This document shows positions 1 to 64,000 of a stretch of DNA of 64,000 nt, piece after piece. Below the pieces are notes generated by a model. That model saw only the letters and a list, made by a program, of their open reading frames with translations, made no database searches and was not told the DNA's origin. How positions within the stretch are numbered: the stretch's first letter is position 1; every line of letters starts with the position of its first letter. The DNA is taken from the NCBI GenBank assembly GCA_965199495.1, contig CBDASK010000003.1, positions 1,280,001 through 1,344,000 on the forward strand, written 5' to 3'. This stretch comes from Abditibacterium sp. GTDB lineage: Bacteria; Armatimonadota; Abditibacteriia; Abditibacteriales; Abditibacteriaceae. The position numbers and the translations under genes are program-made.

Positions 1-335
1 AAACCGCCAACGCCAACGCCGATAATGGTGCCGACGCGACTGGCGTTTGCTTCGGTGATAACCAGACCGGAATTGGCCAGCGCCTCTTCCGAAGCGACGA
101 CCGCGAACTGCGTAAAGCGATCCATGCGCTTGGCCTCGCGTTTGTCAATGGTGGCGAGCGGATCGAATTCGGTGATTTCGCCCGCGAATTTGACCGAATG
201 CCGCTCGGTATCAATCAACGTAATTGGCTTGACGCCATTTTTGCCGTTGATGACGCCATCCCAAAACGCGTCCACGCCGATACCAATCGCCGTGACCGCG
301 CCCATGCCCGTGACAACTACCCTGCGCTTGTTCAT
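1..335 (-). CDS. fabF: 3-oxoacyl-ACP synthase II (5' part; runs off window start)
   Basis: Manual minus-strand translation from ATG at 335: MNKRRVVVTGMGAVTAIGIG...KRMDRFTQFAVVAS...IIGVGVGG. It lies directly downstream of acpP. Confidence 0.93.
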   Translation of the reverse strand, partial: MNKRRVVVTGMGAVTAIGIGVDAFWDGVINGKNGVKPITLIDTERHSVKFAGEITEFDPLATIDKREAKRMDRFTQFAVVASEEALANSGLVITEANASRVGTIIGVGVGG

Positions 336-342
336 GTTTGTA

Positions 343-482
343 AGGAGCAGGGAACAAGGAACAAGGAGCAAGGAGGATGTTGGTCGCTTTAACTCCGCAG
401 CTTACGCCGACTAAAAAGCCGAATTTTGCTGTGTAAGTTAGAGTGCCAACCCTTGTCCCTTGTTCCCTGTTCCTTGTTCCCT
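343..482. repeat. Inverted pair of heptamer tandem arrays (GGAACAA-type / CCTTGTT-type)
   Basis: ggagcag-ggaacaa-ggaacaa-ggagcaa at 344-371 and ccttgtc-ccttgtt-ccctgtt-ccttgtt at 451-478. A related copy lies at 37677-37777. Confidence 0.8.
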
Positions 483-489
483 AACGAAA

Positions 490-729
490 TTAGTCTTCTT
501 TCTTGTTTTCGATGTAGGAAACGGCATCGCCGACGGTGACGATTTTTTCGGCGTCTTCATCGGGGATTTCGATTTCAAACGCTTCTTCAAAACGCATCAC
601 CAGTTCGACAACGTCGAGCGAATCGGCGCCCAAATCTTCGATGAAGCGCGCGGGCGGGTTCACGATACCCGCGTCAACCGACAGTTCGTCGGACACAATT
701 TCTTTGACTTGATCGGCAATGTTAGCCAT
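490..729 (-). CDS. acpP: Acyl carrier protein
   Basis: [14 protein letters not shown] phosphopantetheine motif; 79 aa acidic protein. Confidence 0.97.
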
Positions 730-867
730 AATTTTTATTCCTCCAGAGAATTGAAACTCGGCGCCTTGGAGAGAACGCGAGTTGTGCTTGTCCTTTCATG
801 CGCGACGCATTTACGTCACCTTTTAAGAGTGACAGAGCCGCGCCCGCGCGACAAGCGCCAAAACAAC

Positions 868-1608
868 TTATTCCATTACCAGCCCGCCGTCAACGTTAAA
901 CGTCTGTCCGGTGATATAACGCGCCCGCGCGCTCGCCAGAAATAACGCCAATTCCGCCACATCGTCGGCTTCGCCCAAGCAACCCAGCGGAATCTGTTCC
1001 AACAACGCCGCTTTGTTTTCCTCGCCTAACTCCGCCGTCATATCGGTCGCGATAAATCCCGGCGCAATCGCGTTGCAAGTAATGGCCCGCGAACCCAATT
1101 CTTTGGCAATACTTTTAGTAAAACCAATCAAACCCGCCTTGGACGCCGCGTAATTGGCCTGCCCCGCGTTGCCCATCTGCCCAATCACCGAAGTGATATT
1201 GATGATGCGCCCATAATCCGCCTTGAGCATCGGACGCGCCGCCGCTTTGGTGCAATAAAACGCGCCGCTCAAATTCACGTCAATTACGCTTTGCCACTGT
1301 TCGAGTTTCATGCGCAAGAGCAAACCATCGGCGTTGATGCCCGCGTTGTTGACCAAAATGTTCAAGCCGCCCATTTCTTTGACGGCGTTTTTGAAGCCCT
1401 CTTCCACCGCGCCCGCATCAGCCACGTCGAGGGCAAGCGGGAGAGCGCGACGGCCCAACGCACGAATTTCGTCGGCCAATTCGACCGGTTCACTGCGAGC
1501 GATTAACACGCAATCGGCGCCGTTCTGCGCCAATTTGAGCGCGATGGCACGACCAATGCCGCGCCGCGCGCCGGTGATAAATGCGATTTTATTTTCGAGT
1601 TCGAGCAT
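868..1608 (-). CDS. fabG: 3-oxoacyl-ACP reductase
   Basis: TGARRGIG, NNAG and YAASK SDR motifs; fab cluster context. Confidence 0.96.
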   Translation of the reverse strand: MLELENKIAFITGARRGIGRAIALKLAQNGADCVLIARSEPVELADEIRALGRRALPLALDVADAGAVEEGFKNAVKEMGGLNILVNNAGINADGLLLRMKLEQWQSVIDVNLSGAFYCTKAAARPMLKADYGRIINITSVIGQMGNAGQANYAASKAGLIGFTKSIAKELGSRAITCNAIAPGFIATDMTAELGEENKAALLEQIPLGCLGEADDVAELALFLASARARYITGQTFNVDGGLVME

Positions 1609-1618
1609 AATTATTGAA

Positions 1619-1674
1619 GTAGGGGCGGGAAAACCCCGCCCAAAACATAACGGGCGGGAAGACCCCGCCCCTAC
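1619..1674. repeat. GTAG-type REP doublet (REPIN-like)
   Basis: GTAGGGGCGGGAAAACCCCGCCC ... GGGCGGGAAGACCCCGCCCCTAC: two inverted hairpin units with GTAG/CTAC feet. Confidence 0.85.
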
Positions 1675-1686
1675 GGTTTACAGGTC

Positions 1687-2562
1687 TCACAGATTCCGCG
1701 TTTCCACCGATTTATCAATGCGCTTGACCAAGCCCGTCAGCACTTTGCCCGGCCCCAATTCGATGAATTCGTCGGCGCCCGCCTCAATCATATTGGCGAT
1801 AGTTTCGCTCCAACGCACCGCGCCGGTCATCTGGCCTTTGAGCGCCGCCTTCGCCGTGGCTGCATCGTGGGTGCCGCTCGCTGTCGTGTTTTGAAATATT
1901 GGAATGCGCGCTTCCTCAAACGGCGCGGCGTTAATCAACTCGCTCATTTCGGCGCCCGCCTCGGCCATTAGCGGCGAATGAAAGGCGCCCGAAACCGGCA
2001 ATTTCACCGCCATTTTCGCGCCCTGATTTTTCGCCTCTGTCATCGCCAAATCAATGGCGGCGGGCGCGCCCGAAACCACGACTTGGCCGGGACTATTATA
2101 ATTCGCCGCCACAATTGCGCCCTGCGCGCTCGCGCTTTGTAAAACGCCTTCGAGTTTATCGTCGGCCAACCCGATTAAAGCCGCCATCGCGCCCGCAGGC
2201 GCCTGCGCCATCAATTCGGCGCGGCGCTTGACCAACTTGAGCGCCGCTTCAAAACTCAGCGCGCCCGCAGCCACGAGCGCCGTATATTCGCCCAGCGAAT
2301 GGCCCGCCGTCATTGCGGCGTCGAATTCCGATTTATGCGCCTCGAAATGCAACACGCCGATAGTTAAAAGCGCGGGTTGCGCGTGCAGTGTGTTTTTCAG
2401 TTCGTCGTCGGGGCCGTCGAAACAGAGGGCGCGTAAATCGTAGCCCAACACATCATTGGCGGTTTGCCAGACGGCGTCCGCGCCCCCGAACGCCGCCGAA
2501 ATTTCGCGGCCCATGCCGACAATTTGGCTGCCCTGTCCGGGGAAAAGTATTGCTGTTGACAT
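1687..2562 (-). CDS. fabD: Malonyl-CoA:ACP transacylase
   Basis: FPGQGSQ, GHSLGEY and VSGAFHS motifs. Confidence 0.97.
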   Translation of the reverse strand: MSTAILFPGQGSQIVGMGREISAAFGGADAVWQTANDVLGYDLRALCFDGPDDELKNTLHAQPALLTIGVLHFEAHKSEFDAAMTAGHSLGEYTALVAAGALSFEAALKLVKRRAELMAQAPAGAMAALIGLADDKLEGVLQSASAQGAIVAANYNSPGQVVVSGAPAAIDLAMTEAKNQGAKMAVKLPVSGAFHSPLMAEAGAEMSELINAAPFEEARIPIFQNTTASGTHDAATAKAALKGQMTGAVRWSETIANMIEAGADEFIELGPGKVLTGLVKRIDKSVETRNL

Positions 2563-2578
2563 AAATTTATTAATTTTG

Positions 2579-2706
2579 AATTAGCCACAGAGTTCACAGA
2601 GGAACACAGAGGGAACGAAGAACTTAAAAGGAAGACGAAATCGCTTTCTTTTTCTGTTAATTTTCTTCGTTCTCTCTGTGTTCCTCTGTGAACTCTGTGG
2701 CTAATT
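2579..2706. repeat. AGCCACAGAG-family inverted repeat element
   Basis: ttagccacagagttcacagaggaacacagag ... ctctgtgttcctctgtgaactctgtggctaa; 7 related copies in the window. Confidence 0.88.
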
Positions 2707-2711
2707 TTATT

Positions 2712-3287
2712 TTATTTCTTACTCGCCAAAACCGCGTAATGATACGGCCCAATATCGCGCGTATCGTCAACCACAAATCCGGCTTTCTCCGCAAAGTCGC
2801 GCACATTTTCGGGCGACAAACGATAATCGGCGCGCGGCCCCGGTTCGTCTTCGCCGACGCCCGGTTTCCACTCGATGACGATGAGACGCCCGCCGCTTTT
2901 CAACACGCGATTGGCTTCGCGCAGATGAGCCACCGGGTCGCTGCATTCGTGCAAAACGTTGGCGTGAAACACGACATCCACTTCAGCGTCGTCCAAGTCG
3001 AACTCATTTTCGGCGCACGGCAAAACCAGAATGCGCTCGTAGTTTTGGCAATGCGTTTCCAAAATTTGCAGCATCGCCGTCTGAGTATCGAGTGCGTAAA
3101 CCATGCCGCGTGGCCGCACAGCGCGTTCGAGATCGAAGGTGAACCAGCCGTTGCCGCAACCAATTTCGGCCACGCGCGAACCGGGCGCGATCTCGACCGC
3201 CGCCACGATTTCGGCGGGATTATTCCAGCGCAGACGGTCTTCGCTCCGCAAAATCGCGGCTTTGTTGGGATCAAATAATTTGGACAT
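2712..3287 (-). CDS. Class I SAM-dependent methyltransferase
   Basis: VAEIGCGNG SAM-binding motif and VLKSGGRLIVIEW. Start placed at MSKLFDP because the upstream ORF extension lies in a repeat. Confidence 0.85.
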   Translation of the reverse strand: MSKLFDPNKAAILRSEDRLRWNNPAEIVAAVEIAPGSRVAEIGCGNGWFTFDLERAVRPRGMVYALDTQTAMLQILETHCQNYERILVLPCAENEFDLDDAEVDVVFHANVLHECSDPVAHLREANRVLKSGGRLIVIEWKPGVGEDEPGPRADYRLSPENVRDFAEKAGFVVDDTRDIGPYHYAVLASKK

Positions 3288-3326
3288 TTTCTGGAAATTT
3301 GGAGTTGTGAGTTTCGAGTCGGCAAT

Positions 3327-3501
3327 CCCAGCGTTGTCATTCTGAGCGCGGGCGCCCTTTGGGCAGCAGGGACGAGCGAAGTCGAAGAATCCACTACTCA
3401 CGATGAGTCGAAAGCGAGGCTATCACGCAACTTTTGGATTCTTCGACTTCGCTCGTCCCTGCGGCCCAAAGGGCGCCCGCGCTCAGAATGACAACGCTGG
3501 G
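3327..3501. repeat. GTCATTCTGAGCG...GAAGAATC-family inverted repeat element
   Basis: About 65-bp arms, nearly perfect inverted (cccagcgttgtcattctgagcg ... cgctcagaatgacaacgctggg). Confidence 0.88.
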
Positions 3502-3512
3502 GCTATCAAATT

Positions 3513-4523
3513 TTAACTCCATTTCAAAACCGCGCTTGCCCACGTCAAACCGGCGCCGAAACCGGTTAAAAGCAGCGTGTCGCCCGCTTGGATGCGGCCC
3601 TGCGCGTTGGCTTCGCTGAGCGCGATGGGAATGGTCGCCGCCGAGGTATTACCGTAATTTTGCAAATTAACGAATACTTTTTCCATCGGCATTTTCAATC
3701 GTTTGGCGGCGCTCTGAATAATACGAATGTTGGCCTGATGCGGAATCATTAAGTCCACGTCATCGCCGGTTATTCCGCACGAATCGAGAGCGCGCACCGC
3801 GCTTTCGCCCATGACGTGAACGGCGAATTTATAGACTTCGCGCCCGTTCTGATAAATTTTGCCGTCGTCGGTTTTGTCGAGAATGCCGCAACGCAATAGC
3901 GGGCCGCCCACGCCGTTGGCGCCCAGATCGTGGCCCAGCAAACCATAACCCTCTTCGACCTGCGAAACGATGGCGGCTCCGGCGCCGTCGCCGAACAAAA
4001 TGCAGGTGTTGCGATCTTCCCAATTCACGTAACGCGACATCACCTCGGCGCCGACGACTAACACGTTTTTCATCGCGCCCGTGGCGACGAATTGCGAGGC
4101 CGTCACCAGACCGTAAACGAAGCCCGAACAGGCGGCGCCCAAATCAAAGGCGCCGCACTTCGCGCCCAGACGATTTTGCAGAGTCGCAGAAGTCGAGGGA
4201 AACAACCATTCGGGCGTGCAGGTCGCGACGATAATCAAATCAATGTCTTCTATCGCCAGATTCGCGTTTTTCAGGGCGGCGCGTGCGGCATTTTCGGCGA
4301 GGTCGGCCAAACTCTGGTCGGGCGCGACGATACGGCGCTCGCGAATGCCAGTGCGCTCGACGATCCACTCGTCGGAAGTCTCGACCATCTTTTCCAGATC
4401 GGCATTGGAAAGCACGCGGTCGGGCACATAATGGCCCAAACCGATGATGCCCGCGCTGCGAAGTTGCGGCGCGTTGGCACCGCTATTGAGGCCAAGGGGA
4501 GCGGTTGAAAGCAGGGTTTGCAT
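3513..4523 (-). CDS. fabH: 3-oxoacyl-ACP synthase III
   Basis: AACSGF (catalytic Cys), PHQAN and YGNTSAA motifs; start uncertain. Confidence 0.95.
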   Translation of the reverse strand: MQTLLSTAPLGLNSGANAPQLRSAGIIGLGHYVPDRVLSNADLEKMVETSDEWIVERTGIRERRIVAPDQSLADLAENAARAALKNANLAIEDIDLIIVATCTPEWLFPSTSATLQNRLGAKCGAFDLGAACSGFVYGLVTASQFVATGAMKNVLVVGAEVMSRYVNWEDRNTCILFGDGAGAAIVSQVEEGYGLLGHDLGANGVGGPLLRCGILDKTDDGKIYQNGREVYKFAVHVMGESAVRALDSCGITGDDVDLMIPHQANIRIIQSAAKRLKMPMEKVFVNLQNYGNTSAATIPIALSEANAQGRIQAGDTLLLTGFGAGLTWASAVLKWS

Positions 4524-4688
4524 GGAAATGGAAGCGCCGGAAGTATGGCAGATACAACTGGAACTGTGCATCCATCGAAGCTGGAAATTAAGCGTTGGCG
4601 TCCCCGCTTTATCCAGCAAGGAAAAATTGGAGTCGCTTCAAAAACTAATTAAAATTTCATTTTATCTAAAAATAAAAAGCGATTAATG

Positions 4689-4717
4689 TTTACAAAATGA
4701 GCTTGATTGGATAAGAT
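4689..4717 (+). promoter_or_regulatory. Putative sigma70-type promoter
   Basis: TTTACA-17 nt-TAAGAT in the AT-rich gap, 31 nt upstream of the ATG at 4749. Confidence 0.5.
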
Positions 4718-4748
4718 ATAGTTTGCAACCACCAATCCAAATAATCAA

Positions 4749-5414
4749 ATGAAGATTTCACAAAAGCGGCAGCTTGACCGTTTCAAGCGCAGTCTCGACT
4801 TCATGCAAAAGCATGCGAAAGATTTCTCTCCAAACTCCGAAGCAATGAAAACCACAGATCAGCTAAAAGATGTTGTGGTGCGCGCCGAATCCAATGGCCC
4901 AGAAAGTGGCGCAACAAAATCTGGTCGTCGCGTTTATCGTTCCGATAAGTTGACGGCACTGAATGCTTTACGCACCGAGTTGGGCCGCATATCGCGCACC
5001 GCAGCACTTGTGGCATCGAAAGACGAAGGTTTTAATAACACTTTTGGGATGCCCGACAAACGGCGCAAAGATGAGTTAGCGCAAGCCGCGCGTCATTTCA
5101 TCGAAGAATTCCCCAAAGTATCCGATAAATTTGAGGGTTTTGAAATGCACGCCGACAGTTTAGACAAGTTAAAAAGTGCGCTCGAAGCCTACGAGCAGGT
5201 GCAAGCCACGCCCGCCACCAAGCCCGAACGCCAGACGCGCACGCCTGCCGCGCCCAACCCAACAATCGCGCAGGGCATCGAATTGGTGGACGCCCTCGAC
5301 GTGATGTTGGGCAACAAATATAGCGAGAAATCCGAAGTTTTCGACGCGTGGAAAGAGACTTCGGCGCTCGAAGTGACGCGTCGCCAGCGCAAAACCAAAA
5401 AAGCGGACGCGTAA
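4749..5414 (+). CDS. Hypothetical protein (helical, charged)
   Basis: 221-aa ORF with its own promoter-like signal and downstream terminator; no motif recognised. Confidence 0.75.
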   Translation: MKISQKRQLDRFKRSLDFMQKHAKDFSPNSEAMKTTDQLKDVVVRAESNGPESGATKSGRRVYRSDKLTALNALRTELGRISRTAALVASKDEGFNNTFGMPDKRRKDELAQAARHFIEEFPKVSDKFEGFEMHADSLDKLKSALEAYEQVQATPATKPERQTRTPAAPNPTIAQGIELVDALDVMLGNKYSEKSEVFDAWKETSALEVTRRQRKTKKADA

Positions 5415-5428
5415 AATTCGCGCCTCGC

Positions 5429-5470
5429 AAACAAAAATCCCGCTCCGTGAAAAGAGCGGGATTTTTGTTT
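5429..5470. terminator. Rho-independent (likely bidirectional) terminator
   Basis: aaacaaaaatcccgctc-loop-gagcgggatttttgttt between convergent genes. Confidence 0.8.
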
Positions 5471-5522
5471 TGTTGACAGTTGTTCGGGGGATATAGCCCT
5501 TCATAGTGGGAAAGCTCCAACG

Positions 5523-5597
5523 GCGGGGCTAACGCCTCCTTCCAATCGGCGGACTTTCCTCGCTCTTATAACGATTGGAAGGGTGCGTCAGCCCCGC
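5523..5597. repeat. GGGGCTGACGCACCCTTCC-family REP-like palindrome
   Basis: gcggggctaacgcctccttccaatcg ... cgattggaagggtgcgtcagccccgc; related copies at 31131 and 36637. Confidence 0.85.
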
Positions 5598-5643
5598 TAT
5601 CGAAAATGTAGCTTTCTGTTTAGGAATCGCTATAGTTTCCAAT

Positions 5644-8412
5644 CTACTTTCCGTCGCCCGCGATTTGAACGCGCACTACATTGCCTTCCAATTCCCAGAC
5701 CGCGCGCCCACTTGCATCAACGACGGCGATTGGATTCGAGGTATCAACGCTGACTTTGTCTTTGTCTTTTTTGGTCTTGGCGACCGAATAAGAGGTGACG
5801 ACGGCCCGCACGCGCGTGCCGGGCGCCCAGTTCGCGCCATTTTTTGAGGAGTAAATCGTCAGGCGAAATTTGCCGGGAATGCTGGGAATCGGTTGCCACG
5901 CGCTGTTGGTTGCATCGGGCGAGACCTGCGTGGCATTGGGCCACACGAAAACTTCGGCGCCCGCGCGCGTGTTAGAAATCACTTGTCCGCACAGTGGGCC
6001 GCCGCCCAGATTCTGTGCGCTGATCGGTTCCATACGCAAATTGGTCATTTCGCCCTGCGTGACGGCGGCGAACAATCCCATTGGGCGCGTGCGAGTTTCA
6101 AACGACGAGGCGTTTTCGATGGGCGCGGGCCGCCCGCCGGTGAGCGCGACGCCCTGCGCGTTGGGCAGTTGCGTGATGCCGCCGCTCCACAGCCAGTCGC
6201 CGGTTCCGGTCGTTTCGACGCTGGAAAGTTGCAACGGCTGGCCGGGCGCGTCGTGGTCAATGAAAGTGACATTGAGCGGGCGATTGATGACTTCGGGAAA
6301 GCGCGTGACGCCGGTGGCTGCATTGGAGCTATCGGGCGTCACGTCGAGAATTGGCCCCAGCGCGTTGCCGCTAATCGCCAGCGTCGCGCCACGCGACATC
6401 AGGTCGCCGTGAAAATCGTTGAAGCCAAAGTTGCCGGAGCGCCAGTAATTCCACAGCCGAAACGGCGCGAAAATCGCCGTGCCACGCGCTGCGCTGCTGG
6501 CCGTCATCGGAGCCGTCCACAAAGCCGCGCGTCCATTGGCGACTTTGGTTCCGATTTGCGGCCCAAAGCCGATAATAGTCGCCGACGGACTGACGAGGGA
6601 AAAGCCGGTCGGCCCGGCGAACGCCGCCTCTCCCAGCCCATCGCCGCCGGTCAAAGTCGCGGTAGGATTTTTCTGAAGTCTATTGCCCCACTGCGGCAAA
6701 AGCGGATGCTGCTCGCCGCCTTTGAGGTTGAACGAAACCGGGCGCACATCGTAGCTGCCGGGCACGCCAAACAGCAAGCTCATGGCGGGCGGCAAAATGC
6801 CGACCTGCCCGCCGCTTTGCAGCGCGCCCAAACCCAAATCGGCGACCAAAACGCCGCCAGCCGTCACGTAATTGGTGAGCGCCGTCTGGTTTTGCAGCGA
6901 ACAATCGAGCATCTGCGGCGCCAGAATCGTGTTGTAAAGGTCGAGCGGTGTCTCGCTCAAATCTTCGGGCGCCAGATAATCCACACCGCCAAACGCCGTG
7001 CCCCAACGCAAACCCCACACCAAATTCGACGGCTCGCCATCAATCAGATTTTCGGCCCAACCATACAATCCGCGCTTGCCGCCCTGCGCGACCGGGCCGT
7101 AATTGACCGTGATTCCATCGGCCAAAGGCGCCAAAACGACGGCAGTCGTCGCGACTGGCGGCTCGCCCCACAACGCGTTATTGGGCGCACTATTCAAGTC
7201 GCGCAGTTTTTCCAAGATGGATTGGCGCAAATCCAAATTGTTCTTCAAGTCGGGCCACGAATCGAAAGCCACGCCGACCGCGCCGCGCGCGCACGCTTCC
7301 TGAAGCCAGCGTTTGGACAAATCGGGCAACGCCTCTTTGGGCACCGAACCGTTGTCGCGCACGCTAAAAATCGGCAGCGCCGCGAACTTGCCGCCGCGCC
7401 GCGCGATGTCAATCGCCTGCGGATTGTGCGTCACGATGTCGTTTTCGGCGATACCGGGCGCCACCGTCGGCAGCATCACGTCAACGCCTGCGGGCATCGA
7501 AAGCATCTGCGCGTAGTCGGGCAGTTCGCCCGAAAACAGCAGATGTTTGGAATCGTTGCCGCGCACTACGCCAATCCAACTGACCAACAATTGCCGGTAG
7601 GCTTCGAGGCGATAAGCCGCCAGCGCCAACTGCGCCGGATGAAACGCGGCGTTGGTGATCGTGGGATTCGATTGCGTGCCCAATTGCCCCAGCGCATAAG
7701 AACTATCCGCAGCCACGCCGCCTTGATTGCGCTGGGCCAAGGCGTCCACATCATTGATGGAAACGTCGCTCAAATCGCTGTAGTTGGTGCCCCACTGCGT
7801 GTTCAAAACCCGAATCGTCGCGTAATTGCGCCCGATCCAACGGCGAAACCCTTCGTCGTTCCACACCGGCAGCGAACGCGGGTCGTCGGGCAACATCCAA
7901 CCGGTCAGGTTGGGCGTATCGCGCAACTGGTTGATGGCCGCGCTCGCCCAAGTCGTCCACAAAAGATTGTAAGACTCGCTATCGCCAGCGATACGAATAC
8001 TAAATTCCGATCCCTTGGGCGCGGGCGGCAGCGAATAAATCACTTTCAATCCGGCGCGCGCCGCCGCTTCGGCAAAATCGCGTTGGGGCGCAACATCAAC
8101 CGCCGTCAGATTATTGGCGTTGGGATCCCAACCCAGACGCACCACGACCGTGTTCAAGCCGAGCGATTTATAGGCGGGCAAATCGTTGATGTCGGTGACG
8201 TTATCGGCCCAGAACAACGGCGCGCCGCGCAATTCCGCCGCCGTGACGGGAATCGGCACCGCGTTGGGAACTGGCGCCAGATCGCGCCCGGCGAGCGGCG
8301 AAACGGGCGCGTTATTGGTTTGCGCCGACGCGAGAGGGGCGCACAGGCAGAGCGCGCACAAAGACGCCACAATCGCGAGATCGTGGCGTCGAAACTGAAG
8401 TTTGGAGAACAT
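5644..8412 (-). CDS. Large secreted glycoside-hydrolase-like protein (GH42/beta-galactosidase-like architecture)
   Basis: Signal peptide, KSLGLNTVVVRLGW, FRRWIGRNYATIRVLNTQWGTNY (GH42-like) and a YVTAGGVLVAD trimerisation-domain-like segment. ATG at 8412 overlaps the tatC stop (TAATG). Confidence 0.6.
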   Translation of the reverse strand: MFSKLQFRRHDLAIVASLCALCLCAPLASAQTNNAPVSPLAGRDLAPVPNAVPIPVTAAELRGAPLFWADNVTDINDLPAYKSLGLNTVVVRLGWDPNANNLTAVDVAPQRDFAEAAARAGLKVIYSLPPAPKGSEFSIRIAGDSESYNLLWTTWASAAINQLRDTPNLTGWMLPDDPRSLPVWNDEGFRRWIGRNYATIRVLNTQWGTNYSDLSDVSINDVDALAQRNQGGVAADSSYALGQLGTQSNPTITNAAFHPAQLALAAYRLEAYRQLLVSWIGVVRGNDSKHLLFSGELPDYAQMLSMPAGVDVMLPTVAPGIAENDIVTHNPQAIDIARRGGKFAALPIFSVRDNGSVPKEALPDLSKRWLQEACARGAVGVAFDSWPDLKNNLDLRQSILEKLRDLNSAPNNALWGEPPVATTAVVLAPLADGITVNYGPVAQGGKRGLYGWAENLIDGEPSNLVWGLRWGTAFGGVDYLAPEDLSETPLDLYNTILAPQMLDCSLQNQTALTNYVTAGGVLVADLGLGALQSGGQVGILPPAMSLLFGVPGSYDVRPVSFNLKGGEQHPLLPQWGNRLQKNPTATLTGGDGLGEAAFAGPTGFSLVSPSATIIGFGPQIGTKVANGRAALWTAPMTASSAARGTAIFAPFRLWNYWRSGNFGFNDFHGDLMSRGATLAISGNALGPILDVTPDSSNAATGVTRFPEVINRPLNVTFIDHDAPGQPLQLSSVETTGTGDWLWSGGITQLPNAQGVALTGGRPAPIENASSFETRTRPMGLFAAVTQGEMTNLRMEPISAQNLGGGPLCGQVISNTRAGAEVFVWPNATQVSPDATNSAWQPIPSIPGKFRLTIYSSKNGANWAPGTRVRAVVTSYSVAKTKKDKDKVSVDTSNPIAVVDASGRAVWELEGNVVRVQIAGDGK

Positions 8413-9620
8413 TAAAGCCATTTGACAAGCCAAATCGATAAAAGATACAGTAGACACGGCGGCAGCGCGCACGCCGTCATGGTGAACGGATCCCACGTCG
8501 GTGTCAGAACCGCCACCACAATGAAGATAACCACGACGGCGTGTCGCCAATATTCAATGAGCAGGTTGCGCGAGATCAGCCCGATTTTGTTGCCGAAGAT
8601 AATGATAATCGGCACCTGAAACGACAGGCCAAATATCAAAAGCATCTTCGCCATGAGTATGACGCTCTCGTCATATTTCCACTGAGCGGCCACGCCGGGC
8701 GGTTGAAATTGCAGGAAAAATTGGAAAAATAAGGGCGAGCAAAAATAGCCCAGCGCCGCGCCCATGAAAAATAGAATGCTGGAAAACGGCACCAAAACCA
8801 ATGTGTAGCGCCGCTCGGAATTGGTCAGCGCCGGTTCGACGAAACGCCAGACCTGAAACAAAACCCACGGCGCCGCGATGAGCAACGCCGCCAGCAACGA
8901 CGACTGAAATTGCAAGGTAAAAAATGCCGTCGGGTCGGTCGAAATCAGTTCGCCCTTGCCGCCGTTGGCGTGCAAAACGCGCGTGATCGGCTCCGAAAAC
9001 CAGCCCTGAATCGGCAACGCATAGCGCCAGGTGAACATCATCACCGCCATCACGCCGATGATGGCATAAAGCAGACGCGAACGCAATTCGGCCAAATGCT
9101 CGAACAACCCCGCTTCTTTGTCGCGCGGCGTGTTTGAATTTCCATCGCCGCCGCTCGTCGCCAGCGAATTATTATCGTCGGGCGGCTCGCCGCCCGCGCC
9201 ATCGTCGGCGAAAAGTTGCTCGCCTTCGATGGCATCGGCGCCAACTAAATCAATGCCCGCCTGCCTTGCGTCGTCAGCGAAATTATCGGGCGCGAAATTC
9301 TCAAAACCGTTGGTTGAACTTTCGTCTGATTCGACTTTTTCAATCGAAATGCCCAACGGCGCCGCGCTCTGGACGCCGTTAGTCTCGGCGCCGAAAGTGC
9401 TGGCGAAGTCGGCGCGATAATCGGCGGGCAACTCGTCGTTTTCGAGCGCGCCATCGAAAAGCGTCGTTTCCTCGATTTCGGTCACGATGGGCGAGCCATC
9501 GAAAGCGCGCGCGCTGCGCGCGCCTTCGGGCGCGGCGATGCGCGGCACGAGCGGCGTGGCTCCATTGGTTGCGTGGGTTGGCCCGTCGGGGGCGTGTCCA
9601 TTGGACGGGTTTTCGGCCAT
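8412..9620 (-). CDS. tatC: Twin-arginine translocase subunit TatC with long acidic N-terminal extension
   Basis: EHLAELRSRL, QVWRFVEPAL, FQVP and LTPTWDP motifs; multiple TM helices. Confidence 0.92.
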   Translation of the reverse strand: MAENPSNGHAPDGPTHATNGATPLVPRIAAPEGARSARAFDGSPIVTEIEETTLFDGALENDELPADYRADFASTFGAETNGVQSAAPLGISIEKVESDESSTNGFENFAPDNFADDARQAGIDLVGADAIEGEQLFADDGAGGEPPDDNNSLATSGGDGNSNTPRDKEAGLFEHLAELRSRLLYAIIGVMAVMMFTWRYALPIQGWFSEPITRVLHANGGKGELISTDPTAFFTLQFQSSLLAALLIAAPWVLFQVWRFVEPALTNSERRYTLVLVPFSSILFFMGAALGYFCSPLFFQFFLQFQPPGVAAQWKYDESVILMAKMLLIFGLSFQVPIIIIFGNKIGLISRNLLIEYWRHAVVVIFIVVAVLTPTWDPFTMTACALPPCLLYLLSIWLVKWL

Positions 9621-9708
9621 AGTCACTTTAAATTTTACTCCATCGGTGCGCCCGTTTCGTCAATGTTTGTGAAAGGTTGCAATCAGACTTTGCACAGACA
9701 AAAGAGTT

Positions 9709-10827
9709 TCATTCCCACAATTGCAATTGCAGCGCGGGCGTCTGCCCTTTGACACGCTCGATTTGCTGAATCAACTTTTTCATCGTCGAAGGCAACGGCA
9801 ACTCCAACGCCTCGGCGATGGGAAACCAGCGTAAATCGGGATTAATCGCGGCGTTTTCCACGTCAACGTGCCAGCATTGCAGTTCGATTTGAAATCGCGT
9901 CACGCCATGTTTGAGCGTCGCAAAATGCGAGCGCGGCTTCCAACTCACACCCAACTGCTCGCCCAATCGCGCCAACGGCGCGCCGATTTCTTCGCGATTG
10001 AGGCGGCGCGCGCGCGGCAATTCCCACATTCCACGCCACCAAACGCCTTTTTCGTCGGGCAGACGCCGCAGCAAAATTTCGCCGTTTTCGTTTCGGGCGA
10101 GGGCGCACACATCGTATAAAAGTGTCGGCGCGGGTTTCGGCGTTTTCATCGGCAACTCGTTTTGCCGATTCTCCGCGCGCGCCGCACAAAACTCGGAGAC
10201 TGGACACTCGACGCATTTCGGATTTTTCGGCGTGCAAACGAGGGCGCCCAGTTCCATCAACGCCGGATTTATTTCGCGCGGCTTCACCTCATCAACCTCG
10301 ACGATTTGCGCCGCCGCGTCCCACAATTGCGATTGCGCCGCCGACTTTTTCAAGTCGCCTTCGACTGGCAAAACGCGACTCAAAACGCGCGCGACGTTGG
10401 CATCCACAATCGGCACGCGCGCACCAAAGGCAATCGAAGCGACCGCGCCCGCCGTGTATCGCCCGACGCCCGGTAGCGCCAAAATCGCCTCGAATTCGCG
10501 CGGGAATTCGCCGTTATCTTGCTCAACAATCGCGCGCGCAGCTTTTTGTAAATTGCGCGCGCGGGCATAATAGCCCAATCCGGCCCAGTGGGCCAAAACG
10601 TCGGATTCTGGGGCGCGCGCGAGTGCAGCCACGTCGGGGAAGCGCGCGATAAATCGCTCAAAAAACGGCGCGACGGCGGCGACAGTCGTCTGTTGCAGCA
10701 TCACTTCCGAAACTAAAATGCGATACGGATCGCCGATAATATCGGCGCGGCGCCACGGCAAATCGCGTTGCGCGGCGTTGAACCAATTCGATAAAGCGCG
10801 CGCGAAAGGTTGAGGAGAAAATAACAC
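9709..10827 (-). CDS. mutY: A/G-specific adenine glycosylase
   Basis: RDLPWR, SEVMLQQT, LPGVGRYTA and CTPKNPKCVECPVSEFC (4Fe-4S); probable GTG start at 10827. Confidence 0.95.
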   Translation of the reverse strand: MLFSPQPFARALSNWFNAAQRDLPWRRADIIGDPYRILVSEVMLQQTTVAAVAPFFERFIARFPDVAALARAPESDVLAHWAGLGYYARARNLQKAARAIVEQDNGEFPREFEAILALPGVGRYTAGAVASIAFGARVPIVDANVARVLSRVLPVEGDLKKSAAQSQLWDAAAQIVEVDEVKPREINPALMELGALVCTPKNPKCVECPVSEFCAARAENRQNELPMKTPKPAPTLLYDVCALARNENGEILLRRLPDEKGVWWRGMWELPRARRLNREEIGAPLARLGEQLGVSWKPRSHFATLKHGVTRFQIELQCWHVDVENAAINPDLRWFPIAEALELPLPSTMKKLIQQIERVKGQTPALQLQLWE

Positions 10828-10837
10828 GAAATGGAGC

Positions 10838-11587
10838 TTAGCGACGCGGAAATTTCGCGCCACCCCGCAGTCCCAGTTTAGCGGCGCGAAACGCCAGCCC
10901 GGTCGCCAGACAGCCGAAACCATATTTCACGCTGCGCGAAAAGTTGATGCTGGAGGCTTCGGGAAAATACTTGGTCGGGCACGAAACTTCGCCGATGCGA
11001 AAACCCTGCCACACGATTTGCGCGAGCATCTGGTTATCGAACACGAAATCGTCCGAGTTGTAGCGAAACGGCACATTTTCCAAAACGCGGCGCGAAAAGG
11101 CGCGATAGCCGGTGTGATATTCGGAAATTTTGGCGCCGAGCAACACGTTTTCGGCGAAGGTCAAACCGCGATTGGCGACGTATTTCCAACCGGGCATCCC
11201 GCCCGTCAAGGCGCCGCCGCCCAAGATGCGCGAACCCAAAACGCAATCGTATAAATCGTGGCCGATCAGCGAAATCATCGCGGGCAACAGTAACGGCGTA
11301 TATTGATAATCGGGATGCACCATCACGATAATATCGGCCCCGCTTTCCAGCGCCAGCGCGTAACAGGTTTTCTGGTTGGCGCCATAGCCGCCGTTGCGCG
11401 CGTGAACGTGCAAGCGCACGCCCGGCAAACTCGCGGCGATGCGCGCGGTCTCGTCGCGCGAGGCGTCGTCCACCAAAATAACCTCATCCACGAAATCCTG
11501 CGCCACGACTTCTTCGTAAGTCTGTTGCAACGTTGCGGCAGCATTGTAGGCGGGCATCACCACGACGACTTTTTGATTTTCAAACAT
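10838..11587 (-). CDS. GT2 glycosyltransferase (polyprenol-phosphate sugar synthase-like)
   Basis: VVMPAYN, VDDAS, HPDYQY and GSR motifs. Confidence 0.9.
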   Translation of the reverse strand: MFENQKVVVVMPAYNAAATLQQTYEEVVAQDFVDEVILVDDASRDETARIAASLPGVRLHVHARNGGYGANQKTCYALALESGADIIVMVHPDYQYTPLLLPAMISLIGHDLYDCVLGSRILGGGALTGGMPGWKYVANRGLTFAENVLLGAKISEYHTGYRAFSRRVLENVPFRYNSDDFVFDNQMLAQIVWQGFRIGEVSCPTKYFPEASSINFSRSVKYGFGCLATGLAFRAAKLGLRGGAKFPRR

Positions 11588-11596
11588 AAATAAAAA

Positions 11597-12964
11597 TTAT
11601 TTGGGGCCGTAAGTCGGATTCAAAAACGCTGTAATCCAGTAGAGCGATACGAGGTTCAGCAGCAACAAACCGCCCAGCCAAACGGCGGAGAAAATTTGAA
11701 AAGCGCGTTTTCCCGGCACGATTTGGACAAAGCCGCGCGCCAGCCACAACGCCAAACCGATGAACGCGGGCAGCAGATAGCGTCCGCCCTCCGACCAGCC
11801 CTGATGCAGCGAAAGCGCGACCTGCAAAATCGTCAGCCACACCAGCACAAACGCGCCATAACACGCCCACTTCGCCGCGCGCGCCGCGACAATTGTTTCG
11901 GCGGTGGCTGTTTCGCCGGTGGCTGTTTCGCCGGGCGCCGTTTTGGCGGTTGCACGCGCTTTGAAATGTCCGATCAGAGCGAGCGCGCAAAACGCGGCCA
12001 AGGCGCAGTAGATGAGCAATTGCGGCGTTTCGTATTCGCCAATCGCGCGCGTCTGGCGTTGCAAAAGCCAATCGCGCTGCGACCAGAGCGTGTTGAATAG
12101 GGCGACGTTGACTCTGACAAAGAGCGCGGGAAAATCGGGGTGCAGCAGCAATTCCAGCCCGTGCAAAGGCGGAGTAAACCACGGCGCGGCGGGCGGGAGC
12201 GGCGTCCATGTCCCGTAGAGTTTCAGGCTGCGCAGGTGCCACGGCGAAACCAACAGCGCGCCGCTAAACAGCGTGAGCAACGCGGCTTTCCAACTCGCGA
12301 AACTGCGGATTTCGTGGCGCGCCCACAGCACAATCAGCAGCGCGCCGCCGCCGCATAAAAGCACGGTGGCTTTGCACAAACCGCCCAATCCCAGCACGAT
12401 TCCCAAAATTAACGCGCTTTTCCAATCGCGCCGATGAGCAAAGCGCACCGTTAGCAAATAGAGAAACAGCGAGGTGAAAAAGAGCGCGGCGCCATCGTTG
12501 TTGATGATGCCCGCCGTCATGCCGAAAATCGGCAGAAACGCGACGGTTCCCACCGCCAGACGCGCGACGTTGCGCTGGCGCGTGGCGACGAGCGCGACTT
12601 CGTAGAGCAACGGCAACGCGGCCAGACAAAACAGGCTGGAAACCGCGCGCACGCCATGCCACGCCAACGCGTCGGGGAGCGCGCGCAACAACGCGTAAAA
12701 CGGCAGCAGAATCAGATAATAAAGCGGCGGATGAAACGCGTGGGCGCCCGCCGTTTCGCGATAATGAAGCGGATCGGCGTTCTCGATCACCGGCAGTTGA
12801 TGTTTATCGAGCAGCAACTTGACGTAGTTGATATGGCGCATTTCATCCGGCCCATATCCAATAAGAATCGCGGCATTGTAAGCCAGCGCCAGCGCGCAAG
12901 CAACGCCCAGAATCCACCAGAAAACGCGGTCGCGGCGCCAGTTGCCGTGCGAAGTAATCTCCAT
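11597..12964 (-). CDS. Polytopic GT-C type (ArnT/PMT-like) membrane glycosyltransferase
   Basis: GPDEMRH, HPPLYY, INND and GRYLLP motifs; many TM segments; adjacent to a GT2 gene. Confidence 0.75.
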   Translation of the reverse strand: MEITSHGNWRRDRVFWWILGVACALALAYNAAILIGYGPDEMRHINYVKLLLDKHQLPVIENADPLHYRETAGAHAFHPPLYYLILLPFYALLRALPDALAWHGVRAVSSLFCLAALPLLYEVALVATRQRNVARLAVGTVAFLPIFGMTAGIINNDGAALFFTSLFLYLLTVRFAHRRDWKSALILGIVLGLGGLCKATVLLCGGGALLIVLWARHEIRSFASWKAALLTLFSGALLVSPWHLRSLKLYGTWTPLPPAAPWFTPPLHGLELLLHPDFPALFVRVNVALFNTLWSQRDWLLQRQTRAIGEYETPQLLIYCALAAFCALALIGHFKARATAKTAPGETATGETATAETIVAARAAKWACYGAFVLVWLTILQVALSLHQGWSEGGRYLLPAFIGLALWLARGFVQIVPGKRAFQIFSAVWLGGLLLLNLVSLYWITAFLNPTYGPK

Positions 12965-13020
12965 AACCCAGAATAAAAGCGGCGCGCGCCTTTACCAGCC
13001 ACGCCGCCCTCAGCCTGAGT

Positions 13021-13803
13021 TTACGAATTCACCACGCCCTCGACCGGGCTGCTCGCGCTGCCATACAATTTCTTCGGCATGCGCCCGGCTTCGTAGGCCA
13101 AACGCCCGGCTTCGACCGCGCTTTTCATGGCGACGGCCATCTTCTGCGGATTGCGGGCGCCGTAAACCGCCGTTTGCAGCAGCACGCCGTCCATGCCCAA
13201 CTCCATCGCGAAAGCCGCCTCGGATGCCGTCCCAACTCCGGCGTCCACAATAACGGGACACCCAATTTTTTCGCGGATAATCTGCAAATTGGTCGGGTTG
13301 CGAATGCCCAAACCCGAACCAATCGGCGCAGCGAGGGGCATCACGGCGGCGCAACCCATCTGTTCGAGTTTCTGGCACACGATCAAATCGTCGGAGCAAT
13401 AGGGCAAAACCGTGAAGCCGTCTTCGATCAAGATTTTGGCGGCTTCGAGCGTCATTTCGTTGTCGGGAAACAGCGTGTCGGCGTCGCCAATGACTTCAAG
13501 TTTGACCCAGTTGGTATCCAACAATTCGCGGCCCAATTGCGCGGTCAAAATCGCGTCTTTGACGTTGTAACACATCGCGGTATTGGGCAAAACGCGCACG
13601 TTTTTCAGATAATCAATCAAGTTTTGGCCGCTACTTTCATTGAGCGGCACGCGCCGAATCGCGCAGGTCACCAAGTCGGTGCCCGAAAGTTCGATGCACT
13701 CTTTCATCAAGTCAAACGACACGTTTTTGCCGGTGCCAAAGAGCAGGCGCGAACCGAGTTCTTCGCCCGCGATTGTCAATTTAGGATTCATAATTTCGCC
13801 CAT
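13021..13803 (-). CDS. thiG: Thiazole synthase
   Basis: SRLLFGTGK, WVKLEVIGD, MPLAAPIGSGLGI and VDAGVG motifs. Confidence 0.97.
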   Translation of the reverse strand: MGEIMNPKLTIAGEELGSRLLFGTGKNVSFDLMKECIELSGTDLVTCAIRRVPLNESSGQNLIDYLKNVRVLPNTAMCYNVKDAILTAQLGRELLDTNWVKLEVIGDADTLFPDNEMTLEAAKILIEDGFTVLPYCSDDLIVCQKLEQMGCAAVMPLAAPIGSGLGIRNPTNLQIIREKIGCPVIVDAGVGTASEAAFAMELGMDGVLLQTAVYGARNPQKMAVAMKSAVEAGRLAYEAGRMPKKLYGSASSPVEGVVNS

Positions 13804-13812
13804 TGCAGACGC

Positions 13813-14010
13813 TCAACCGCCCTGCACGGCGCGGATTATTTCGACAACATCGCCTTCATTTAACGCGTGCGCCGCATGATTGGCGCGCCGCACCACGCTT
13901 TGGTTGACAGCCACGGCCAGACCAACCGGCTCAAATTGGAGTTCGCGCAACAATTGCGCGACGGTTGTGGCAGTGGTTTCGCGAGGTTCGCCGTTAAGTG
14001 TGATTTTCAT
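13813..14010 (-). CDS. thiS: Sulfur carrier protein
   Basis: MKITLNGE...AVAVN...EIIRAVQGG; C-terminal GG. Confidence 0.93.
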   Translation of the reverse strand: MKITLNGEPRETTATTVAQLLRELQFEPVGLAVAVNQSVVRRANHAAHALNEGDVVEIIRAVQGG

Positions 14011-14019
14011 TTCAATCCC

Positions 14020-14114
14020 GTAGAGACACCGACTTGTCGTGTCTAAAAAAGTTGAGCTTGCTTTAACGTTTCGGAAAACACGACGTTTTAGACACGACAA
14101 GTCGGTGTCTCTAC
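14020..14114. repeat. GTAG-type REP doublet overlapping the thiO 3' end
   Basis: GTAGAGACACCGACTTGTCGTGTCTA ... TAGACACGACAAGTCGGTGTCTCTAC; perfect inverted arms. Confidence 0.87.
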
Positions 14115-15185
14115 GAATCGTTCTAATTCAAACGTCTCCAACACCGCTTCGCCGCGCAACACCGCGCCAACAACCAACTCCGCCGTGCGCGGCGCCAGCA
14201 AAATGCCGTTGCGCCCGTGTCCCGTCGCGTAACTCAAATTTTCGATTGGCCCGCGTCCCAAAATCGGCAAACCATCCGATGAAACCGGACGCAAACCCGA
14301 CCAACTCGTTTCGAGCGGCATCTCGGTGACAACCGGCGCCAACGCGCGCGCCGCTTCCAACAACTGCGCCGTGTTTTCGGGCGTCACGCGCTTTTCAAAT
14401 CCGATTTCTTCAACTGTCGCGCCCACGAGCAAACGCCCGTCGCGTCGCGGAATCAGATAACAATGCGCGCCATAAACGATATGATTCAGCAAATGTCCGC
14501 CGCGCAGTTGCAACATCTGCCCGGCGACGGGACGCACCGGCGGCGTGGCTGCATCGGGCAAACCAAAACGTTGTCCGCTCCATGCGCCCGCGCTCAAAAC
14601 GATGTGTTCGATTTCAATTCGCACATCGGCGGTAACTACAGCCACGGTGCGGTCGTTCTCGATTTCGATGCGACGAACCGGCGTATTCTGGTGAATTTCA
14701 ACGCCCGCCATTTCGCACGCCAAACGCAACGCGCGCGTCAAAAGGCGCGGCTCGACTTGTCCATCGCGCTCGAACCAAAAGGCTTCACGTCCGTTCCAAA
14801 AAACAGAATTTGAACCGCTAATTTCTTCGTCGGGAACCATCAAAATTCCCGGTTCGCGCCAATCGCAGGTCGGACTACCGATTTGACAAAGCTCGACATC
14901 AACGCCAGTTAGTTCCAATAATTCGGCGGCGAAAGCGGGATATAAATCGCGCGATTGCACGCATAACTCGAACATCGCATCGCGCATCGCGCGCGTGCCA
15001 CCGAATTGATGAATCGCGGCTTCGGGGCCGGGCGCCAGCATTCCACCCGCCGCCCACGACGCTTCGCCGCCAATTACACCGCGCTCAAACACAGCCACGC
15101 GCGCGCCTCTTTGTGCCAGACGCCACGCGCACGCAAGTCCAATCGCGCCGCCGCCAACTATCGCCACATCGGGCCGATTTCCCAT
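14088..15185 (-). CDS. thiO: Glycine oxidase
   Basis: GGGAIG FAD motif, ASWAAGGML and GHGRNGILLAP; lies upstream of thiS-thiG. Confidence 0.9.
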   Translation of the reverse strand: MGNRPDVAIVGGGAIGLACAWRLAQRGARVAVFERGVIGGEASWAAGGMLAPGPEAAIHQFGGTRAMRDAMFELCVQSRDLYPAFAAELLELTGVDVELCQIGSPTCDWREPGILMVPDEEISGSNSVFWNGREAFWFERDGQVEPRLLTRALRLACEMAGVEIHQNTPVRRIEIENDRTVAVVTADVRIEIEHIVLSAGAWSGQRFGLPDAATPPVRPVAGQMLQLRGGHLLNHIVYGAHCYLIPRRDGRLLVGATVEEIGFEKRVTPENTAQLLEAARALAPVVTEMPLETSWSGLRPVSSDGLPILGRGPIENLSYATGHGRNGILLAPRTAELVVGAVLRGEAVLETFELERFVETPTCRV

Positions 15186-15279
15186 AAAAACAGTGTAGAC
15201 GGCAGGATGCGCCTTACGGCAATCAATTCTTCAAAACTTTATTGATTTGCAATTGATTTTCAGTCATAATTGTTTTACT

Positions 15280-15957
15280 ATGATATATTTCGTTCAAAAA
15301 TCCTTTTCTATCCAGCAAAAAAGAAGAGGATTTACCCTTGTCGAAATTTTGGTGGTGTTGGCGATAATAATGTCACTCGCAGCATTGCTCTTCCCCGTTT
15401 TCGCGCGGGTGCGCGAGAATGGACGCAAAGCCTCTTGCCAGAGCAACCTCAAACAATTGGCTTTGTCCGTGCAAGAATATGTTGCCGATCATGGACATCG
15501 TTATCCCAGCATAAATGGCTTCAGAGAGGCTTTGTCACCTTACGTCAAAAGCGAAGAAATCTATTATTGTCCGTCGCAAAAACAGCATCGCCCCGATAAA
15601 GATACTTATCAATATAACTCTTTCCGCTTGAATCGGGCGATTGCCAATCCGGAACCTTTTCCAAGTATTCCCACGACTCTGATCGGGCGCAACGAAACCT
15701 CTGTGCCCGAAGTCACAACGATTTGGCTGCAATCGGATATGGGTCACGATTGGAATGATAATGATGGTTTTGTTGCAGTGCGTTCTTCCTGCACCGACGA
15801 AATCGGCAGAATAGGGATATTGGGAGTGAATCTGCATTCTGGTGGCGGAAACTACTCCTTTTTGGATGGGCACGTCAAGTGGCTTACACCGCAAGCTCTG
15901 GGTGAAACCGAATGTAGAAATCCGGTTTATGACCCCAACAACGCTCCCGCCGATTAA
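15280..15957 (+). CDS. Prepilin-type N-terminal cleavage/methylation (DUF1559) protein with C-terminal H-X9-DG motif
   Basis: RRGFTLVEILVV, FPVFARVRENGRKASCQSNLKQL and HSGGGNYSFLDGHVKW. Confidence 0.88.
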   Translation: MIYFVQKSFSIQQKRRGFTLVEILVVLAIIMSLAALLFPVFARVRENGRKASCQSNLKQLALSVQEYVADHGHRYPSINGFREALSPYVKSEEIYYCPSQKQHRPDKDTYQYNSFRLNRAIANPEPFPSIPTTLIGRNETSVPEVTTIWLQSDMGHDWNDNDGFVAVRSSCTDEIGRIGILGVNLHSGGGNYSFLDGHVKWLTPQALGETECRNPVYDPNNAPAD

Positions 15958-15990
15958 TTCAACTGGACTCCATTCAACCGCAAAGGCTTA

Positions 15991-18717
15991 TTATCCCGTC
16001 GTGCGCAAACCGCTCGCAATTGCGTTAATTGATAGTAACAATTCCGGCAGCATCGCTTCGGCGGCGGCATCTTCGCCCGCTTCGTGCAATGCGCGCCATT
16101 TCTTGATGAGTTCGATTTGCTGCTCGTGCAAAACGTGAAGCGCGTGCGCGCGCACTTCCAGAGTTTTCATCATGCGCGGTCGGCGTGTCGCCATCGTGCC
16201 GCCCCAGATCAGTTCGAGGGCTTGCGCAGTTTTGTCCCACTCGGCGCAGATCAGGCCAAAGATGCGGTCGCGCGTCGTTTTGTCCTCGACCAAATCGGCG
16301 TATTGCGCCATCAAAGCGCGGTCGGTTGAGGCCAAATTGCTTTCGACATTAGTCAAAACATAACGCAAAAATTTCCACTGTTTGACGCCCGCCGCGAAAA
16401 GGTCGAAATCGGCGGGCGCATTTTCGCGCAGTTCCATCAAACCACTGCCGATGCCATACCAACCGGGCAAATAAAAGCGGCTCTGATTCCACGAGAAAAC
16501 CCACGGAATCGCACGCAAATCGTCCAAAGTCGCCTGGCCAGTGCGGCGCGCCGGGCGGCTGCCGATGCGCGATTGTTCCAAAACATCAATCGGCGTGGCT
16601 TGGCGAAAGAACGGGATGAAATCTTCGCTCGTCAGCAATTTTCGATAGGCCGCGCCCGACAATTTCGCCATTTCCGACGCGATTTCGTCCAGGCCGAAAT
16701 CGGGTTTTTCGCGCCGTTGATGCCGCAACGTATTGGACGTGACGCCCGCCAACAAAAGTTCGAGATTGTAAGTCGCCGTCGCGCGGTTGCCGAACTTTTG
16801 CGCGATAGTTTCGCCCTGCTCAGTCAATCTTACATCGCCCGAAAGTGAGCCGTGCGGCAACGCTTCCAAAAAGCGATGCGTCGGCCCGGCGCCGCGCGAA
16901 ATCGTGCCGCCGCGTCCGTGGAAAAAGCGGATTTTAACGCCGGTTTCGCGCCCGACTTGCGCCATCGCGCTCTGCCCGCTTTGCAGCGCCCACTGCGAGG
17001 CGAAGATGCCCCTGTCTTTGTTGGAATCCGAATATCCGACCATAATTTGCTGCGTCGGCGGATAGGCGCCCGCCTGTTTTTGCAGCGACAAGCGCGCCAC
17101 CGGATGCTCCAGCCACGCCCGCAGAATGCGCGGCGAATTTTGCAAATCTTCGACGGTCTCAAAGAGCGGCACGACCGGGAGGGCGCACACCAAACCTTCG
17201 CCGGTCATGCGCGTCAAACCAGCCTCGCGCGCCAAGACGAAAACGACCAGTAAATCCGAGAGCGAACGCGTCATCGAAACGATGAGCGAGCCGATGCCCG
17301 CGCCGTATTTGTCTATGTGCGCCGCCAAAACATGATAGCATTCCAAGACCGCCGCCGCCTCGCCTTCGACGCGCGCGCCGGGATGCAGAAATGGGCGCGG
17401 CGAACGCAATTCCTCGTTCAAAAACCGCAAGCGATCCGCTTCGCTCCAATCGCCGAAATCTTCGCCATCCAAGCCCGCCGCGACCATCAGTTGCGACAAC
17501 GCTTTATCGTGCCACGCCGAATTTTGCCGAATATCGAGGCTCGCCAGATGAAAGCCGAAGCAATCGAGCGCACGCTCAATTGGCCCGACATCGCTGACCG
17601 CCAGACGGTGAGCGCCGACCCATTCGAGCGCGCTTTTCAAAACGTTTAAATCACTTTGCAACTGTTCGGGAACGCGATAAAACGCGCTTTCATCCAGCAA
17701 ATACGGCTGGTCGGCGCGCGAATCAATCGGCAATTTGGCGATCATCAAACGCGTGAACTGGCGCCACGGTTCTTCCTCGTCTTCGCTTAAAATCGGCGCC
17801 GCGCGTTCGCCCAATTCGGCAGCCAAACGCGCGATATTTTCGCCCAAAAACGCGGGCGGAGTTTGTCCGTAAACCGACAAACTCATCTTTTGCGCCAACC
17901 GTTCTAATCTACGTTCCAAAACCACGAGCGCGTTCAAACGCAGTTCGGCCAATGTATTTTGCGTGACCTGCGCCGTGACGAGAGCGTGTCCGTCTCGGTC
18001 ACCGCCGACCCAGGTGCCAAAGCGCAGACGCGGCATTTTCAGTTCGTCCAAATTCCAACCCGCCGCCTTCCACGCCGCGCGCAATCGGTCGTCCAAACGC
18101 ACCAGCGCATCGGGAAAGATTTCGCGCAGATAATGTTCGATTTGATGGCGTTCGTCGGCGACTTCGGGTTTGGCGAGCAAAATTTCGCCGGTGCGCCACA
18201 AACGCTCCAAAATCGCTTTGACGCGGCGCCGAATTTCATCGTGTTCGGCGGGCGTCAGATTCGGATTTTCGCGCTCGCCCAGCGCGCGAAACAAATCGCG
18301 ATGTTGCTCCAAAACCGTCAAGCGTTTGGCCTCGGTCGGATGTGCCGTCAAAACCGGTTCGACGCGAATCACCGGCAAAAAATCGGCGATTTCGCCCGAC
18401 GAAAAACCGTCGGCTGCCAACTTTTGCAGTGTTTCGCCCCATAAACCGCGCTCGGCGGCCATGCCATCTTCCGATTCGCGCTTACGTCGTGTTTGCGCGG
18501 CGGCATTTTCCTCGACCAAATTGAGCAACTGAAACGCGACCGAAAACGCCTGCCCCAAACGCGGCGGCGATGTGTCGGGCGCGGGCACATCGTCCCACGG
18601 CAAAGCGGCAGCGAGTTCGGGTTGGCCGAGGTCTTCCAAAACCTCGCGGAAACAGATTATGAGGAATTCGAGGTCGGAATCAATTTTGGAAAAAGCGTAA
18701 TCGGTGAAGTCGGACAT
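15991..18717 (-). CDS. ppc: Phosphoenolpyruvate carboxylase
   Basis: VLTAHPTE, WVGGDRDG, MVGYSDSNKD, FHGRGGTISRG, RAIPWVFSWNQSR and C-terminal GLRTTG. Confidence 0.97.
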   Translation of the reverse strand: MSDFTDYAFSKIDSDLEFLIICFREVLEDLGQPELAAALPWDDVPAPDTSPPRLGQAFSVAFQLLNLVEENAAAQTRRKRESEDGMAAERGLWGETLQKLAADGFSSGEIADFLPVIRVEPVLTAHPTEAKRLTVLEQHRDLFRALGERENPNLTPAEHDEIRRRVKAILERLWRTGEILLAKPEVADERHQIEHYLREIFPDALVRLDDRLRAAWKAAGWNLDELKMPRLRFGTWVGGDRDGHALVTAQVTQNTLAELRLNALVVLERRLERLAQKMSLSVYGQTPPAFLGENIARLAAELGERAAPILSEDEEEPWRQFTRLMIAKLPIDSRADQPYLLDESAFYRVPEQLQSDLNVLKSALEWVGAHRLAVSDVGPIERALDCFGFHLASLDIRQNSAWHDKALSQLMVAAGLDGEDFGDWSEADRLRFLNEELRSPRPFLHPGARVEGEAAAVLECYHVLAAHIDKYGAGIGSLIVSMTRSLSDLLVVFVLAREAGLTRMTGEGLVCALPVVPLFETVEDLQNSPRILRAWLEHPVARLSLQKQAGAYPPTQQIMVGYSDSNKDRGIFASQWALQSGQSAMAQVGRETGVKIRFFHGRGGTISRGAGPTHRFLEALPHGSLSGDVRLTEQGETIAQKFGNRATATYNLELLLAGVTSNTLRHQRREKPDFGLDEIASEMAKLSGAAYRKLLTSEDFIPFFRQATPIDVLEQSRIGSRPARRTGQATLDDLRAIPWVFSWNQSRFYLPGWYGIGSGLMELRENAPADFDLFAAGVKQWKFLRYVLTNVESNLASTDRALMAQYADLVEDKTTRDRIFGLICAEWDKTAQALELIWGGTMATRRPRMMKTLEVRAHALHVLHEQQIELIKKWRALHEAGEDAAAEAMLPELLLSINAIASGLRTTG

Positions 18718-18871
18718 AAGTGCGCGGCGCCGTGGCTGCTGTCATTGGGCCAATGCTAAATATATCACGCCTCGTGCCGCGAAGAATTACGAGAATGTTT
18801 CGCCGCGCCCAAAGACAAAAATTGGCGGATGTAACTTGCCCGAAGAAAGATTGTCGCACACAAGCGAATTT

Positions 18872-20383
18872 ATGAAATTTTCTCGACTCGCTTGTCTCGC
18901 GCTGGCTTTTCCGTTCGCGCTCAACTTCAATGTCGCGCGCGCGGGCGAAGCTGTGACTGTCACGGTGCAAAACGGCGCGCGCCAGACTTTCCAAGGTTTG
19001 GGCGTTTCGCAGGGCAACTGGGGCCGCGATTATCAAAAGCTGAGCGCACCCGAACGCGCGCAACTGTCCAAAATGTTGTTCGGCGATTTGAAACTGAAAT
19101 CGCTGCGTTTGTGGATTAACCTCAACGAATACGCGCCCGACGATAAAACGCGCACGACGGCGGATTTTCGCGCGCGTTATATAAATTCGGGTCTCATCGC
19201 CGATGCTCAGAAAAATGGCGTCGTCAATTTGTTGTTGGCGCCTGATAACGCGCCGCCTTATCTCAAAATTAAGCGCGATGGCGGTGCCCAAGATTTTTTT
19301 ATACCGCGCGAGAATTTGCCCGCTTACGCCGCCGTTATCGCCGATTTCATCGCCCAAATTCGGCGCGAAACCGGCGTTTTAATTGGCGTGACCGGTTTGC
19401 AAAACGAACCGAACGATTTAGATCGGATCGCGCCCGCTGATTTTGGCGTCGCGGTCAAGGCGTTGCGCGTGGCTCTTGACGAACGCGGTTTGCAAGCCGT
19501 CCAAATTATCGCGCCCGAACAGGCCAATGTAGATGGAACGATGGAGCAGTCGGTTGACGCAATTAAAGCCGATCCGCAAGCGTGGAGCGCGTTGAGCGCC
19601 ATCGCTTCGCATTCGTATAACATGGCGGCGACCGAGAAAATCGCGCGGACAATCGCGGCGCCCGACGGCACGAATTTGAAAAATTACTGGCAAACCGAAG
19701 CCAGCGCCAACGGCGCCGAAGCTCCAGGCGATAATCTTCAAGCCGCGAGTTTAGCCACGCGATTTCTCAGCGACATGAACCATCGAGTGACGCATTGGAT
19801 TCACTTCATCGGCGCCGAAATCCCCGACTCAAAAGACAACGCCACGCGCATTTTGGCCTACACGACGAATCCACTGCAAATCACCAAATTTCGCAAATAC
19901 GATTATTATCGCGCGCTTTCCCAAACCTTCGATGTCGGCGCGCAGTTTCGCCGCTCGCTCAGTGATAAGGAAAACGAAATGACGTGGACTTACGGCCCCA
20001 AACCGCGCCTCACCGTCGCGGCGGCGCGCAATCCCGACGGAACTTGGGGCATCGGAATCTCGAATTTCACCGCGCCAAATTTCGCGCAAAAACCCGGCAA
20101 CGACGGATTCACCAACGGATATTCGGCGCAAACTTTCGATGTGACGGTGAAAGTGCCGGAACTCAAAGGCGCGCTGTTCACGATTCATCGCAACGGGCCA
20201 AATGGAGACAAAACCGACACAGCGATGATGATGCGCGATGGTTCAATTACGATTAAGGATGTCGCGCCGCTGGAATTGGTCACGCTCCGCTCGGTGGAAG
20301 TCGAGGTTCATGTGGGGCAATTCCGCAAAATGGACAACGCTGATGTGCAATATTTTCGCGTTGGGAAGTCAATTGGATTTTAG
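18872..20383 (+). CDS. Secreted clan-A glycoside hydrolase (GH30-like)
   Basis: Signal peptide, RQTFQGLG, QNEP (acid/base) and YWQTE (nucleophile). Confidence 0.72.
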   Translation: MKFSRLACLALAFPFALNFNVARAGEAVTVTVQNGARQTFQGLGVSQGNWGRDYQKLSAPERAQLSKMLFGDLKLKSLRLWINLNEYAPDDKTRTTADFRARYINSGLIADAQKNGVVNLLLAPDNAPPYLKIKRDGGAQDFFIPRENLPAYAAVIADFIAQIRRETGVLIGVTGLQNEPNDLDRIAPADFGVAVKALRVALDERGLQAVQIIAPEQANVDGTMEQSVDAIKADPQAWSALSAIASHSYNMAATEKIARTIAAPDGTNLKNYWQTEASANGAEAPGDNLQAASLATRFLSDMNHRVTHWIHFIGAEIPDSKDNATRILAYTTNPLQITKFRKYDYYRALSQTFDVGAQFRRSLSDKENEMTWTYGPKPRLTVAAARNPDGTWGIGISNFTAPNFAQKPGNDGFTNGYSAQTFDVTVKVPELKGALFTIHRNGPNGDKTDTAMMMRDGSITIKDVAPLELVTLRSVEVEVHVGQFRKMDNADVQYFRVGKSIGF

Positions 20384-20421
20384 ATAGTAGTGTTCTTGCA
20401 TCCGTCGTTTTGAGAGTGACA

Positions 20422-20674
20422 TCACGCTGTGTTCTGCGTTTGTTCTGCGGGGCAAACGCACACCAAATTGAGCGTGAATCGTAGGGTCACCGGCCGGGTG
20501 CCCTTTGGGCGGATGACCGCAAAGTCACGGCTTTTGGTCAAGTCCAAGTTCTTGCCAAACAACAAAGTCAATTGACCTTTGCGGTCACGGCAAGCCGGTG
20601 ACCCTACGTTTCACGCTCAATTTATAGTGCGTTTGCCCTGGGCGTCAGCCCCGCAGAACGTAGAACATAGCGCG
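20422..20674. mobile_element. Nested composite palindromic element (MITE-like shell with GTAG REP inside, within a GGGGCTGACG-family copy)
   Basis: gggcaaacgcac...aaattgagcgtgaa-GTAGGGTCACCGGC ... GCCGGTGACCCTAC-ttcacgctcaattt...gtgcgtttgccc, flanked by ttctgcgggg and ggcgtcagccccgcagaa. Confidence 0.7.
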
Positions 20675-20693
20675 AACGACACGACCGACCGAA

Positions 20694-22481
20694 TTATGCC
20701 TCAAGCGTTCGTTCCAATTGCGCGGCGGCGTCGAACTTCACGTCGTCCAACAAATCGGCGTCCGGCGATGGCGCGCGCGAATCGCCGTTTTCGCCAGTGG
20801 CTTCGGCGCGCAGTTGGCGTTCGATGGCGCGGCCATGCGCCCGCGTGTCATCTATCTGCTGCGAGGCTTCGTGCAACTTCTGTTGCACCGCGTCCAAAAC
20901 CTCGCCGTATTGGCCGAACTCGGCTTTGACTTGCCCCAGCGTGTTCCAAATCTCGCTCGAACGGCGCTGAATCGCGAGCGTACGAAAGCCCATCGCAAGC
21001 GCGCTCAGCGTCGCTGCCATCGCCGCCGGGCCAGCGACGGTCACGCCAAACTCGCGCTGCAAATCGGCGGCTAAGTCGGCGCGGCGCATCACTTCGGCAG
21101 ACAAACCTTCGGTCGGCAAAAACAGAATCGCGAAGCCAGTCGTGTGCGGCGGCCCAATGAAATCGCGGCAGATTTCCTGCGCGTGCGCTCGGATTTGCGC
21201 TTCCAATTGCGCGCCCGCCGCTTCGATTTCGGTTTTGTCGCCAGCTTCGTAAGCCGCCATCAAACGCCGGTAATTTTCCTGCGGGAAACTGGCGTCAATC
21301 GGCAGCCAAACCGTGTCCGGCGCATCATTTTGTGCGGGCAGACGAATCGCGAAATCGGCGCGATTTTCGCGGTCGGGAACAACAGCCACGGCGGCGCCAT
21401 ACTGGTCGGACGCAAGCGTTTGTTCGAGCAAATCGCGCAATGAATCGCCGCTCTTGCGACTTTCTTGAACGTGAACCAAGACGCGATTCAGGTCGCCGCC
21501 ACTGGCCAAAACTTGCACTTCGCCGAGTTCCGCGTGAACCGATTCCAAGCGCTGCGAGACCGTCCGCAACGATTGGCCCAGCCGCTCATCGAGCGTGCCC
21601 GGCGATTTTTCGCCGCTCTGGCGCAACGCTCCCAACTGGCGCGGGTTGAGAGGAACGTTGTCGCCCCCCAACAATTGCAGCCAATTCTCGACAACGCCGC
21701 GCAGCACTTCCGCGCGCATGCCGGAGCGCGTATCGGCGCCCGCAGCGATGGCGTTCATGCGCGCGACGAGCGAATCGAACTGGCCGCGTTGCGCCTCGCC
21801 CAGCGCCCGATTGTGGCTCGCGGCCTCGGTCAGTTGAGCCAACGCCCCTTGCAGTTCCAGACGCATCTGCCGCGCCGTTTCGCCATCGGTCAAACGTTTG
21901 GCATTCCAATTTTCGTCGTTCGCGCTATGCAGCGCTTCCAGACTTTCCATGATCGCGTCGTCGAGCGAGTGCAGTTGACTGGCGCTCCGCTCGCTCAGCG
22001 CCGCCAGACGTTGCTCGAAAGTATCGAAACGTTGCCCCTGTTGCGCCGTGGCTGCGATCACCTGATGCACCAATTCGGCGCGCAGACGGTCGGAGTCGGT
22101 CTGGCTGACATCTCCCAGATTCTCGATTTGATCGCCCAAAACTTTGGCAAAACCACTCAAATTCGCGTTCAACTGCGGCCCCAGCGTTTCGCGCAATGTC
22201 GCGTTTTCGTCCTGCAACGCCAGAAAACTTTCGGCGAGTTTTTCCATCGAAGCGCCAGTTTCGTCGCGCCCGGCGCGCGCCTGTTCATCGGCTTCGCGCC
22301 GATTGACCGACAATTCTTCGCGCACGACGGATTCCAAATGCTCTTGCCCTTTTTGTAATCCGTCGTAAGCCTCTTTCAAAGGAGCCACGTCGGCGGATTT
22401 TTGGCGCCGCCACAACACAAATATCAGCAGCAGAACGAGAGTTTGTAAGCCAACAATGGCGAACAATAAGAGATCGGTCAT
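20694..22481 (-). CDS. rmuC: RmuC-family protein (divergent)
   Basis: N-terminal TM helix, long coiled coil, WLPIDASFPQENY, FAILFLPTEGL and GFRTLAIQRRSSEIW. Confidence 0.8.
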   Translation of the reverse strand: MTDLLLFAIVGLQTLVLLLIFVLWRRQKSADVAPLKEAYDGLQKGQEHLESVVREELSVNRREADEQARAGRDETGASMEKLAESFLALQDENATLRETLGPQLNANLSGFAKVLGDQIENLGDVSQTDSDRLRAELVHQVIAATAQQGQRFDTFEQRLAALSERSASQLHSLDDAIMESLEALHSANDENWNAKRLTDGETARQMRLELQGALAQLTEAASHNRALGEAQRGQFDSLVARMNAIAAGADTRSGMRAEVLRGVVENWLQLLGGDNVPLNPRQLGALRQSGEKSPGTLDERLGQSLRTVSQRLESVHAELGEVQVLASGGDLNRVLVHVQESRKSGDSLRDLLEQTLASDQYGAAVAVVPDRENRADFAIRLPAQNDAPDTVWLPIDASFPQENYRRLMAAYEAGDKTEIEAAGAQLEAQIRAHAQEICRDFIGPPHTTGFAILFLPTEGLSAEVMRRADLAADLQREFGVTVAGPAAMAATLSALAMGFRTLAIQRRSSEIWNTLGQVKAEFGQYGEVLDAVQQKLHEASQQIDDTRAHGRAIERQLRAEATGENGDSRAPSPDADLLDDVKFDAAAQLERTLEA

Positions 22482-22639
22482 GAAATTTCTCGATGAAAAT
22501 GAGGTTCTCCAGTATAGCGGCGCGATTTCTATCACACCGTCGCCCCTGTTTCGGATTCAAATCCTACCTCGCAGGTATACTTTGCCCCTCAACGTGCAAC
22601 CCGCCGTGGCTGCAAGGCGTTAAAGGTTAGATTTAGACA

Positions 22640-23551
22640 ATGACAGAGACATTTCAGCTTTCGCATTTGCGCGAACTCGAAAGCGAGGCGATCTACGTTT
22701 TGCGCGAGACCGCCGCGCAATTCGAGAATCCCGGCCTGCTGTTTTCGGGCGGCAAAGATTCCATCGTAATGGCGCACCTGGCCGCCAAAGCGTTTCATCC
22801 GGCGCGTCTGCCGTTTCCGCTCGTCCATATAGATACCGGCCACAACTTCGCCGAAACCCTCGAATTTCGCGACGAATTCGTGCGCGATTACGGTGCGCGC
22901 CTCATCATCGGCAGCGTGCAAGATTCGATTGACGCCGGAACCGCTATCGAAGAAACCGGCCCGACCGCTTCGCGCAACGCGATTCAGACTGTGACACTTT
23001 TGGAAACCATCGAAAAGTATGAATTCGATGCGCTGCTTGGCGGCGGGCGGCGCGACGAAGAAAAGGCGCGCGCCAAAGAACGTTTTTTCTCACATCGCGA
23101 CGCGTTTGGGCAATGGCAACCGAAGAATCAGCGGCCCGAATTGTGGAATATCTTCAACGGGCGCAAAAATTTCGGCGAAAATTTCCGCGTCTTCCCGCTC
23201 TCGAATTGGACGGAAATGGACGTTTGGCAATATATCCGTCAGGAAAATATTCCCTTGCCGAATTTGTATTTCTCGCACACGCGCAAAGTTATCATGCGCG
23301 CCCGCGCGTGGCTCGACGCCGAGAGCGGTTTCGTTTCGCCGCAACCGAACGAGACGATTGAAGAGCGCGTCGTGCGTTTCCGCACGATTGGCGATGTGAC
23401 TTGCACGGGCGCCGTCGAAAGTCCAGCCACGTCGCTCGATGACATCGTCGCCGAAGTCGCCGCCGCGCGCCAGACCGAGCGCGGCACGCGCGCCGACGAC
23501 CAACGCAGCGAAACCGCGATGGAAGATCGCAAACGCGCGGGATACTTTTAA
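22640..23551 (+). CDS. cysD: Sulfate adenylyltransferase subunit 2
   Basis: LFSGGKDS, GGGRRDEEKARAKER, RVFPLSNWTE and MEDRKRAGYF. Confidence 0.97.
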   Translation: MTETFQLSHLRELESEAIYVLRETAAQFENPGLLFSGGKDSIVMAHLAAKAFHPARLPFPLVHIDTGHNFAETLEFRDEFVRDYGARLIIGSVQDSIDAGTAIEETGPTASRNAIQTVTLLETIEKYEFDALLGGGRRDEEKARAKERFFSHRDAFGQWQPKNQRPELWNIFNGRKNFGENFRVFPLSNWTEMDVWQYIRQENIPLPNLYFSHTRKVIMRARAWLDAESGFVSPQPNETIEERVVRFRTIGDVTCTGAVESPATSLDDIVAEVAAARQTERGTRADDQRSETAMEDRKRAGYF

Positions 23552-23553
23552 AA

Positions 23554-23673
23554 AGGTGACAAGTGTCGGGTAGCAAGTGACAAGGAGGTCAGGGCGGTTC
23601 AACTGCTGTCGCTTTTTTCGTTTTTCACTTTCTTACTTTACACTTGTCACTTGCTACCTGACACTTGTCACCT
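23554..23673. repeat. Inverted heptamer-periodic repeat (AAGTGAC / GTCACTT type)
   Basis: aggtgacaagtgtcgggtagcaagtgacaag ... cttgtcacttgctacctgacacttgtcacct. Confidence 0.8.
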
Positions 23674-23678
23674 AAAAC

Positions 23679-24923
23679 ATGGACTTACTCCGATTCTCCA
23701 CTTGCGGCAGCGTGGACGATGGCAAATCAACCTTGATTGGCCGTCTGCTTTACGACTCCAAGAACATTTTTGAAGACCAACTCGAAGCCGTCGAAAAATC
23801 TTCGACCAAACGCGGCGACGATTACGTCAACCTCGCGCTTCTCACGGACGGTTTGAAAGAAGAGCGCGAACAGGGCATTACGATTGATGTGGCTTATCGC
23901 TACTTCGCCACGCCCAATCGCAAATTCATTATCGCCGATACGCCCGGTCATATTCAATATACGCGCAACATGGTAACGGGCGCTTCTACGTCACAGTTGG
24001 CCATCGTTTTAATTGATGCCCGCAAGAGCGTTATCGAACAAACCAAACGCCATTCTTATATCGTTAATTTGCTGCGCATCCAACACGTCGTTTTGGCGGT
24101 TAATAAAATGGATTTGGTGGATTATTCGCAGGAACGTTTCGACGAAATCGTCGCCGATTACCGCGCGTTCGCCGAACCGTTGGGCAACCTGCACGACATC
24201 ACCGCGATTCCTCTGGCCGCGCTGCACGGCGATAACGTCGTCGAACCATCGGAAAATTTGAGTTGGTATAACGGCCCAACGTTGCTTCAGCACTTGGAAA
24301 CCGTCGAAATCAGCGACACCATCAACCACGAAGACGGGCGTTTTCCGGTTCAATGGGTGATTCGTCCGATGAGCGAGAATTATCACGATTTTCGTGGCTA
24401 CGCCGGGCGCGTGGCTGGCGGCACGTTCCGGCCCGGCGATGAAGTCACGGTGTTGCCGAGCGGACTTTCCACGCGTGTCAAAACGATTCACACGGCGGAA
24501 GGCGACTTGGACGAAGCGTTCGCACCGCTCTCGGTTTCGCTGACATTGGAAGACGAAATTGATATTTCGCGCGGCGACATGATTGTGCCGTCGGATAACT
24601 TGCCGCAGCACGCCAACGAGTTTCACGCGATGATCTGTTGGTTCTCGCCCAAACATTTAATTCCCAAAGGCAAGTATTTTCTTCGTCATACGACAAGAGA
24701 TGTGCAAGCGATGATCGCGGGTATCGATTATAAAGTCGATATTAATACTTTGGAAGAAGAAGATAACGATGCGAAATTTACTTTAAACGACATCGGTAAA
24801 ATTCGCGTGCGCACCGCCGACCCGCTCTTTTTCGATTCGTATGCGCGCAATCGTAATACGGGCAGTTTTATCTTGATTGATGCAGGCACGAATGAAACCG
24901 TCGCGGCAGGCATGATCTGTTGA
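23679..24923 (+). CDS. cysN: Sulfate adenylyltransferase subunit 1 (GTPase)
   Basis: GSVDDGKST, EREQGITIDVAYRYF, DTPGH and NKMD motifs; no fused APS kinase. Confidence 0.97.
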   Translation: MDLLRFSTCGSVDDGKSTLIGRLLYDSKNIFEDQLEAVEKSSTKRGDDYVNLALLTDGLKEEREQGITIDVAYRYFATPNRKFIIADTPGHIQYTRNMVTGASTSQLAIVLIDARKSVIEQTKRHSYIVNLLRIQHVVLAVNKMDLVDYSQERFDEIVADYRAFAEPLGNLHDITAIPLAALHGDNVVEPSENLSWYNGPTLLQHLETVEISDTINHEDGRFPVQWVIRPMSENYHDFRGYAGRVAGGTFRPGDEVTVLPSGLSTRVKTIHTAEGDLDEAFAPLSVSLTLEDEIDISRGDMIVPSDNLPQHANEFHAMICWFSPKHLIPKGKYFLRHTTRDVQAMIAGIDYKVDINTLEEEDNDAKFTLNDIGKIRVRTADPLFFDSYARNRNTGSFILIDAGTNETVAAGMIC

Positions 24924-24924
24924 T

Positions 24925-25068
24925 TTAGCCACAGAAGACACAGAGAAGACACAGAGGGGCACAGAGAAGAACGAAGAAAATAAGCAAATAAGCAAAGCCA
25001 CAAATAGTGGTTTTCCGTTTCTATTTTCTTCGTTCTTCTCTGTGCCCCTCTGTGTCTTCTGTGGCTAA
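24925..25068. repeat. AGCCACAGA-family inverted repeat element
   Basis: ttagccacagaagacacagag ... ctctgtgtcttctgtggctaa. Confidence 0.87.
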
Positions 25069-25070
25069 TT

Positions 25071-25853
25071 TCAAACGCTAAATTCGCGAATCAAAGCCAC
25101 ATTCTTCGCGTGTTTCCAATCGAAGAAGCGCCACCAACCTTCCATGTCCGAAGGCGGCGGCACTTGTTTGACGATTTCTTCGTCGCTCAAACCCTGTTGA
25201 ATCAGCGGCGGCACGGCGGCCAACATCTCCTCGAAATAGCTCTCGAAGCGGCGGATGCAATCCATATCGAGGCTCGGCCCGTGGCCGCAGATGATGGCGT
25301 CCACATCGTAGGATTGGATAATCGTCAAAACTTCGCGCAGACGGGCGACTTTTTGCGGCGTCGGCTGGCATGGAATCAAGCCCCAACCGAACAAATCGGC
25401 GATGTGCAAAACGCGCGCGGCGGGGAAATGCAGAATCGTATCCCACGGCGTGTGCGTGCCGCCGACCCAGCGCATCTCGATTTTTTGAGTGTCTTTCCCA
25501 TACAAATTGGCCGAATCGGGATAGGTAATGTCGGGTTTGCCTTCCCAATCGCCCGCGCTGTCGGCGCACGACTGGTGCGCGATAACCGGCGCGCCCTCGC
25601 GTTTCCACTGCGGGTTGCACGCGATATGATCGGCGTCCCAGTGCGTGGTGACGACATATTTCAAGTCTTGCCCGGTCGTCTGTTTAATCAAATCGCGAAC
25701 GACATCGGCTTGATCAGCGTCTTCCAACGCGTCAATTACAGCCGCACCATTGCCCAAATCATACCACGCGATGTTATCCACAGCCACGCGCAACCACACA
25801 CCCGCGCCGACTTCTTTGACTTCGTTTTCGTGCCATTCGTCCAAATTTGCCAT
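25071..25853 (-). CDS. Metallo-beta-lactamase fold hydrolase
   Basis: THWDADH, GTHT, ADLF and CGHG motifs. Confidence 0.85.
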   Translation of the reverse strand: MANLDEWHENEVKEVGAGVWLRVAVDNIAWYDLGNGAAVIDALEDADQADVVRDLIKQTTGQDLKYVVTTHWDADHIACNPQWKREGAPVIAHQSCADSAGDWEGKPDITYPDSANLYGKDTQKIEMRWVGGTHTPWDTILHFPAARVLHIADLFGWGLIPCQPTPQKVARLREVLTIIQSYDVDAIICGHGPSLDMDCIRRFESYFEEMLAAVPPLIQQGLSDEEIVKQVPPPSDMEGWWRFFDWKHAKNVALIREFSV

Positions 25854-25864
25854 AGGCGCAAAGT

Positions 25865-26002
25865 TTAGCCACAAAGGGCATGGAGAACACACAAAGGGGC
25901 ACAAAGAAAAACGAAGAAATTAAATCGGTGAAGGCAAACTATAAAATATAACCCTTCTATTTTTTAATTTCTTTTCGCCTCTTTAGTGCCCTTTGTGCCT
26001 AA
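25865..26002. repeat. Degenerate AGCCACA-family inverted repeat element
   Basis: ttagccacaaagggcatggagaacacacaaagggg ... ctttagtgccctttgtgcctaa. Confidence 0.7.
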
Positions 26003-26035
26003 TTTACGTTTTCCTGCCACGCCCGCGCCCGCGCT

Positions 26036-27250
26036 TTGCCAAACTCTCCCAACTTCGTGAAGACTTCTTCCTCTCAAAAATTCGGTGGCTTGCTCATCAT
26101 TGACCGGTTCGTCGGCAAACTGGTCGTCGGCGCGACTTTGGGCGCGGCGGGTTGGTTTCTCGGCATTTTGCTGATCGCCGTGGTAATTACCGGCATCCAA
26201 AAGCTCGTCACCAACTCGTTGAGCGGCGGCGAAATGTTGATTTTCGTGGGATTGCAACTGCCGCGTATGATCGTGTTCGCCCTGCCGATGGCGATATTGT
26301 TCGGCAGCGTGCAAGCGTTCGCGGCGTTATCACGGCAGGGCGAAGCCGTGGCTCTGGGCGCGGCGGGCGTGAGTCTGGTGCGCATGATGCGCGCGCCGCT
26401 CATCTGGGCGGCGATTTTGACGTTCGTCAGCTTTGCCCTCAGCGAATGGCTGGTGCCGCCACTCGAACGCTCCAAAGATTCGATTCTGGTTTCGCATTTG
26501 TCCACCAGCATCGGTCAGGGCGGCTTTCGCTATCAAGACCCGGCAGCCGACGAAGATTTGCCGCTCAAAACTCTGGTGCAGGCCCGCAGCTTCGATTTCA
26601 AAGCGTTGACTTTGAACCAGCCACGCGTGCAATTGTTCGATGACGATCAAAAATTAAAAACGCAAATTGTGGCGCAATCGGCCAAGTGGACGGGCAAATT
26701 ATGGGTTTTATCGCAGGGCGTATTAACGACTTTCCCACCCGCCAAAGACGGCGAAATCTCGCTGCCCAAAGCCACCGAATTTGGCACAACGAGCGTCGAA
26801 TTGCCCGCGCCCGAATTTCTTAATCGCAGCGCCAACAGCCTTTCGATGCGCCTGTCTCACGGCGATTTCCTGATGGTTTCGCTGCCCGAAACTTTGGCCT
26901 ATCGCCGCGCCATCGCCGCGCAGTTGCCGCTCGCCCAAACCAAAGCCGAACGCGCGCGGACGGAAAAACTCGTCAAAAGCGCGACTTTCGGCATCCACGA
27001 CAAAATCGCCGCGCCTTTAATTTGTTTCGCCTTCGCCCTCGTCGGTTTGCCACTGGGTCTGCATTCGCCGCGCACCGGAGGCGGCGCGCTGGGAATGTCG
27101 TTCGTGGTTTTGGTCGTCTATTATGTGATCTGGACGTGGTGTTCGACGCTGGGTCGCCCCGGCGCCGTCAATCCGGTCGCGATGGCCTACGCGCCGTTAT
27201 TGTTAATTTCGGCGATTGGCGCGTGGCTGGTGTGGTTGCGCAACCGTTGA
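26036..27250 (+). CDS. LptF/LptG family LPS export permease
   Basis: IIDRFV, LPMAILFGS, LSRQGEAVALGAAGVS and KIAAPLICFAFALVGLPLG; start uncertain. Confidence 0.85.
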   Translation: MPNSPNFVKTSSSQKFGGLLIIDRFVGKLVVGATLGAAGWFLGILLIAVVITGIQKLVTNSLSGGEMLIFVGLQLPRMIVFALPMAILFGSVQAFAALSRQGEAVALGAAGVSLVRMMRAPLIWAAILTFVSFALSEWLVPPLERSKDSILVSHLSTSIGQGGFRYQDPAADEDLPLKTLVQARSFDFKALTLNQPRVQLFDDDQKLKTQIVAQSAKWTGKLWVLSQGVLTTFPPAKDGEISLPKATEFGTTSVELPAPEFLNRSANSLSMRLSHGDFLMVSLPETLAYRRAIAAQLPLAQTKAERARTEKLVKSATFGIHDKIAAPLICFAFALVGLPLGLHSPRTGGGALGMSFVVLVVYYVIWTWCSTLGRPGAVNPVAMAYAPLLLISAIGAWLVWLRNR

Positions 27251-27414
27251 AAAAGCCACAGAGAACACGGAGAACGTACAGAGGAACACAGAGAAGCGCG
27301 AAGAAGTTGTCAATTTAAAGAACTAATTTTATATTTTACTTTTCCTTGTTAATTTCTTCGCGCTTCTCTGTGTTCCTCTGTACGTTCTCCGTGTTCTCTG
27401 TGGCTTTTTCAACG
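27245..27414. repeat. AGCCACAGAG-family inverted repeat element (overlaps lptF/G stop)
   Basis: cgttgaaaaagccacagagaacacggagaacgtacagagg ... cctctgtacgttctccgtgttctctgtggctttttcaacg. Confidence 0.88.
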
Positions 27415-27493
27415 TCGAAAACTACTTTTCTCAGCACAAGCACAGACAAAGCGTGCGCGTCTTGTGTTATCTTTAAGCGCGTTCTTGCCTGCA

Positions 27494-29347
27494 ATGACCG
27501 TTTCAACCTCACGCGATTCTTCCGTTTCGACGCCCCATTTTTGGCGCCGGACGCCTCTCGTGTTGGCGATAATTGTAGGCGTCTCGCTATTTCTGTTGTT
27601 GTGGAAATTGGGCAGTTACGGTTTGATTGACGTGGACGAAGGCCGCTATGCCGAAGTGCCGCGCGAGATGTTCATATCGGGTGATTGGCTGACGCCGCGC
27701 CTGAATTACCTCAACTTTTTCGACAAACCGCCCTTGCTTTACTGGGGCATCGCGCTCTCTTACGCCATTTTCGGCGTGACTGAATTCGCCGCGCGCTTGG
27801 TTCCAGCGCTGTGGGCTTTGCTTGGCATCGTCGCGACTTACGCGTTGGGCCGCCGCATGTTTGGGCCGCGCGCCGGATTTTTAAGCGCGATTATTCTACT
27901 CACCTCGCTGATGTGGACGGTGATGGCGCGCGTGGTTTTGACCGATATGGCGGTATCGTCGTTGGTCTTTTGCGCCATCGCCTTTTGGTGGCTGGCCCAA
28001 ACAGCAGCCACGGCGAAGGAACGTACGCGCTGGCTGGCATTATTTTGGATTTCTCTCGGATTAGGAATGCTCGCCAAAGGCCCCGTTGCGCCGGTTTTGT
28101 GCGGCGGCGCGATTTTCGTTTATCTGCTGGTTTGCAAACGCTGGCGCGACTTGCGCCAGATGGGCTGGATTTGGGGCATTCCGTTGTTAATTGCGGTCGC
28201 GGCGCCGTGGTATATCGCGATTGCGGCGCGTCATCCCGAATATAATAACGCGTTTTGGTATGAGCAAAATTTTGGGCGTTTCACCGGTGCTATCAGCAAA
28301 GTTGACCATTCGCACGGGCCGCTATTTCTGCTGCAATTTCTGCCGGTCATTTTCTTTCCGTGGTCGGTCTTCGCCCTCCCCACTTTATTTTACGGCTGGA
28401 AAAAACTGTGGCCGGTTCGCACGCAAAATCAGCGCGCCGCCGTTTATTTGCTGGGCACCGTCGCGTTCGTGCTACTGTTTTTCTCGACCTCGGAAAGTAA
28501 GCTCATCACCTACATTTTGCCGGTCGTGCCGCCGCTCGCGATTCTAATGGCGGCCTACTTCGACCGCTTATTGAGCGCGCCAAAACTCGGAGTATTTATC
28601 AACGTTTGCGGCGGCATTTTCGCGGCGATTCTCATCATCGGTGGCGCCGTGGCTTGGTTTATCGCGCCCACCAAACTCGATGTTAAAGGCGCCAGCGATA
28701 CTATCAGCCACGTCGCCGCGCTCGCGCTGATGATTTGGGGTTTGGCGCTCGCTTTCGCGTTGTGGAAACGCAGCGCGCCCACGTTATTGGGCGCGATGGC
28801 GGGCGGTTACGCGCTCTGTTTCATGGTCGGCATGGCGTTGGTTTCGCAAATACTACCCGGCATCACGACCAAACCGTTGATTGCGCAAATCAAACCGGGC
28901 ATTGGGCCGGACACCGAAATTTTAGCCATCGGATTTTCGCAGAGTTTGCCGTTTTATACCGGCAAACGCATGCGCGTGCTGGGCACGCCCGACGAACTGG
29001 CGCACGCCAAAAAGTATCTTTCGCCCACCGAGCGGAAGCGTTGGTTTTTTCAAATCGCGCCCGATTTGCGGCGCTTGATGCTGAGCGACAAACCCGTGTA
29101 TTGCGTCATTCGGCGCAATAATTTTTTGGGTTACGAACAACGCGCGGCGCTCGCATTAACTCAAACAGAAGGCCAAATTTTCGAGATCGCGAACAATGAC
29201 CGTTTCGTGATTCTTGGAAACGCTGCTGCCACGCAATTGACGCCGCCCGCGCCGGGCGTAGCGGGCTTTGACCAAATGCGTGAGGCTGCCGAGAAACTCG
29301 ATGCGCGCGGGCGCGAACAGCTTTTAGAAAAGGCGAAACAGGATTAA
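27494..29347 (+). CDS. ArnT-family (GT39/GT83) glycosyltransferase
   Basis: DVDEGRYAEVPREM, DKPPLLYW, LAKGPVA and SKLITYILP. Confidence 0.9.
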   Translation: MTVSTSRDSSVSTPHFWRRTPLVLAIIVGVSLFLLLWKLGSYGLIDVDEGRYAEVPREMFISGDWLTPRLNYLNFFDKPPLLYWGIALSYAIFGVTEFAARLVPALWALLGIVATYALGRRMFGPRAGFLSAIILLTSLMWTVMARVVLTDMAVSSLVFCAIAFWWLAQTAATAKERTRWLALFWISLGLGMLAKGPVAPVLCGGAIFVYLLVCKRWRDLRQMGWIWGIPLLIAVAAPWYIAIAARHPEYNNAFWYEQNFGRFTGAISKVDHSHGPLFLLQFLPVIFFPWSVFALPTLFYGWKKLWPVRTQNQRAAVYLLGTVAFVLLFFSTSESKLITYILPVVPPLAILMAAYFDRLLSAPKLGVFINVCGGIFAAILIIGGAVAWFIAPTKLDVKGASDTISHVAALALMIWGLALAFALWKRSAPTLLGAMAGGYALCFMVGMALVSQILPGITTKPLIAQIKPGIGPDTEILAIGFSQSLPFYTGKRMRVLGTPDELAHAKKYLSPTERKRWFFQIAPDLRRLMLSDKPVYCVIRRNNFLGYEQRAALALTQTEGQIFEIANNDRFVILGNAAATQLTPPAPGVAGFDQMREAAEKLDARGREQLLEKAKQD

Positions 29348-29348
29348 A

Positions 29349-31061
29349 TTGACACAAACTAAAACACCGATTTGGGGCTGGCCCCTGTTGCTCGTCTTGT
29401 GCGGCATCACCTTTTTTCTGGGACTGGGCGGTTTGCCGCTCGTTGGCCCCGACGAACCGCGTTACGCCGAAATCGGGCGCGAAATGTTCGCTTCGGGCGA
29501 TTGGATTACGCCGCGACTGAGCGGTTATTTATGGTTCGAGAAACCGATTTGGCTCTACTGGGGCGAGGCGATTTCTTATCATTTATTTGGCGTCAATGAG
29601 TTCGCCGCGCGCTTTCCGTCGGCGCTGTCGGCGCTGATTACGGTGGGTTTCGTCGCGTTTGTCGTCGGTAAATTGGTGTCGCGGCGCTGGGGCTTATTGT
29701 CGGGCGGCGTGTTGGCGACCAGCGCGCTGTGGCTGGGGCTGGCGCGCGGCGCCTCGACCGATATGGTTTTATCGTGCTGGATCGCCGTGGCTGTGTTGGC
29801 GGGCCATCTGGCGATACGCTCGGCGGGCAAAGCGCGCACGGGTTACTGGCTTTTGTTCACGTTCGCGCTGGGCGTTTCGATGCTCGCTAAAGGTCTCATC
29901 GGCATTTTGCTGATTTGCTTGATTCTGGGCATTCACCGTTTGTTAATGAAGCGTCCGATTGGCAAATCAATGCGGCGTAATGCGGCGTTGTTGTGGGGCG
30001 GCATCGCCGTTTTCACGCTGACAATCGCCAGTTGGTATGTTCCGGTCACGCTCGCCAACGGCATGGTTTTTATCGACGAATTTTTCGTCAATCATCATTT
30101 CAAGCGGTTTCTGACCAATGAATATCACCATTTGCAACCGCCCTATTTTTATCTGTTTGTGGCGTTTGCCGGATTGTTGCCGTGGCCATTTTTCCTGCCC
30201 GGTGCTTTTGCGCGCCTGAAAAAGTTGGCCGCGCGCGATAGCGAAGGCGGCGAATTATTGTTGCTGGCGTGGGTTTGGGCGATTATTCCCATCGCGTTTT
30301 TCTCGATTTCCAAATCGAAATTGCCCGCCTACATTTTGCCGTCGTTTCCGCCGCTCGCGATTTTGCTCGGCTGGGAAATCGAGCGCATCTGGCGCGGCGA
30401 AATCGACGTTTGGGGAAAAATTGGGCTGGGCCTGACTTCCGCCGTGGCTGCGGTCATCGGCATCGCGTTTGTGGTCGCAGTCTTCAAAGAGAGCGTTGCG
30501 GTGAGTGGGCTGGGATTCATCGGTTTGATTTTGCCGCCGCTCGTTGGCATCGGCGCTTTGGTCGCGTTCTTTCTCAAGAAGCGCGAAGCAGCCACCGGCG
30601 CGACAATGGTCTTGACCGCCAGCGTGATTTTGGCGGCGGCGATGCTATTGTTCCCGCATCTGTCGCACGACCTCAGCCGCAAAGAGCTTTCGGTCGCCGC
30701 GTTTAACGCGCTCAAGCCGGGCGAAAATCTCGTTTATTACAAAAAGGAAAAGGAATACGCGCCGGTCTTTTACGCGCGCGGGCGCGTGATTTTTTATAAG
30801 CAAGTCAACGATGCCAACAAAAAACCGATTCCCGGCAAAAGCACGTTGTTGCCCAAAAACACGCTCACGCCCGGCGACGAAATTGACGCTTTAACACCCG
30901 ACGAATTGAAATTGGCGATTCGCCAATCGCCGACCAAAAGCGTCATCGCGATTACCAAACCCGAAGCCGCCATCGAACTGGCCAGCGCGCCACATTTGCA
31001 GACCGCATTGATTTACCAGCAGGGCAAAGTGATGGCGTTGCGGGTGACTGAGTTGCCGTGA
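29349..31061 (+). CDS. ArnT-family (GT39/GT83) glycosyltransferase, tandem paralog
   Basis: GPDEPRYAEIGREM, EKPIWLYW, LAKGLIG and SKLPAYILP; TTG start just after the previous stop. Confidence 0.9.
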   Translation: MTQTKTPIWGWPLLLVLCGITFFLGLGGLPLVGPDEPRYAEIGREMFASGDWITPRLSGYLWFEKPIWLYWGEAISYHLFGVNEFAARFPSALSALITVGFVAFVVGKLVSRRWGLLSGGVLATSALWLGLARGASTDMVLSCWIAVAVLAGHLAIRSAGKARTGYWLLFTFALGVSMLAKGLIGILLICLILGIHRLLMKRPIGKSMRRNAALLWGGIAVFTLTIASWYVPVTLANGMVFIDEFFVNHHFKRFLTNEYHHLQPPYFYLFVAFAGLLPWPFFLPGAFARLKKLAARDSEGGELLLLAWVWAIIPIAFFSISKSKLPAYILPSFPPLAILLGWEIERIWRGEIDVWGKIGLGLTSAVAAVIGIAFVVAVFKESVAVSGLGFIGLILPPLVGIGALVAFFLKKREAATGATMVLTASVILAAAMLLFPHLSHDLSRKELSVAAFNALKPGENLVYYKKEKEYAPVFYARGRVIFYKQVNDANKKPIPGKSTLLPKNTLTPGDEIDALTPDELKLAIRQSPTKSVIAITKPEAAIELASAPHLQTALIYQQGKVMALRVTELP

Positions 31062-31130
31062 GCTTTTTTGTGGCGGATTTCACACTTTGATTATTTAATC
31101 TGACACTTCAATTTGCAGCAATTCTCACTT

Positions 31131-31210
31131 TTAGCGGGGCTGACGCACCCTTCCAATCGGCGTGCTTTCGAGGAACTCTACCGATTGGAAGGGTGCGTCA
31201 GCCCCGCTAA
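31131..31210. repeat. GGGGCTGACGCACCCTTCC-family REP-like palindrome
   Basis: ttagcggggctgacgcacccttccaatcgg ... ccgattggaagggtgcgtcagccccgctaa; perfect arms. Confidence 0.88.
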
Positions 31211-31284
31211 TTTTCTATTTCAACAAGGATCAAATACTCAAGATATAAAAATCGCCGCAAAACGCTCTAAACTCAACATATAAA

Positions 31285-32352
31285 ATGAACGCCGCCGCCA
31301 CTTTAACGCCGCATCAACTGCCCGAATTTTTGCTCAATGTGGCCATCGTGCGCCCGGTTTTTATCTGGGGGCCGCCCGGCATCGGCAAATCGGCGCTCGT
31401 CCAAGAGTTCGCGTTTTCATTGGGCCTCGATTGCGTTTCGCTGTTGGGCAGCCAACTGGCGCCCGAAGATTTGATCGGCGTGCCACAAATCATCGATGGC
31501 AAATCGCGTTTTTGCCCGCCGCGTTCCATCGCGCGCGATACGCCGTATTGTCTGTTTTTGGACGAACTCAACGCCTGTTCGCACGAAGTCCAAAAAGCGT
31601 TTTACTCGCTGATTCACGACCGCAAACTGGGCGAATACGAATTGCCCGCCGGTTCGATTGTGATTGGCGCGGGCAACCGCGCGCAGGACGCGGCGATTGT
31701 CAAACCGATGTCGTCGGCGCTGCTCAATCGCATGGTTCACGTTCACCTCACGGCCTCGGCGCGCGAGTGGCTGGCGTGGGCGCACGCCACCGGAATTCAT
31801 CCGCTCGTCATCGATTATCTGGGCGCGCGGCCCGACCATTTGTGGAGCGCGCCGCCCAAGCACGAAGAGCCGTTTTCGACGCCGCGTTCGTGGCACATGT
31901 TTTCCGACGCGCTGTGGGCGTTCGCGGCGGGCGACGCCGAAAAGTTGCCGCCCGAAACCACGCTCACCGCTCTGGCATTCGGTTGCCTGACGCCTTCGCA
32001 CGCCACGCAATTCAAAGCGTTTTGCAAACAGGTTCGCAGCAAATTCGCGCTCGATTCGATTATCAAAGGCGAGGCGCGCTGGCCGCAACAGCCCGAAGAC
32101 CGCGACGTTTTATATTTCTTGGCGCAGAGTTTTCGCGCGCGCCTCGCCAAAGAGTTGCCGCTCGACAAAGCCAAACTCAGCGGCCACGCCGCCGAGTTGG
32201 CGTTTCGCGCCAAAGCGATGATCAAAGATTTGGCCAACATCAGCCTCGAAATCGCGCAAATCGCAGTTTCGACCGAAGATGGTCAAGCATTGCCCGGTTG
32301 GTTTTTAGCCGATGTTGTGCGCGATTTGCCGCGTTTGGTGGAGAAGAAGTAA
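31285..32352 (+). CDS. AAA+ ATPase (MoxR/dynein-related)
   Basis: WGPPGIGKS (Walker A), LFLDE (Walker B), GAGNR, ALLNRM and TPRSW. Confidence 0.9.
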   Translation: MNAAATLTPHQLPEFLLNVAIVRPVFIWGPPGIGKSALVQEFAFSLGLDCVSLLGSQLAPEDLIGVPQIIDGKSRFCPPRSIARDTPYCLFLDELNACSHEVQKAFYSLIHDRKLGEYELPAGSIVIGAGNRAQDAAIVKPMSSALLNRMVHVHLTASAREWLAWAHATGIHPLVIDYLGARPDHLWSAPPKHEEPFSTPRSWHMFSDALWAFAAGDAEKLPPETTLTALAFGCLTPSHATQFKAFCKQVRSKFALDSIIKGEARWPQQPEDRDVLYFLAQSFRARLAKELPLDKAKLSGHAAELAFRAKAMIKDLANISLEIAQIAVSTEDGQALPGWFLADVVRDLPRLVEKK

Positions 32353-32355
32353 GTA

Positions 32356-32650
32356 AGCCACAGAGTTCGCAGAGAAACACACAGAGTGGCACAAAGAGAT
32401 TTGATGTTTTCGGGAATGACGCAGTTAGCCCGCATTTGTCATTTCGAGCGCAGCCGAGAAATCTTGCGGCTCCGCGCCAGCGGGAATGAGGGGATTGCCT
32501 TTTTGTAAAAGCCATTGAGACTTGCGCTGCCGCGCGGGCGTAAGATTTCTCGGCTGCGCTCGAAATGACAAATGCGGGCTAACTGCGTCATTCCCGAAAA
32601 CATCAAATCTCTTTGTGTTTCTCTGTGTGTTCTCTGTGAACTCTGTGGCT
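32356..32650. mobile_element. Triple-nested palindromic element (about 295 bp)
   Basis: Outer AGCCACAGAG arms, a GGGAATGACGCAG/CTGCGTCATTCCC shell at 32411-32596, and inner GTCATTTCGAGCG...GAAATCT units. Confidence 0.8.
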
Positions 32651-32659
32651 AAAAACGTC

Positions 32660-34477
32660 ATGCCCCGCAAAACCAAGCCGCAACCGCAAAACGACATCGC
32701 CGCGCGCCAATTCGCGTTGGGTCAGCAACTGCTGAGCGAAAGCCCGCTCTTTAATCCGCTGTTGTTGCACGCCGAAATCGTGCGGCAACACAACGGCATC
32801 GTGCCACGCGATGGCTGGGCGCTCGTGCGGCGCGATGGAACGATTTTCGTTCATCCGACGCGGCGCGCCGAACCGCAGGAGTGGCAGTGGATTTTGGGGC
32901 ATTGCTTGCTGCACTTGGCGTTCGAGCATTTTCGCGAGGACAACTCGCCCGCGTGGAACGCGGCGTGCGATGCGGTTGTCGCGCGCTTTTTGGCCGATAC
33001 CAAAACCGGCGCGCCGCCGCTCGAATTGACGCAAATCCTGCCGCCATTGCCTTCGCGCGACGAACACCAGCTGGCGCGGCAGTTCGAGCGCGACGGCATT
33101 CCCGCTGCTTTTGGCAACATCGGAACGGCGGGCATCGGCGCGCTCGATATGCAATGGAGCGAGGCGCCGCGAAGGGATTGGTATCGCGGCGCGGCGCTCG
33201 ATTGGGCGCAGATTTTCGCCAACGGACTCAGCCACGCCGTCACTCATGCCGTGCGCGTGGCTGCGGGTGTCGCTGGCGAATTTGACCGCGACAATGGCAA
33301 ACAGACCCGCGCGCAAAAGGCGCGCAGTTGGTTTATCGCGTCCTATCCGCTTTTGGGCGCCCTCGCGGCGGCGTTCGAGTTGATTGAAGACAGGACGATT
33401 TGCGCGCAACAAGAAATCTTGGTCGCCGCGATTAACGTGCGGCGACGCATCATTTACATGAACCCGGCGGCGGGCATGAGCGAGGGCCAGTGCCGTTTCG
33501 TGATGGCGCACGAGTTCCTGCACGCGGCCCTGCGCCACGACGCAAGACGCGGCGGGCGCGACGCTTATCTCTGGAATATTTCGTGCGATTACGTTATCAA
33601 TGATTGGTTGCTCGAAATGGGCATCGGCGATGCGCCGACGTTTGGCATGTTGCACGATCCGGCGCTGCGCGGCCAGAGCGCCGAGGCGATTTACGATTTG
33701 GTGACCAAAGATTTGCGGCGTTATCGCAAGTTGCAGACGATGCGCGGCTTTGGCAAATCGGATATTCTGGGCGACGACACGCCGTGGTGGAAAATCGGCG
33801 AGGGCATGACGCTCGATGCGTGGTATCGCGGCGCACTTTGCCAAGGTTTGGCTTACCACGAAGGCGAAGGGCGCGGTTTGTTGCCCGCCGGGTTAGTGCA
33901 GGAAATTCGCGCTTTGGAAATGCCGGTCGTGCCGTGGGATGTCGAGTTGGCGCAGTGGTTTGATGCGCACTTCTCGCCACTCGAAAAGCGGCGTTCGTAT
34001 GCGCGACTCAGCCGCCGCCAGAGTTCGGCGCCCGACATCGTGATGCCCGCTTTTGTCACGCCCGAAGAAGCGCATTATTCGCGCACATTTGGCGTGGTTT
34101 TGGACACGTCGGGTTCGATGCCGCGCGAACTTTTGGGCAAAGCATTGGGCACGATTGCGTCGTATGCCATCGCGCACGAAGTGGCGGCGGTGCGCGTGGT
34201 TTTCTGCGACGCCAGCGCCTACGACGAGGGTTGGATGGCGCCCGAAGACATCGCCGGGAACGTCGTGATTCGCGGGCGCGGCGGCACGATTTTGCAGCCC
34301 GCCATTGATTTATTGGAAAGCGCGCCCGATTTTCCCAACAATGGCCCGATTTTGATTTTGACCGACGCGCAGTGCGAAAGCGATTTAATCGTGCATCGCG
34401 ATCACGCGTTCGTCGCGCCGAGGGGCGCGCGCTTTCCGTTTCGCCCGCGCGGGCCGGTGTTCGAGTTATCGGGATAA
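32660..34477 (+). CDS. vWA-like domain protein with metallopeptidase domain(s) (DUF2201-like)
   Basis: AHEFLHAALRH (HExxH), WNISCDYVIN, VVLDTSGSM (MIDAS), RGRGGT and ILTD; ATG at 32660. Confidence 0.85.
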   Translation: MPRKTKPQPQNDIAARQFALGQQLLSESPLFNPLLLHAEIVRQHNGIVPRDGWALVRRDGTIFVHPTRRAEPQEWQWILGHCLLHLAFEHFREDNSPAWNAACDAVVARFLADTKTGAPPLELTQILPPLPSRDEHQLARQFERDGIPAAFGNIGTAGIGALDMQWSEAPRRDWYRGAALDWAQIFANGLSHAVTHAVRVAAGVAGEFDRDNGKQTRAQKARSWFIASYPLLGALAAAFELIEDRTICAQQEILVAAINVRRRIIYMNPAAGMSEGQCRFVMAHEFLHAALRHDARRGGRDAYLWNISCDYVINDWLLEMGIGDAPTFGMLHDPALRGQSAEAIYDLVTKDLRRYRKLQTMRGFGKSDILGDDTPWWKIGEGMTLDAWYRGALCQGLAYHEGEGRGLLPAGLVQEIRALEMPVVPWDVELAQWFDAHFSPLEKRRSYARLSRRQSSAPDIVMPAFVTPEEAHYSRTFGVVLDTSGSMPRELLGKALGTIASYAIAHEVAAVRVVFCDASAYDEGWMAPEDIAGNVVIRGRGGTILQPAIDLLESAPDFPNNGPILILTDAQCESDLIVHRDHAFVAPRGARFPFRPRGPVFELSG

Positions 34478-34858
34478 ATCGCCGCACGGAAAGCGGCCCG
34501 CGCGGTATTCCTGCCACAATGCACCCAGCCATTCGTCGCTATAATCGGCTTGTAACGCGCGCGCGAGCAAATCGAAATCGTCGGCGACGCAAGCAGCCAC
34601 GTCGGCGTGGCTGCTGATGGCGAGAGCGCGTTTGAATGCCCATTCGCAAAGTTCGTCAATCATCACATTTTTGGTTTGACGCTCGCCCTCGACTTCAATG
34701 TCTTGCACCGCGCTATAAACGCGCATCCATTCGGCATCGAAAATCTGGCTATCGCGCGCATTGAGCATTTGATTGGCGATTTTTGGATCGGAAAAATGGA
34801 GGGCGCCCAATAAATCGAGGGCGCACGCCTGAGCATTAAATTTGGAAACTTTGTCCAT
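34466..34858 (-). CDS. Hypothetical protein
   Basis: 130-aa ORF downstream of the PilB-like gene; natural amino acid composition. Confidence 0.6.
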   Translation of the reverse strand: MDKVSKFNAQACALDLLGALHFSDPKIANQMLNARDSQIFDAEWMRVYSAVQDIEVEGERQTKNVMIDELCEWAFKRALAISSHADVAACVADDFDLLARALQADYSDEWLGALWQEYRAGRFPCGDLSR

Positions 34859-34919
34859 AATTCAGGGCGTGAGCAGAATACTTGCCGTTTCGCCCGCGCG
34901 GCAACTGCGTCACTCCTCT

Positions 34920-36509
34920 CTAATCTTCGTGGCCGACCAGAACTTTCATCGCTTGCTGCGGCGACAGATAACCGGCCAATAACTTGGCGCGCGCGTCGTC
35001 GCGCAGACTGGAAAAGCCTTCTTCGCGGGCGGCGCGGCGCAGTTCGTCGCTGTCTTTTTGCGCCATGATCGCGCGGCGCAGTTTCGGCCCGATTTCGAGC
35101 ATTTCGACAATCGCCACGCGGCCCTTGGTGCCCGTGCCGCCGCAATGTTCGCAACCAACGCCTTTCATCAATTGCGTGCCGACTGGCAAATCGAAAAAGT
35201 TCAGCCACTCTTCCATTTCGGGGTCGTCGGCGGGAATCGGTTGGCGACAAAAACGGCAACTCAGGCGGGCCAATCGTTGGGCCAAAACGCCTTCGAGCGC
35301 CGAGGCGATGAGGTAGGCCGGAATGCCCATGTCCTGCAAGCGCGTGATGGCCGCGACCGCCGAGTTGGTGTGTAGCGTTGCCAACAGCAAATGGCCGGTC
35401 AGGGCGGCGCGCACAGCCACGTCGGCGGTTTCTTGATCGCGAATTTCGCCGACCAGAATCGTATCGGGGTCTTGGCGCAAAATCGAACGCAACGCGCGCG
35501 CGAAAGTCAGGCCGATTTCGGAATGCACGCTGGTTTGTGTCACGCCGCGCAGTTCGTATTCGACCGGGTCTTCGACGGTGATGACGTTTTTGGTCTCGTC
35601 GCGCGAAGCCGCTAAGGCCGCGTAAAGCGTGGTGGTTTTGCCCGAACCGGTCGGGCCGGTCACCAAAATCATGCCGTGCGAACGCGTCAGCATCGAGTAA
35701 AAGCGCTTTTGATCTTTGGGCGAAAATCCCAGTTGGCCCAAATCGGTGACGAGCGACGAGTGATCCAACAAACGCATCACGATTTTTTCGCCGTGCAGGT
35801 TGGGCAACGTCGAGACGCGAAAATCGAAAGTGCGCGTGCCGTATTTGGCGCGAAAACGTCCGTCCTGGGGCAATCGCTGTTCGGTGATGTCAATGTTGGC
35901 CAGCACTTTGAAGCGCGAAATCAGCGGCAAACTCAAGTCGAGCGGCAAAATGCGGCGCGATTGCAGCAGCCCGTCAATGCGATAGCGCGGCAACAATCCT
36001 TCGGGCGTCGGTTCGAGGTGCAAGTCGGAAGCGCCATCGGCGATGGCCGCTTTGAGCATCTCGTTGGCGAAACGCACGACGGGCGCCAGCGCCGGGTCTT
36101 CCTCTTCGATTTCGGCGCCCTGAACGACGAAATTGCCTTCGATAGCGGCGACCTTGTTGGCGCCCAATCCGACTTCGCTGGCGGCGGGCGCGGCGGGCAT
36201 CGCCCGTTCGACGGGCGCTGGCGTGGCCGTCTCTACAACTCTGGGCGGGCGGGCCTGAAGCGGCTGCGATGCGCGCGGCGGCGCTTGATTTTGCCCGTTG
36301 GTTTGTCCGTTACCGGGCGCCGTGGCTGCATCGAGGGCGTTGGGGTCGAAGCGCAAAATTTCGCCGGGCGCGAGCGCGCCTAAACGCAACATCGTGCGCG
36401 AAAGCGATTCGCCTGTTAAGCGTTGCGCGGCGAAATCTTTGAGTTGATCGCGCGTCACCAAACCCGATCCATGCACGGCTCTTGCAAATTGTTCGTCAGT
36501 TATCATCAA
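34920..36509 (-). CDS. GspE/PilB family secretion/pilus assembly ATPase
   Basis: ASDLHLEP, RLPQDGR, TGPTGSGKTT, EDPVE, LRQDPD, TGHL and the tetra-Cys zinc site. Confidence 0.93.
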   Translation of the reverse strand: MMITDEQFARAVHGSGLVTRDQLKDFAAQRLTGESLSRTMLRLGALAPGEILRFDPNALDAATAPGNGQTNGQNQAPPRASQPLQARPPRVVETATPAPVERAMPAAPAASEVGLGANKVAAIEGNFVVQGAEIEEEDPALAPVVRFANEMLKAAIADGASDLHLEPTPEGLLPRYRIDGLLQSRRILPLDLSLPLISRFKVLANIDITEQRLPQDGRFRAKYGTRTFDFRVSTLPNLHGEKIVMRLLDHSSLVTDLGQLGFSPKDQKRFYSMLTRSHGMILVTGPTGSGKTTTLYAALAASRDETKNVITVEDPVEYELRGVTQTSVHSEIGLTFARALRSILRQDPDTILVGEIRDQETADVAVRAALTGHLLLATLHTNSAVAAITRLQDMGIPAYLIASALEGVLAQRLARLSCRFCRQPIPADDPEMEEWLNFFDLPVGTQLMKGVGCEHCGGTGTKGRVAIVEMLEIGPKLRRAIMAQKDSDELRRAAREEGFSSLRDDARAKLLAGYLSPQQAMKVLVGHED

Positions 36510-36636
36510 ATAATTCCTCTGTCAGTTATTTACGGCGAGTTTAGACGAACGAAGGCAATTCTCGTTGCGAATGCGTCTTCCGTAAATCGTGGCGCATAGA
36601 AATTCAATCCAACATTTGAAGCAGACGAAATGGCAT

Positions 36637-36708
36637 CGGGGCTGACGCACCCTTCCAAGCGGCGGTCTTTCGAGGAACTCCGCCGATTGGAAGAGGGCGT
36701 CAGCCCCG
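36637..36708. repeat. GGGGCTGACGCACCCTTCC-family REP-like palindrome
   Basis: cggggctgacgcacccttccaagcggcgg ... ccgccgattggaagagggcgtcagccccg. Confidence 0.85.
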
Positions 36709-36764
36709 CAGAACTATGGAGAATTGCGACAAACTTCAATTGGCAGGATAAATGTTCAAACGCT

Positions 36765-37673
36765 TCAAACTTCCACTTCTACCAGCGCCCGCACTTCCTC
36801 AAAGCGCGCGATGCCCGCTTGCGCGCCGACGCATCTGGCTTTGAGCGCCGCCGCCGCGCTCGCCCAATTTAAACGTTTGCATAGCGGCCAATCCCACGCC
36901 AGCGTCGCCGCGTAGACGCCGTGAAATACGTCGCCGCAACCGGTCGTGTCCAAGACTTGCGCCGGGAAAGCCGCGACATGAATCGTTTCTTTGCCATCGA
37001 ACGCCCACGCGCCATTTTCGCCCGCCGTGACGACAACGACGGCGCGCATTGGATTCCACAGCGCGCGAGCAGCCACGGCGGGCGCGCGTTCGCCGCACAA
37101 TTGCGCGGCGAAGTTTTGGCCCAGCACCAAATGGTCAACGAGCGGGAAGAAATCGGCCCAATCCGGCACGTTATCGCGCTCGAAATCGGCGACAACCGGC
37201 ACGCCATTTTCGCGCGCGATGCGGGCGGCGCGCGTGTTGCCCGCGCCGCCATAATGGTCAATGAGCAACACGCGCGAGGCCGCGATTTCATTGGCTGGCG
37301 GCGCGTCGGGCGGCGCGCCAACTAAACCCGGTTTTTGAAAAAATATCGCCCGCGTGTGCGCGGTTTGGTCAACGACAATCGTCGAACGAATCGCCGCCGC
37401 ATCGGCGCGCCACGAAACCAAATCGGTCGCGATGTTTTCTTGTTCCAAAATTTGCGCGACCTGCCGCGAAGTCGCGTCAAACCCCAACATTCCGCCATAA
37501 GCGCAGGTCGCACCCAGGCGCGCGCCCGCCACCAAAGCCGTCGCTGTCAGTCCGCCGCCCTGCGTTTGAGAATCGTTGACCAACACTTTGCCGTCGGGCG
37601 CGGGATAATTGTCCACGAACAACAATTCGTCAATCGTGGCGCAACCCAGGCCGAGAATATCGCGAGTTTTCAT
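36765..37673 (-). CDS. PfkB/ribokinase family carbohydrate kinase
   Basis: QGGGLTAT, VTAGENGA and DTTGCGDVFHG signature. Confidence 0.92.
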   Translation of the reverse strand: MKTRDILGLGCATIDELLFVDNYPAPDGKVLVNDSQTQGGGLTATALVAGARLGATCAYGGMLGFDATSRQVAQILEQENIATDLVSWRADAAAIRSTIVVDQTAHTRAIFFQKPGLVGAPPDAPPANEIAASRVLLIDHYGGAGNTRAARIARENGVPVVADFERDNVPDWADFFPLVDHLVLGQNFAAQLCGERAPAVAARALWNPMRAVVVVTAGENGAWAFDGKETIHVAAFPAQVLDTTGCGDVFHGVYAATLAWDWPLCKRLNWASAAAALKARCVGAQAGIARFEEVRALVEVEV

Positions 37674-37676
37674 CGT

Positions 37677-37777
37677 AAAGGGACAAGGAGCAGGGGACAA
37701 GGGACAAGGTAAATGGAAAGCGAGAAGGAGAAATGGCGACAACTCCTTGTTCCCTGTCCCCTGCTCCTTGTCCCTTT
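37677..37777. repeat. Inverted heptamer tandem arrays (GGGACAA / TTGTCCC type)
   Basis: aaagggacaaggagcaggggacaagggacaagg ... ccttgttccctgtcccctgctccttgtcccttt. Confidence 0.82.
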
Positions 37778-38519
37778 AATTTCGCACGCATTTGAGCGCG
37801 ATATTGTAACTCAATTTGCCCCAGTTCACGTCGAAATCCCAGCCGCGCACACGGCGTAACGTCCGAAAATCTTGCCAGTAAGAGCGTTTGGAACTGAGCG
37901 CATCGTAAGCGTTTTCGACGCCGTAAAGCAACGGGTAAAGCAGCAATCCGCCGTAATAAATCTCTTCGACGCGCCAGTTTTTGCCCAGCAAATGACGCAA
38001 CTGGCCGTAAGTATAATGGCGATGCCAATCGAAATTGAAATTTTGATAAAATTTGCCGCCGCCCGGTTTGGGAATGCCCATTTTGGAAACGGTTTTGAGC
38101 AACGAATTCAACCGATTATCCGGGTCAAAGCCGCCGAATAATCCGCGATGCGGCGTCGAAAGCGCCAAAACGCCGCCGGGTTTGGTGACGCGCGCGATTT
38201 CGTTTAAAGTCGCGCGGTCATCGCGCGTGTGTTCCAAAACTTCGGTCAGCATGACGGCGCCAAACGACGCGTCGTCGAAGGGCAAATTTTCGCCGTTAGA
38301 AAAGACGAACTCGCATTCGGGAAACTCGGTTTTGGCCCAGTCCAAATTTTTCTGATTATGGTCAATGCCAACGGCGTGACCGCACTTTTTGCCGAGCCAT
38401 TGCGTATAAATCCCGTTGCCGCAACCGACATCGAGAACGGGGCCAGTTTCGGGCAACCAATCGTAGAGCAAGCGATAGCGGTCGAGCAGTTCGTGGCGAT
38501 AAGTGACGGGAGTGGACAC
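37776..38519 (-). CDS. Class I SAM-dependent methyltransferase
   Basis: VLDVGCGNG, LPFDDASF, EVLEH and KPGGVLALSTP. Confidence 0.88.
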   Translation of the reverse strand: MSTPVTYRHELLDRYRLLYDWLPETGPVLDVGCGNGIYTQWLGKKCGHAVGIDHNQKNLDWAKTEFPECEFVFSNGENLPFDDASFGAVMLTEVLEHTRDDRATLNEIARVTKPGGVLALSTPHRGLFGGFDPDNRLNSLLKTVSKMGIPKPGGGKFYQNFNFDWHRHYTYGQLRHLLGKNWRVEEIYYGGLLLYPLLYGVENAYDALSSKRSYWQDFRTLRRVRGWDFDVNWGKLSYNIALKCVRN

Positions 38520-38685
38520 GAGGAAAGGATAAAGGATTAAGGCTGAAGGATAAAGGGGACTGCGTGAGTTGAACGGGCAATCGGGTGTATTTGCCGAATC
38601 GTAAAAGCGCGGCGAACCCGCCGTGGCTGTTTTGGCGCTGCGGGCCGATGCGCCGCCGACGGCAATGCAAATTTCGGCATATAAA

Positions 38686-38712
38686 ACCCCGCGAATTTGG
38701 CGGTTCGCGGGG
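38686..38712 (-). terminator. Putative terminator downstream of the DUF1559 gene
   Basis: accccgcgaa-tttggcgg-ttcgcggggt hairpin preceded by an A-run (U-tail on the minus strand). Confidence 0.55.
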
Positions 38713-38794
38713 TGTAGACATTGGAGTTTATGGGGAGTTTCTGTCGAAATTCGATGGCGGTTAGAAAGTCACGCAAACGTTTCGGCTGTTGGAA

Positions 38795-39640
38795 TTATGG
38801 CTTGGGAACGGGCGTAGGCGTGGGAGCGGTGGGGAGAGCCGCTATAGGTCTGCCGCAAGAATCATTTGCTTCTGCAGGAACGGCTGGAGGCTGAAGGCTG
38901 GAACCGGTGCCACTGCCAAACGCTCGATCATGGAAGCGAGGAGTGCCCGTCATACGAGTTTTGAAATCTGCTGGCACATCAGCGGACACCATGAACTTGA
39001 CGTGCCCATCGGCATAAAGCAAATTGCCACCGCCATTGTGACCATCAAATAACGCGTCGGTAGAACCTCCATCACTGGTGGCCCAGAAATACCCATCATT
39101 GATCGTTTTGCCCTCATCCACCAATAAAACGATGTCGCCCGGACTGGTAATTCGAGTGGCAGCAATGCCCGCGAGCGCACAGTTCATCGAATAACTCAGC
39201 TTTTTGCTGTTGGCATCGACCGCGCTGGGACAAACGTAAATTCCAGCCGATTTGGTATAGGCTGCTAACGCGCCTATTGAGTTCTGAGGATAGGCTTCAT
39301 GGTCAGGAACTGTCGCGAAAGTAGTGGGATTTGCCAATCCCATTTCAGTATCAGTGAAGTTTTTGGGAGTTCCTCCTGTTCCGCCAGTAACCCAATGCCC
39401 GCCAGAAGCCCATTTCTGATATTGGCCCGCCTGCGGATATTTGCCGCGCGAATCCTGTGTGTATAGCAAAAACGCGGTGCCCAACTGTTTCATGTTCGAC
39501 AAACATGCGGTTTTGCGACCGTTTTCGCGAGCGCGGCTAAACACGGGAAAGAGAATCGCGCTCAAAATGCCGATGATGGCGATGACGACCAAAATTTCGA
39601 CCAGGGTAAAAGCGCGACGCGGCGCGGGGAAATGTTTCAT
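38795..39640 (-). CDS. Prepilin-type N-terminal cleavage/methylation (DUF1559) protein with H-X9-DG motif
   Basis: RRAFTLVEILVVIAII, FPVFSRARENGRKTACLSNMKQLG, SYSMN and HNGGGNLLYADGHVKF. Confidence 0.9.
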   Translation of the reverse strand: MKHFPAPRRAFTLVEILVVIAIIGILSAILFPVFSRARENGRKTACLSNMKQLGTAFLLYTQDSRGKYPQAGQYQKWASGGHWVTGGTGGTPKNFTDTEMGLANPTTFATVPDHEAYPQNSIGALAAYTKSAGIYVCPSAVDANSKKLSYSMNCALAGIAATRITSPGDIVLLVDEGKTINDGYFWATSDGGSTDALFDGHNGGGNLLYADGHVKFMVSADVPADFKTRMTGTPRFHDRAFGSGTGSSLQPPAVPAEANDSCGRPIAALPTAPTPTPVPKP

Positions 39641-39717
39641 GGGAAAATACTCTCTTAAATTCGGGTATGTTAGAGTTTACCCGCCCTCGCCGAGTTTCAA
39701 ACCTTTATCTCACAATT

Positions 39718-40587
39718 TTATGAGTTTTGCCAATATTGCGCGCACGCTTTTAAATGTTCCAGCACTTCCATCGGCACGCATTGTCCGCCGTTGACCTGCG
39801 CCAGTTTCACCGCCGGTTTGTTGGCGCCATGAAAATCGCTGCCGCCCGTGCTAATCAAACCGAATTGCTGCGCCATGCGATTCGTCCATTCGATTTCATC
39901 GGGCGTATAAGCGCCGTAATAAGTTTCGAGTCCGTCTAAACCCCATTCGCTCCACTGTTTTAGCATCGCTTCGCCGCGCTCGAAATCGAGCAGTGACGAA
40001 CGTTCCGAAGGCGCGCGCGTCGGGTGCGCCCACACAGCCACGCCGCCCGCGTCGTGAATCAGTTTCACGGCATCGGCGGGATGCAACGATTTTTTGCTCG
40101 AATAAGCCGGGCCACCTTCTTTAAGTAAATCGTCGAACGCTTCCTGAACGCTGCCAACCGCGCCGGTTTCGATCAAAGCCTGCGCGATGTGAGGCCGACC
40201 TATTTGCGCGTCCGGCCCGGCGATTTCGCGAATGCGCGCCATCGTGACTTTATGTCCCATTTGGTTGAGCGTGCCGACGATGCGCTGGTTGCGCGTGGCT
40301 CGTTCCTGTTGTAATTCGGTCAAAGCGCGGCCCAGTTCGCTATCGCGCTCGAAGTAATAGCCGAGCAGATGATATTTCTCGCCCTCGCCCGCGACCGAAA
40401 GTTCGATGCCCGGCACGACTTCAACGCCGAGTTCTGCGCCTGCGCGCATCGCTTCATCCCAGCCGCCAAACGTATCGTGATCAGTCAGGGCGATGGCTTG
40501 CAATCCAACTTCATGCGCGTGTTCAACAAGTTCGCGCGGCGTGAAGGTGCCATCGGAGGCGGTTGTGTGGGCGTGGAGATCAATCAT
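39718..40587 (-). CDS. PHP-domain phosphoesterase (TrpH/YciV-like)
   Basis: IDLHAHTTASDG, ALTDHD, GRPHIA, AHP and GGSDFHG. Confidence 0.92.
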   Translation of the reverse strand: MIDLHAHTTASDGTFTPRELVEHAHEVGLQAIALTDHDTFGGWDEAMRAGAELGVEVVPGIELSVAGEGEKYHLLGYYFERDSELGRALTELQQERATRNQRIVGTLNQMGHKVTMARIREIAGPDAQIGRPHIAQALIETGAVGSVQEAFDDLLKEGGPAYSSKKSLHPADAVKLIHDAGGVAVWAHPTRAPSERSSLLDFERGEAMLKQWSEWGLDGLETYYGAYTPDEIEWTNRMAQQFGLISTGGSDFHGANKPAVKLAQVNGGQCVPMEVLEHLKACAQYWQNS

Positions 40588-40602
40588 GAATTGGGGAAAA
40601 CG

Positions 40603-41142
40603 TCAGTCAATTAAACCTTGATCGCGCAAATAATCCAAGATGCGCTGGAGCGAAACTTCCATCGGTTCGCTGTCCGAATGCGCCACGACTTCGGGATTGC
40701 GCGGCGCTTCATACGGGTCGGAAACGCCGGTAAAATTGGGGATTTCGCCCGCCAACGCGCGTTTATACAAACCTTTCACGTCGCGGCGCGACAATTCTTC
40801 AAGCGAACACTGCGTGTAAACCTCGACAAACGCGACGCCGTGGCTGCTGGCGAGGGCGCGGCATTCGTCGCGCACGCTGGCGAATGGCGAAATCGCCGCG
40901 CTGATCGCGATGACGCCGTTGCGCGCCAACAAATCGCACACGAAACCGATGCGCCGCACGTTGATGTCGCGGTCTTCGCGACTGAACGTCAACCCGGCGC
41001 TGAGGTTGGTGCGCACGATGTCGCCGTCCAAACGTTCGACGCGATAATCACGCGCGCGAAACTCGGCTTCGAGCGCCTCGGACAGCGTGCTTTTTCCCGA
41101 ACCGGACAAACCGGTGAACCATAAAACAAACCCTTGGTGCAT
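40603..41142 (-). CDS. cysC: Adenylyl-sulfate kinase
   Basis: [26 protein letters not shown] and FTGVSDPYE. Confidence 0.96.
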
Positions 41143-41145
41143 TTT

Positions 41146-41223
41146 CAGGAGACAGGATACAGGATACAGTTGCGATGCGGGCACACGTCTCCCCTGTTTC
41201 CTGTCTCCTGTCTTCTGTATCCT
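41146..41223. repeat. Inverted heptamer tandem arrays (CAGGATA / TCCTGTC type)
   Basis: caggagacaggatacaggatacag ... ctgtttcctgtctcctgtcttctgtatcct. Confidence 0.75.
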
Positions 41224-41231
41224 TGTAAGCC

Positions 41232-42011
41232 GTGCCGTTTACCTTTTCCAAAGGCATCTCCGAAAAGGCGCGTGGCGCCGCCGCCGATCCGAATTCATTG
41301 CAAGCCTCGCCACTGAGCGCGGGGCCGCACGCGCCCGATCATCCGCCGCCCGCGCCTCAGACGCCGATGCAAAAACTTTCCGATGCCCTCGCGCTGTTTT
41401 TGTCGGCGGTGTTGTCGCCCTATATCGTGATTCCCGTGGGCACGCTTTACGTGGTGTGGGCGAGGTCGCGCACACACCCCGAACAGTTCTGGCCGTGGCT
41501 GGGCGTTTCGCTGTTGTTTTCGACGATTTTGCCGGTTCTCTTTATTTTGTTTGGCATCTGGCGCGGCACCATCACCGACATTCACGTCATGGAGCGCACG
41601 CAGCGCGGCGGGCCGTTTGTGGTGGCAATCGTCGGCAGTCTGGTCGCCGCCGCCGTTTTGCATTGGATGGGCGCGCCGCGCAGCGTGTGGGCTTTGAGCG
41701 CGGTATTGGCGGTCAACGGTCTGGCGATGCTATTCATCACCAACTACACCAAAATCTCGATTCACGTCGCGGTTTTGTCGGCGACGATTCTGGGCGCTTC
41801 GATGCTCGAACCCGAACTGCCCGCCAAAATTTTATTGATGCTCATTCCCGCCTTGATGTGGGGCCGCTGGCGCCGAGGCCGCCATACGTGGGCGCAGGGA
41901 ATTATGGGATGCGTCGTCGCGTGCGTGCTCACGGCGGGCACGGTCTATTCGATTGACGGTTTGGCGCAACGCGTCCCGCAATATATCGAACGCGTCAAAC
42001 GCATGCTGTAA
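41232..42011 (+). CDS. Polytopic membrane protein, PAP2-like
   Basis: About 6 TM segments, KISIH and C-terminal R-x4-RHT-x2-Q pattern; start uncertain. Confidence 0.65.
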
Positions 42012-42016
42012 ATTTG

Positions 42017-42203
42017 AATAGGAGTTACGCAGTTGGCTCCAATTTGTCATTTCGAGCTTGCCGAGAAATCTTACGGCCCCGCGCCAGCGGAAATGACACG
42101 TGAGTTGAACGTAAAAATGGCTTTTACTTGCGCTGCCGCGCGGGCGTAAGATTTCTCGGCAAGCTCGAAATGACAAACGCAGGCTAACTACGTAACTCCT
42201 ATT
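42017..42203. mobile_element. MITE-like element with AGGAGTTACGCAG termini carrying a GTCATTTCGAG palindrome
   Basis: aataggagttacgcagttggc ... gctaactacgtaactcctatt. The interior is close to that of the 32411-32596 element. Confidence 0.78.
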
Positions 42204-42212
42204 GAATTCCCA

Positions 42213-42788
42213 ATGAAATATCTGGCAATTGCCCTATTTTGCCTATTCGCAGTGGCCAAGGCAGCCACGGCGCAGGGAAACGCGACTTTTGGGGATCGGC
42301 AAACGACGACGATGACGTTGCAAAGCGCGCCCTTTTTCGCGATGGGCGGCGTGGGTTACGGTGGCCAACGCTCTTTTGGCGAACGGGCGTTGCGCGATTT
42401 AGCGCGCTTTGAAGACGCCGCCTTCGGCTTTGAAGCGGTATTGGATAACAGAAACGCTTCGCGCGCGGGACAACTTTACGCGTTGATCGGTTTGCGTTGG
42501 ACGAGCGAACGCGCTTTTCACGAGCGAATCGCGCCTTTTTTACTCGACAGAACTCCGCTTGAAGTTCGCGGTGGCTGTTTCGTTTTCAAAATGTCCGTCA
42601 GTTCTATCGCCCAAGAAATCGAGCGTGGCGCTTATAAACGTCCTCTGGTTCTCAATTACATTGCTCCCTCGATTGCAGCCGAGGCGCGCTGGCATCAGGC
42701 CAGATTATTCGCCCCTTTTTATATAAAAACCGGACTTCAAACAAAGAGCCGCTCAATCGCGCCGACGCAACGGCTCCAAAACCCATAA
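42213..42788 (+). CDS. Hypothetical exported protein
   Basis: Signal peptide MKYLAIALFCLFAVAKA; overlaps the convergent gene by 36 bp. Confidence 0.6.
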   Translation: MKYLAIALFCLFAVAKAATAQGNATFGDRQTTTMTLQSAPFFAMGGVGYGGQRSFGERALRDLARFEDAAFGFEAVLDNRNASRAGQLYALIGLRWTSERAFHERIAPFLLDRTPLEVRGGCFVFKMSVSSIAQEIERGAYKRPLVLNYIAPSIAAEARWHQARLFAPFYIKTGLQTKSRSIAPTQRLQNP

Positions 42789-43415
42789 TTGCGCTTGTCC
42801 CGGCAAATCATCGCGACTGATTTGACAACTCGCGCCGCTACGCACGATTTCGCCGGGCCATAATTTTTCCAATTCGCCAAGGGGCGCAAAGTTGCCGATG
42901 ACGCCCGGCAAACCGTAGTGCATCGGAATCACAATTTTGGCTTCGATGGCGCGCGCGAATTCGAGTAAATCGGGCAACGCAATCGTCGGCCCGGCGCCCG
43001 CTAAAGCCAGCAAGACGTCAATTTTGCCGCACGCTCGCGTTTGTTCTGGCGTCGGCAAATGTCCGCAATCGCCCATGTGCAACACGCGCAAATCGGCGGC
43101 TTCGATGAGCGTCATCGCATTGGGGCCGTCGTTGGGTAATTGCTCGAAAACTTCGAAGAAACGGATTTGGAACGGCCCGTTTTCGATGGTTTCGTTCAGA
43201 CATTCCAGCCCGCGAATCACGGTTTGGGCGCGCACATCGTCGAGGCACGAATGATATTTAAGGTTTTCGTGCGAAAGCGTGACGACATCCACGGTTTCAT
43301 CCACGGCGTCGTAGCCAATTTGCGGCGAATACGGATCGGTCAGCAGACGCATGCCATTGCATTCGAGCAATAAACAAGCGTGGCCGATGAAAGTGATTTC
43401 AAGCAGAGTGGGCAT
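42753..43415 (-). CDS. Metallo-beta-lactamase fold protein
   Basis: FIGHACLLL, TDPY, HMGDCG and IPMHY. Confidence 0.85.
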   Translation of the reverse strand: MPTLLEITFIGHACLLLECNGMRLLTDPYSPQIGYDAVDETVDVVTLSHENLKYHSCLDDVRAQTVIRGLECLNETIENGPFQIRFFEVFEQLPNDGPNAMTLIEAADLRVLHMGDCGHLPTPEQTRACGKIDVLLALAGAGPTIALPDLLEFARAIEAKIVIPMHYGLPGVIGNFAPLGELEKLWPGEIVRSGASCQISRDDLPGQAQLWVLEPLRRRD

Positions 43416-43496
43416 CGCCAAAGTTTAAGCAGTTATCGCAGACCTACGCCGCGCGAAGCAACGAAGTTTTGGCGCAACCGTTTTAAACTTCATCTC

Positions 43497-44090
43497 ATGC
43501 GATTTATTGTGGCTTTGTCCGGCGCTTCGGGCGCGCTTTACGCGTTGCGTTTGCTCGACAAACTGACCGCGCAGGGCCACACCATTGACATCGTGGCCTC
43601 AGAACCAGCGTGCGTTTCTTTCGCCGCCGAAACCGATATTAAACTCAACGCGCACCATTTGGACGTGAGCAAATTGGTGCCAGTGGGCCGTGAACATTTG
43701 CTGACGGCGCACGGCCCGCGCGACATCGGCGCCTCGATTGCGTCGGGCAGCGTGCGGCATGACGGCATGATCGTGGTGCCCTGCTCGATGGGAAGTCTGG
43801 CGCGCATTGCCCACGGTTTTTCCGATGGTTTAGTCACGCGAGCCGCCGACGTTTGTCTGAAAGAGCGCCGCAAATTAGTTTTAGTCACGCGCGAAATGCC
43901 GCTTTCCCTCGTTCATCTGCGGAATATGGTCGCCGCCTCGGAAGCGGGCGCGTTGATTTGTCACGCGTCGCCGCACTTTTATCATCGCCCGCAAACTTTG
44001 GACGAAATCGCCGACACGGTTGTAGATCGGGTGTTGGATTATCTGGGCGTCAAAAGCGAGACGAAACGCTGGAAGGAAAGGAGCGAATAA
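43497..44090 (+). CDS. ubiX: Flavin prenyltransferase UbiX
   Basis: SGASGA, IASGS, PCSMGSLA, RAADVCLKERRKLVLVTRE and FYHRP. Confidence 0.94.
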   Translation: MRFIVALSGASGALYALRLLDKLTAQGHTIDIVASEPACVSFAAETDIKLNAHHLDVSKLVPVGREHLLTAHGPRDIGASIASGSVRHDGMIVVPCSMGSLARIAHGFSDGLVTRAADVCLKERRKLVLVTREMPLSLVHLRNMVAASEAGALICHASPHFYHRPQTLDEIADTVVDRVLDYLGVKSETKRWKERSE

Positions 44091-44120
44091 CTTCGCAGCC
44101 ACACAACAAACCAACACCCA

Positions 44121-44993
44121 ATGACAGCCACGCCGCCACGCGCGCTTCAAGTCGCGCGCAATTATCTCGAACTCGTCAAATTTTCGCACACGATTTTCGC
44201 GTTGCCCTTCGCGCTCGCCGCGATGATTGTCGCCGCGCACGGTTGGCCCGAAGCGCGCATTTTCGTGTGGATCGTCGTCGCGATGGTCGGCGCGCGCACG
44301 GCGGCGATGGGCTTTAATCGCATCGTTGACCGCCAAATTGACGCGCGCAATCCGCGAACCGCCAACCGCGAATTACCGGCAGGCAAAGTCTCGCTCCAAG
44401 GCGCAATTGGTTTAGTTATCGTCGCTTCGATTACATTCTTCGTCGCCGCGTGGCAAATTAATCCGCTCGCGCTTTTGCTTTCGCCGCTCACGTTATTTGC
44501 GCTATTTTTCTATTCGTTTTGCAAGCGTTTCACCTCGCTCTCGCATTTCGTTCTGGGCTTGTGTCTGGGCATCGCGCCCGTCGGCGCGTGGGTCGCGGTG
44601 ACGGGGAAAATCGAAATTGCGCCGTGCGTTTTGTGCGCGGCGGTCATCGCGTGGGTCGCCGGTTTCGATATGATTTACGCGACGATGGATGTCGAGTTCG
44701 ACCGCCAAACCGGTTTAAACTCGATGGTCACCAAAATCGGAATTAGTCGCGCCTTGAATTTCGCGCGCTTTCTGCACGTCGCGTTCTTGGGATTACTCAT
44801 AGCGTTCGGCGCTTTAGCGGGTTTGGGCGCGCTCTATTACGGCGCCGTGGCTCTCATCGGCGGCTTCATCATTTACGAACACGCCTTGGTCAAACCAAAT
44901 GATTTGCGCCGCGTCAATGCCGCGTTTTTCACCATGAACGGCGCGATTAGCGTATTTTTTCTGGTCGCGATTGCGATTAGCGTTTTTTTATAG
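44121..44993 (+). CDS. ubiA: UbiA-family prenyltransferase (MqnP-like, futalosine-pathway type)
   Basis: VKFSHTIFALPFA, NRIVDRQIDARNPRTANRELP, GFDMIYA and VNAAFFTMNG. Confidence 0.88.
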   Translation: MTATPPRALQVARNYLELVKFSHTIFALPFALAAMIVAAHGWPEARIFVWIVVAMVGARTAAMGFNRIVDRQIDARNPRTANRELPAGKVSLQGAIGLVIVASITFFVAAWQINPLALLLSPLTLFALFFYSFCKRFTSLSHFVLGLCLGIAPVGAWVAVTGKIEIAPCVLCAAVIAWVAGFDMIYATMDVEFDRQTGLNSMVTKIGISRALNFARFLHVAFLGLLIAFGALAGLGALYYGAVALIGGFIIYEHALVKPNDLRRVNAAFFTMNGAISVFFLVAIAISVFL

Positions 44994-45086
44994 GCACAAA
45001 AAGAGCAAAAGGTTTGGATGCACTCGCGATTTTGCAATTGCATCCAAACCTTTTGCTCTTTTTGTGCCTTTTCGTGGCTATAAAAA
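44985..45086. repeat. Degenerate AGCCACA-family inverted repeat (overlaps ubiA stop)
   Basis: tttttataggcacaaaaagagcaaaaggtttggatgca ... tgcatccaaaccttttgctctttttgtgccttttcgtggctataaaaa. Confidence 0.75.
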
Positions 45087-45088
45087 TT

Positions 45089-45493
45089 GAAGTTCGCGCC
45101 TGTAAGCCGGATTTTGTAACGCCGTGGCTTACGCCAACAGCGCCGATGATCATTTCTCTGCCGCGACGATTGCTCGCCGCGTGATTTACGCCATTTCCAG
45201 CATAAATTGCGACCAACCCGAAGACTCGGCGGGCCGCGTCAACGTCTTCTGCTTGGTCTTGCACCGAACGAGGGTTGCCAGTCCGCGCCGTCGCCGACGC
45301 GCCGGTGCGCTCTTACTTTAAGCCGTTAGGCCGCACCTTTTCACCCTTACCGTTTGCACGGCGGTTTATTTTCTGTTGTCCTATCTCGTTCCAAACGTTC
45401 CCGTTTGAAAGGTCGCCGTTAGCGACCGTCCTGCCCTGCGGTGTCCGGACTTTCCTCACGATTAAAACCGCGCGATCATCCAGCGCAAACTTC
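45089..45493 (-). ncRNA. rnpB: RNase P RNA (class A)
   Basis: The minus strand has GAGGAAAGTCCGGAC near the 5' end and ACAAAATCCGGCTTACAG near the 3' end, with a P1 helix GAAGTTTGCGC/GCGCGAACTTC. Confidence 0.95.
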
Positions 45494-45501
45494 GGGGTGG
45501 A

Positions 45502-45654
45502 GTTTAGCCACAGAAGACACAGAGAACGCACAGAAAAACACAGAGCGCGCGAAGAATTTAAAACAGAAAAGGAAACCGCTTTCTTCTCGTTCAATAGCTT
45601 TCTTCGCGCGCTCTGTGTTTTTCTGTGCGTTCTCTGTGTCTTCTGTGGCTAAAC
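45502..45654. repeat. AGCCACAGA-family inverted repeat element (overlaps HD-gene stop)
   Basis: gtttagccacagaagacacagagaacgcacagaaaaacacagagcgcgcgaagaa ... ttcttcgcgcgctctgtgtttttctgtgcgttctctgtgtcttctgtggctaaac; perfect arms. Confidence 0.9.
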
Positions 45655-46083
45655 ATTTTCCAATCGCGCTTTCGCCGCGCGATATTTCTCTAACCGTTGC
45701 AACTCATATTCGGTCGGGTTCGCCAATCGTTTCATATCCATATTATCCGCCAAATCGGCGAGTTTGACTTTTATCGCGATTGGATTGCGCATCACGCGTT
45801 CGATGGCTTTGTTGTAATCGGCCTTGCCTTCGTCGTCTTTGGTCAGATGTTCGACAGCGACGATGACGTTTTCGGGAAAGCCCTGCGTTTCCAACAGTTC
45901 GCGCGTGACGCCGCAATCTTCCATTGTGTCGTGCAGCAATGCGGCCATTTGATGTTCGAGCGGCACGTCCAAACCCAGATTATTCATCACGCGGAGCGGA
46001 TGCAAAATGTAAGGTCGCCCGGCTTTGTCGGTTTGGCCGCGATGCACGGCGGTCGCAAATAAAATCGTGTCTTCGAGAGTCAT
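45649..46083 (-). CDS. Stand-alone HD-domain protein (small alarmone hydrolase/Mesh1-like)
   Basis: HRGQTDKAGRPYILHPLRV, AALLHDTMED and KVKLADLADN. Confidence 0.82.
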   Translation of the reverse strand: MTLEDTILFATAVHRGQTDKAGRPYILHPLRVMNNLGLDVPLEHQMAALLHDTMEDCGVTRELLETQGFPENVIVAVEHLTKDDEGKADYNKAIERVMRNPIAIKVKLADLADNMDMKRLANPTEYELQRLEKYRAAKARLENV

Positions 46084-46088
46084 TGGAA

Positions 46089-47090
46089 TTAGTTTTCGTC
46101 GAGCGGGAATAGAAAATAGGCATCCACTTGATACACACAAATCGGTTGGCGCTCGCACACACCGATGCGCTCAATTTCCTCGACGGTAATGGGCGTTTGG
46201 TGATAGGCCGATTCAAATTCGAGCGCGAGTTTTTGGGCGCCATCGGCGTCAGCAGCCACGGCGAGCAATGGCGTGTAAAAACCTTTGATTTCGCCGTCGC
46301 TTTCGTCTTCGATTTCGCCGGACAGCATCACGCGAAACGTTTTATCGGCCAAAGGCAAATCCGGCGTGGCTTCGCGGCGCAAGAGCAACGCCTGTCCGTT
46401 GGTGCGATCAATTTCCAGGGCTGCATCGGCCCAATCTCGCGCGTTTTCGAGTTCATCGCAACCTTTGAGCGCCCAACCGATTTGCGAAAACGCGACCGAA
46501 ACTTGTGCGGCTTCGTCGGGTTCGAGTTCCAAATCTTCCTGCTGCGCGAACAACTGCGCGGCGCGCTGTTTCACTTCGTCGCAGCGCTTGAGCTGCGCCC
46601 ACAAATTCAATTGCAACGCGTCTCGTCTCCATTGCAAATCGAGCGCGGCATTGGCGAATTCGTGCGCTTCGATTTCGCGAAGCGCCGCTTTGGCGCGGCC
46701 TTCGCGCCACATCGCGGTCGCGCGATTGAGACACAATGCGCCTTGGTCGGCGTCCTCGATTTCTCCGGCGCGCTCGTAGGCTTCGAGCGCCGCCTCGAAC
46801 TGGCCACCGTCCGACAAAATGTTGCCCTTGAGTTGCCACAAACTCCACAAATCGGGCACCGCTTCGACGCCTTCATCCAAAACTTCGAGAGCGCGCGCGG
46901 GCTGATTTTGGTCGAGCGCCAACAGCGCCTCGATTTCAAAGCACGACGAATAGTGCATCACGCGCAGTTCGGCGCAAATTTCGGCGACGCGCGCGCCCTC
47001 GCCATTTTCGAGCGCGGCGTAGGCATCTTCGGTCAATTGTTGGGCGAGTTCCGCCGCTTCATCGTCGGTCATGGAATTGGAATCGGACAT
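46089..47090 (-). CDS. Tetratricopeptide repeat protein
   Basis: LWQLKGNILSDGGQFEAALEAYERA TPR pattern; acidic. Confidence 0.75.
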   Translation of the reverse strand: MSDSNSMTDDEAAELAQQLTEDAYAALENGEGARVAEICAELRVMHYSSCFEIEALLALDQNQPARALEVLDEGVEAVPDLWSLWQLKGNILSDGGQFEAALEAYERAGEIEDADQGALCLNRATAMWREGRAKAALREIEAHEFANAALDLQWRRDALQLNLWAQLKRCDEVKQRAAQLFAQQEDLELEPDEAAQVSVAFSQIGWALKGCDELENARDWADAALEIDRTNGQALLLRREATPDLPLADKTFRVMLSGEIEDESDGEIKGFYTPLLAVAADADGAQKLALEFESAYHQTPITVEEIERIGVCERQPICVYQVDAYFLFPLDEN

Positions 47091-47118
47091 AATTTGGGGA
47101 TATAAAAGTTCATTTTAT

Positions 47119-47284
47119 GAGTTGTGCAATTGGGCTGTCATTTTGAGCGAAGTGAGGCACGAACGAAGTCGAAGAATCCATAACATTTCGATGAGGTGAC
47201 AGTGTAGTTAGAACGCGACCGATGGATTCTTCGACTTCGTTCGTGCCTCACTTCGCTCAGAATGACAGCCCAATTACGCAACTC
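47119..47284. mobile_element. MITE-like shell with GTCATTTTGAGCG...GAAGAATC palindrome
   Basis: gagttgtgcaattgggctgtcattttgagcgaagtgaggcacgaacgaagtcgaagaatcca ... tggattcttcgacttcgttcgtgcctcacttcgctcagaatgacagcccaattacgcaactc. Confidence 0.8.
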
Positions 47285-47311
47285 CCCTCTACTCTCAGAG
47301 AGAAGACCGCG

Positions 47312-47866
47312 TTATTCAAGGGCCAGTTTTTCCAGCGCGCGCCGAAACTCGTGATGTTCGGCGCCGCCAAACATCGCGAAAGTGACGCGATCTAACGAAG
47401 TTTCGGGATGATTCTTCAGGAAGTAAGCCGCCGTGGCAAGGGCGATGGGCGCGGCGCGTTCGAGCGGAAACCCGTAAACGCCCGTCGAAAGCGACGGAAG
47501 CGCCAGCGATTCCAAACCGCGCACATCGGCCTCGGCCAGACAGTTATAGTAAGCCGCCGCCAGTTCGTCTTCGCACGATTCGTGTGTTTCGGGCCGATTG
47601 GTTTTCCAAATCGGCCCGGCGACATGAAAGACGAACTTCTGCGGCAAATCGTAGGCGCGCGTCACCACGACTTCGGCGGTTTGCGCACCGTCGGGCGCAA
47701 CTTCGACGAGTTCGTCCAACATCTGCGGCCCCGCCGCGTTGTGAATCGCGCCATCAAGAGCACTGCCGCCGCGCATGCCTTTATTGGCGGCGTTCACGAT
47801 GGCATCGGCCTTACATTCCAGCACGCTACCGCGCACCACTTCAATTTGGGTTTGATTGATTTGCAT
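47312..47866 (-). CDS. Macro domain protein (YmdB-like ADP-ribose deacylase)
   Basis: DAIVNAAN, GGSALDGAIHNAAG, HVAGP and PSLSTGVYGFP. Confidence 0.92.
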   Translation of the reverse strand: MQINQTQIEVVRGSVLECKADAIVNAANKGMRGGSALDGAIHNAAGPQMLDELVEVAPDGAQTAEVVVTRAYDLPQKFVFHVAGPIWKTNRPETHESCEDELAAAYYNCLAEADVRGLESLALPSLSTGVYGFPLERAAPIALATAAYFLKNHPETSLDRVTFAMFGGAEHHEFRRALEKLALE

Positions 47867-47874
47867 ATTTCGAT

Positions 47875-49311
47875 TTAAACCGCGCTGCCCCACAGCGCGC
47901 CGTCGTCCCATTTTTCGACGTTAAATTCCAACAACTCACCAATTTCAACTTTGCGCGCGCCTAACTCGACGCGCGCTTTGACATACGATGGCGTTAAGCC
48001 CAACGCATAACCATCTTGGATTTGTTCAACCAAAATTTCGCCGCTTTGACCGACGAACTGCACCGCGAATTCGGCGCTCATTTGTGCGCCCAATTCGATG
48101 AGTTGCGCCACGCGACGCTTTTGCACATCGGGCGAAACCAAACCGCCCAACGCTTCCAAATGATCGGCGGCGAAAGTTTCGGGGCGCGGCGAATACGGGA
48201 AAACGTGAATGTCCGAAAAACGCGCCTGTCGGCAGGTTTCCAGCGTTTCGCGCCATTCGTCTTCGGTTTCGCCGGGAAATCCGACGATAACATCGGTCGT
48301 CAATCCGGCGTCGGGCCGGATTTCGCGCCATCTTTTGGCCCATTTCAAATACGTCTCTTTGGAATAGCGCCGCCGCATCCGGCGCAGTGTCGCGCTGCAA
48401 CCGCTTTGCAGCGCCAGATGAATATGCGGCATCACGCCGGGCGTAGCAGCCACGGCGCGCAGCCAGTTCTCGTCTACGTCCGCCGGATCGAGCGAACTGG
48501 TGCGCACGCGGCTCAAACCTTCGATTTGCGCGACAGTGCGCAACAGTTCGTTGAGCGGCGCGTTGCGATTGTCGCGCGGCGCGTCATTCATAATCGAAAA
48601 ATCGCCCATCGAAACGCCGGTCACGACTAATTCGCGCGCGCCCTCGGCGGCCATGATTTCGGCTTCGGCGAATAACTCTTTTTGGCTTTTTATCACTGAT
48701 TCGCCGCGCATTCGTGGAATGATACAATACGAACAGCGATGGTTGCAGCCGTCCTGAATTTTCAAAACCGCGCGTTCGCGCGTCGGGCTGGGAATCGGTT
48801 CGCTGCCGGTTTGCGCGCGCAAATCGGCGTAAGTCTGCGCCCAATTTTCGATGCTCTTCAATCGATCCAACGCGCGCGCTGGCAGTTCAAACTTCTGGGC
48901 GTTGTTCAAAACCAAGGCGCCGGGCGCGGCCCTTTCAAACTGCAACGCGTCTTTAGTCGCGGCGCAACCGGTCACAGCCACGACGGCGTCGGGGTTTTTG
49001 GCGTGGGCGCGCGAAGCCGCTTTGCGCGATTTCTTGTCGGCCTCGGCGGTCACGGTGCAAGTGTCAATCACATACAAATCGGCGACCTCGCGAAACGCGA
49101 CTTGCCGAAAACCCTGCGCCACCAACATGCGCGCGATCTGGTGCGAATCGTATTGATTGACCTTGCAACCCAACGTGTAAAGCGCGAAAGTCGGGCGCAC
49201 CAAAGTTTCGTCCGTGCGCGCGCGCGCCGCGACGTGCGAACGCGTGGCATCGCGCAGAGCGCTCTGCGCATCGGCGGACAAAGAGGGAAGCAGCGAGATC
49301 GTTTGCGACAT
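47875..49311 (-). CDS. mtaB: tRNA t6A methylthiotransferase
   Basis: TLGCKVNQYDS, TCTVT, KIQDGCNHRCSYC (radical SAM), IVGFPGET and HVFPYSPRP. Confidence 0.9.
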   Translation of the reverse strand: MSQTISLLPSLSADAQSALRDATRSHVAARARTDETLVRPTFALYTLGCKVNQYDSHQIARMLVAQGFRQVAFREVADLYVIDTCTVTAEADKKSRKAASRAHAKNPDAVVAVTGCAATKDALQFERAAPGALVLNNAQKFELPARALDRLKSIENWAQTYADLRAQTGSEPIPSPTRERAVLKIQDGCNHRCSYCIIPRMRGESVIKSQKELFAEAEIMAAEGARELVVTGVSMGDFSIMNDAPRDNRNAPLNELLRTVAQIEGLSRVRTSSLDPADVDENWLRAVAATPGVMPHIHLALQSGCSATLRRMRRRYSKETYLKWAKRWREIRPDAGLTTDVIVGFPGETEDEWRETLETCRQARFSDIHVFPYSPRPETFAADHLEALGGLVSPDVQKRRVAQLIELGAQMSAEFAVQFVGQSGEILVEQIQDGYALGLTPSYVKARVELGARKVEIGELLEFNVEKWDDGALWGSAV

Positions 49312-49412
49312 GGGGAAACTGGATGAAACTGGGCGCGCGGGGTTTGGCAATTATTGTGAGCCGTAATAGTTTACTTTGTGCCCGAAAGGTGGGCGAAAGA
49401 GGAGAATTTTCG

Positions 49413-49712
49413 ATGCTAATTTTAGTCTTGATCGGGGCGATTCTGTTTTACGCAATCGTCTATATTTTGTGGGCGATGTCACATTCGCGGCTTAACTCGG
49501 TCGAGAGCTGGCTTCACATCGGCAACAACTTCGCGGTGATGCCGGATAATCTGGTGTTTCTTATTTTGCGCGGCCTGATTTTCGTGGCCGCGCTTTATGT
49601 CTTTGGAGATTGGCTAAAATCTTTCATCGAAAATAACAAGCGTAAACGGCGCGAGAGACTCGAAAAAGAGCAAGCTCCGCGTCTGGGGTATAAAAAACCG
49701 CCGACGGTTTGA
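49413..49712 (+). CDS. Small membrane protein
   Basis: GGAG Shine-Dalgarno before ATG 49413; two hydrophobic helices and a basic tail. Confidence 0.6.
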   Translation: MLILVLIGAILFYAIVYILWAMSHSRLNSVESWLHIGNNFAVMPDNLVFLILRGLIFVAALYVFGDWLKSFIENNKRKRRERLEKEQAPRLGYKKPPTV

Positions 49713-49794
49713 AATGAGAACTACTATTATCCGAGTTATTTTTTCAAATATAAATATTTCGTAAAAAAATTGTCTTTTTCTCGCGATTTTTGTC

Positions 49795-49823
49795 TGGTCA
49801 AAGGTCTAATTCTTTGATAAGAT
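49795..49823 (+). promoter_or_regulatory. Putative sigma70-type promoter
   Basis: TGGTCA-17 nt-TAAGAT with extended -10 TG, in the AT-rich gap upstream of 49912. Confidence 0.35.
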
Positions 49824-49911
49824 TAAATAGAGTATTCACGCAATATTCGCCCATCGTTACGCCCCATTTGTCTGCCGTTTCGATTTAACTCTCCCCTGCT
49901 CGTTTCCTCCG

Positions 49912-51123
49912 ATGTTGCGCTCCTTTTCCTTTCGCCCATTTGTCTCGAAAACTTCATATTGCGTCAGTGGCTTAACCAAACAAAATTTGATGGCGGCGTT
50001 GCTTTTATCAACGCTTGGCATGGTAGCGACGGGCGCGCGCGCCGACGAGTTTTCGCCAGTTCCGATGGGCGATCCGATTTATCGCCAGTTGAGCGCGCTC
50101 GATTCGTCCGATCCGACCGTCGCCAAAGCGAGCGCCGGTTTGACGCGCTACGAAGCGGCGCTCCAAGTCGCGCGCATCATCACGCGCGTTTCCAACGATA
50201 GTTCGGCGCAACTTTCGCGCGTCGGCTGGCGCGCACTGCGCGATTTGAGCGGTTCGCTCAAAAGCGAGTTGAGCCAACTGGGCATTGACGTGGCGGCGGC
50301 GCAAAAGCTGGCCGATGACAAACTCAAAGCGCCCTCGACCAAAGCAGCCACGCCGAGTTCGGTGGATTTGAGCGCGACTAATGCTTCGGGCGGTGGGCGC
50401 GCTTTGCCGCCGAGCATCGTGCGCGGCGCGGCGGGCGAAACCTTGTTGGGCAGCGGCGCCATCGGCTCGCCATTTTCTCAATCAAGCGCGGCGTTTGCGC
50501 CCGGCGTGCAAAGCAGCCAGTTCAGCGCCTCCATCGTTCCGCGTTTGCGCGTGGGCGCGGCGCTGCAAGCGTTGCAGCGCGCCGAAGACGATCCGTTCAA
50601 AAGTTCGGGCGCCGGTCAGGCGTTGCTCAGCGCGGGCAACCATTCGCGCATTCTGGGCAGCGACACGTCTGTAGATTACGGCGTGACCTCGTGGCTGCAT
50701 GTGGGCGCTCAGTCGTCGCAGCGTTCGCTGGCCAATGTGCCCAATCTATCGCCGCTCTATCGCTCCGCGTTGTTCGATGGCGCGACGCAAGCGCGCAGCA
50801 CGGGCGGCGGTGTGGGCATTGATGTCGGCGATCTCTCGTTTTCGACCAAATTCGAGCGTCTCTCGACGGACACCGGTTCACGCGCCACCAGCATTGACGG
50901 CGGCGTTCGTCTATCGGCGTGGCAAAATCGCCTCTCGCTTTCGGCGCACATGGCGCGCCTCCAACCCGAAGATCGCGCCGTCGTGCCGATGACCAAAACC
51001 GAATTGGGCATTCAAGCCAACGTCTCGCAGCGCCTGAGTCTGAGCCTGTTTTATCAGGGCTTGTTCACCCAACAAAACAACGCGTCCGAACGCGTCGCGG
51101 GCGGCTTGAATTTGAGCTTTTAA
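49912..51123 (+). CDS. Putative outer-membrane protein with degenerate SLH-like N-terminus and C-terminal beta-barrel
   Basis: Signal peptide; FSPVPMGDPIYRQLSAL...LTRYEAALQVARI (SLH-like); amphipathic strands ending in LNLSF. Confidence 0.6.
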   Translation: MLRSFSFRPFVSKTSYCVSGLTKQNLMAALLLSTLGMVATGARADEFSPVPMGDPIYRQLSALDSSDPTVAKASAGLTRYEAALQVARIITRVSNDSSAQLSRVGWRALRDLSGSLKSELSQLGIDVAAAQKLADDKLKAPSTKAATPSSVDLSATNASGGGRALPPSIVRGAAGETLLGSGAIGSPFSQSSAAFAPGVQSSQFSASIVPRLRVGAALQALQRAEDDPFKSSGAGQALLSAGNHSRILGSDTSVDYGVTSWLHVGAQSSQRSLANVPNLSPLYRSALFDGATQARSTGGGVGIDVGDLSFSTKFERLSTDTGSRATSIDGGVRLSAWQNRLSLSAHMARLQPEDRAVVPMTKTELGIQANVSQRLSLSLFYQGLFTQQNNASERVAGGLNLSF

Positions 51124-51143
51124 GGTTTCAAATCGACAATATA

Positions 51144-51183
51144 AAAAATAGAGCCAGCGAATTCGTTCGCTGGCTCTATTTTT
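51144..51183. terminator. Rho-independent terminator (bidirectional type)
   Basis: aaaaatagagccagcgaa-ttcg-ttcgctggctctattttt. Confidence 0.8.
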
Positions 51184-51263
51184 GTGAAACCCGACGATTC
51201 ACATTTGCGCGCTTTTCTTGGCGCCGCGCTGTCCAATGAGAAAGTTAAACTGCGCCCGCGCTT

Positions 51264-52955
51264 ATGTCCCGTCGCCTTCCTCGAATTTCGCCCGCCCTTT
51301 TGTTGTTGCCCGTCGCCGTGGCTGCCTCGCCCGCCCGCGCGCAAACCGGCGTTTCGCCCGAAGCGGCGCCCGCCGCGCCCGAAGCCACGTCGCCGCAAAT
51401 CAACCCGACCGGGCCGCAATCCGAAACCACGCCAGTCAATCCGCCCGCCGCCGCGCCCGAAGTTATCGCGCCCAACGAGAGTAAACTGAACGAGACAACC
51501 GAAACGCCGGACGCGACGCCCGCGCCATCGAAATTGCAAGCGGCGAGCGTGAGTTACGAAGGCGCGACCATCGTCGCGAGCGGAACGCCCGATCAGCCGG
51601 TGCGATTTCAGAGCGCGGCGGGTTTGATCATGGCGCAGGAGATTCGGCTCGATACGGAAACGCAACAACTCAAGGCGAGCGGCACGGTTTCGTTCGAGCG
51701 CGAGCGTCAGGTCGAGCGCAAAGAGTTGCGCCCGCGCCGTTTGCCCACGACGACCAAAACCGAAACCGTGCGCGAAACGGCGTTTGGCGACAATCTGTTT
51801 TATGACTTTAAAACCGGCAAAGGCACGCTCGACAGCGCGCGTTTGCGCTTGGCGACGATTTCGATTTCGACTGAATCGCTGACGATTAACGGCAAATCGT
51901 ATAAGGCGCGCAACGTGGTGCTACGGCCCGGCGGTTTGAGCGACGAAGAACTCAAAATTTATGGCACGCCGCCGTTTACTTTGCGCGCGCGCGAGATAAC
52001 AGCCACGCCGGTCGAAGTTCGCGGCAAGGACGCAAATCGGGTCACAGTTCGGGGCGGCGGTTTGTATTTCAAGAGCACGCGAATTTTGCCGGTGCCGTCG
52101 TATTCATTTGTTGCGGGCGGCCCGAAAAACGAGGGCACGCGACTGATTCCGGGCATCTCGTTCAATTCGGGCGACCGCGTTTTGGTCACGACGAACTTTA
52201 TTTTTCCGATCAACAAGCTCGATCCCGACCGCCTGAACGCCGTTGCCGATGTCGGTTATTCGGCGCGCGTCGGTTTTCGCGGCGGATTGAGTTTGAATTC
52301 AACGCTTCCGGCGGGCCGTTTTGAACTCAGCGCGCGCAGAAACGATGTGGTTTCGACGCAACTGACCAACCGCATCGTGCTGGATCGGCGCCCCGAATTG
52401 ACGTATAGTTCGCCCGCGTTTTTGCAATTTAATCTGGGCAAACAGCGCGCGGGTTTCACCTTCGACGCCAGTCTGGGCGATTTTCGCGAACGCTTGCTGG
52501 GCAGCAACACGCGCGTTTCGGACACGCGCGCGCGGGGACGCGTGGTTTTGACGACGCGTTTGCAGCCCGGCCCCGGCGGATTCGCGCGCCTGTTCTCGGC
52601 CTATTCCAGCTATGGCAAAGGCGGCAACTATCGCAATAACGGCGTCGAATTGGGTTACGATGGCCAGTTGTTCAAGCGTCTGCGCGGCGAAGTTTCAGTG
52701 CGATTGACCGACATCAAAGGCCAAACGCCGTTTCGCTTCGATCAAGTCGAAATCGCCCGCGAACTGCGCGCGACGGCAGATTATCAACTGTCGCCGCGCT
52801 ACATTTTGCCGTTCGATCTGCGTTACGATTTGCAACGTAACCGCTTTCGCGACGAAACATTCGGCATTTTGCGTTCCTATAAAACCTTCGCTTACGGCGT
52901 GACGTATCAGACCGCGCGCCGCGATTTGCGATTAGAAATCCGCGAGGGATTTTAA
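51264..52955 (+). CDS. LptD/OstA-like outer membrane protein
   Basis: Signal peptide, OstA-like N-domain (AQEIRLDTETQQLKASGTV, FYDFKTGKG), beta-strand-rich C-terminus ending in F. Confidence 0.6.
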   Translation: MSRRLPRISPALLLLPVAVAASPARAQTGVSPEAAPAAPEATSPQINPTGPQSETTPVNPPAAAPEVIAPNESKLNETTETPDATPAPSKLQAASVSYEGATIVASGTPDQPVRFQSAAGLIMAQEIRLDTETQQLKASGTVSFERERQVERKELRPRRLPTTTKTETVRETAFGDNLFYDFKTGKGTLDSARLRLATISISTESLTINGKSYKARNVVLRPGGLSDEELKIYGTPPFTLRAREITATPVEVRGKDANRVTVRGGGLYFKSTRILPVPSYSFVAGGPKNEGTRLIPGISFNSGDRVLVTTNFIFPINKLDPDRLNAVADVGYSARVGFRGGLSLNSTLPAGRFELSARRNDVVSTQLTNRIVLDRRPELTYSSPAFLQFNLGKQRAGFTFDASLGDFRERLLGSNTRVSDTRARGRVVLTTRLQPGPGGFARLFSAYSSYGKGGNYRNNGVELGYDGQLFKRLRGEVSVRLTDIKGQTPFRFDQVEIARELRATADYQLSPRYILPFDLRYDLQRNRFRDETFGILRSYKTFAYGVTYQTARRDLRLEIREGF

Positions 52956-52966
52956 AGTTCAATTTC

Positions 52967-53269
52967 ATGCCCACTCCCGACCAACCCTTTTACGACCGCG
53001 CCGACGCGCACATTCGCCTGTCCAACGAGCAAACGTTGGAAATTGGCGCGGGCAAAGTCAGTGCTTCGATGCTGTTTGCCAGCGCGCGCTTCGCGGCGTG
53101 GCTGACGGCGCGCGGCTTCGATTCGAGCGCCGCAATGCAAGCCAAGCGCAACGAGAATATCGAGTATTTCGTGAAAGAATATCGCGCGATGCTGGCGGAC
53201 AACATGGACGATTACATCGAAAATTTCGACGATTATATGAAAGAGAAGCTGAATGAAGATAGCCGTTAG
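52967..53269 (+). CDS. DUF3144-like protein
   Basis: FYDRADAHIRLSNEQ...VSASMLFASARFAAW...YRAMLADNMDDY pattern. Confidence 0.75.
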   Translation: MPTPDQPFYDRADAHIRLSNEQTLEIGAGKVSASMLFASARFAAWLTARGFDSSAAMQAKRNENIEYFVKEYRAMLADNMDDYIENFDDYMKEKLNEDSR

Positions 53270-53310
53270 AATTTGTCAGAAGCGGCGCTGACATTGCCAT
53301 ACTTTAGGTT

Positions 53311-55956
53311 ATGCTTTCGCCTCAAGACCACTATCTGCCGCCCGATCACGACGCTTTTATTCGGGCCGAACCTTCGACGGGTCGCATTTTGATTATCGCG
53401 CCCACGCGCGCGGCGTGCGAGACCATCGAAATCGGTTTGACGCTCGATATTGAAACTTATTTAGAGAAAAATTATGGCGAGCGCGTGCGCGAACTGGCGC
53501 GGTCGGGCGCGGGTTTCGGTATCGTCGCGGGCACGGGCACCGGCAAAACGCTGGCGGTGCGACCGATTGCCCTTGAGATTCTCAAGGCGCCACTAAAAAT
53601 CGGCGTCGTCAATCGCGAACGAGAAGCCACCCCGGAACTGCCGAATTATAACGTCATAGTGATTACGACTGGAATCGCGCGGCGCTGGTTTCAAGACGGG
53701 GATATTTTGCCGACCGATACCTTAGTCATTGACGAAATTCATCAAACTTCGGCGGAGTTGGAATTGTGTCTGGCGCTGGGCAAGCGTGTTGGCTGTCGCT
53801 TTATCTGGCTGAGTGCGACGGTTGATCCGAATTTTTATCGCGAGTATTTGAACAGCGCCGATGTGTTGGAGGTTTATTCGTTCGACCCGACTAAAGCCGC
53901 CCTCGTGCGCGTGGTTGATGCTGATCCGCTTCAATTTATGGACGAGAAATTCGCCGCACAAGTCGCGCGCGAAGAGCGCGGCGTCGGCGTGTTTTTGCCG
54001 ACCAGAGCGGGCGTCGAAGCGGTCGCGCGCGAACTGGAATGGCGCGCGCCGCAAATCAACGCGGCTTATTATCATGGCGGCGAACCGGTGCGCGTGATTC
54101 GGCCCTTTCTGGAAGACGAAGGTGCGCCGCGCCCGTTTGTTTTGGCGATGACGGCGGCGGGCCAGAGCGCGCTCAACGTGCGCGGTTTGGATACGGTCGT
54201 TATCGAGGACGCGCGCTATTCCAACGTAATTACGCGCGGGCGCAACGTGTTGACGCGGCAACATTTGGGCAGCAACGAAATTTTGCAGATGGCCGGGCGC
54301 GTTCACGGGCGCGTCGAGGGCGGACGCGTTTTCATTCTGTCCAATCGCGCGATTGATTTCGCGCATCTTAAACCGACGGCGCCCGAATTTCAATTGGCGG
54401 GCGATTCGGAGCGCGTGGCTCTGACCTGCGCCGATTTGGGCGTGCGCGCCGACGAACTCGAATTGCCGGTTCCGCTCGATAAATTGGCGTATCGCAACGC
54501 CCTCGACGAATTGCAAAATCGCGGGATTATCAACCAAAACGGGCGATTGTCCAAATACGGCAAAGCCGTCGAAGCTCTGCCAGTTGACCGCGCGTGGGCC
54601 GAACTCATCGTCAACGCCGACGAAGATTTATTGCCGTATTTAGCGGTGATGAGTTCAATTGAAAGTTTGCATCGCATGACGCGCGAAGAACGCAATTTGC
54701 GTGGCCTCATCGTCGAGGGCAGCGACCATTTGACGGCTTATAATCTCTACGCCGAAGCGTATCAAAGCGCCGGTTATGTCGGCGAAGTTTATGGAATGCC
54801 GCGCCATTTGTTTGAATCGGAGGCGATGGCGAAATGGGCCGAGGAACGCGGCGTTTTGGTCAAAGCCATCGAAGACGCGGCCCTCGCCACGGCGTGTTTA
54901 TTTCGCGGCGTGAACTTGAAATTGCCGCAGAAGATGCCGATTGCGAGCAAGGGCATCGCCGATAAATTCTTGAATTTGCTGGCGAAGTGGATGCCGTTCG
55001 ATTTGGCGATTGACGAGACGTTGGCCGACGGCAGCGAAGCGCGCGTCGGGAGAAGTTCGATGTGCGGGCCGGATGGCGCGATTATCGGCGATTTGCGTTA
55101 TTTCGCCGACCGCAACGGAATCCCGCGCGCCTCGATTGAAGGCACGCAATTGTCACTCGAACGATTGAAAAAGTTCGCCAAACCGACGGCAGTCGAAATC
55201 GAATACAACGCCAATCGGCCCGCCGCGCCCTTAACAGCCACGACGACCGTCGAGTATTTCGGGTTTGTCTTTGAACGGCGCGTCGAAACGTTGAAAAAGT
55301 GGCCCAAGCATCTGGAAAAGCAAGTGCGTCACGCGCTGGCTTTAGCGGTTGCGCGCGGCGAGGCGCATCATAACGCGGTGCAGGTCAATCGGCCCAAAGT
55401 CGAAGAAATCCGCGAGATTTACGCGCGTTCTGTCGGGCGAACCGCGTCGCTCGATGAAGCCGAATTGACGTTGCTTTATCAGGAACAATTGGACGATCAG
55501 CAAATTAATTCGCTGTTGGATTTTCGCAACGCGAAGTTGGATTTGGATGTCGCCGATTATCTATCGGACACCGAGCGCGAGCGTTATTGGAAGTTGCCAT
55601 CGGAAGCCGTAGTTCGAGATTTTCGTGTGCCCATCGAATATGAAATCGAGGACGGCGGCGGCGTGGCTGCTCTTGAGTTGCCGGAGAAATTAGCGCGCGA
55701 TGTTCGGCAAGACGAATTGCCGAAGTTGGACAGACCGCTGCGATTTCTCGTCAGTCGCGGTTCGCGCGGTAGCGTGAGCGCCGAAACGTTGGGCGAATTG
55801 CAGGAAAAATTGGAGGGCCAATGGCAGCCCGATTTCGGCTCAGCCAATCGCAAAGGGCGGCGCCAGATGGCGCAGGGCAAGACGCGTCCGAAACCCAAAT
55901 CGCGCGGCGGTTTGCCGCGTCCGCCGCGTCCTCCCAAACGCGGCGGGCGACGGTAA
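53311..55956 (+). CDS. SF2 DEAH/HrpB-like helicase (atypical)
   Basis: AGTGTGKT (Walker A), DEIH, LSAT, FLPTR, QMAGR, HA2-like GRLSKYGKAVEALP and a basic C-terminal tail. Confidence 0.82.
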   Translation: MLSPQDHYLPPDHDAFIRAEPSTGRILIIAPTRAACETIEIGLTLDIETYLEKNYGERVRELARSGAGFGIVAGTGTGKTLAVRPIALEILKAPLKIGVVNREREATPELPNYNVIVITTGIARRWFQDGDILPTDTLVIDEIHQTSAELELCLALGKRVGCRFIWLSATVDPNFYREYLNSADVLEVYSFDPTKAALVRVVDADPLQFMDEKFAAQVAREERGVGVFLPTRAGVEAVARELEWRAPQINAAYYHGGEPVRVIRPFLEDEGAPRPFVLAMTAAGQSALNVRGLDTVVIEDARYSNVITRGRNVLTRQHLGSNEILQMAGRVHGRVEGGRVFILSNRAIDFAHLKPTAPEFQLAGDSERVALTCADLGVRADELELPVPLDKLAYRNALDELQNRGIINQNGRLSKYGKAVEALPVDRAWAELIVNADEDLLPYLAVMSSIESLHRMTREERNLRGLIVEGSDHLTAYNLYAEAYQSAGYVGEVYGMPRHLFESEAMAKWAEERGVLVKAIEDAALATACLFRGVNLKLPQKMPIASKGIADKFLNLLAKWMPFDLAIDETLADGSEARVGRSSMCGPDGAIIGDLRYFADRNGIPRASIEGTQLSLERLKKFAKPTAVEIEYNANRPAAPLTATTTVEYFGFVFERRVETLKKWPKHLEKQVRHALALAVARGEAHHNAVQVNRPKVEEIREIYARSVGRTASLDEAELTLLYQEQLDDQQINSLLDFRNAKLDLDVADYLSDTERERYWKLPSEAVVRDFRVPIEYEIEDGGGVAALELPEKLARDVRQDELPKLDRPLRFLVSRGSRGSVSAETLGELQEKLEGQWQPDFGSANRKGRRQMAQGKTRPKPKSRGGLPRPPRPPKRGGRR

Positions 55957-56036
55957 GACGAGAGTGAGCGAAATCATTCTCACTTGCAAGCGCTCTTGGT
56001 CGCCAATATAATTGTCATTAACTTTCTCCACAAAAA

Positions 56037-59000
56037 ATGACAACACCCCTTCGCCGCGCGCTTTTCGCGCTCGCTCTGAGCTTTGCTGTGCCGCTCGCGC
56101 CAACCTCGGTTTGGGCTACGCCAGCGCAAACGGCGCCCGCAACCGTGACTTTGCGCGCGAGGGTTTCCGATGCGGCGGGCCAGGCGGTTGTAGGCGCCGA
56201 TGTCGTTGTTGTGCAGCGCGACGACGACTATAAACCCAAAATCACCGCGTTCAAGACCGATGCGCAAGGGCGCTTTGAAATCGCCGGAGTGAAACCGAAA
56301 TTCGGCGTCGAGGCGTTTGTTTACCTCGCTGGTTACGCCTTGCAACGCGAGTTTGTTGTGCCCGATAGCGACAATGGTATCACGCTCAAAAAGGGCGAAT
56401 CGGCGAGCGGCAAAGTCGTTGATGCCGATGGCAAACCGGTGGCGGGCGCGCGCGTAAAAATGACGCGGTTGGTTTTGTCTGCCGAGGATGCGGGAGATTT
56501 TCGGTTTCGTTATGTGCAGATCGATGCGCTGGAAAATTCGGTTTTGACGCGCGCGCTCGAAACGAAAACCGATGCCAACGGCGTCTGGGAATTGGCCGAT
56601 TTGCCGATTGGTTCGCAGGGCACATTTCAATTGGACGATCCGCGTTTCGCGCGCGATGAGAAGTTCGGATCGCCGGGCGAAAACAAACAAATCGTGCCCG
56701 ATTTGAAAGCAACGCCGGGCGCGAACTTGAAGGGCCGCGTCGTCGCGCCCGATGGAAAACCGGTCGCGGGCGCGCAAATTAACGTGAATGTTGGTGAGAA
56801 ACAGAGCAGCTATGCCGAAACGGTGACGGCGAAAGACGGCACTTACTCGCTGCAAAGTTTGCCGCCGGGCGACGCGGCGATCAAAGTCAAATCGCCCGAT
56901 TCGCCCCTCGCGCCGACGAGCATCAAGGGCGTGGCTGTTGTGGCGGGCGGGACAGCCACGGCGCCCGACATCAAGTTGGGCGCTGGCGTTTTGCTGACCG
57001 GAAAAATCATAGATAAAGACAGCAAAGCGCCGGTCGCGGGCGCGCGCGTGATGATACAGGGCGATTTCGGCGATGTGCCCACGACAGTTAGCGGCAAAGA
57101 CGGCACCTATCAAGCGCGCGTGCCGCAGGGCAAAATCCGATTTTACATTTACTCATATCCCCGCGGGTATGTGCAAGAGGATTTTGCCGACGCCAATTCC
57201 AACATCACGGCAGCCAGCACCAAGGCTCCCGATTTCACGATTGCGCGCGGCCTGACGCTGACTGGAAAGGCGCTCGATGAAACCGGCGCGCCCGCCGCGA
57301 AAGCGACGATTATCGCGGGCAGCGATTGGGACGGCGCGCAAAGCAGCGTTGACGATGCGGGAAACTGGACGATTGAAGGCGTTGACAACAAGCCAAACGG
57401 ACGCAATGGCAAAGTGCGCTTGAAAACCGATGGCGATTGGCAAATCGTCGGCGACGGTTTAGTGGCGGCGCGCGAGGGCGATAAAATCGCGTTGACATTG
57501 CGACGCATCGAGTGTCAAGACGTGACGCTGCGCATCGTTACGCCCGAAGGCGAACCGGTTGAGGGCGCCAAAGTGCGTTTCGATATTATGTTCGACCCGA
57601 CGAACCATTCGACGCGCTTTGAAACCGCCGTTTCCAACGCGCGCGGCGAAGTGACGGTCAAGCGTTTGCGGCCCGACGAAAGCGTCGAAGTCAAGCCCGA
57701 AAAAGTGGGTTATGCGCTGCAAAAAGCGGGCGTTATCACGATGATCGAAGCTAACAAAACGCGCGCGACCGATGCGATTATGACGCCGAAAAACGGCGTT
57801 TTGCGCGGGCGCGTCGTGGACGCGGACGGCGTGGCTGTTGTGGGCGCGCGCATCGCGGTGTTGTGGCCGGGCGATTTGCGCGATGCGAAAACGTTGGCGC
57901 AAAGCGGCGCGGATGGGAAGTTTGAACTGAATAATCTGCGCGCGGGCGAACTGCTCGTCGGCGCGGCGCACGGGCGCGATTTCGGGCAAGTCAAAGCGCA
58001 GACGGGCGGCGAAATCGAGATCAAGCTGGCAGCAGCCACGCCGCAACCGTTGCCTCAAGATCGCGCGTTGGCGCGGCAGGTTTTGGAGCGTTGGTTCGCC
58101 GATTCCAAGCCAGCGGCGGGCGCGACGTTAGCGAATTTCGCGGCCAACATCGCGAACACCAGTTCGCAGGACGACGGAAATTTCGCGACTCGCAGCACGG
58201 ACGGTCAATTGTGGTTCGAGCGCGAGCAGACGCCGGAACTTGTGCAAGCGCAGCAACAGCAAGCGATTCAAACGGCGCGCGCCAAAATAGAGGCCGCCCA
58301 AAATCTCGAAGCGCGCGATGGCGCTCTACTCGATTTGGCGACTCTGCTTTTGCAAAACGGCGATAAAGAAGGCGCACGCGCGGCCTACGAAAGAGCGGAG
58401 CCTGATCTTATCAACGCGAGCAAAACTAACGCAGCCGATGTGAGTTCGCTCTATCGTTACGCGCAACTCGCCGGAATTACCAGCGCTATAGAACATCGTA
58501 ACGCCAGTTTTTGGATCGAGATATTGGATCGCGCGTTGCCAGAAAAGCCCACCGATGAAATGATGTTCGGCATCGGCAGCTATATGAAAACCTTCGCCGA
58601 GAATGACATTGATGGCGCGCTCGATTTCATGGAAACGTTGGCGCCCATTGCTCAAATTCGCGCTTCCGAAGACGTGATTCCCATCGTCGCCAAGCGTGAT
58701 TTGCCGCGCGCGCAGGAGTTGCTAACCAAAATGGATGCGCTGTTCGCGCGCGGAGATATTCCAATCGAGCCAGATCGCAACGACGGGATGTATCGCCCGA
58801 CGCCCGCGCGTTCGCTGGACGTGGCGCGCGCCGCGATTATCCGCGCGCTTTTGCCGACCGATGCGCGCGCGGCTTATGCGCAATCGCTGAAAATCACCGA
58901 TGAAAACGGCTACGGCTTGGCGAGTCTGCAAACCGAAACCGCGTTGCGTTTGCCCGTTGCCGAAGTGTTGCCGATTTTGCGCGCGCAGTTCGCGCAGGCG

Positions 59001-59474
59001 CAGAACAAAGACAATCGTTCGGTTGGTGCAATGGCGAAGTTGGCGAAATTAGCGGCGCCGTTCGATGCCAAGTTGAGCGAGCAATGGTTTGAAATGGCGC
59101 GCCAACGCTTGACCGAAAACCCTTATGGCGACGACAGAACGCGCGAAATGGCGGCGAATTACGCGTTTTATCGCGCCGATAGCGATCCGGCGGAAAGCCG
59201 GTTGTTGTTGGAAAATGAGTGGCAACGCAACATCAAAACCAAATCGGACGACGAATATTACAACGCCTCGCGCTTGCAATATATCATGTGGGCGATGGTG
59301 CCCGTGGACTGGGAGCGCGCTCTGCAAATGATAGGCGAAAGCAAAGGAAAATTGGATTCTCGCTACGTCGACGACCTGATGACGCAACACAACCTGACGG
59401 CGTGGCTGCTCGCCTCGGAGCAAGAGCGGCGCGAAATGGATTTCGATAGGCCGAGCGCGGAATTGTTGAAGTGA
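56037..59474 (+). CDS. Large secreted protein with repeated carboxypeptidase-regulatory-like (beta-sandwich) domains and helical C-terminal region
   Basis: Signal peptide and about 7 repeats of G[KR]VVDxDGxPVAGA...TDAxGxF. Confidence 0.8.
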   Translation: MTTPLRRALFALALSFAVPLAPTSVWATPAQTAPATVTLRARVSDAAGQAVVGADVVVVQRDDDYKPKITAFKTDAQGRFEIAGVKPKFGVEAFVYLAGYALQREFVVPDSDNGITLKKGESASGKVVDADGKPVAGARVKMTRLVLSAEDAGDFRFRYVQIDALENSVLTRALETKTDANGVWELADLPIGSQGTFQLDDPRFARDEKFGSPGENKQIVPDLKATPGANLKGRVVAPDGKPVAGAQINVNVGEKQSSYAETVTAKDGTYSLQSLPPGDAAIKVKSPDSPLAPTSIKGVAVVAGGTATAPDIKLGAGVLLTGKIIDKDSKAPVAGARVMIQGDFGDVPTTVSGKDGTYQARVPQGKIRFYIYSYPRGYVQEDFADANSNITAASTKAPDFTIARGLTLTGKALDETGAPAAKATIIAGSDWDGAQSSVDDAGNWTIEGVDNKPNGRNGKVRLKTDGDWQIVGDGLVAAREGDKIALTLRRIECQDVTLRIVTPEGEPVEGAKVRFDIMFDPTNHSTRFETAVSNARGEVTVKRLRPDESVEVKPEKVGYALQKAGVITMIEANKTRATDAIMTPKNGVLRGRVVDADGVAVVGARIAVLWPGDLRDAKTLAQSGADGKFELNNLRAGELLVGAAHGRDFGQVKAQTGGEIEIKLAAATPQPLPQDRALARQVLERWFADSKPAAGATLANFAANIANTSSQDDGNFATRSTDGQLWFEREQTPELVQAQQQQAIQTARAKIEAAQNLEARDGALLDLATLLLQNGDKEGARAAYERAEPDLINASKTNAADVSSLYRYAQLAGITSAIEHRNASFWIEILDRALPEKPTDEMMFGIGSYMKTFAENDIDGALDFMETLAPIAQIRASEDVIPIVAKRDLPRAQELLTKMDALFARGDIPIEPDRNDGMYRPTPARSLDVARAAIIRALLPTDARAAYAQSLKITDENGYGLASLQTETALRLPVAEVLPILRAQFAQAQNKDNRSVGAMAKLAKLAAPFDAKLSEQWFEMARQRLTENPYGDDRTREMAANYAFYRADSDPAESRLLLENEWQRNIKTKSDDEYYNASRLQYIMWAMVPVDWERALQMIGESKGKLDSRYVDDLMTQHNLTAWLLASEQERREMDFDRPSAELLK

Positions 59475-59486
59475 TTAGACGAAATA

Positions 59487-59615
59487 CCAGCGAATGAATT
59501 CGCGGCAACGTAGAGCAAAGTCCGCCTACGCGGACTGTAGGCGAACTCTTCGGAGTTGTAATTTCAGTCCGCGTAGGCGGACTTTGCTCTACGTTGCCGC
59601 GAATTCATTCGCTGG
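59487..59615. repeat. 51-bp perfect inverted repeat (AGTCCGCCTACGCGGACT-type REP-like doublet)
   Basis: ccagcgaatgaattcgcggcaacgtagagcaaagtccgcctacgcggactg and its exact reverse complement, between convergent genes. Confidence 0.9.
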
Positions 59616-59628
59616 CTTGAATCGGTAA

Positions 59629-60507
59629 TTATCGAAACGATTGCGTCAACATTTCGACTTGCTCGCTCGATAATTCGATGTCGGCGGCGCGGGCGCTATC
59701 TTCGACGCTTGCGATGCGACTGGCGCCGGGAATCGGCAATTCGCGGTCGTATTGCGCCAGATGCCACGCCAGCACAATCTGTTGTGGGCTGACGTTCATT
59801 TCGTCGGCCAGTTTTTCCAAGGCGCCTTTTTCGCCGATTTGCTTGGCGCCGCCCATGCCGCCGAGCGGACTCCACGGCAGAAACGCGATGCCATCCGCGC
59901 GGCATTTTTCCAGAACGCCATCGTTAATGGGCGCCAGATGCGTCGGGCTGTATTGGTTTTGCACGCTGGTAACCGGCACGATTTTTTGCGCGATTTCGAT
60001 CTGTTCGACGCTGACGTTGGAAAGTCCGGCGAACTGAATTTTGCCCGCATCCAAAGCCTCGCGCAGCACGCCGACCGAATCGGCGTAATCCACGTTTGGG
60101 TCGGGGCGATGAAATTGGTAAAGTGGAATCACGTCCAATTCGAGCGCCTTTAAGCTCGCGTCCAACGCCGCGCGTAAATGTTCGGGGCGTCCATCGGTCA
60201 CCCAATTTCCGTTGGGCCGGATGTGTCCACCTTTGGTCGCCACGACGACCGTGTCGCGCAAATCGGCGGGCAATTGTTTCAATGCGGCGGCGAATAATCG
60301 TTCGTTGTGGCCGGTTTCACTATCGTTTTGGCAATAGGCGTCGGCGGTGTCCCACAGCGTCAAGCCGAGTTCGGCGGCGCGCGTTAAGACGGCAATGCCT
60401 TGCGATTGACTGACGCGGTCGGCGTCCGATTTGACTGACATGGGCATGCCGCCCAGACCAATTGCTCCCACCATCGGGCCGTTTGGCCCCAGTTGTCGTT
60501 GTTTCAT
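59629..60507 (-). CDS. Aldo/keto reductase
   Basis: IGLGGM, DTADAY, ATKGG, LYQFHRPD, GLSN and WSPLGG. Confidence 0.93.
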   Translation of the reverse strand: MKQRQLGPNGPMVGAIGLGGMPMSVKSDADRVSQSQGIAVLTRAAELGLTLWDTADAYCQNDSETGHNERLFAAALKQLPADLRDTVVVATKGGHIRPNGNWVTDGRPEHLRAALDASLKALELDVIPLYQFHRPDPNVDYADSVGVLREALDAGKIQFAGLSNVSVEQIEIAQKIVPVTSVQNQYSPTHLAPINDGVLEKCRADGIAFLPWSPLGGMGGAKQIGEKGALEKLADEMNVSPQQIVLAWHLAQYDRELPIPGASRIASVEDSARAADIELSSEQVEMLTQSFR

Positions 60508-60598
60508 GCTAAAATTTCCTCTTGGAAGCGGTTGAGTTCAGCGAATCGAGTGCCACAAAGCAGCGGCACCGTAGGCGCGAACTCCGCTCCAATACATC

Positions 60599-61450
60599 AT
60601 GCAATGGAAAAATGCTCGACAGAGTGATAACGTCGAAGATCAGCGCGGCAGCGGCGGCATGGTCGGCGGCGGTATCGGAATCGGCACGCTGGTTTTAGCG
60701 GCCATCGTTTATTTTATGGGCGGCAACCCGATGACCGTTTTGGAAGGCGGATCGAGTGGCCCGCAACCGTCGTCGCAGAGTTCGCAACAGGCAACCGCCA
60801 ATGGCGCTAACGACCAAGAATTGCAGTTCGTCAAAGCCGTTCTGGGCAGCACCGAAGACGTGTGGAGCGACCAGTTTCGCAAACGCGGCAAGGTTTATCA
60901 CCCGCCCAAATTGGTGCTTTTCACCAATCAGGTGCAATCGGCCTGCGGCGTGGCTGGCAGTTCGACCGGGCCGTTTTATTGTCCCGGCGACCAAAAGGTC
61001 TATCTCGATCTGGCGTTTTTCCGCCAGTTGAAAGAACAGTTCGGCGCGCCCGGCGATTTCGCGCGCGCCTATGTCATCGCCCACGAAGTCGGACATCACG
61101 TTCAAGACGAATTGGGCACAATGCAAAAAGTCAACGCCCTCGAAGACCGCGCCAGCAAAACTCAAGCGAACGCGTTGTCGGTCAAGTTGGAGTTACAGGC
61201 CGATTTTTACGCGGGCGTGTGGGCGCATTACGCGCAGGAACAAGGAAAAGGATTGGTCGAAAAAGGCGACATTGACGAGGCTCTAAACGCCGCCAGCGCC
61301 GTGGGCGACGACCGTTTGCAAAAAGAAACGCAGGGTTACGTCGTGCCTGACTCGTTTACGCATGGCACTTCGGCGCAGCGACAGCAATGGTTTATGCGTG
61401 GTTTCCAGAGCGGCGACTTGACTCAGGGCAATACGGGCAGCAAAGAGTAA
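60599..61450 (+). CDS. YpfJ-like neutral zinc metallopeptidase
   Basis: RQSDNVEDQRG, GPFYCPGD, AHEVGHHVQ, ELQAD and DSFTHG. Confidence 0.92.
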   Translation: MQWKNARQSDNVEDQRGSGGMVGGGIGIGTLVLAAIVYFMGGNPMTVLEGGSSGPQPSSQSSQQATANGANDQELQFVKAVLGSTEDVWSDQFRKRGKVYHPPKLVLFTNQVQSACGVAGSSTGPFYCPGDQKVYLDLAFFRQLKEQFGAPGDFARAYVIAHEVGHHVQDELGTMQKVNALEDRASKTQANALSVKLELQADFYAGVWAHYAQEQGKGLVEKGDIDEALNAASAVGDDRLQKETQGYVVPDSFTHGTSAQRQQWFMRGFQSGDLTQGNTGSKE

Positions 61451-61632
61451 TATTAATAAAAGTAAGTGGAGGGTAATACCTTTGTTAATTGTCGCATTAT
61501 AAATAAGCCGCTAACCCCAATCAAAGGTGAATAATTTTTCGCTTTCCACTTTTGCATTTGCGGTCTTCGCCAGAAGCGTGCTTTTTCACGCGACTTCTGG
61601 TAAATTTACAGAGCAGCAATTGCCGACTGTGA

Positions 61633-61756
61633 CTTCTATGTTATGGGAATTACGCAGTTGGAAATTTTCACGACTGAACGTGGAATGGGAAAACGCAAAA
61701 ACGGTTCCCGTTCACGCTCAGAAATTTCCAATTGCGTAATTCCCATAACATAGAAG
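61633..61756. mobile_element. MITE-like element with GGGAATTACGCA termini
   Basis: cttctatgttatgggaattacgcagttggaaattt ... aaatttccaattgcgtaattcccataacatagaag. Confidence 0.72.
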
Positions 61757-61925
61757 ATTACTCGCAAAGTATTTTAAGATCTGAGACATCTAACGATAGT
61801 TTGGGCCCCTCAATTTGCGTGGCCAAAACTGACATCATCATGTCGTTTGAACACGAAACTATTTGCGGCGTCTTTTCTCAGTTCTGCTTCCCCCTTTTGG
61901 TTTCTGGGGCGACGGAGGTTCATTA

Positions 61926-63203
61926 ATGCGTATCTGTGTGTTGACCGAATACTTTCACCCTGACAATACTGGCGGCACCGGGCCGGTCATGTCGAGTTTG
62001 ATCAGACATTTAAAAGACAATTATGACGGAATAGAGATTGATGTTATTACCAGTCTCAATTTATTTCGTGGCACATCGGACGCGCCCCTGATCCGCGAAA
62101 ACTGGAATGGCGTTTCGATTCGTCGCATTCCCTCGCCTCCGGCGGCCAAGAATTCGACGCGCCGTCGTCTGCTCTCCAATCTCTTATTTACTAACGCCGC
62201 GCTCCGCACCTTATTGTTGAGCCGCAACAAATATGATCTGATTTTAGTCGTGACGGCGCCGCCGACATTGCCGATGGCCGCGCGGGTTTATCGCGCGTTA
62301 ACCGGCACGCCCTACGTTTATCTGGTTCACGATCTGTTCCTCGATATGGCGTTGGCAATGAATTTGGTGAAGGACAAAGGACGCAGGACGCGCACCATGC
62401 ACAGCGTGCAACGCAAGTGGTTCGATAAAGCCGCACGCATTGTCGTTTTGGGGCGCTGTATGCGCGATTACGTGAGCAATCATTATCAGGTGAGCGCGGA
62501 AAAAATGAAAATCATTCCGATTCCCGCCAATATTCAGCAAATTCGCGTGACGAACCATCAAACGTGTTTCCGCGAAAAGAATAATTTGGATGGTTTCGTG
62601 GTGTTATACGCGGGCAATTTCGCGCGTTATCAGGATTTCGACACCCTGCTCGATGCCGCCGCCAATTTGCGAGATCGCAGCGATATTACCTTTGTTTTTG
62701 TGGGCGATGGTGCGCGGCGAGAACATATCGAAGCGCGCGTCGCCCACGAAAATTTGACCAATGTGCGCCTGTTACCGTTCGTGCCCGCATCCGAACTCAA
62801 CGATATGTTGGCCTCGGCCAGCGTCTCTCTGGTGAGTCTGGAAAAAGAGATCGCTGGTTTGGCGGTGCCTTCCAAATTCTATAACATCATGGCATCGGGG
62901 CGCCCCACGGTGGCCGTTGTCAATGACAAAAGCGAGGTCGGTTATATCATCAAGGAAGTCCAATGTGGCGTGCAAGTCGATCCCGAAGATAGCGCCTTTT
63001 TGGAACAGGCGCTACGACAACTGGCCGACAATCCAGAGCAGGTGCGCCAAATGGGACTTAATGCACGCGCGGTTTGCGAAGAACGCTTTTCGCGTGAACA
63101 CATCGGGCACCAATTTTATCAACTCTTTGAAGAAGTCATTAGCGAACGCGCGCGCGCCAAAAAATCGCCCAGGAAACAGCAAGTCAAACCGCAGACGATG
63201 TAA
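61926..63203 (+). CDS. GT4 glycosyltransferase (WcaI-like)
   Basis: TEYFHPD, VHDLFLD, YAGNF, FVGDG and VPSKFYNIMASGRP; ATG at 61926 preceded by GGAGG. Confidence 0.9.
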   Translation: MRICVLTEYFHPDNTGGTGPVMSSLIRHLKDNYDGIEIDVITSLNLFRGTSDAPLIRENWNGVSIRRIPSPPAAKNSTRRRLLSNLLFTNAALRTLLLSRNKYDLILVVTAPPTLPMAARVYRALTGTPYVYLVHDLFLDMALAMNLVKDKGRRTRTMHSVQRKWFDKAARIVVLGRCMRDYVSNHYQVSAEKMKIIPIPANIQQIRVTNHQTCFREKNNLDGFVVLYAGNFARYQDFDTLLDAAANLRDRSDITFVFVGDGARREHIEARVAHENLTNVRLLPFVPASELNDMLASASVSLVSLEKEIAGLAVPSKFYNIMASGRPTVAVVNDKSEVGYIIKEVQCGVQVDPEDSAFLEQALRQLADNPEQVRQMGLNARAVCEERFSREHIGHQFYQLFEEVISERARAKKSPRKQQVKPQTM

Positions 63204-63237
63204 GAATTCATTTGATTCTTACCATCGCAGTTTGAAC

Positions 63238-64000
63238 TCAAGGTTTTTTGCGGGCTAAATTGCGTTCGATAACGGCCAACAAACTGCGCGCGGCGCCGCC
63301 GATTTCAAAGCGCGCGTTGAAGCAAGCCACGGCGTCTGCACGCATGCGCTGCATTTCTTCAGAAGAGGTCGCCAGCCACGATTCCAGATTGGCGAGCGTG
63401 CCTTCGCGCGTATCGGGCGCCACGAAGCCGACTTTATCGGCGACGATTTCGCGCCAGATGTTGACTTTGTCTGAAATCAAAACCGGCACACCGCACGCCA
63501 GAGCTTCGGCCACCACGATGCCAAAGTTTTCCTGATGCGAGGGCAGAGCGAAAACCTCGGCCACGCGAAAGGCGCCCCATTTCAAGTCGCCCTGCAACAT
63601 GCCCGTCCAGGTGATGCGCTCGGCCACACCCAACTTTTGCGCCTGATTTTGCAGTTCGGCCTGCAAACCCTGCTGATCGGGGCCGGCCATCACCAGATGC
63701 AAATTCGGATCGCGATTCGCGATTTGCGCGAAGGCTTCAATGAGCAAATCGGCGCCTTTTTTGACGTGAATCCGTGAGAGGAATAGCACAACGCGCTTGT
63801 CACGCAATTGCGGAAATTGCTTCAGAAACAGTTCGCGTTGTGCCTCGCCGTGGCTCGGTGGCGCGGCGGTGCCATAATTGACGACGGTTTCGCGAGCGCG
63901 ATATAAGCCAAACGATTGGCGCGCCAGCACGCGCTCTTCTTCTGAGGTGAAGCAAACGGCGCGCGCATCGCGCAAAACGCGATATTCGCCCCACGGCCAA
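63238..64000 (-). CDS. GT4 glycosyltransferase (3' part; starts beyond window end)
   Basis: FLSRIHVKKG, AGPD and PSHQENFGIVVAEALACG. Confidence 0.9.
   Translation of the reverse strand, partial: WPWGEYRVLRDARAVCFTSEEERVLARQSFGLYRARETVVNYGTAAPPSHGEAQRELFLKQFPQLRDKRVVLFLSRIHVKKGADLLIEAFAQIANRDPNLHLVMAGPDQQGLQAELQNQAQKLGVAERITWTGMLQGDLKWGAFRVAEVFALPSHQENFGIVVAEALACGVPVLISDKVNIWREIVADKVGFVAPDTREGTLANLESWLATSSEEMQRMRADAVACFNARFEIGGAARSLLAVIERNLARKKP

Follow-up and report, generated by a model that had tools for sequence, protein, structure and literature searches.

The octamer and its setting

The window is the whole stretch of DNA analysed, 64,000 nucleotides of an Abditibacterium sp. genome (hereafter G000), across which the octamer CAGCCACG is dispersed. 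The word is also carried by two related genomes, G004 (92% complete) and G011 (87% complete). The copies and the genes relevant to them are as follows:

1419..63380, both strands: CAGCCACG at 54 dispersed sites, 31 on the plus and 23 on the minus strand, of which 49 in called genes and 5 non-coding or at a gene edge
12996..13003, plus: non-coding copy (further ones at 18731, 22605, 38622 and 42262)
24410..24417, minus: copy in cysN, read R-V-A-G; G011 has it intact, G004 with one mismatch and the non-carrier G006 with at least three
26618..26625, plus: copy read Q-P-R in an LptF/LptG-family gene; the G004 ortholog is without the copy (E-P-R)
28705..28712, plus: copy in an ArnT-like gene, read S-H-V; the G004 ortholog has it intact
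33229..33263, unstranded: close inverted pair within coding sequence, as at 34594-34613 and 56930-56960, all three away from gene ends
34920..36476, minus: PilB/GspE-type ATPase gene, context only; the main pilus locus, elsewhere, has a paralogous pilB
38795..39640, minus: H-X9-DG-type prepilin gene, context only (another at about 15370-15957, plus)

The preliminary description had estimated about 31 and 23 copies on the two strands, which are the exact counts, and every coordinate it gave was recovered. The frames it had read at individual sites (Q-P-R at 26618, S-H-V at 28705, A-W-L at 27222, V-A at 29786, T-A-T at 44125) agree with independent gene calls, and the copies it had placed between genes (12996, 22605, 38622) are indeed non-coding, as are those at 18731 and 42262. 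It had also cited the PilB/GspE ATPase and the pilins of the window in support of an uptake role; these are not evidence for it. The genome has its main type IV pilus locus outside the window, and this locus, ComEC, DprA and secretins are equally present in the word-free relatives tested. Prepilin genes number at least 14 across G000.

An excess acting on DNA

The 54 copies in the window compare with a mean of 2.14 and a maximum of 7 in 100 dinucleotide shuffles. The whole genome holds 3,091 (653/Mb on the chromosome, about one per 1,500 bases), and the word ranks first by z-score among the 8-mers of G000. Its observed/expected ratio is 12.3, 13.1, 7.1, 2.2 and 1.1 at Markov orders 2, 3, 4, 5 and 6, respectively. 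The fall towards 1 at orders 5-6 occurs because the model then contains the word's own 6- and 7-mers, and a low ratio at these orders, put forward in the preliminary description as a refutation, is therefore invalid as such. The codon-preserving null that it had also proposed gave a clear answer, with 2,842 copies in the called genes of G000 versus 227-264 when synonymous codons were redrawn with the proteins preserved (observed/expected about 11.6). The word is in excess in all six reading frames, and VAA, AVA, AAT, TAT and ATA are within the top 11 excess tripeptides of the genome. The roughly 12-fold excess over this null, the multi-frame reading and the conservation of silent positions (see below) bear out the proposal that selection acts on DNA and not on protein, and lead us to reject a codon or peptide artefact as the cause of the word.

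The strict core is AGCCAC and the favoured context (AG)CAGCCACG-S-CG, with a graded preference over 11-13 bases and a tolerant first and eighth base; most one-mismatch variants within AGCCAC are without enrichment. In G000, 92% of the copies are inside genes, and the density between genes is about half that within them (323/Mb versus 704/Mb). Hairpin covariation is absent around the G000 sites (best z 3.0 among 144 position pairs) and the flanks are without complementarity, so recognition as a hairpin was rejected. A T/A tail follows only 1 of the 18 non-coding close inverted pairs of G000, i.e. there is no terminator enrichment.

The copies are balanced between strands and, as the check suggested at the outset now indicates, show no replichore polarity (leading:lagging 1,499:1,584, 48.6% leading, p 0.13). 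KOPS, the positive control, is distributed 201:24 (89%) in the same genome, where it is GGGCAGGG. An apparent 'polarised repeat' in this test proved to be a single CRISPR array of 131 repeats. A search with an AddA query and the PDDEXK_1 family returned nothing in G000, G004 or G011, and no AddAB or RecB was found. Identity with Chi or KOPS was thus rejected, given the lack of polarity and of AddAB/RecB hits in the carriers; the word had been correctly described as unpolarised, non-palindromic and distinct from Chi, KOPS and HIP1. Its density drops to 81-93/Mb on two small contigs of G000, and to 139-283/Mb in low-GC3 genes versus about 700. The word is therefore scarce on mobile or recently acquired DNA, as uptake sequences are. 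Our literature search found no paper containing CAGCCACG.

Spacing along each strand

Same-orientation copies avoid each other in G000 to about 1.3 kb (fitted reach about 0.9-1.0 kb), whereas opposite-orientation copies are indifferent: at 20-600 bp, 182 same-orientation pairs were counted versus 584 expected, the opposite pairs having an observed/expected ratio near 1. The avoidance is also seen across gene borders, it is repeated in G011 (3 versus 25.1), and five control words submitted to the same analysis show no same-orientation deficit. The need for the word is thus shown to be local (about 1 kb in reach), saturable and counted per strand, and the word to be selected as DNA and, within one clade, to occupy resident chromosomal genes.

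The uptake signal sequence (USS) of Pasteurellaceae was analysed likewise, on 405 sites in 534 kb of partial metagenome contigs chosen by a USS pattern; a class-wide search aimed at USS genomes returned only genomes of about 1 Mb, without USS. With close inverted pairs removed, same-orientation pairs at 40-400 bp are depleted (11 versus 32.6) and opposite ones are not (29 versus 32.0); with terminator pairs retained, the opposite pairs are also somewhat depleted (34 versus 54). The USS avoidance spans about 0.4 kb. Outer-membrane uptake has been published as indifferent to USS orientation (PMC1939737), and the strand-wise spacing is therefore unexplained even for USS.

Carriers and relatives

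Three of 301 genomes of the phylum carry CAGCCACG, and they form one clade of Abditibacteriaceae. G011 has 2,676 sites. Comparison of 205 gene pairs between G000 and G011 shows 114 of 172 sites left intact, versus a background of 39%, and 339 of 381 four-fold positions within sites kept, versus 256.6 expected. Towards G004, 55 of 212 G000 sites are conserved against a background of 27.9%, that is, without excess. The conservation in orthologs anticipated in the preliminary description, silent positions included, hence holds versus G011, with no overall excess versus G004.

Two other members of the family have words of their own, unrelated to CAGCCACG: that of G017 occurs in terminator-like hairpins and as single coding copies, and that of G001 forms inverted pairs. 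There are thus at least three unrelated words in one family (G000 clade, G017, G001). No word was seen within the 34 kb examined of G016.

G004 has 3,503 copies, of which at least 1,365 belong to the arm of a REP-type inverted repeat; the single coding copies have the same flanks as the repeat arm. Coding copies, at about 550-600/Mb otherwise, are reduced to 0-287/Mb within 1 kb of word-bearing inverted repeats, here defined by inverted pairs only; the surroundings of the repeats, 26.6% of the DNA, contain 10 of 104 sites (p 1.5e-5). Copy density is flat in the orthologous G000 DNA. This saturation fits any local reader of the word and not uptake alone.

Candidate readers and alternative explanations

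G000 encodes apparently intact competence genes for a type IV pilus, secretin, ComEA, ComEC, DprA and ComM; the search for comEA and comEC advised beforehand thus succeeded. The competence genes tested are also found in relatives without the word, and none of the candidate reader genes tested tracks its distribution cleanly. Within the pilus locus, six pilin-like proteins have only N_methyl/DUF1559 Pfam matches or none. A PilX-like pilin of about 1,300 amino acids is in tandem in G000, G004, G011 and G017, and also in G031 and G032, with wide variation between copies (53-88%). Seven congeners have just one in their main pilus locus, and a single copy was found in G016 and in G013. The model of this pilin (pLDDT 79.8) has no clear fold match, and the tandem is a weak candidate for the reader. 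Another gene that may bear on the word is:

G000:C3:4111365-4115630: Dna2-like helicase-nuclease, 1,421 amino acids

The model of this protein (pLDDT 89.9) has Dna2 as its best fold match. Chloroflexus is among its holders, and no viral relatives were found.

The word might be an unpolarised Chi-like signal read by this rare iron-sulfur nuclease-helicase in a lineage without AddAB. On meeting a word in the right orientation while moving on one strand, the enzyme would cease cleavage or give way to RecA, and so shield tagged DNA in break repair or after gene transfer. Directional reading would account directly for the redundancy of same-orientation copies. AddA is present in 10 of 10 congeners without CAGCCACG and in none of the three carriers, and the helicase-nuclease occurs in 5 of 28 genomes of the order and 18 of 401 of the phylum, including all three carriers and G017, whose word came to light when the two other holders in the order were examined. 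Bad, a bacterial Dna2-like enzyme, has a processivity of 900 bp (PMC7430649), close to the fitted reach of about 0.9-1.0 kb, a similarity that may be coincidence. However, the G011 copy is without residues 1-679 and split in two frames in a genome that retains its 2,676 sites, the holder G016 has no word in 34 kb, five further holders have neither the G017 word nor CAGCCACG, and a full-length AddA match is also absent from 15 other family or order genomes, all without CAGCCACG. G001 (86% complete) has its own word together with AddAB, the helicase-nuclease not being found there, which lowers this reading; USS, moreover, has the same spacing without requiring such an enzyme. We regard a helicase reader as unlikely. 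A link to REP/RAYT is a little harder still to credit; here the word would be recognised by an HUH single-strand nuclease, and the dispersed copies in genes would be what REP activity targets or leaves behind. This account would suit the G004 arms and their flank-sharing single copies, the G000 RAYT gene flanked by repeats containing GCAGCCAC, and the inverted pairs also formed by the G017 and G001 words. Yet such arms number 5 in G000 and 1 in G011, where coding copies are most numerous, the G000 sites are without hairpin covariation, and coding copies near the G004 repeats are fewer, not more. The REP of which the G004 arm seems a variant has a G000 counterpart devoid of the word, consistent with the repeat having captured it.

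Ordinary selection might maintain the word as the binding site of a housekeeping protein, for instance one with a chromosome-organising or repriming role. This would agree with the even tiling of resident DNA, and earlier authors, as cited in PMC1939737, read USS spacing in this way. The absence of replichore bias is unlike lagging-strand priming or segregation signals, and fast turnover to unrelated words in one family is hard to reconcile with an essential reader, making this account improbable. Least credible is a HIP1-like ratchet or a methylation mark on one strand (type IIL/IIG-like) that tells the strands apart for mismatch repair, either way with sites needed on each strand. Such a mark on a non-palindromic site would predict separate tiling of the strands over about 1 kb. 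MmeI-family sites typically have a penultimate adenine, as does AGCCAC, and G000 encodes an MmeI-like enzyme and MutS. The graded preference over 11-13 bases with tolerant end bases is nevertheless unlike a methyltransferase site, and the MmeI-like enzyme was rejected as reader after a search of both other carriers, G004 (92% complete) and G011 (87%), did not find it. Further methyltransferase candidates come from motif regex only.

A probable self-tag

Taken together, the density, strand balance, excess over the codon null, conservation and USS-like spacing support the genomic likeness to DUS/USS first suspected in the window. From these sequence data, we propose that CAGCCACG is probably a DNA self-tag working like an uptake sequence and spread by transformation-linked drive, without being DUS or USS itself. 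Its bearers would be naturally competent, as their pilus, secretin, ComEA, ComEC, DprA and ComM suggest, and a direction-sensitive step of uptake or of incoming-strand processing would prefer fragments with AGCCAC in the favoured context. A new copy arising by point mutation would be over-transmitted through homologous recombination among kin, except where a same-orientation copy already lies within one fragment's length, and copies would gather wherever codons tolerate them, until both strands are tiled. Word-bearing repeats would hitch-hike on this bias and spare nearby genes from carrying the word. The reader would most likely act at the pilus tip, as a fast-evolving protein, or at the ComEC/cytoplasmic stage. 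In a bolder version, to which we give little credence, Abditibacteriaceae would repeatedly evolve unrelated uptake-like words, all of them, and USS too, read at a direction-sensitive strand-tiling step; the reader in this clade could be the single-chain Dna2-like helicase-nuclease, a Chi-type self-recognition in place of AddAB and an undescribed kind of system.

Two families of Proteobacteria, both living with hosts, are established users of sequence tags in DNA uptake. Were free-living Armatimonadota to have a third such system, evolved more than once within one family, self-tags would be seen to arise readily, and the reader could be sought by comparing close relatives that have tags with others that do not. 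The strand-wise spacing, also present in USS, offers a cheap genomic test for such words and raises for USS biology the question of the step at which orientation is sensed. The G004 repeat is a natural experiment on local, saturable demand, a central prediction of molecular-drive models. Adding the word could render these little-studied bacteria transformable.

Comparison with known sequence tags

Like CAGCCACG, Chi (RecBCD/AddAB) is a directional, non-palindromic octamer; the word differs in having no replichore polarity and no AddAB or RecB found in its carriers, and KOPS differs in being polarised towards the terminus. HIP1 of cyanobacteria is described as a hyper-abundant octamer present in all frames with conserved silent sites (PMC5861425). 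It is, however, a palindrome with internal methylation sites; GCGATCGC has only 16 copies here and CGATCG is avoided. Against the family features of GTAG-type REP/REPIN elements with RAYT, the likeness is the word as arm of such a repeat in G004, and the difference the lone word in genes, without hairpin, in G000 and G011; intergenic hairpin repeats of common ancestry describe a G004 subset and not the G000 or G011 sites.

Nor is the word a dialect of DUS or USS, of which G000 has few copies (GCCGTCTGAA 7, AAGTGCGGT 23, ACAAGCGGT 25). With DUS (GCCGTCTGAA and dialects, Neisseriaceae), whose receptor is ComP (PMC3630211, PMC2397512), it shares density, clade restriction, core-genome conservation, a flank dialect (G004) and scarcity in recently acquired DNA, the latter reported for DUS in PMC2397512. 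By contrast, about 35% of DUS lie in genes versus 92% here, and DUS dialects share a core, which the three Abditibacteriaceae words do not. The intergenic enrichment and terminator pairs of DUS/USS are not shared by CAGCCACG in G000; the G017 word, with its terminator-like inverted pairs, is a close analogue of both. USS (AAGTGCGGT, Pasteurellaceae), whose predicted receptor is ComN/PpdA (PMC12616744), differs in its unrelated sequence and phylum, in its reach (about 0.4 kb versus about 1.3 kb) and in terminator use, absent in G000. Both words are non-palindromic, occur at about 650-760/Mb equally on both strands and mostly in genes, have a strict inner core with softer flanks, and reshape tripeptides, a proteome imprint described for USS/DUS in PMC2817400. 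In the analysis made here both avoid same-orientation neighbours, and in this strand-wise spacing CAGCCACG behaves like the uptake tags of Haemophilus.

A clade-restricted word under selection at the DNA level

The preliminary description reported, from a manual scan, a non-palindromic 8-mer (hereafter, the word; its core proved to be AGCCAC) at high copy number in the window. A pattern search confirmed this: there are exactly 54 copies (31 plus, 23 minus), whereas shuffled sequence has 2.14 on average. The source genome, G000, comprises three contigs, a 4.72 Mb chromosome (C3) with 1,558 forward and 1,525 reverse copies (653/Mb) and contigs of 25 and 65 kb with 2 and 6 copies, respectively (81–93/Mb). 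The word has the highest z-score of all 8-mers in G000, with an observed/expected ratio (O/E) of 12–13 under Markov orders 2–3, and is depleted in low-GC3 genes and low-GC islands. A protein encoded in the window has its closest named relatives in Abditibacteriaceae (55–60% identity).

Two other genomes carry the word, G004 (3,503 copies) and G011 (2,676), giving 3/13 genomes in the genus, 3/28 in the order and 3/301 in a phylum sample. On partial RpoB sequences the three carriers form one clade with about 98% mutual identity, at 76–81% identity to nine of the ten other genus genomes, the G005 sequence being a fragment of 236 residues.

Using our own gene calls on G000 (3,974 genes, 84% coding), 2,842 of the 3,091 copies fall within genes. 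When synonymous codons were shuffled with all protein sequences unchanged (five runs), 227–264 remained. The enrichment is found in every one of the six frames, and the tripeptides VAA, AVA, AAT, TAT and ATA all rank within the top 11 in excess. The 235 non-coding copies share the flank profile of coding copies. One-base changes within AGCCAC occur at about chance frequency, and variants at positions 1, 8, 10 and 11 of CAGCCACGNCG are still enriched: the motif has a strict core and graded flanks. Between G000 and G011, 205 gene pairs drawn from a sample of 408 kb contain 172 sites, of which 114 are intact (39% for all 8-mers); 339 of 381 four-fold positions in sites are kept (256.6 expected), and the rare GCA codon is kept 17 times out of 17 in sites and 28% of the time elsewhere. 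The earlier proposal that selection acts on DNA rather than protein is thus borne out by the codon-preserving null, the six frames and the four-fold positions; the conservation proposed for synonymous sites in orthologs holds against G011. Against G004, intact sites show no overall excess (55/212; background 27.9%). The word is a real, DNA-level, clade-restricted signal.

Repeats and related words

An intergenic inverted repeat in G004 has an arm, most commonly ACACCAGCCACGTCCTAC, that matches 1,365 copies of the word (5 in G000, 1 in G011). Across 560 kb that include 72 inverted pairs, the density of single coding copies in G004 was 0, 83, 287, 329, 597 and 547 per Mb with rising distance from the closest pair, against a steady 590–910 per Mb in the G000 DNA aligned to those bins. 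G004 retained 6/53 G000 sites within 1 kb of a pair and 41/133 farther away (p 0.005). Its coding copies favour the flanks of the repeat arm, which amounts to a dialect. The arm is similar to a RAYT-flanking REP; because the G000 counterpart lacks the word, its capture by the repeat would be the simpler order of events. G000 encodes four or more RAYT-like Y1 proteins, and repeats clearly flank three of these genes; the window contains further repeats:

2574-2707, 24924-25075, 25860-26006, 27245-27414, 32351-32653, 45484-45657: intergenic inverted repeats of CACAGAG-type heptamers, AGCCAC at the start
3327-3501, 31134-31207, 36637-36709, 42014-42206, 47119-47284, 59487-59615: several further REP-like inverted repeat families

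G017, from another genus (loci L408, L409, L412), has 2,567 copies of AGTACGGTCG, unique to it among the 28 genomes, as perfect hairpins outside matched genes, many A/T-tailed and terminator-like, and as single coding copies; among the plus-strand gaps listed, 1 of 76 is below 600 bp (13.9 expected). G001 (L144, L131-L135, L087) has 26 copies of ATTCCACA, with an A-run tail, in 44 kb sampled, mostly as ATTCCACAAAAAATGAA, paired and single, some of them inside addAB; a 74-kb sample of its sister G008 has none. No comparable word was seen in 5–120 kb samples from G016 and a further 13 groups of loci in the family, or in all but one of 44 unrelated loci (the exception scored 16.1), by a test that ranked the G000 word first in 30/30 windows of 20 kb. 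The top score of the 44 belongs to an Elusimicrobia locus (L006), where 21 kb hold 10 copies of AGTTCCTG (0.8 expected). Both the whole G000 genome and the other family samples compared strongly avoid CGATCG, but G004 coding DNA contains it (loci L096-L135 and L323-L342 in this comparison), suggesting that a restriction or methylation constraint was lost there.

Candidate readers and alternatives

Loci noted on the G000 chromosome
G000:C3:872853-880963: tandem pair of PilX-like pilins, about 1,300 aa each
G000:C3:1177807-1191175: Eco57I-type methyltransferase and large helicase cluster, in an island poor in the word
G000:C3 about 2.766-2.777 Mb: CRISPR array, 131 repeats
G000:C3:4111365-4115630: 1,421-aa Fe-S nuclease and SF1B helicase, four conserved cysteines, best match Dna2
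G000:C3:4306745-4308325: 526-aa protein downstream of rpoC, weak Ro60 vWA match
G000:C3:4314457-4317351: MmeI-like type IIL gene directly downstream of rpoC

The comEA/comEC-like genes suggested as a target of search are present: G000 has pilus genes, secretins, ComEA, ComEC, DprA and ComM. The pilus locus, secretins, ComEC and DprA, the ones traced further, also occur in non-carriers. The large PilX-like pilins are variable in sequence and returned no Pfam match and no clear fold match; a precedent for a pilus-tip DNA receptor is Thermus ComZ (PMC6561018).

Chi and KOPS, which the preliminary description named as replichore-polarised, were dismissed. With the origin at dnaA and the terminus placed by non-coding GC skew, the replichore assignment is validated by the strong polarity of KOPS (201:24, leading:lagging), and the word gives 1,499:1,584. 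The AddA query found the gene in all 10 congeners lacking the word; in the three carriers and 15 other genomes it returned short UvrD-like matches only (in G019, one weak partial match), and a PDDEXK_1 search was consistent with this outcome. The word is also distinct from HIP1. Among the 28 order genomes the addAB pair occurs in ten genomes of this genus only (L144:3273-9908, L139:4066-10545 and others), with the PDDEXK_1 match in the AddB-like partner only. The MmeI-like enzyme is an unlikely reader, not having been found in the carriers G004 and G011. A less favoured alternative is that the Dna2-like nuclease-helicase reads the word: it is rare (18/401 phylum genomes), yet found in all three carriers and G017. 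However, the gene is broken in the carrier G011, G016 holds it without a detectable word, and it was not found in G001, which has its own word. This protein has relatives in Chloroflexus and Roseiflexaceae.

Strand-wise spacing and comparison with uptake sequences

In G000, same-orientation pairs have O/E of 0.10–0.44 at 20–600 bp (182 observed vs 584 expected), 0.6–0.8 up to 1.2 kb and 1 past about 1.4 kb, with a fitted reach of 0.9–1.0 kb. Opposite-orientation pairs remain at about 1, save for an excess below 20 bp, and the same-strand deficit is absent from five control words. The asymmetry (same:opposite pairs) holds within genes (163:488), for copies in different genes, whether these share a strand (83:119) or not (28:54), and among non-coding copies (37:82). 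Weaker variants have O/E of 0.33–0.42 less than 500 bp from a same-orientation strong site and 1.3–1.7 beyond 1 kb (gap filling), and about 1 relative to opposite-orientation sites. G011 shows the same spacing pattern. Because the floor of same-orientation O/E (0.06–0.2) approximates the neutral background level of the word, these data suggest that direct repeats lose a benefit rather than do harm.

Published DNA uptake is blind to USS orientation (PMC1939737), which made strand-wise spacing look contrary to uptake; real USS were therefore tested as comparator. Out of 43 metagenome contig stretches (L172-L243 range, short ones excluded), we kept the 31 that had four or more sites and a density of 350 USS/Mb or higher, totalling 534 kb and 405 sites. 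Same-orientation counts in successive bins to 400 bp were 0, 2 and 14, against 4.6, 16.2 and 36.4 expected. With inverted pairs less than 40 bp apart removed, same-orientation pairs numbered 11 vs 32.6 expected and opposite ones 29 vs 32.0; with close inverted pairs retained, opposite pairs were 34 vs 54. In the literature searched, PMC1852404 covers USS spacing avoidance under 10 nt, and no report of longer-range same-orientation avoidance was found.

We lean towards the prediction that the word acts like an uptake sequence. No report of the word, or of such a signal in this lineage, was found in the mostly open-access literature covered, exact-word search included; oligomer-survey supplements (e.g. 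PMC5217627) could list it. By sequence and by terminator use, it belongs to neither the DUS of Neisseriaceae nor the USS of Pasteurellaceae. Pasteurellaceae-type USS avoid same-orientation neighbours to about 400 bp, as the word does over a longer range in G000, and the strand-wise spacing signature is therefore common to the word and a proven uptake sequence.
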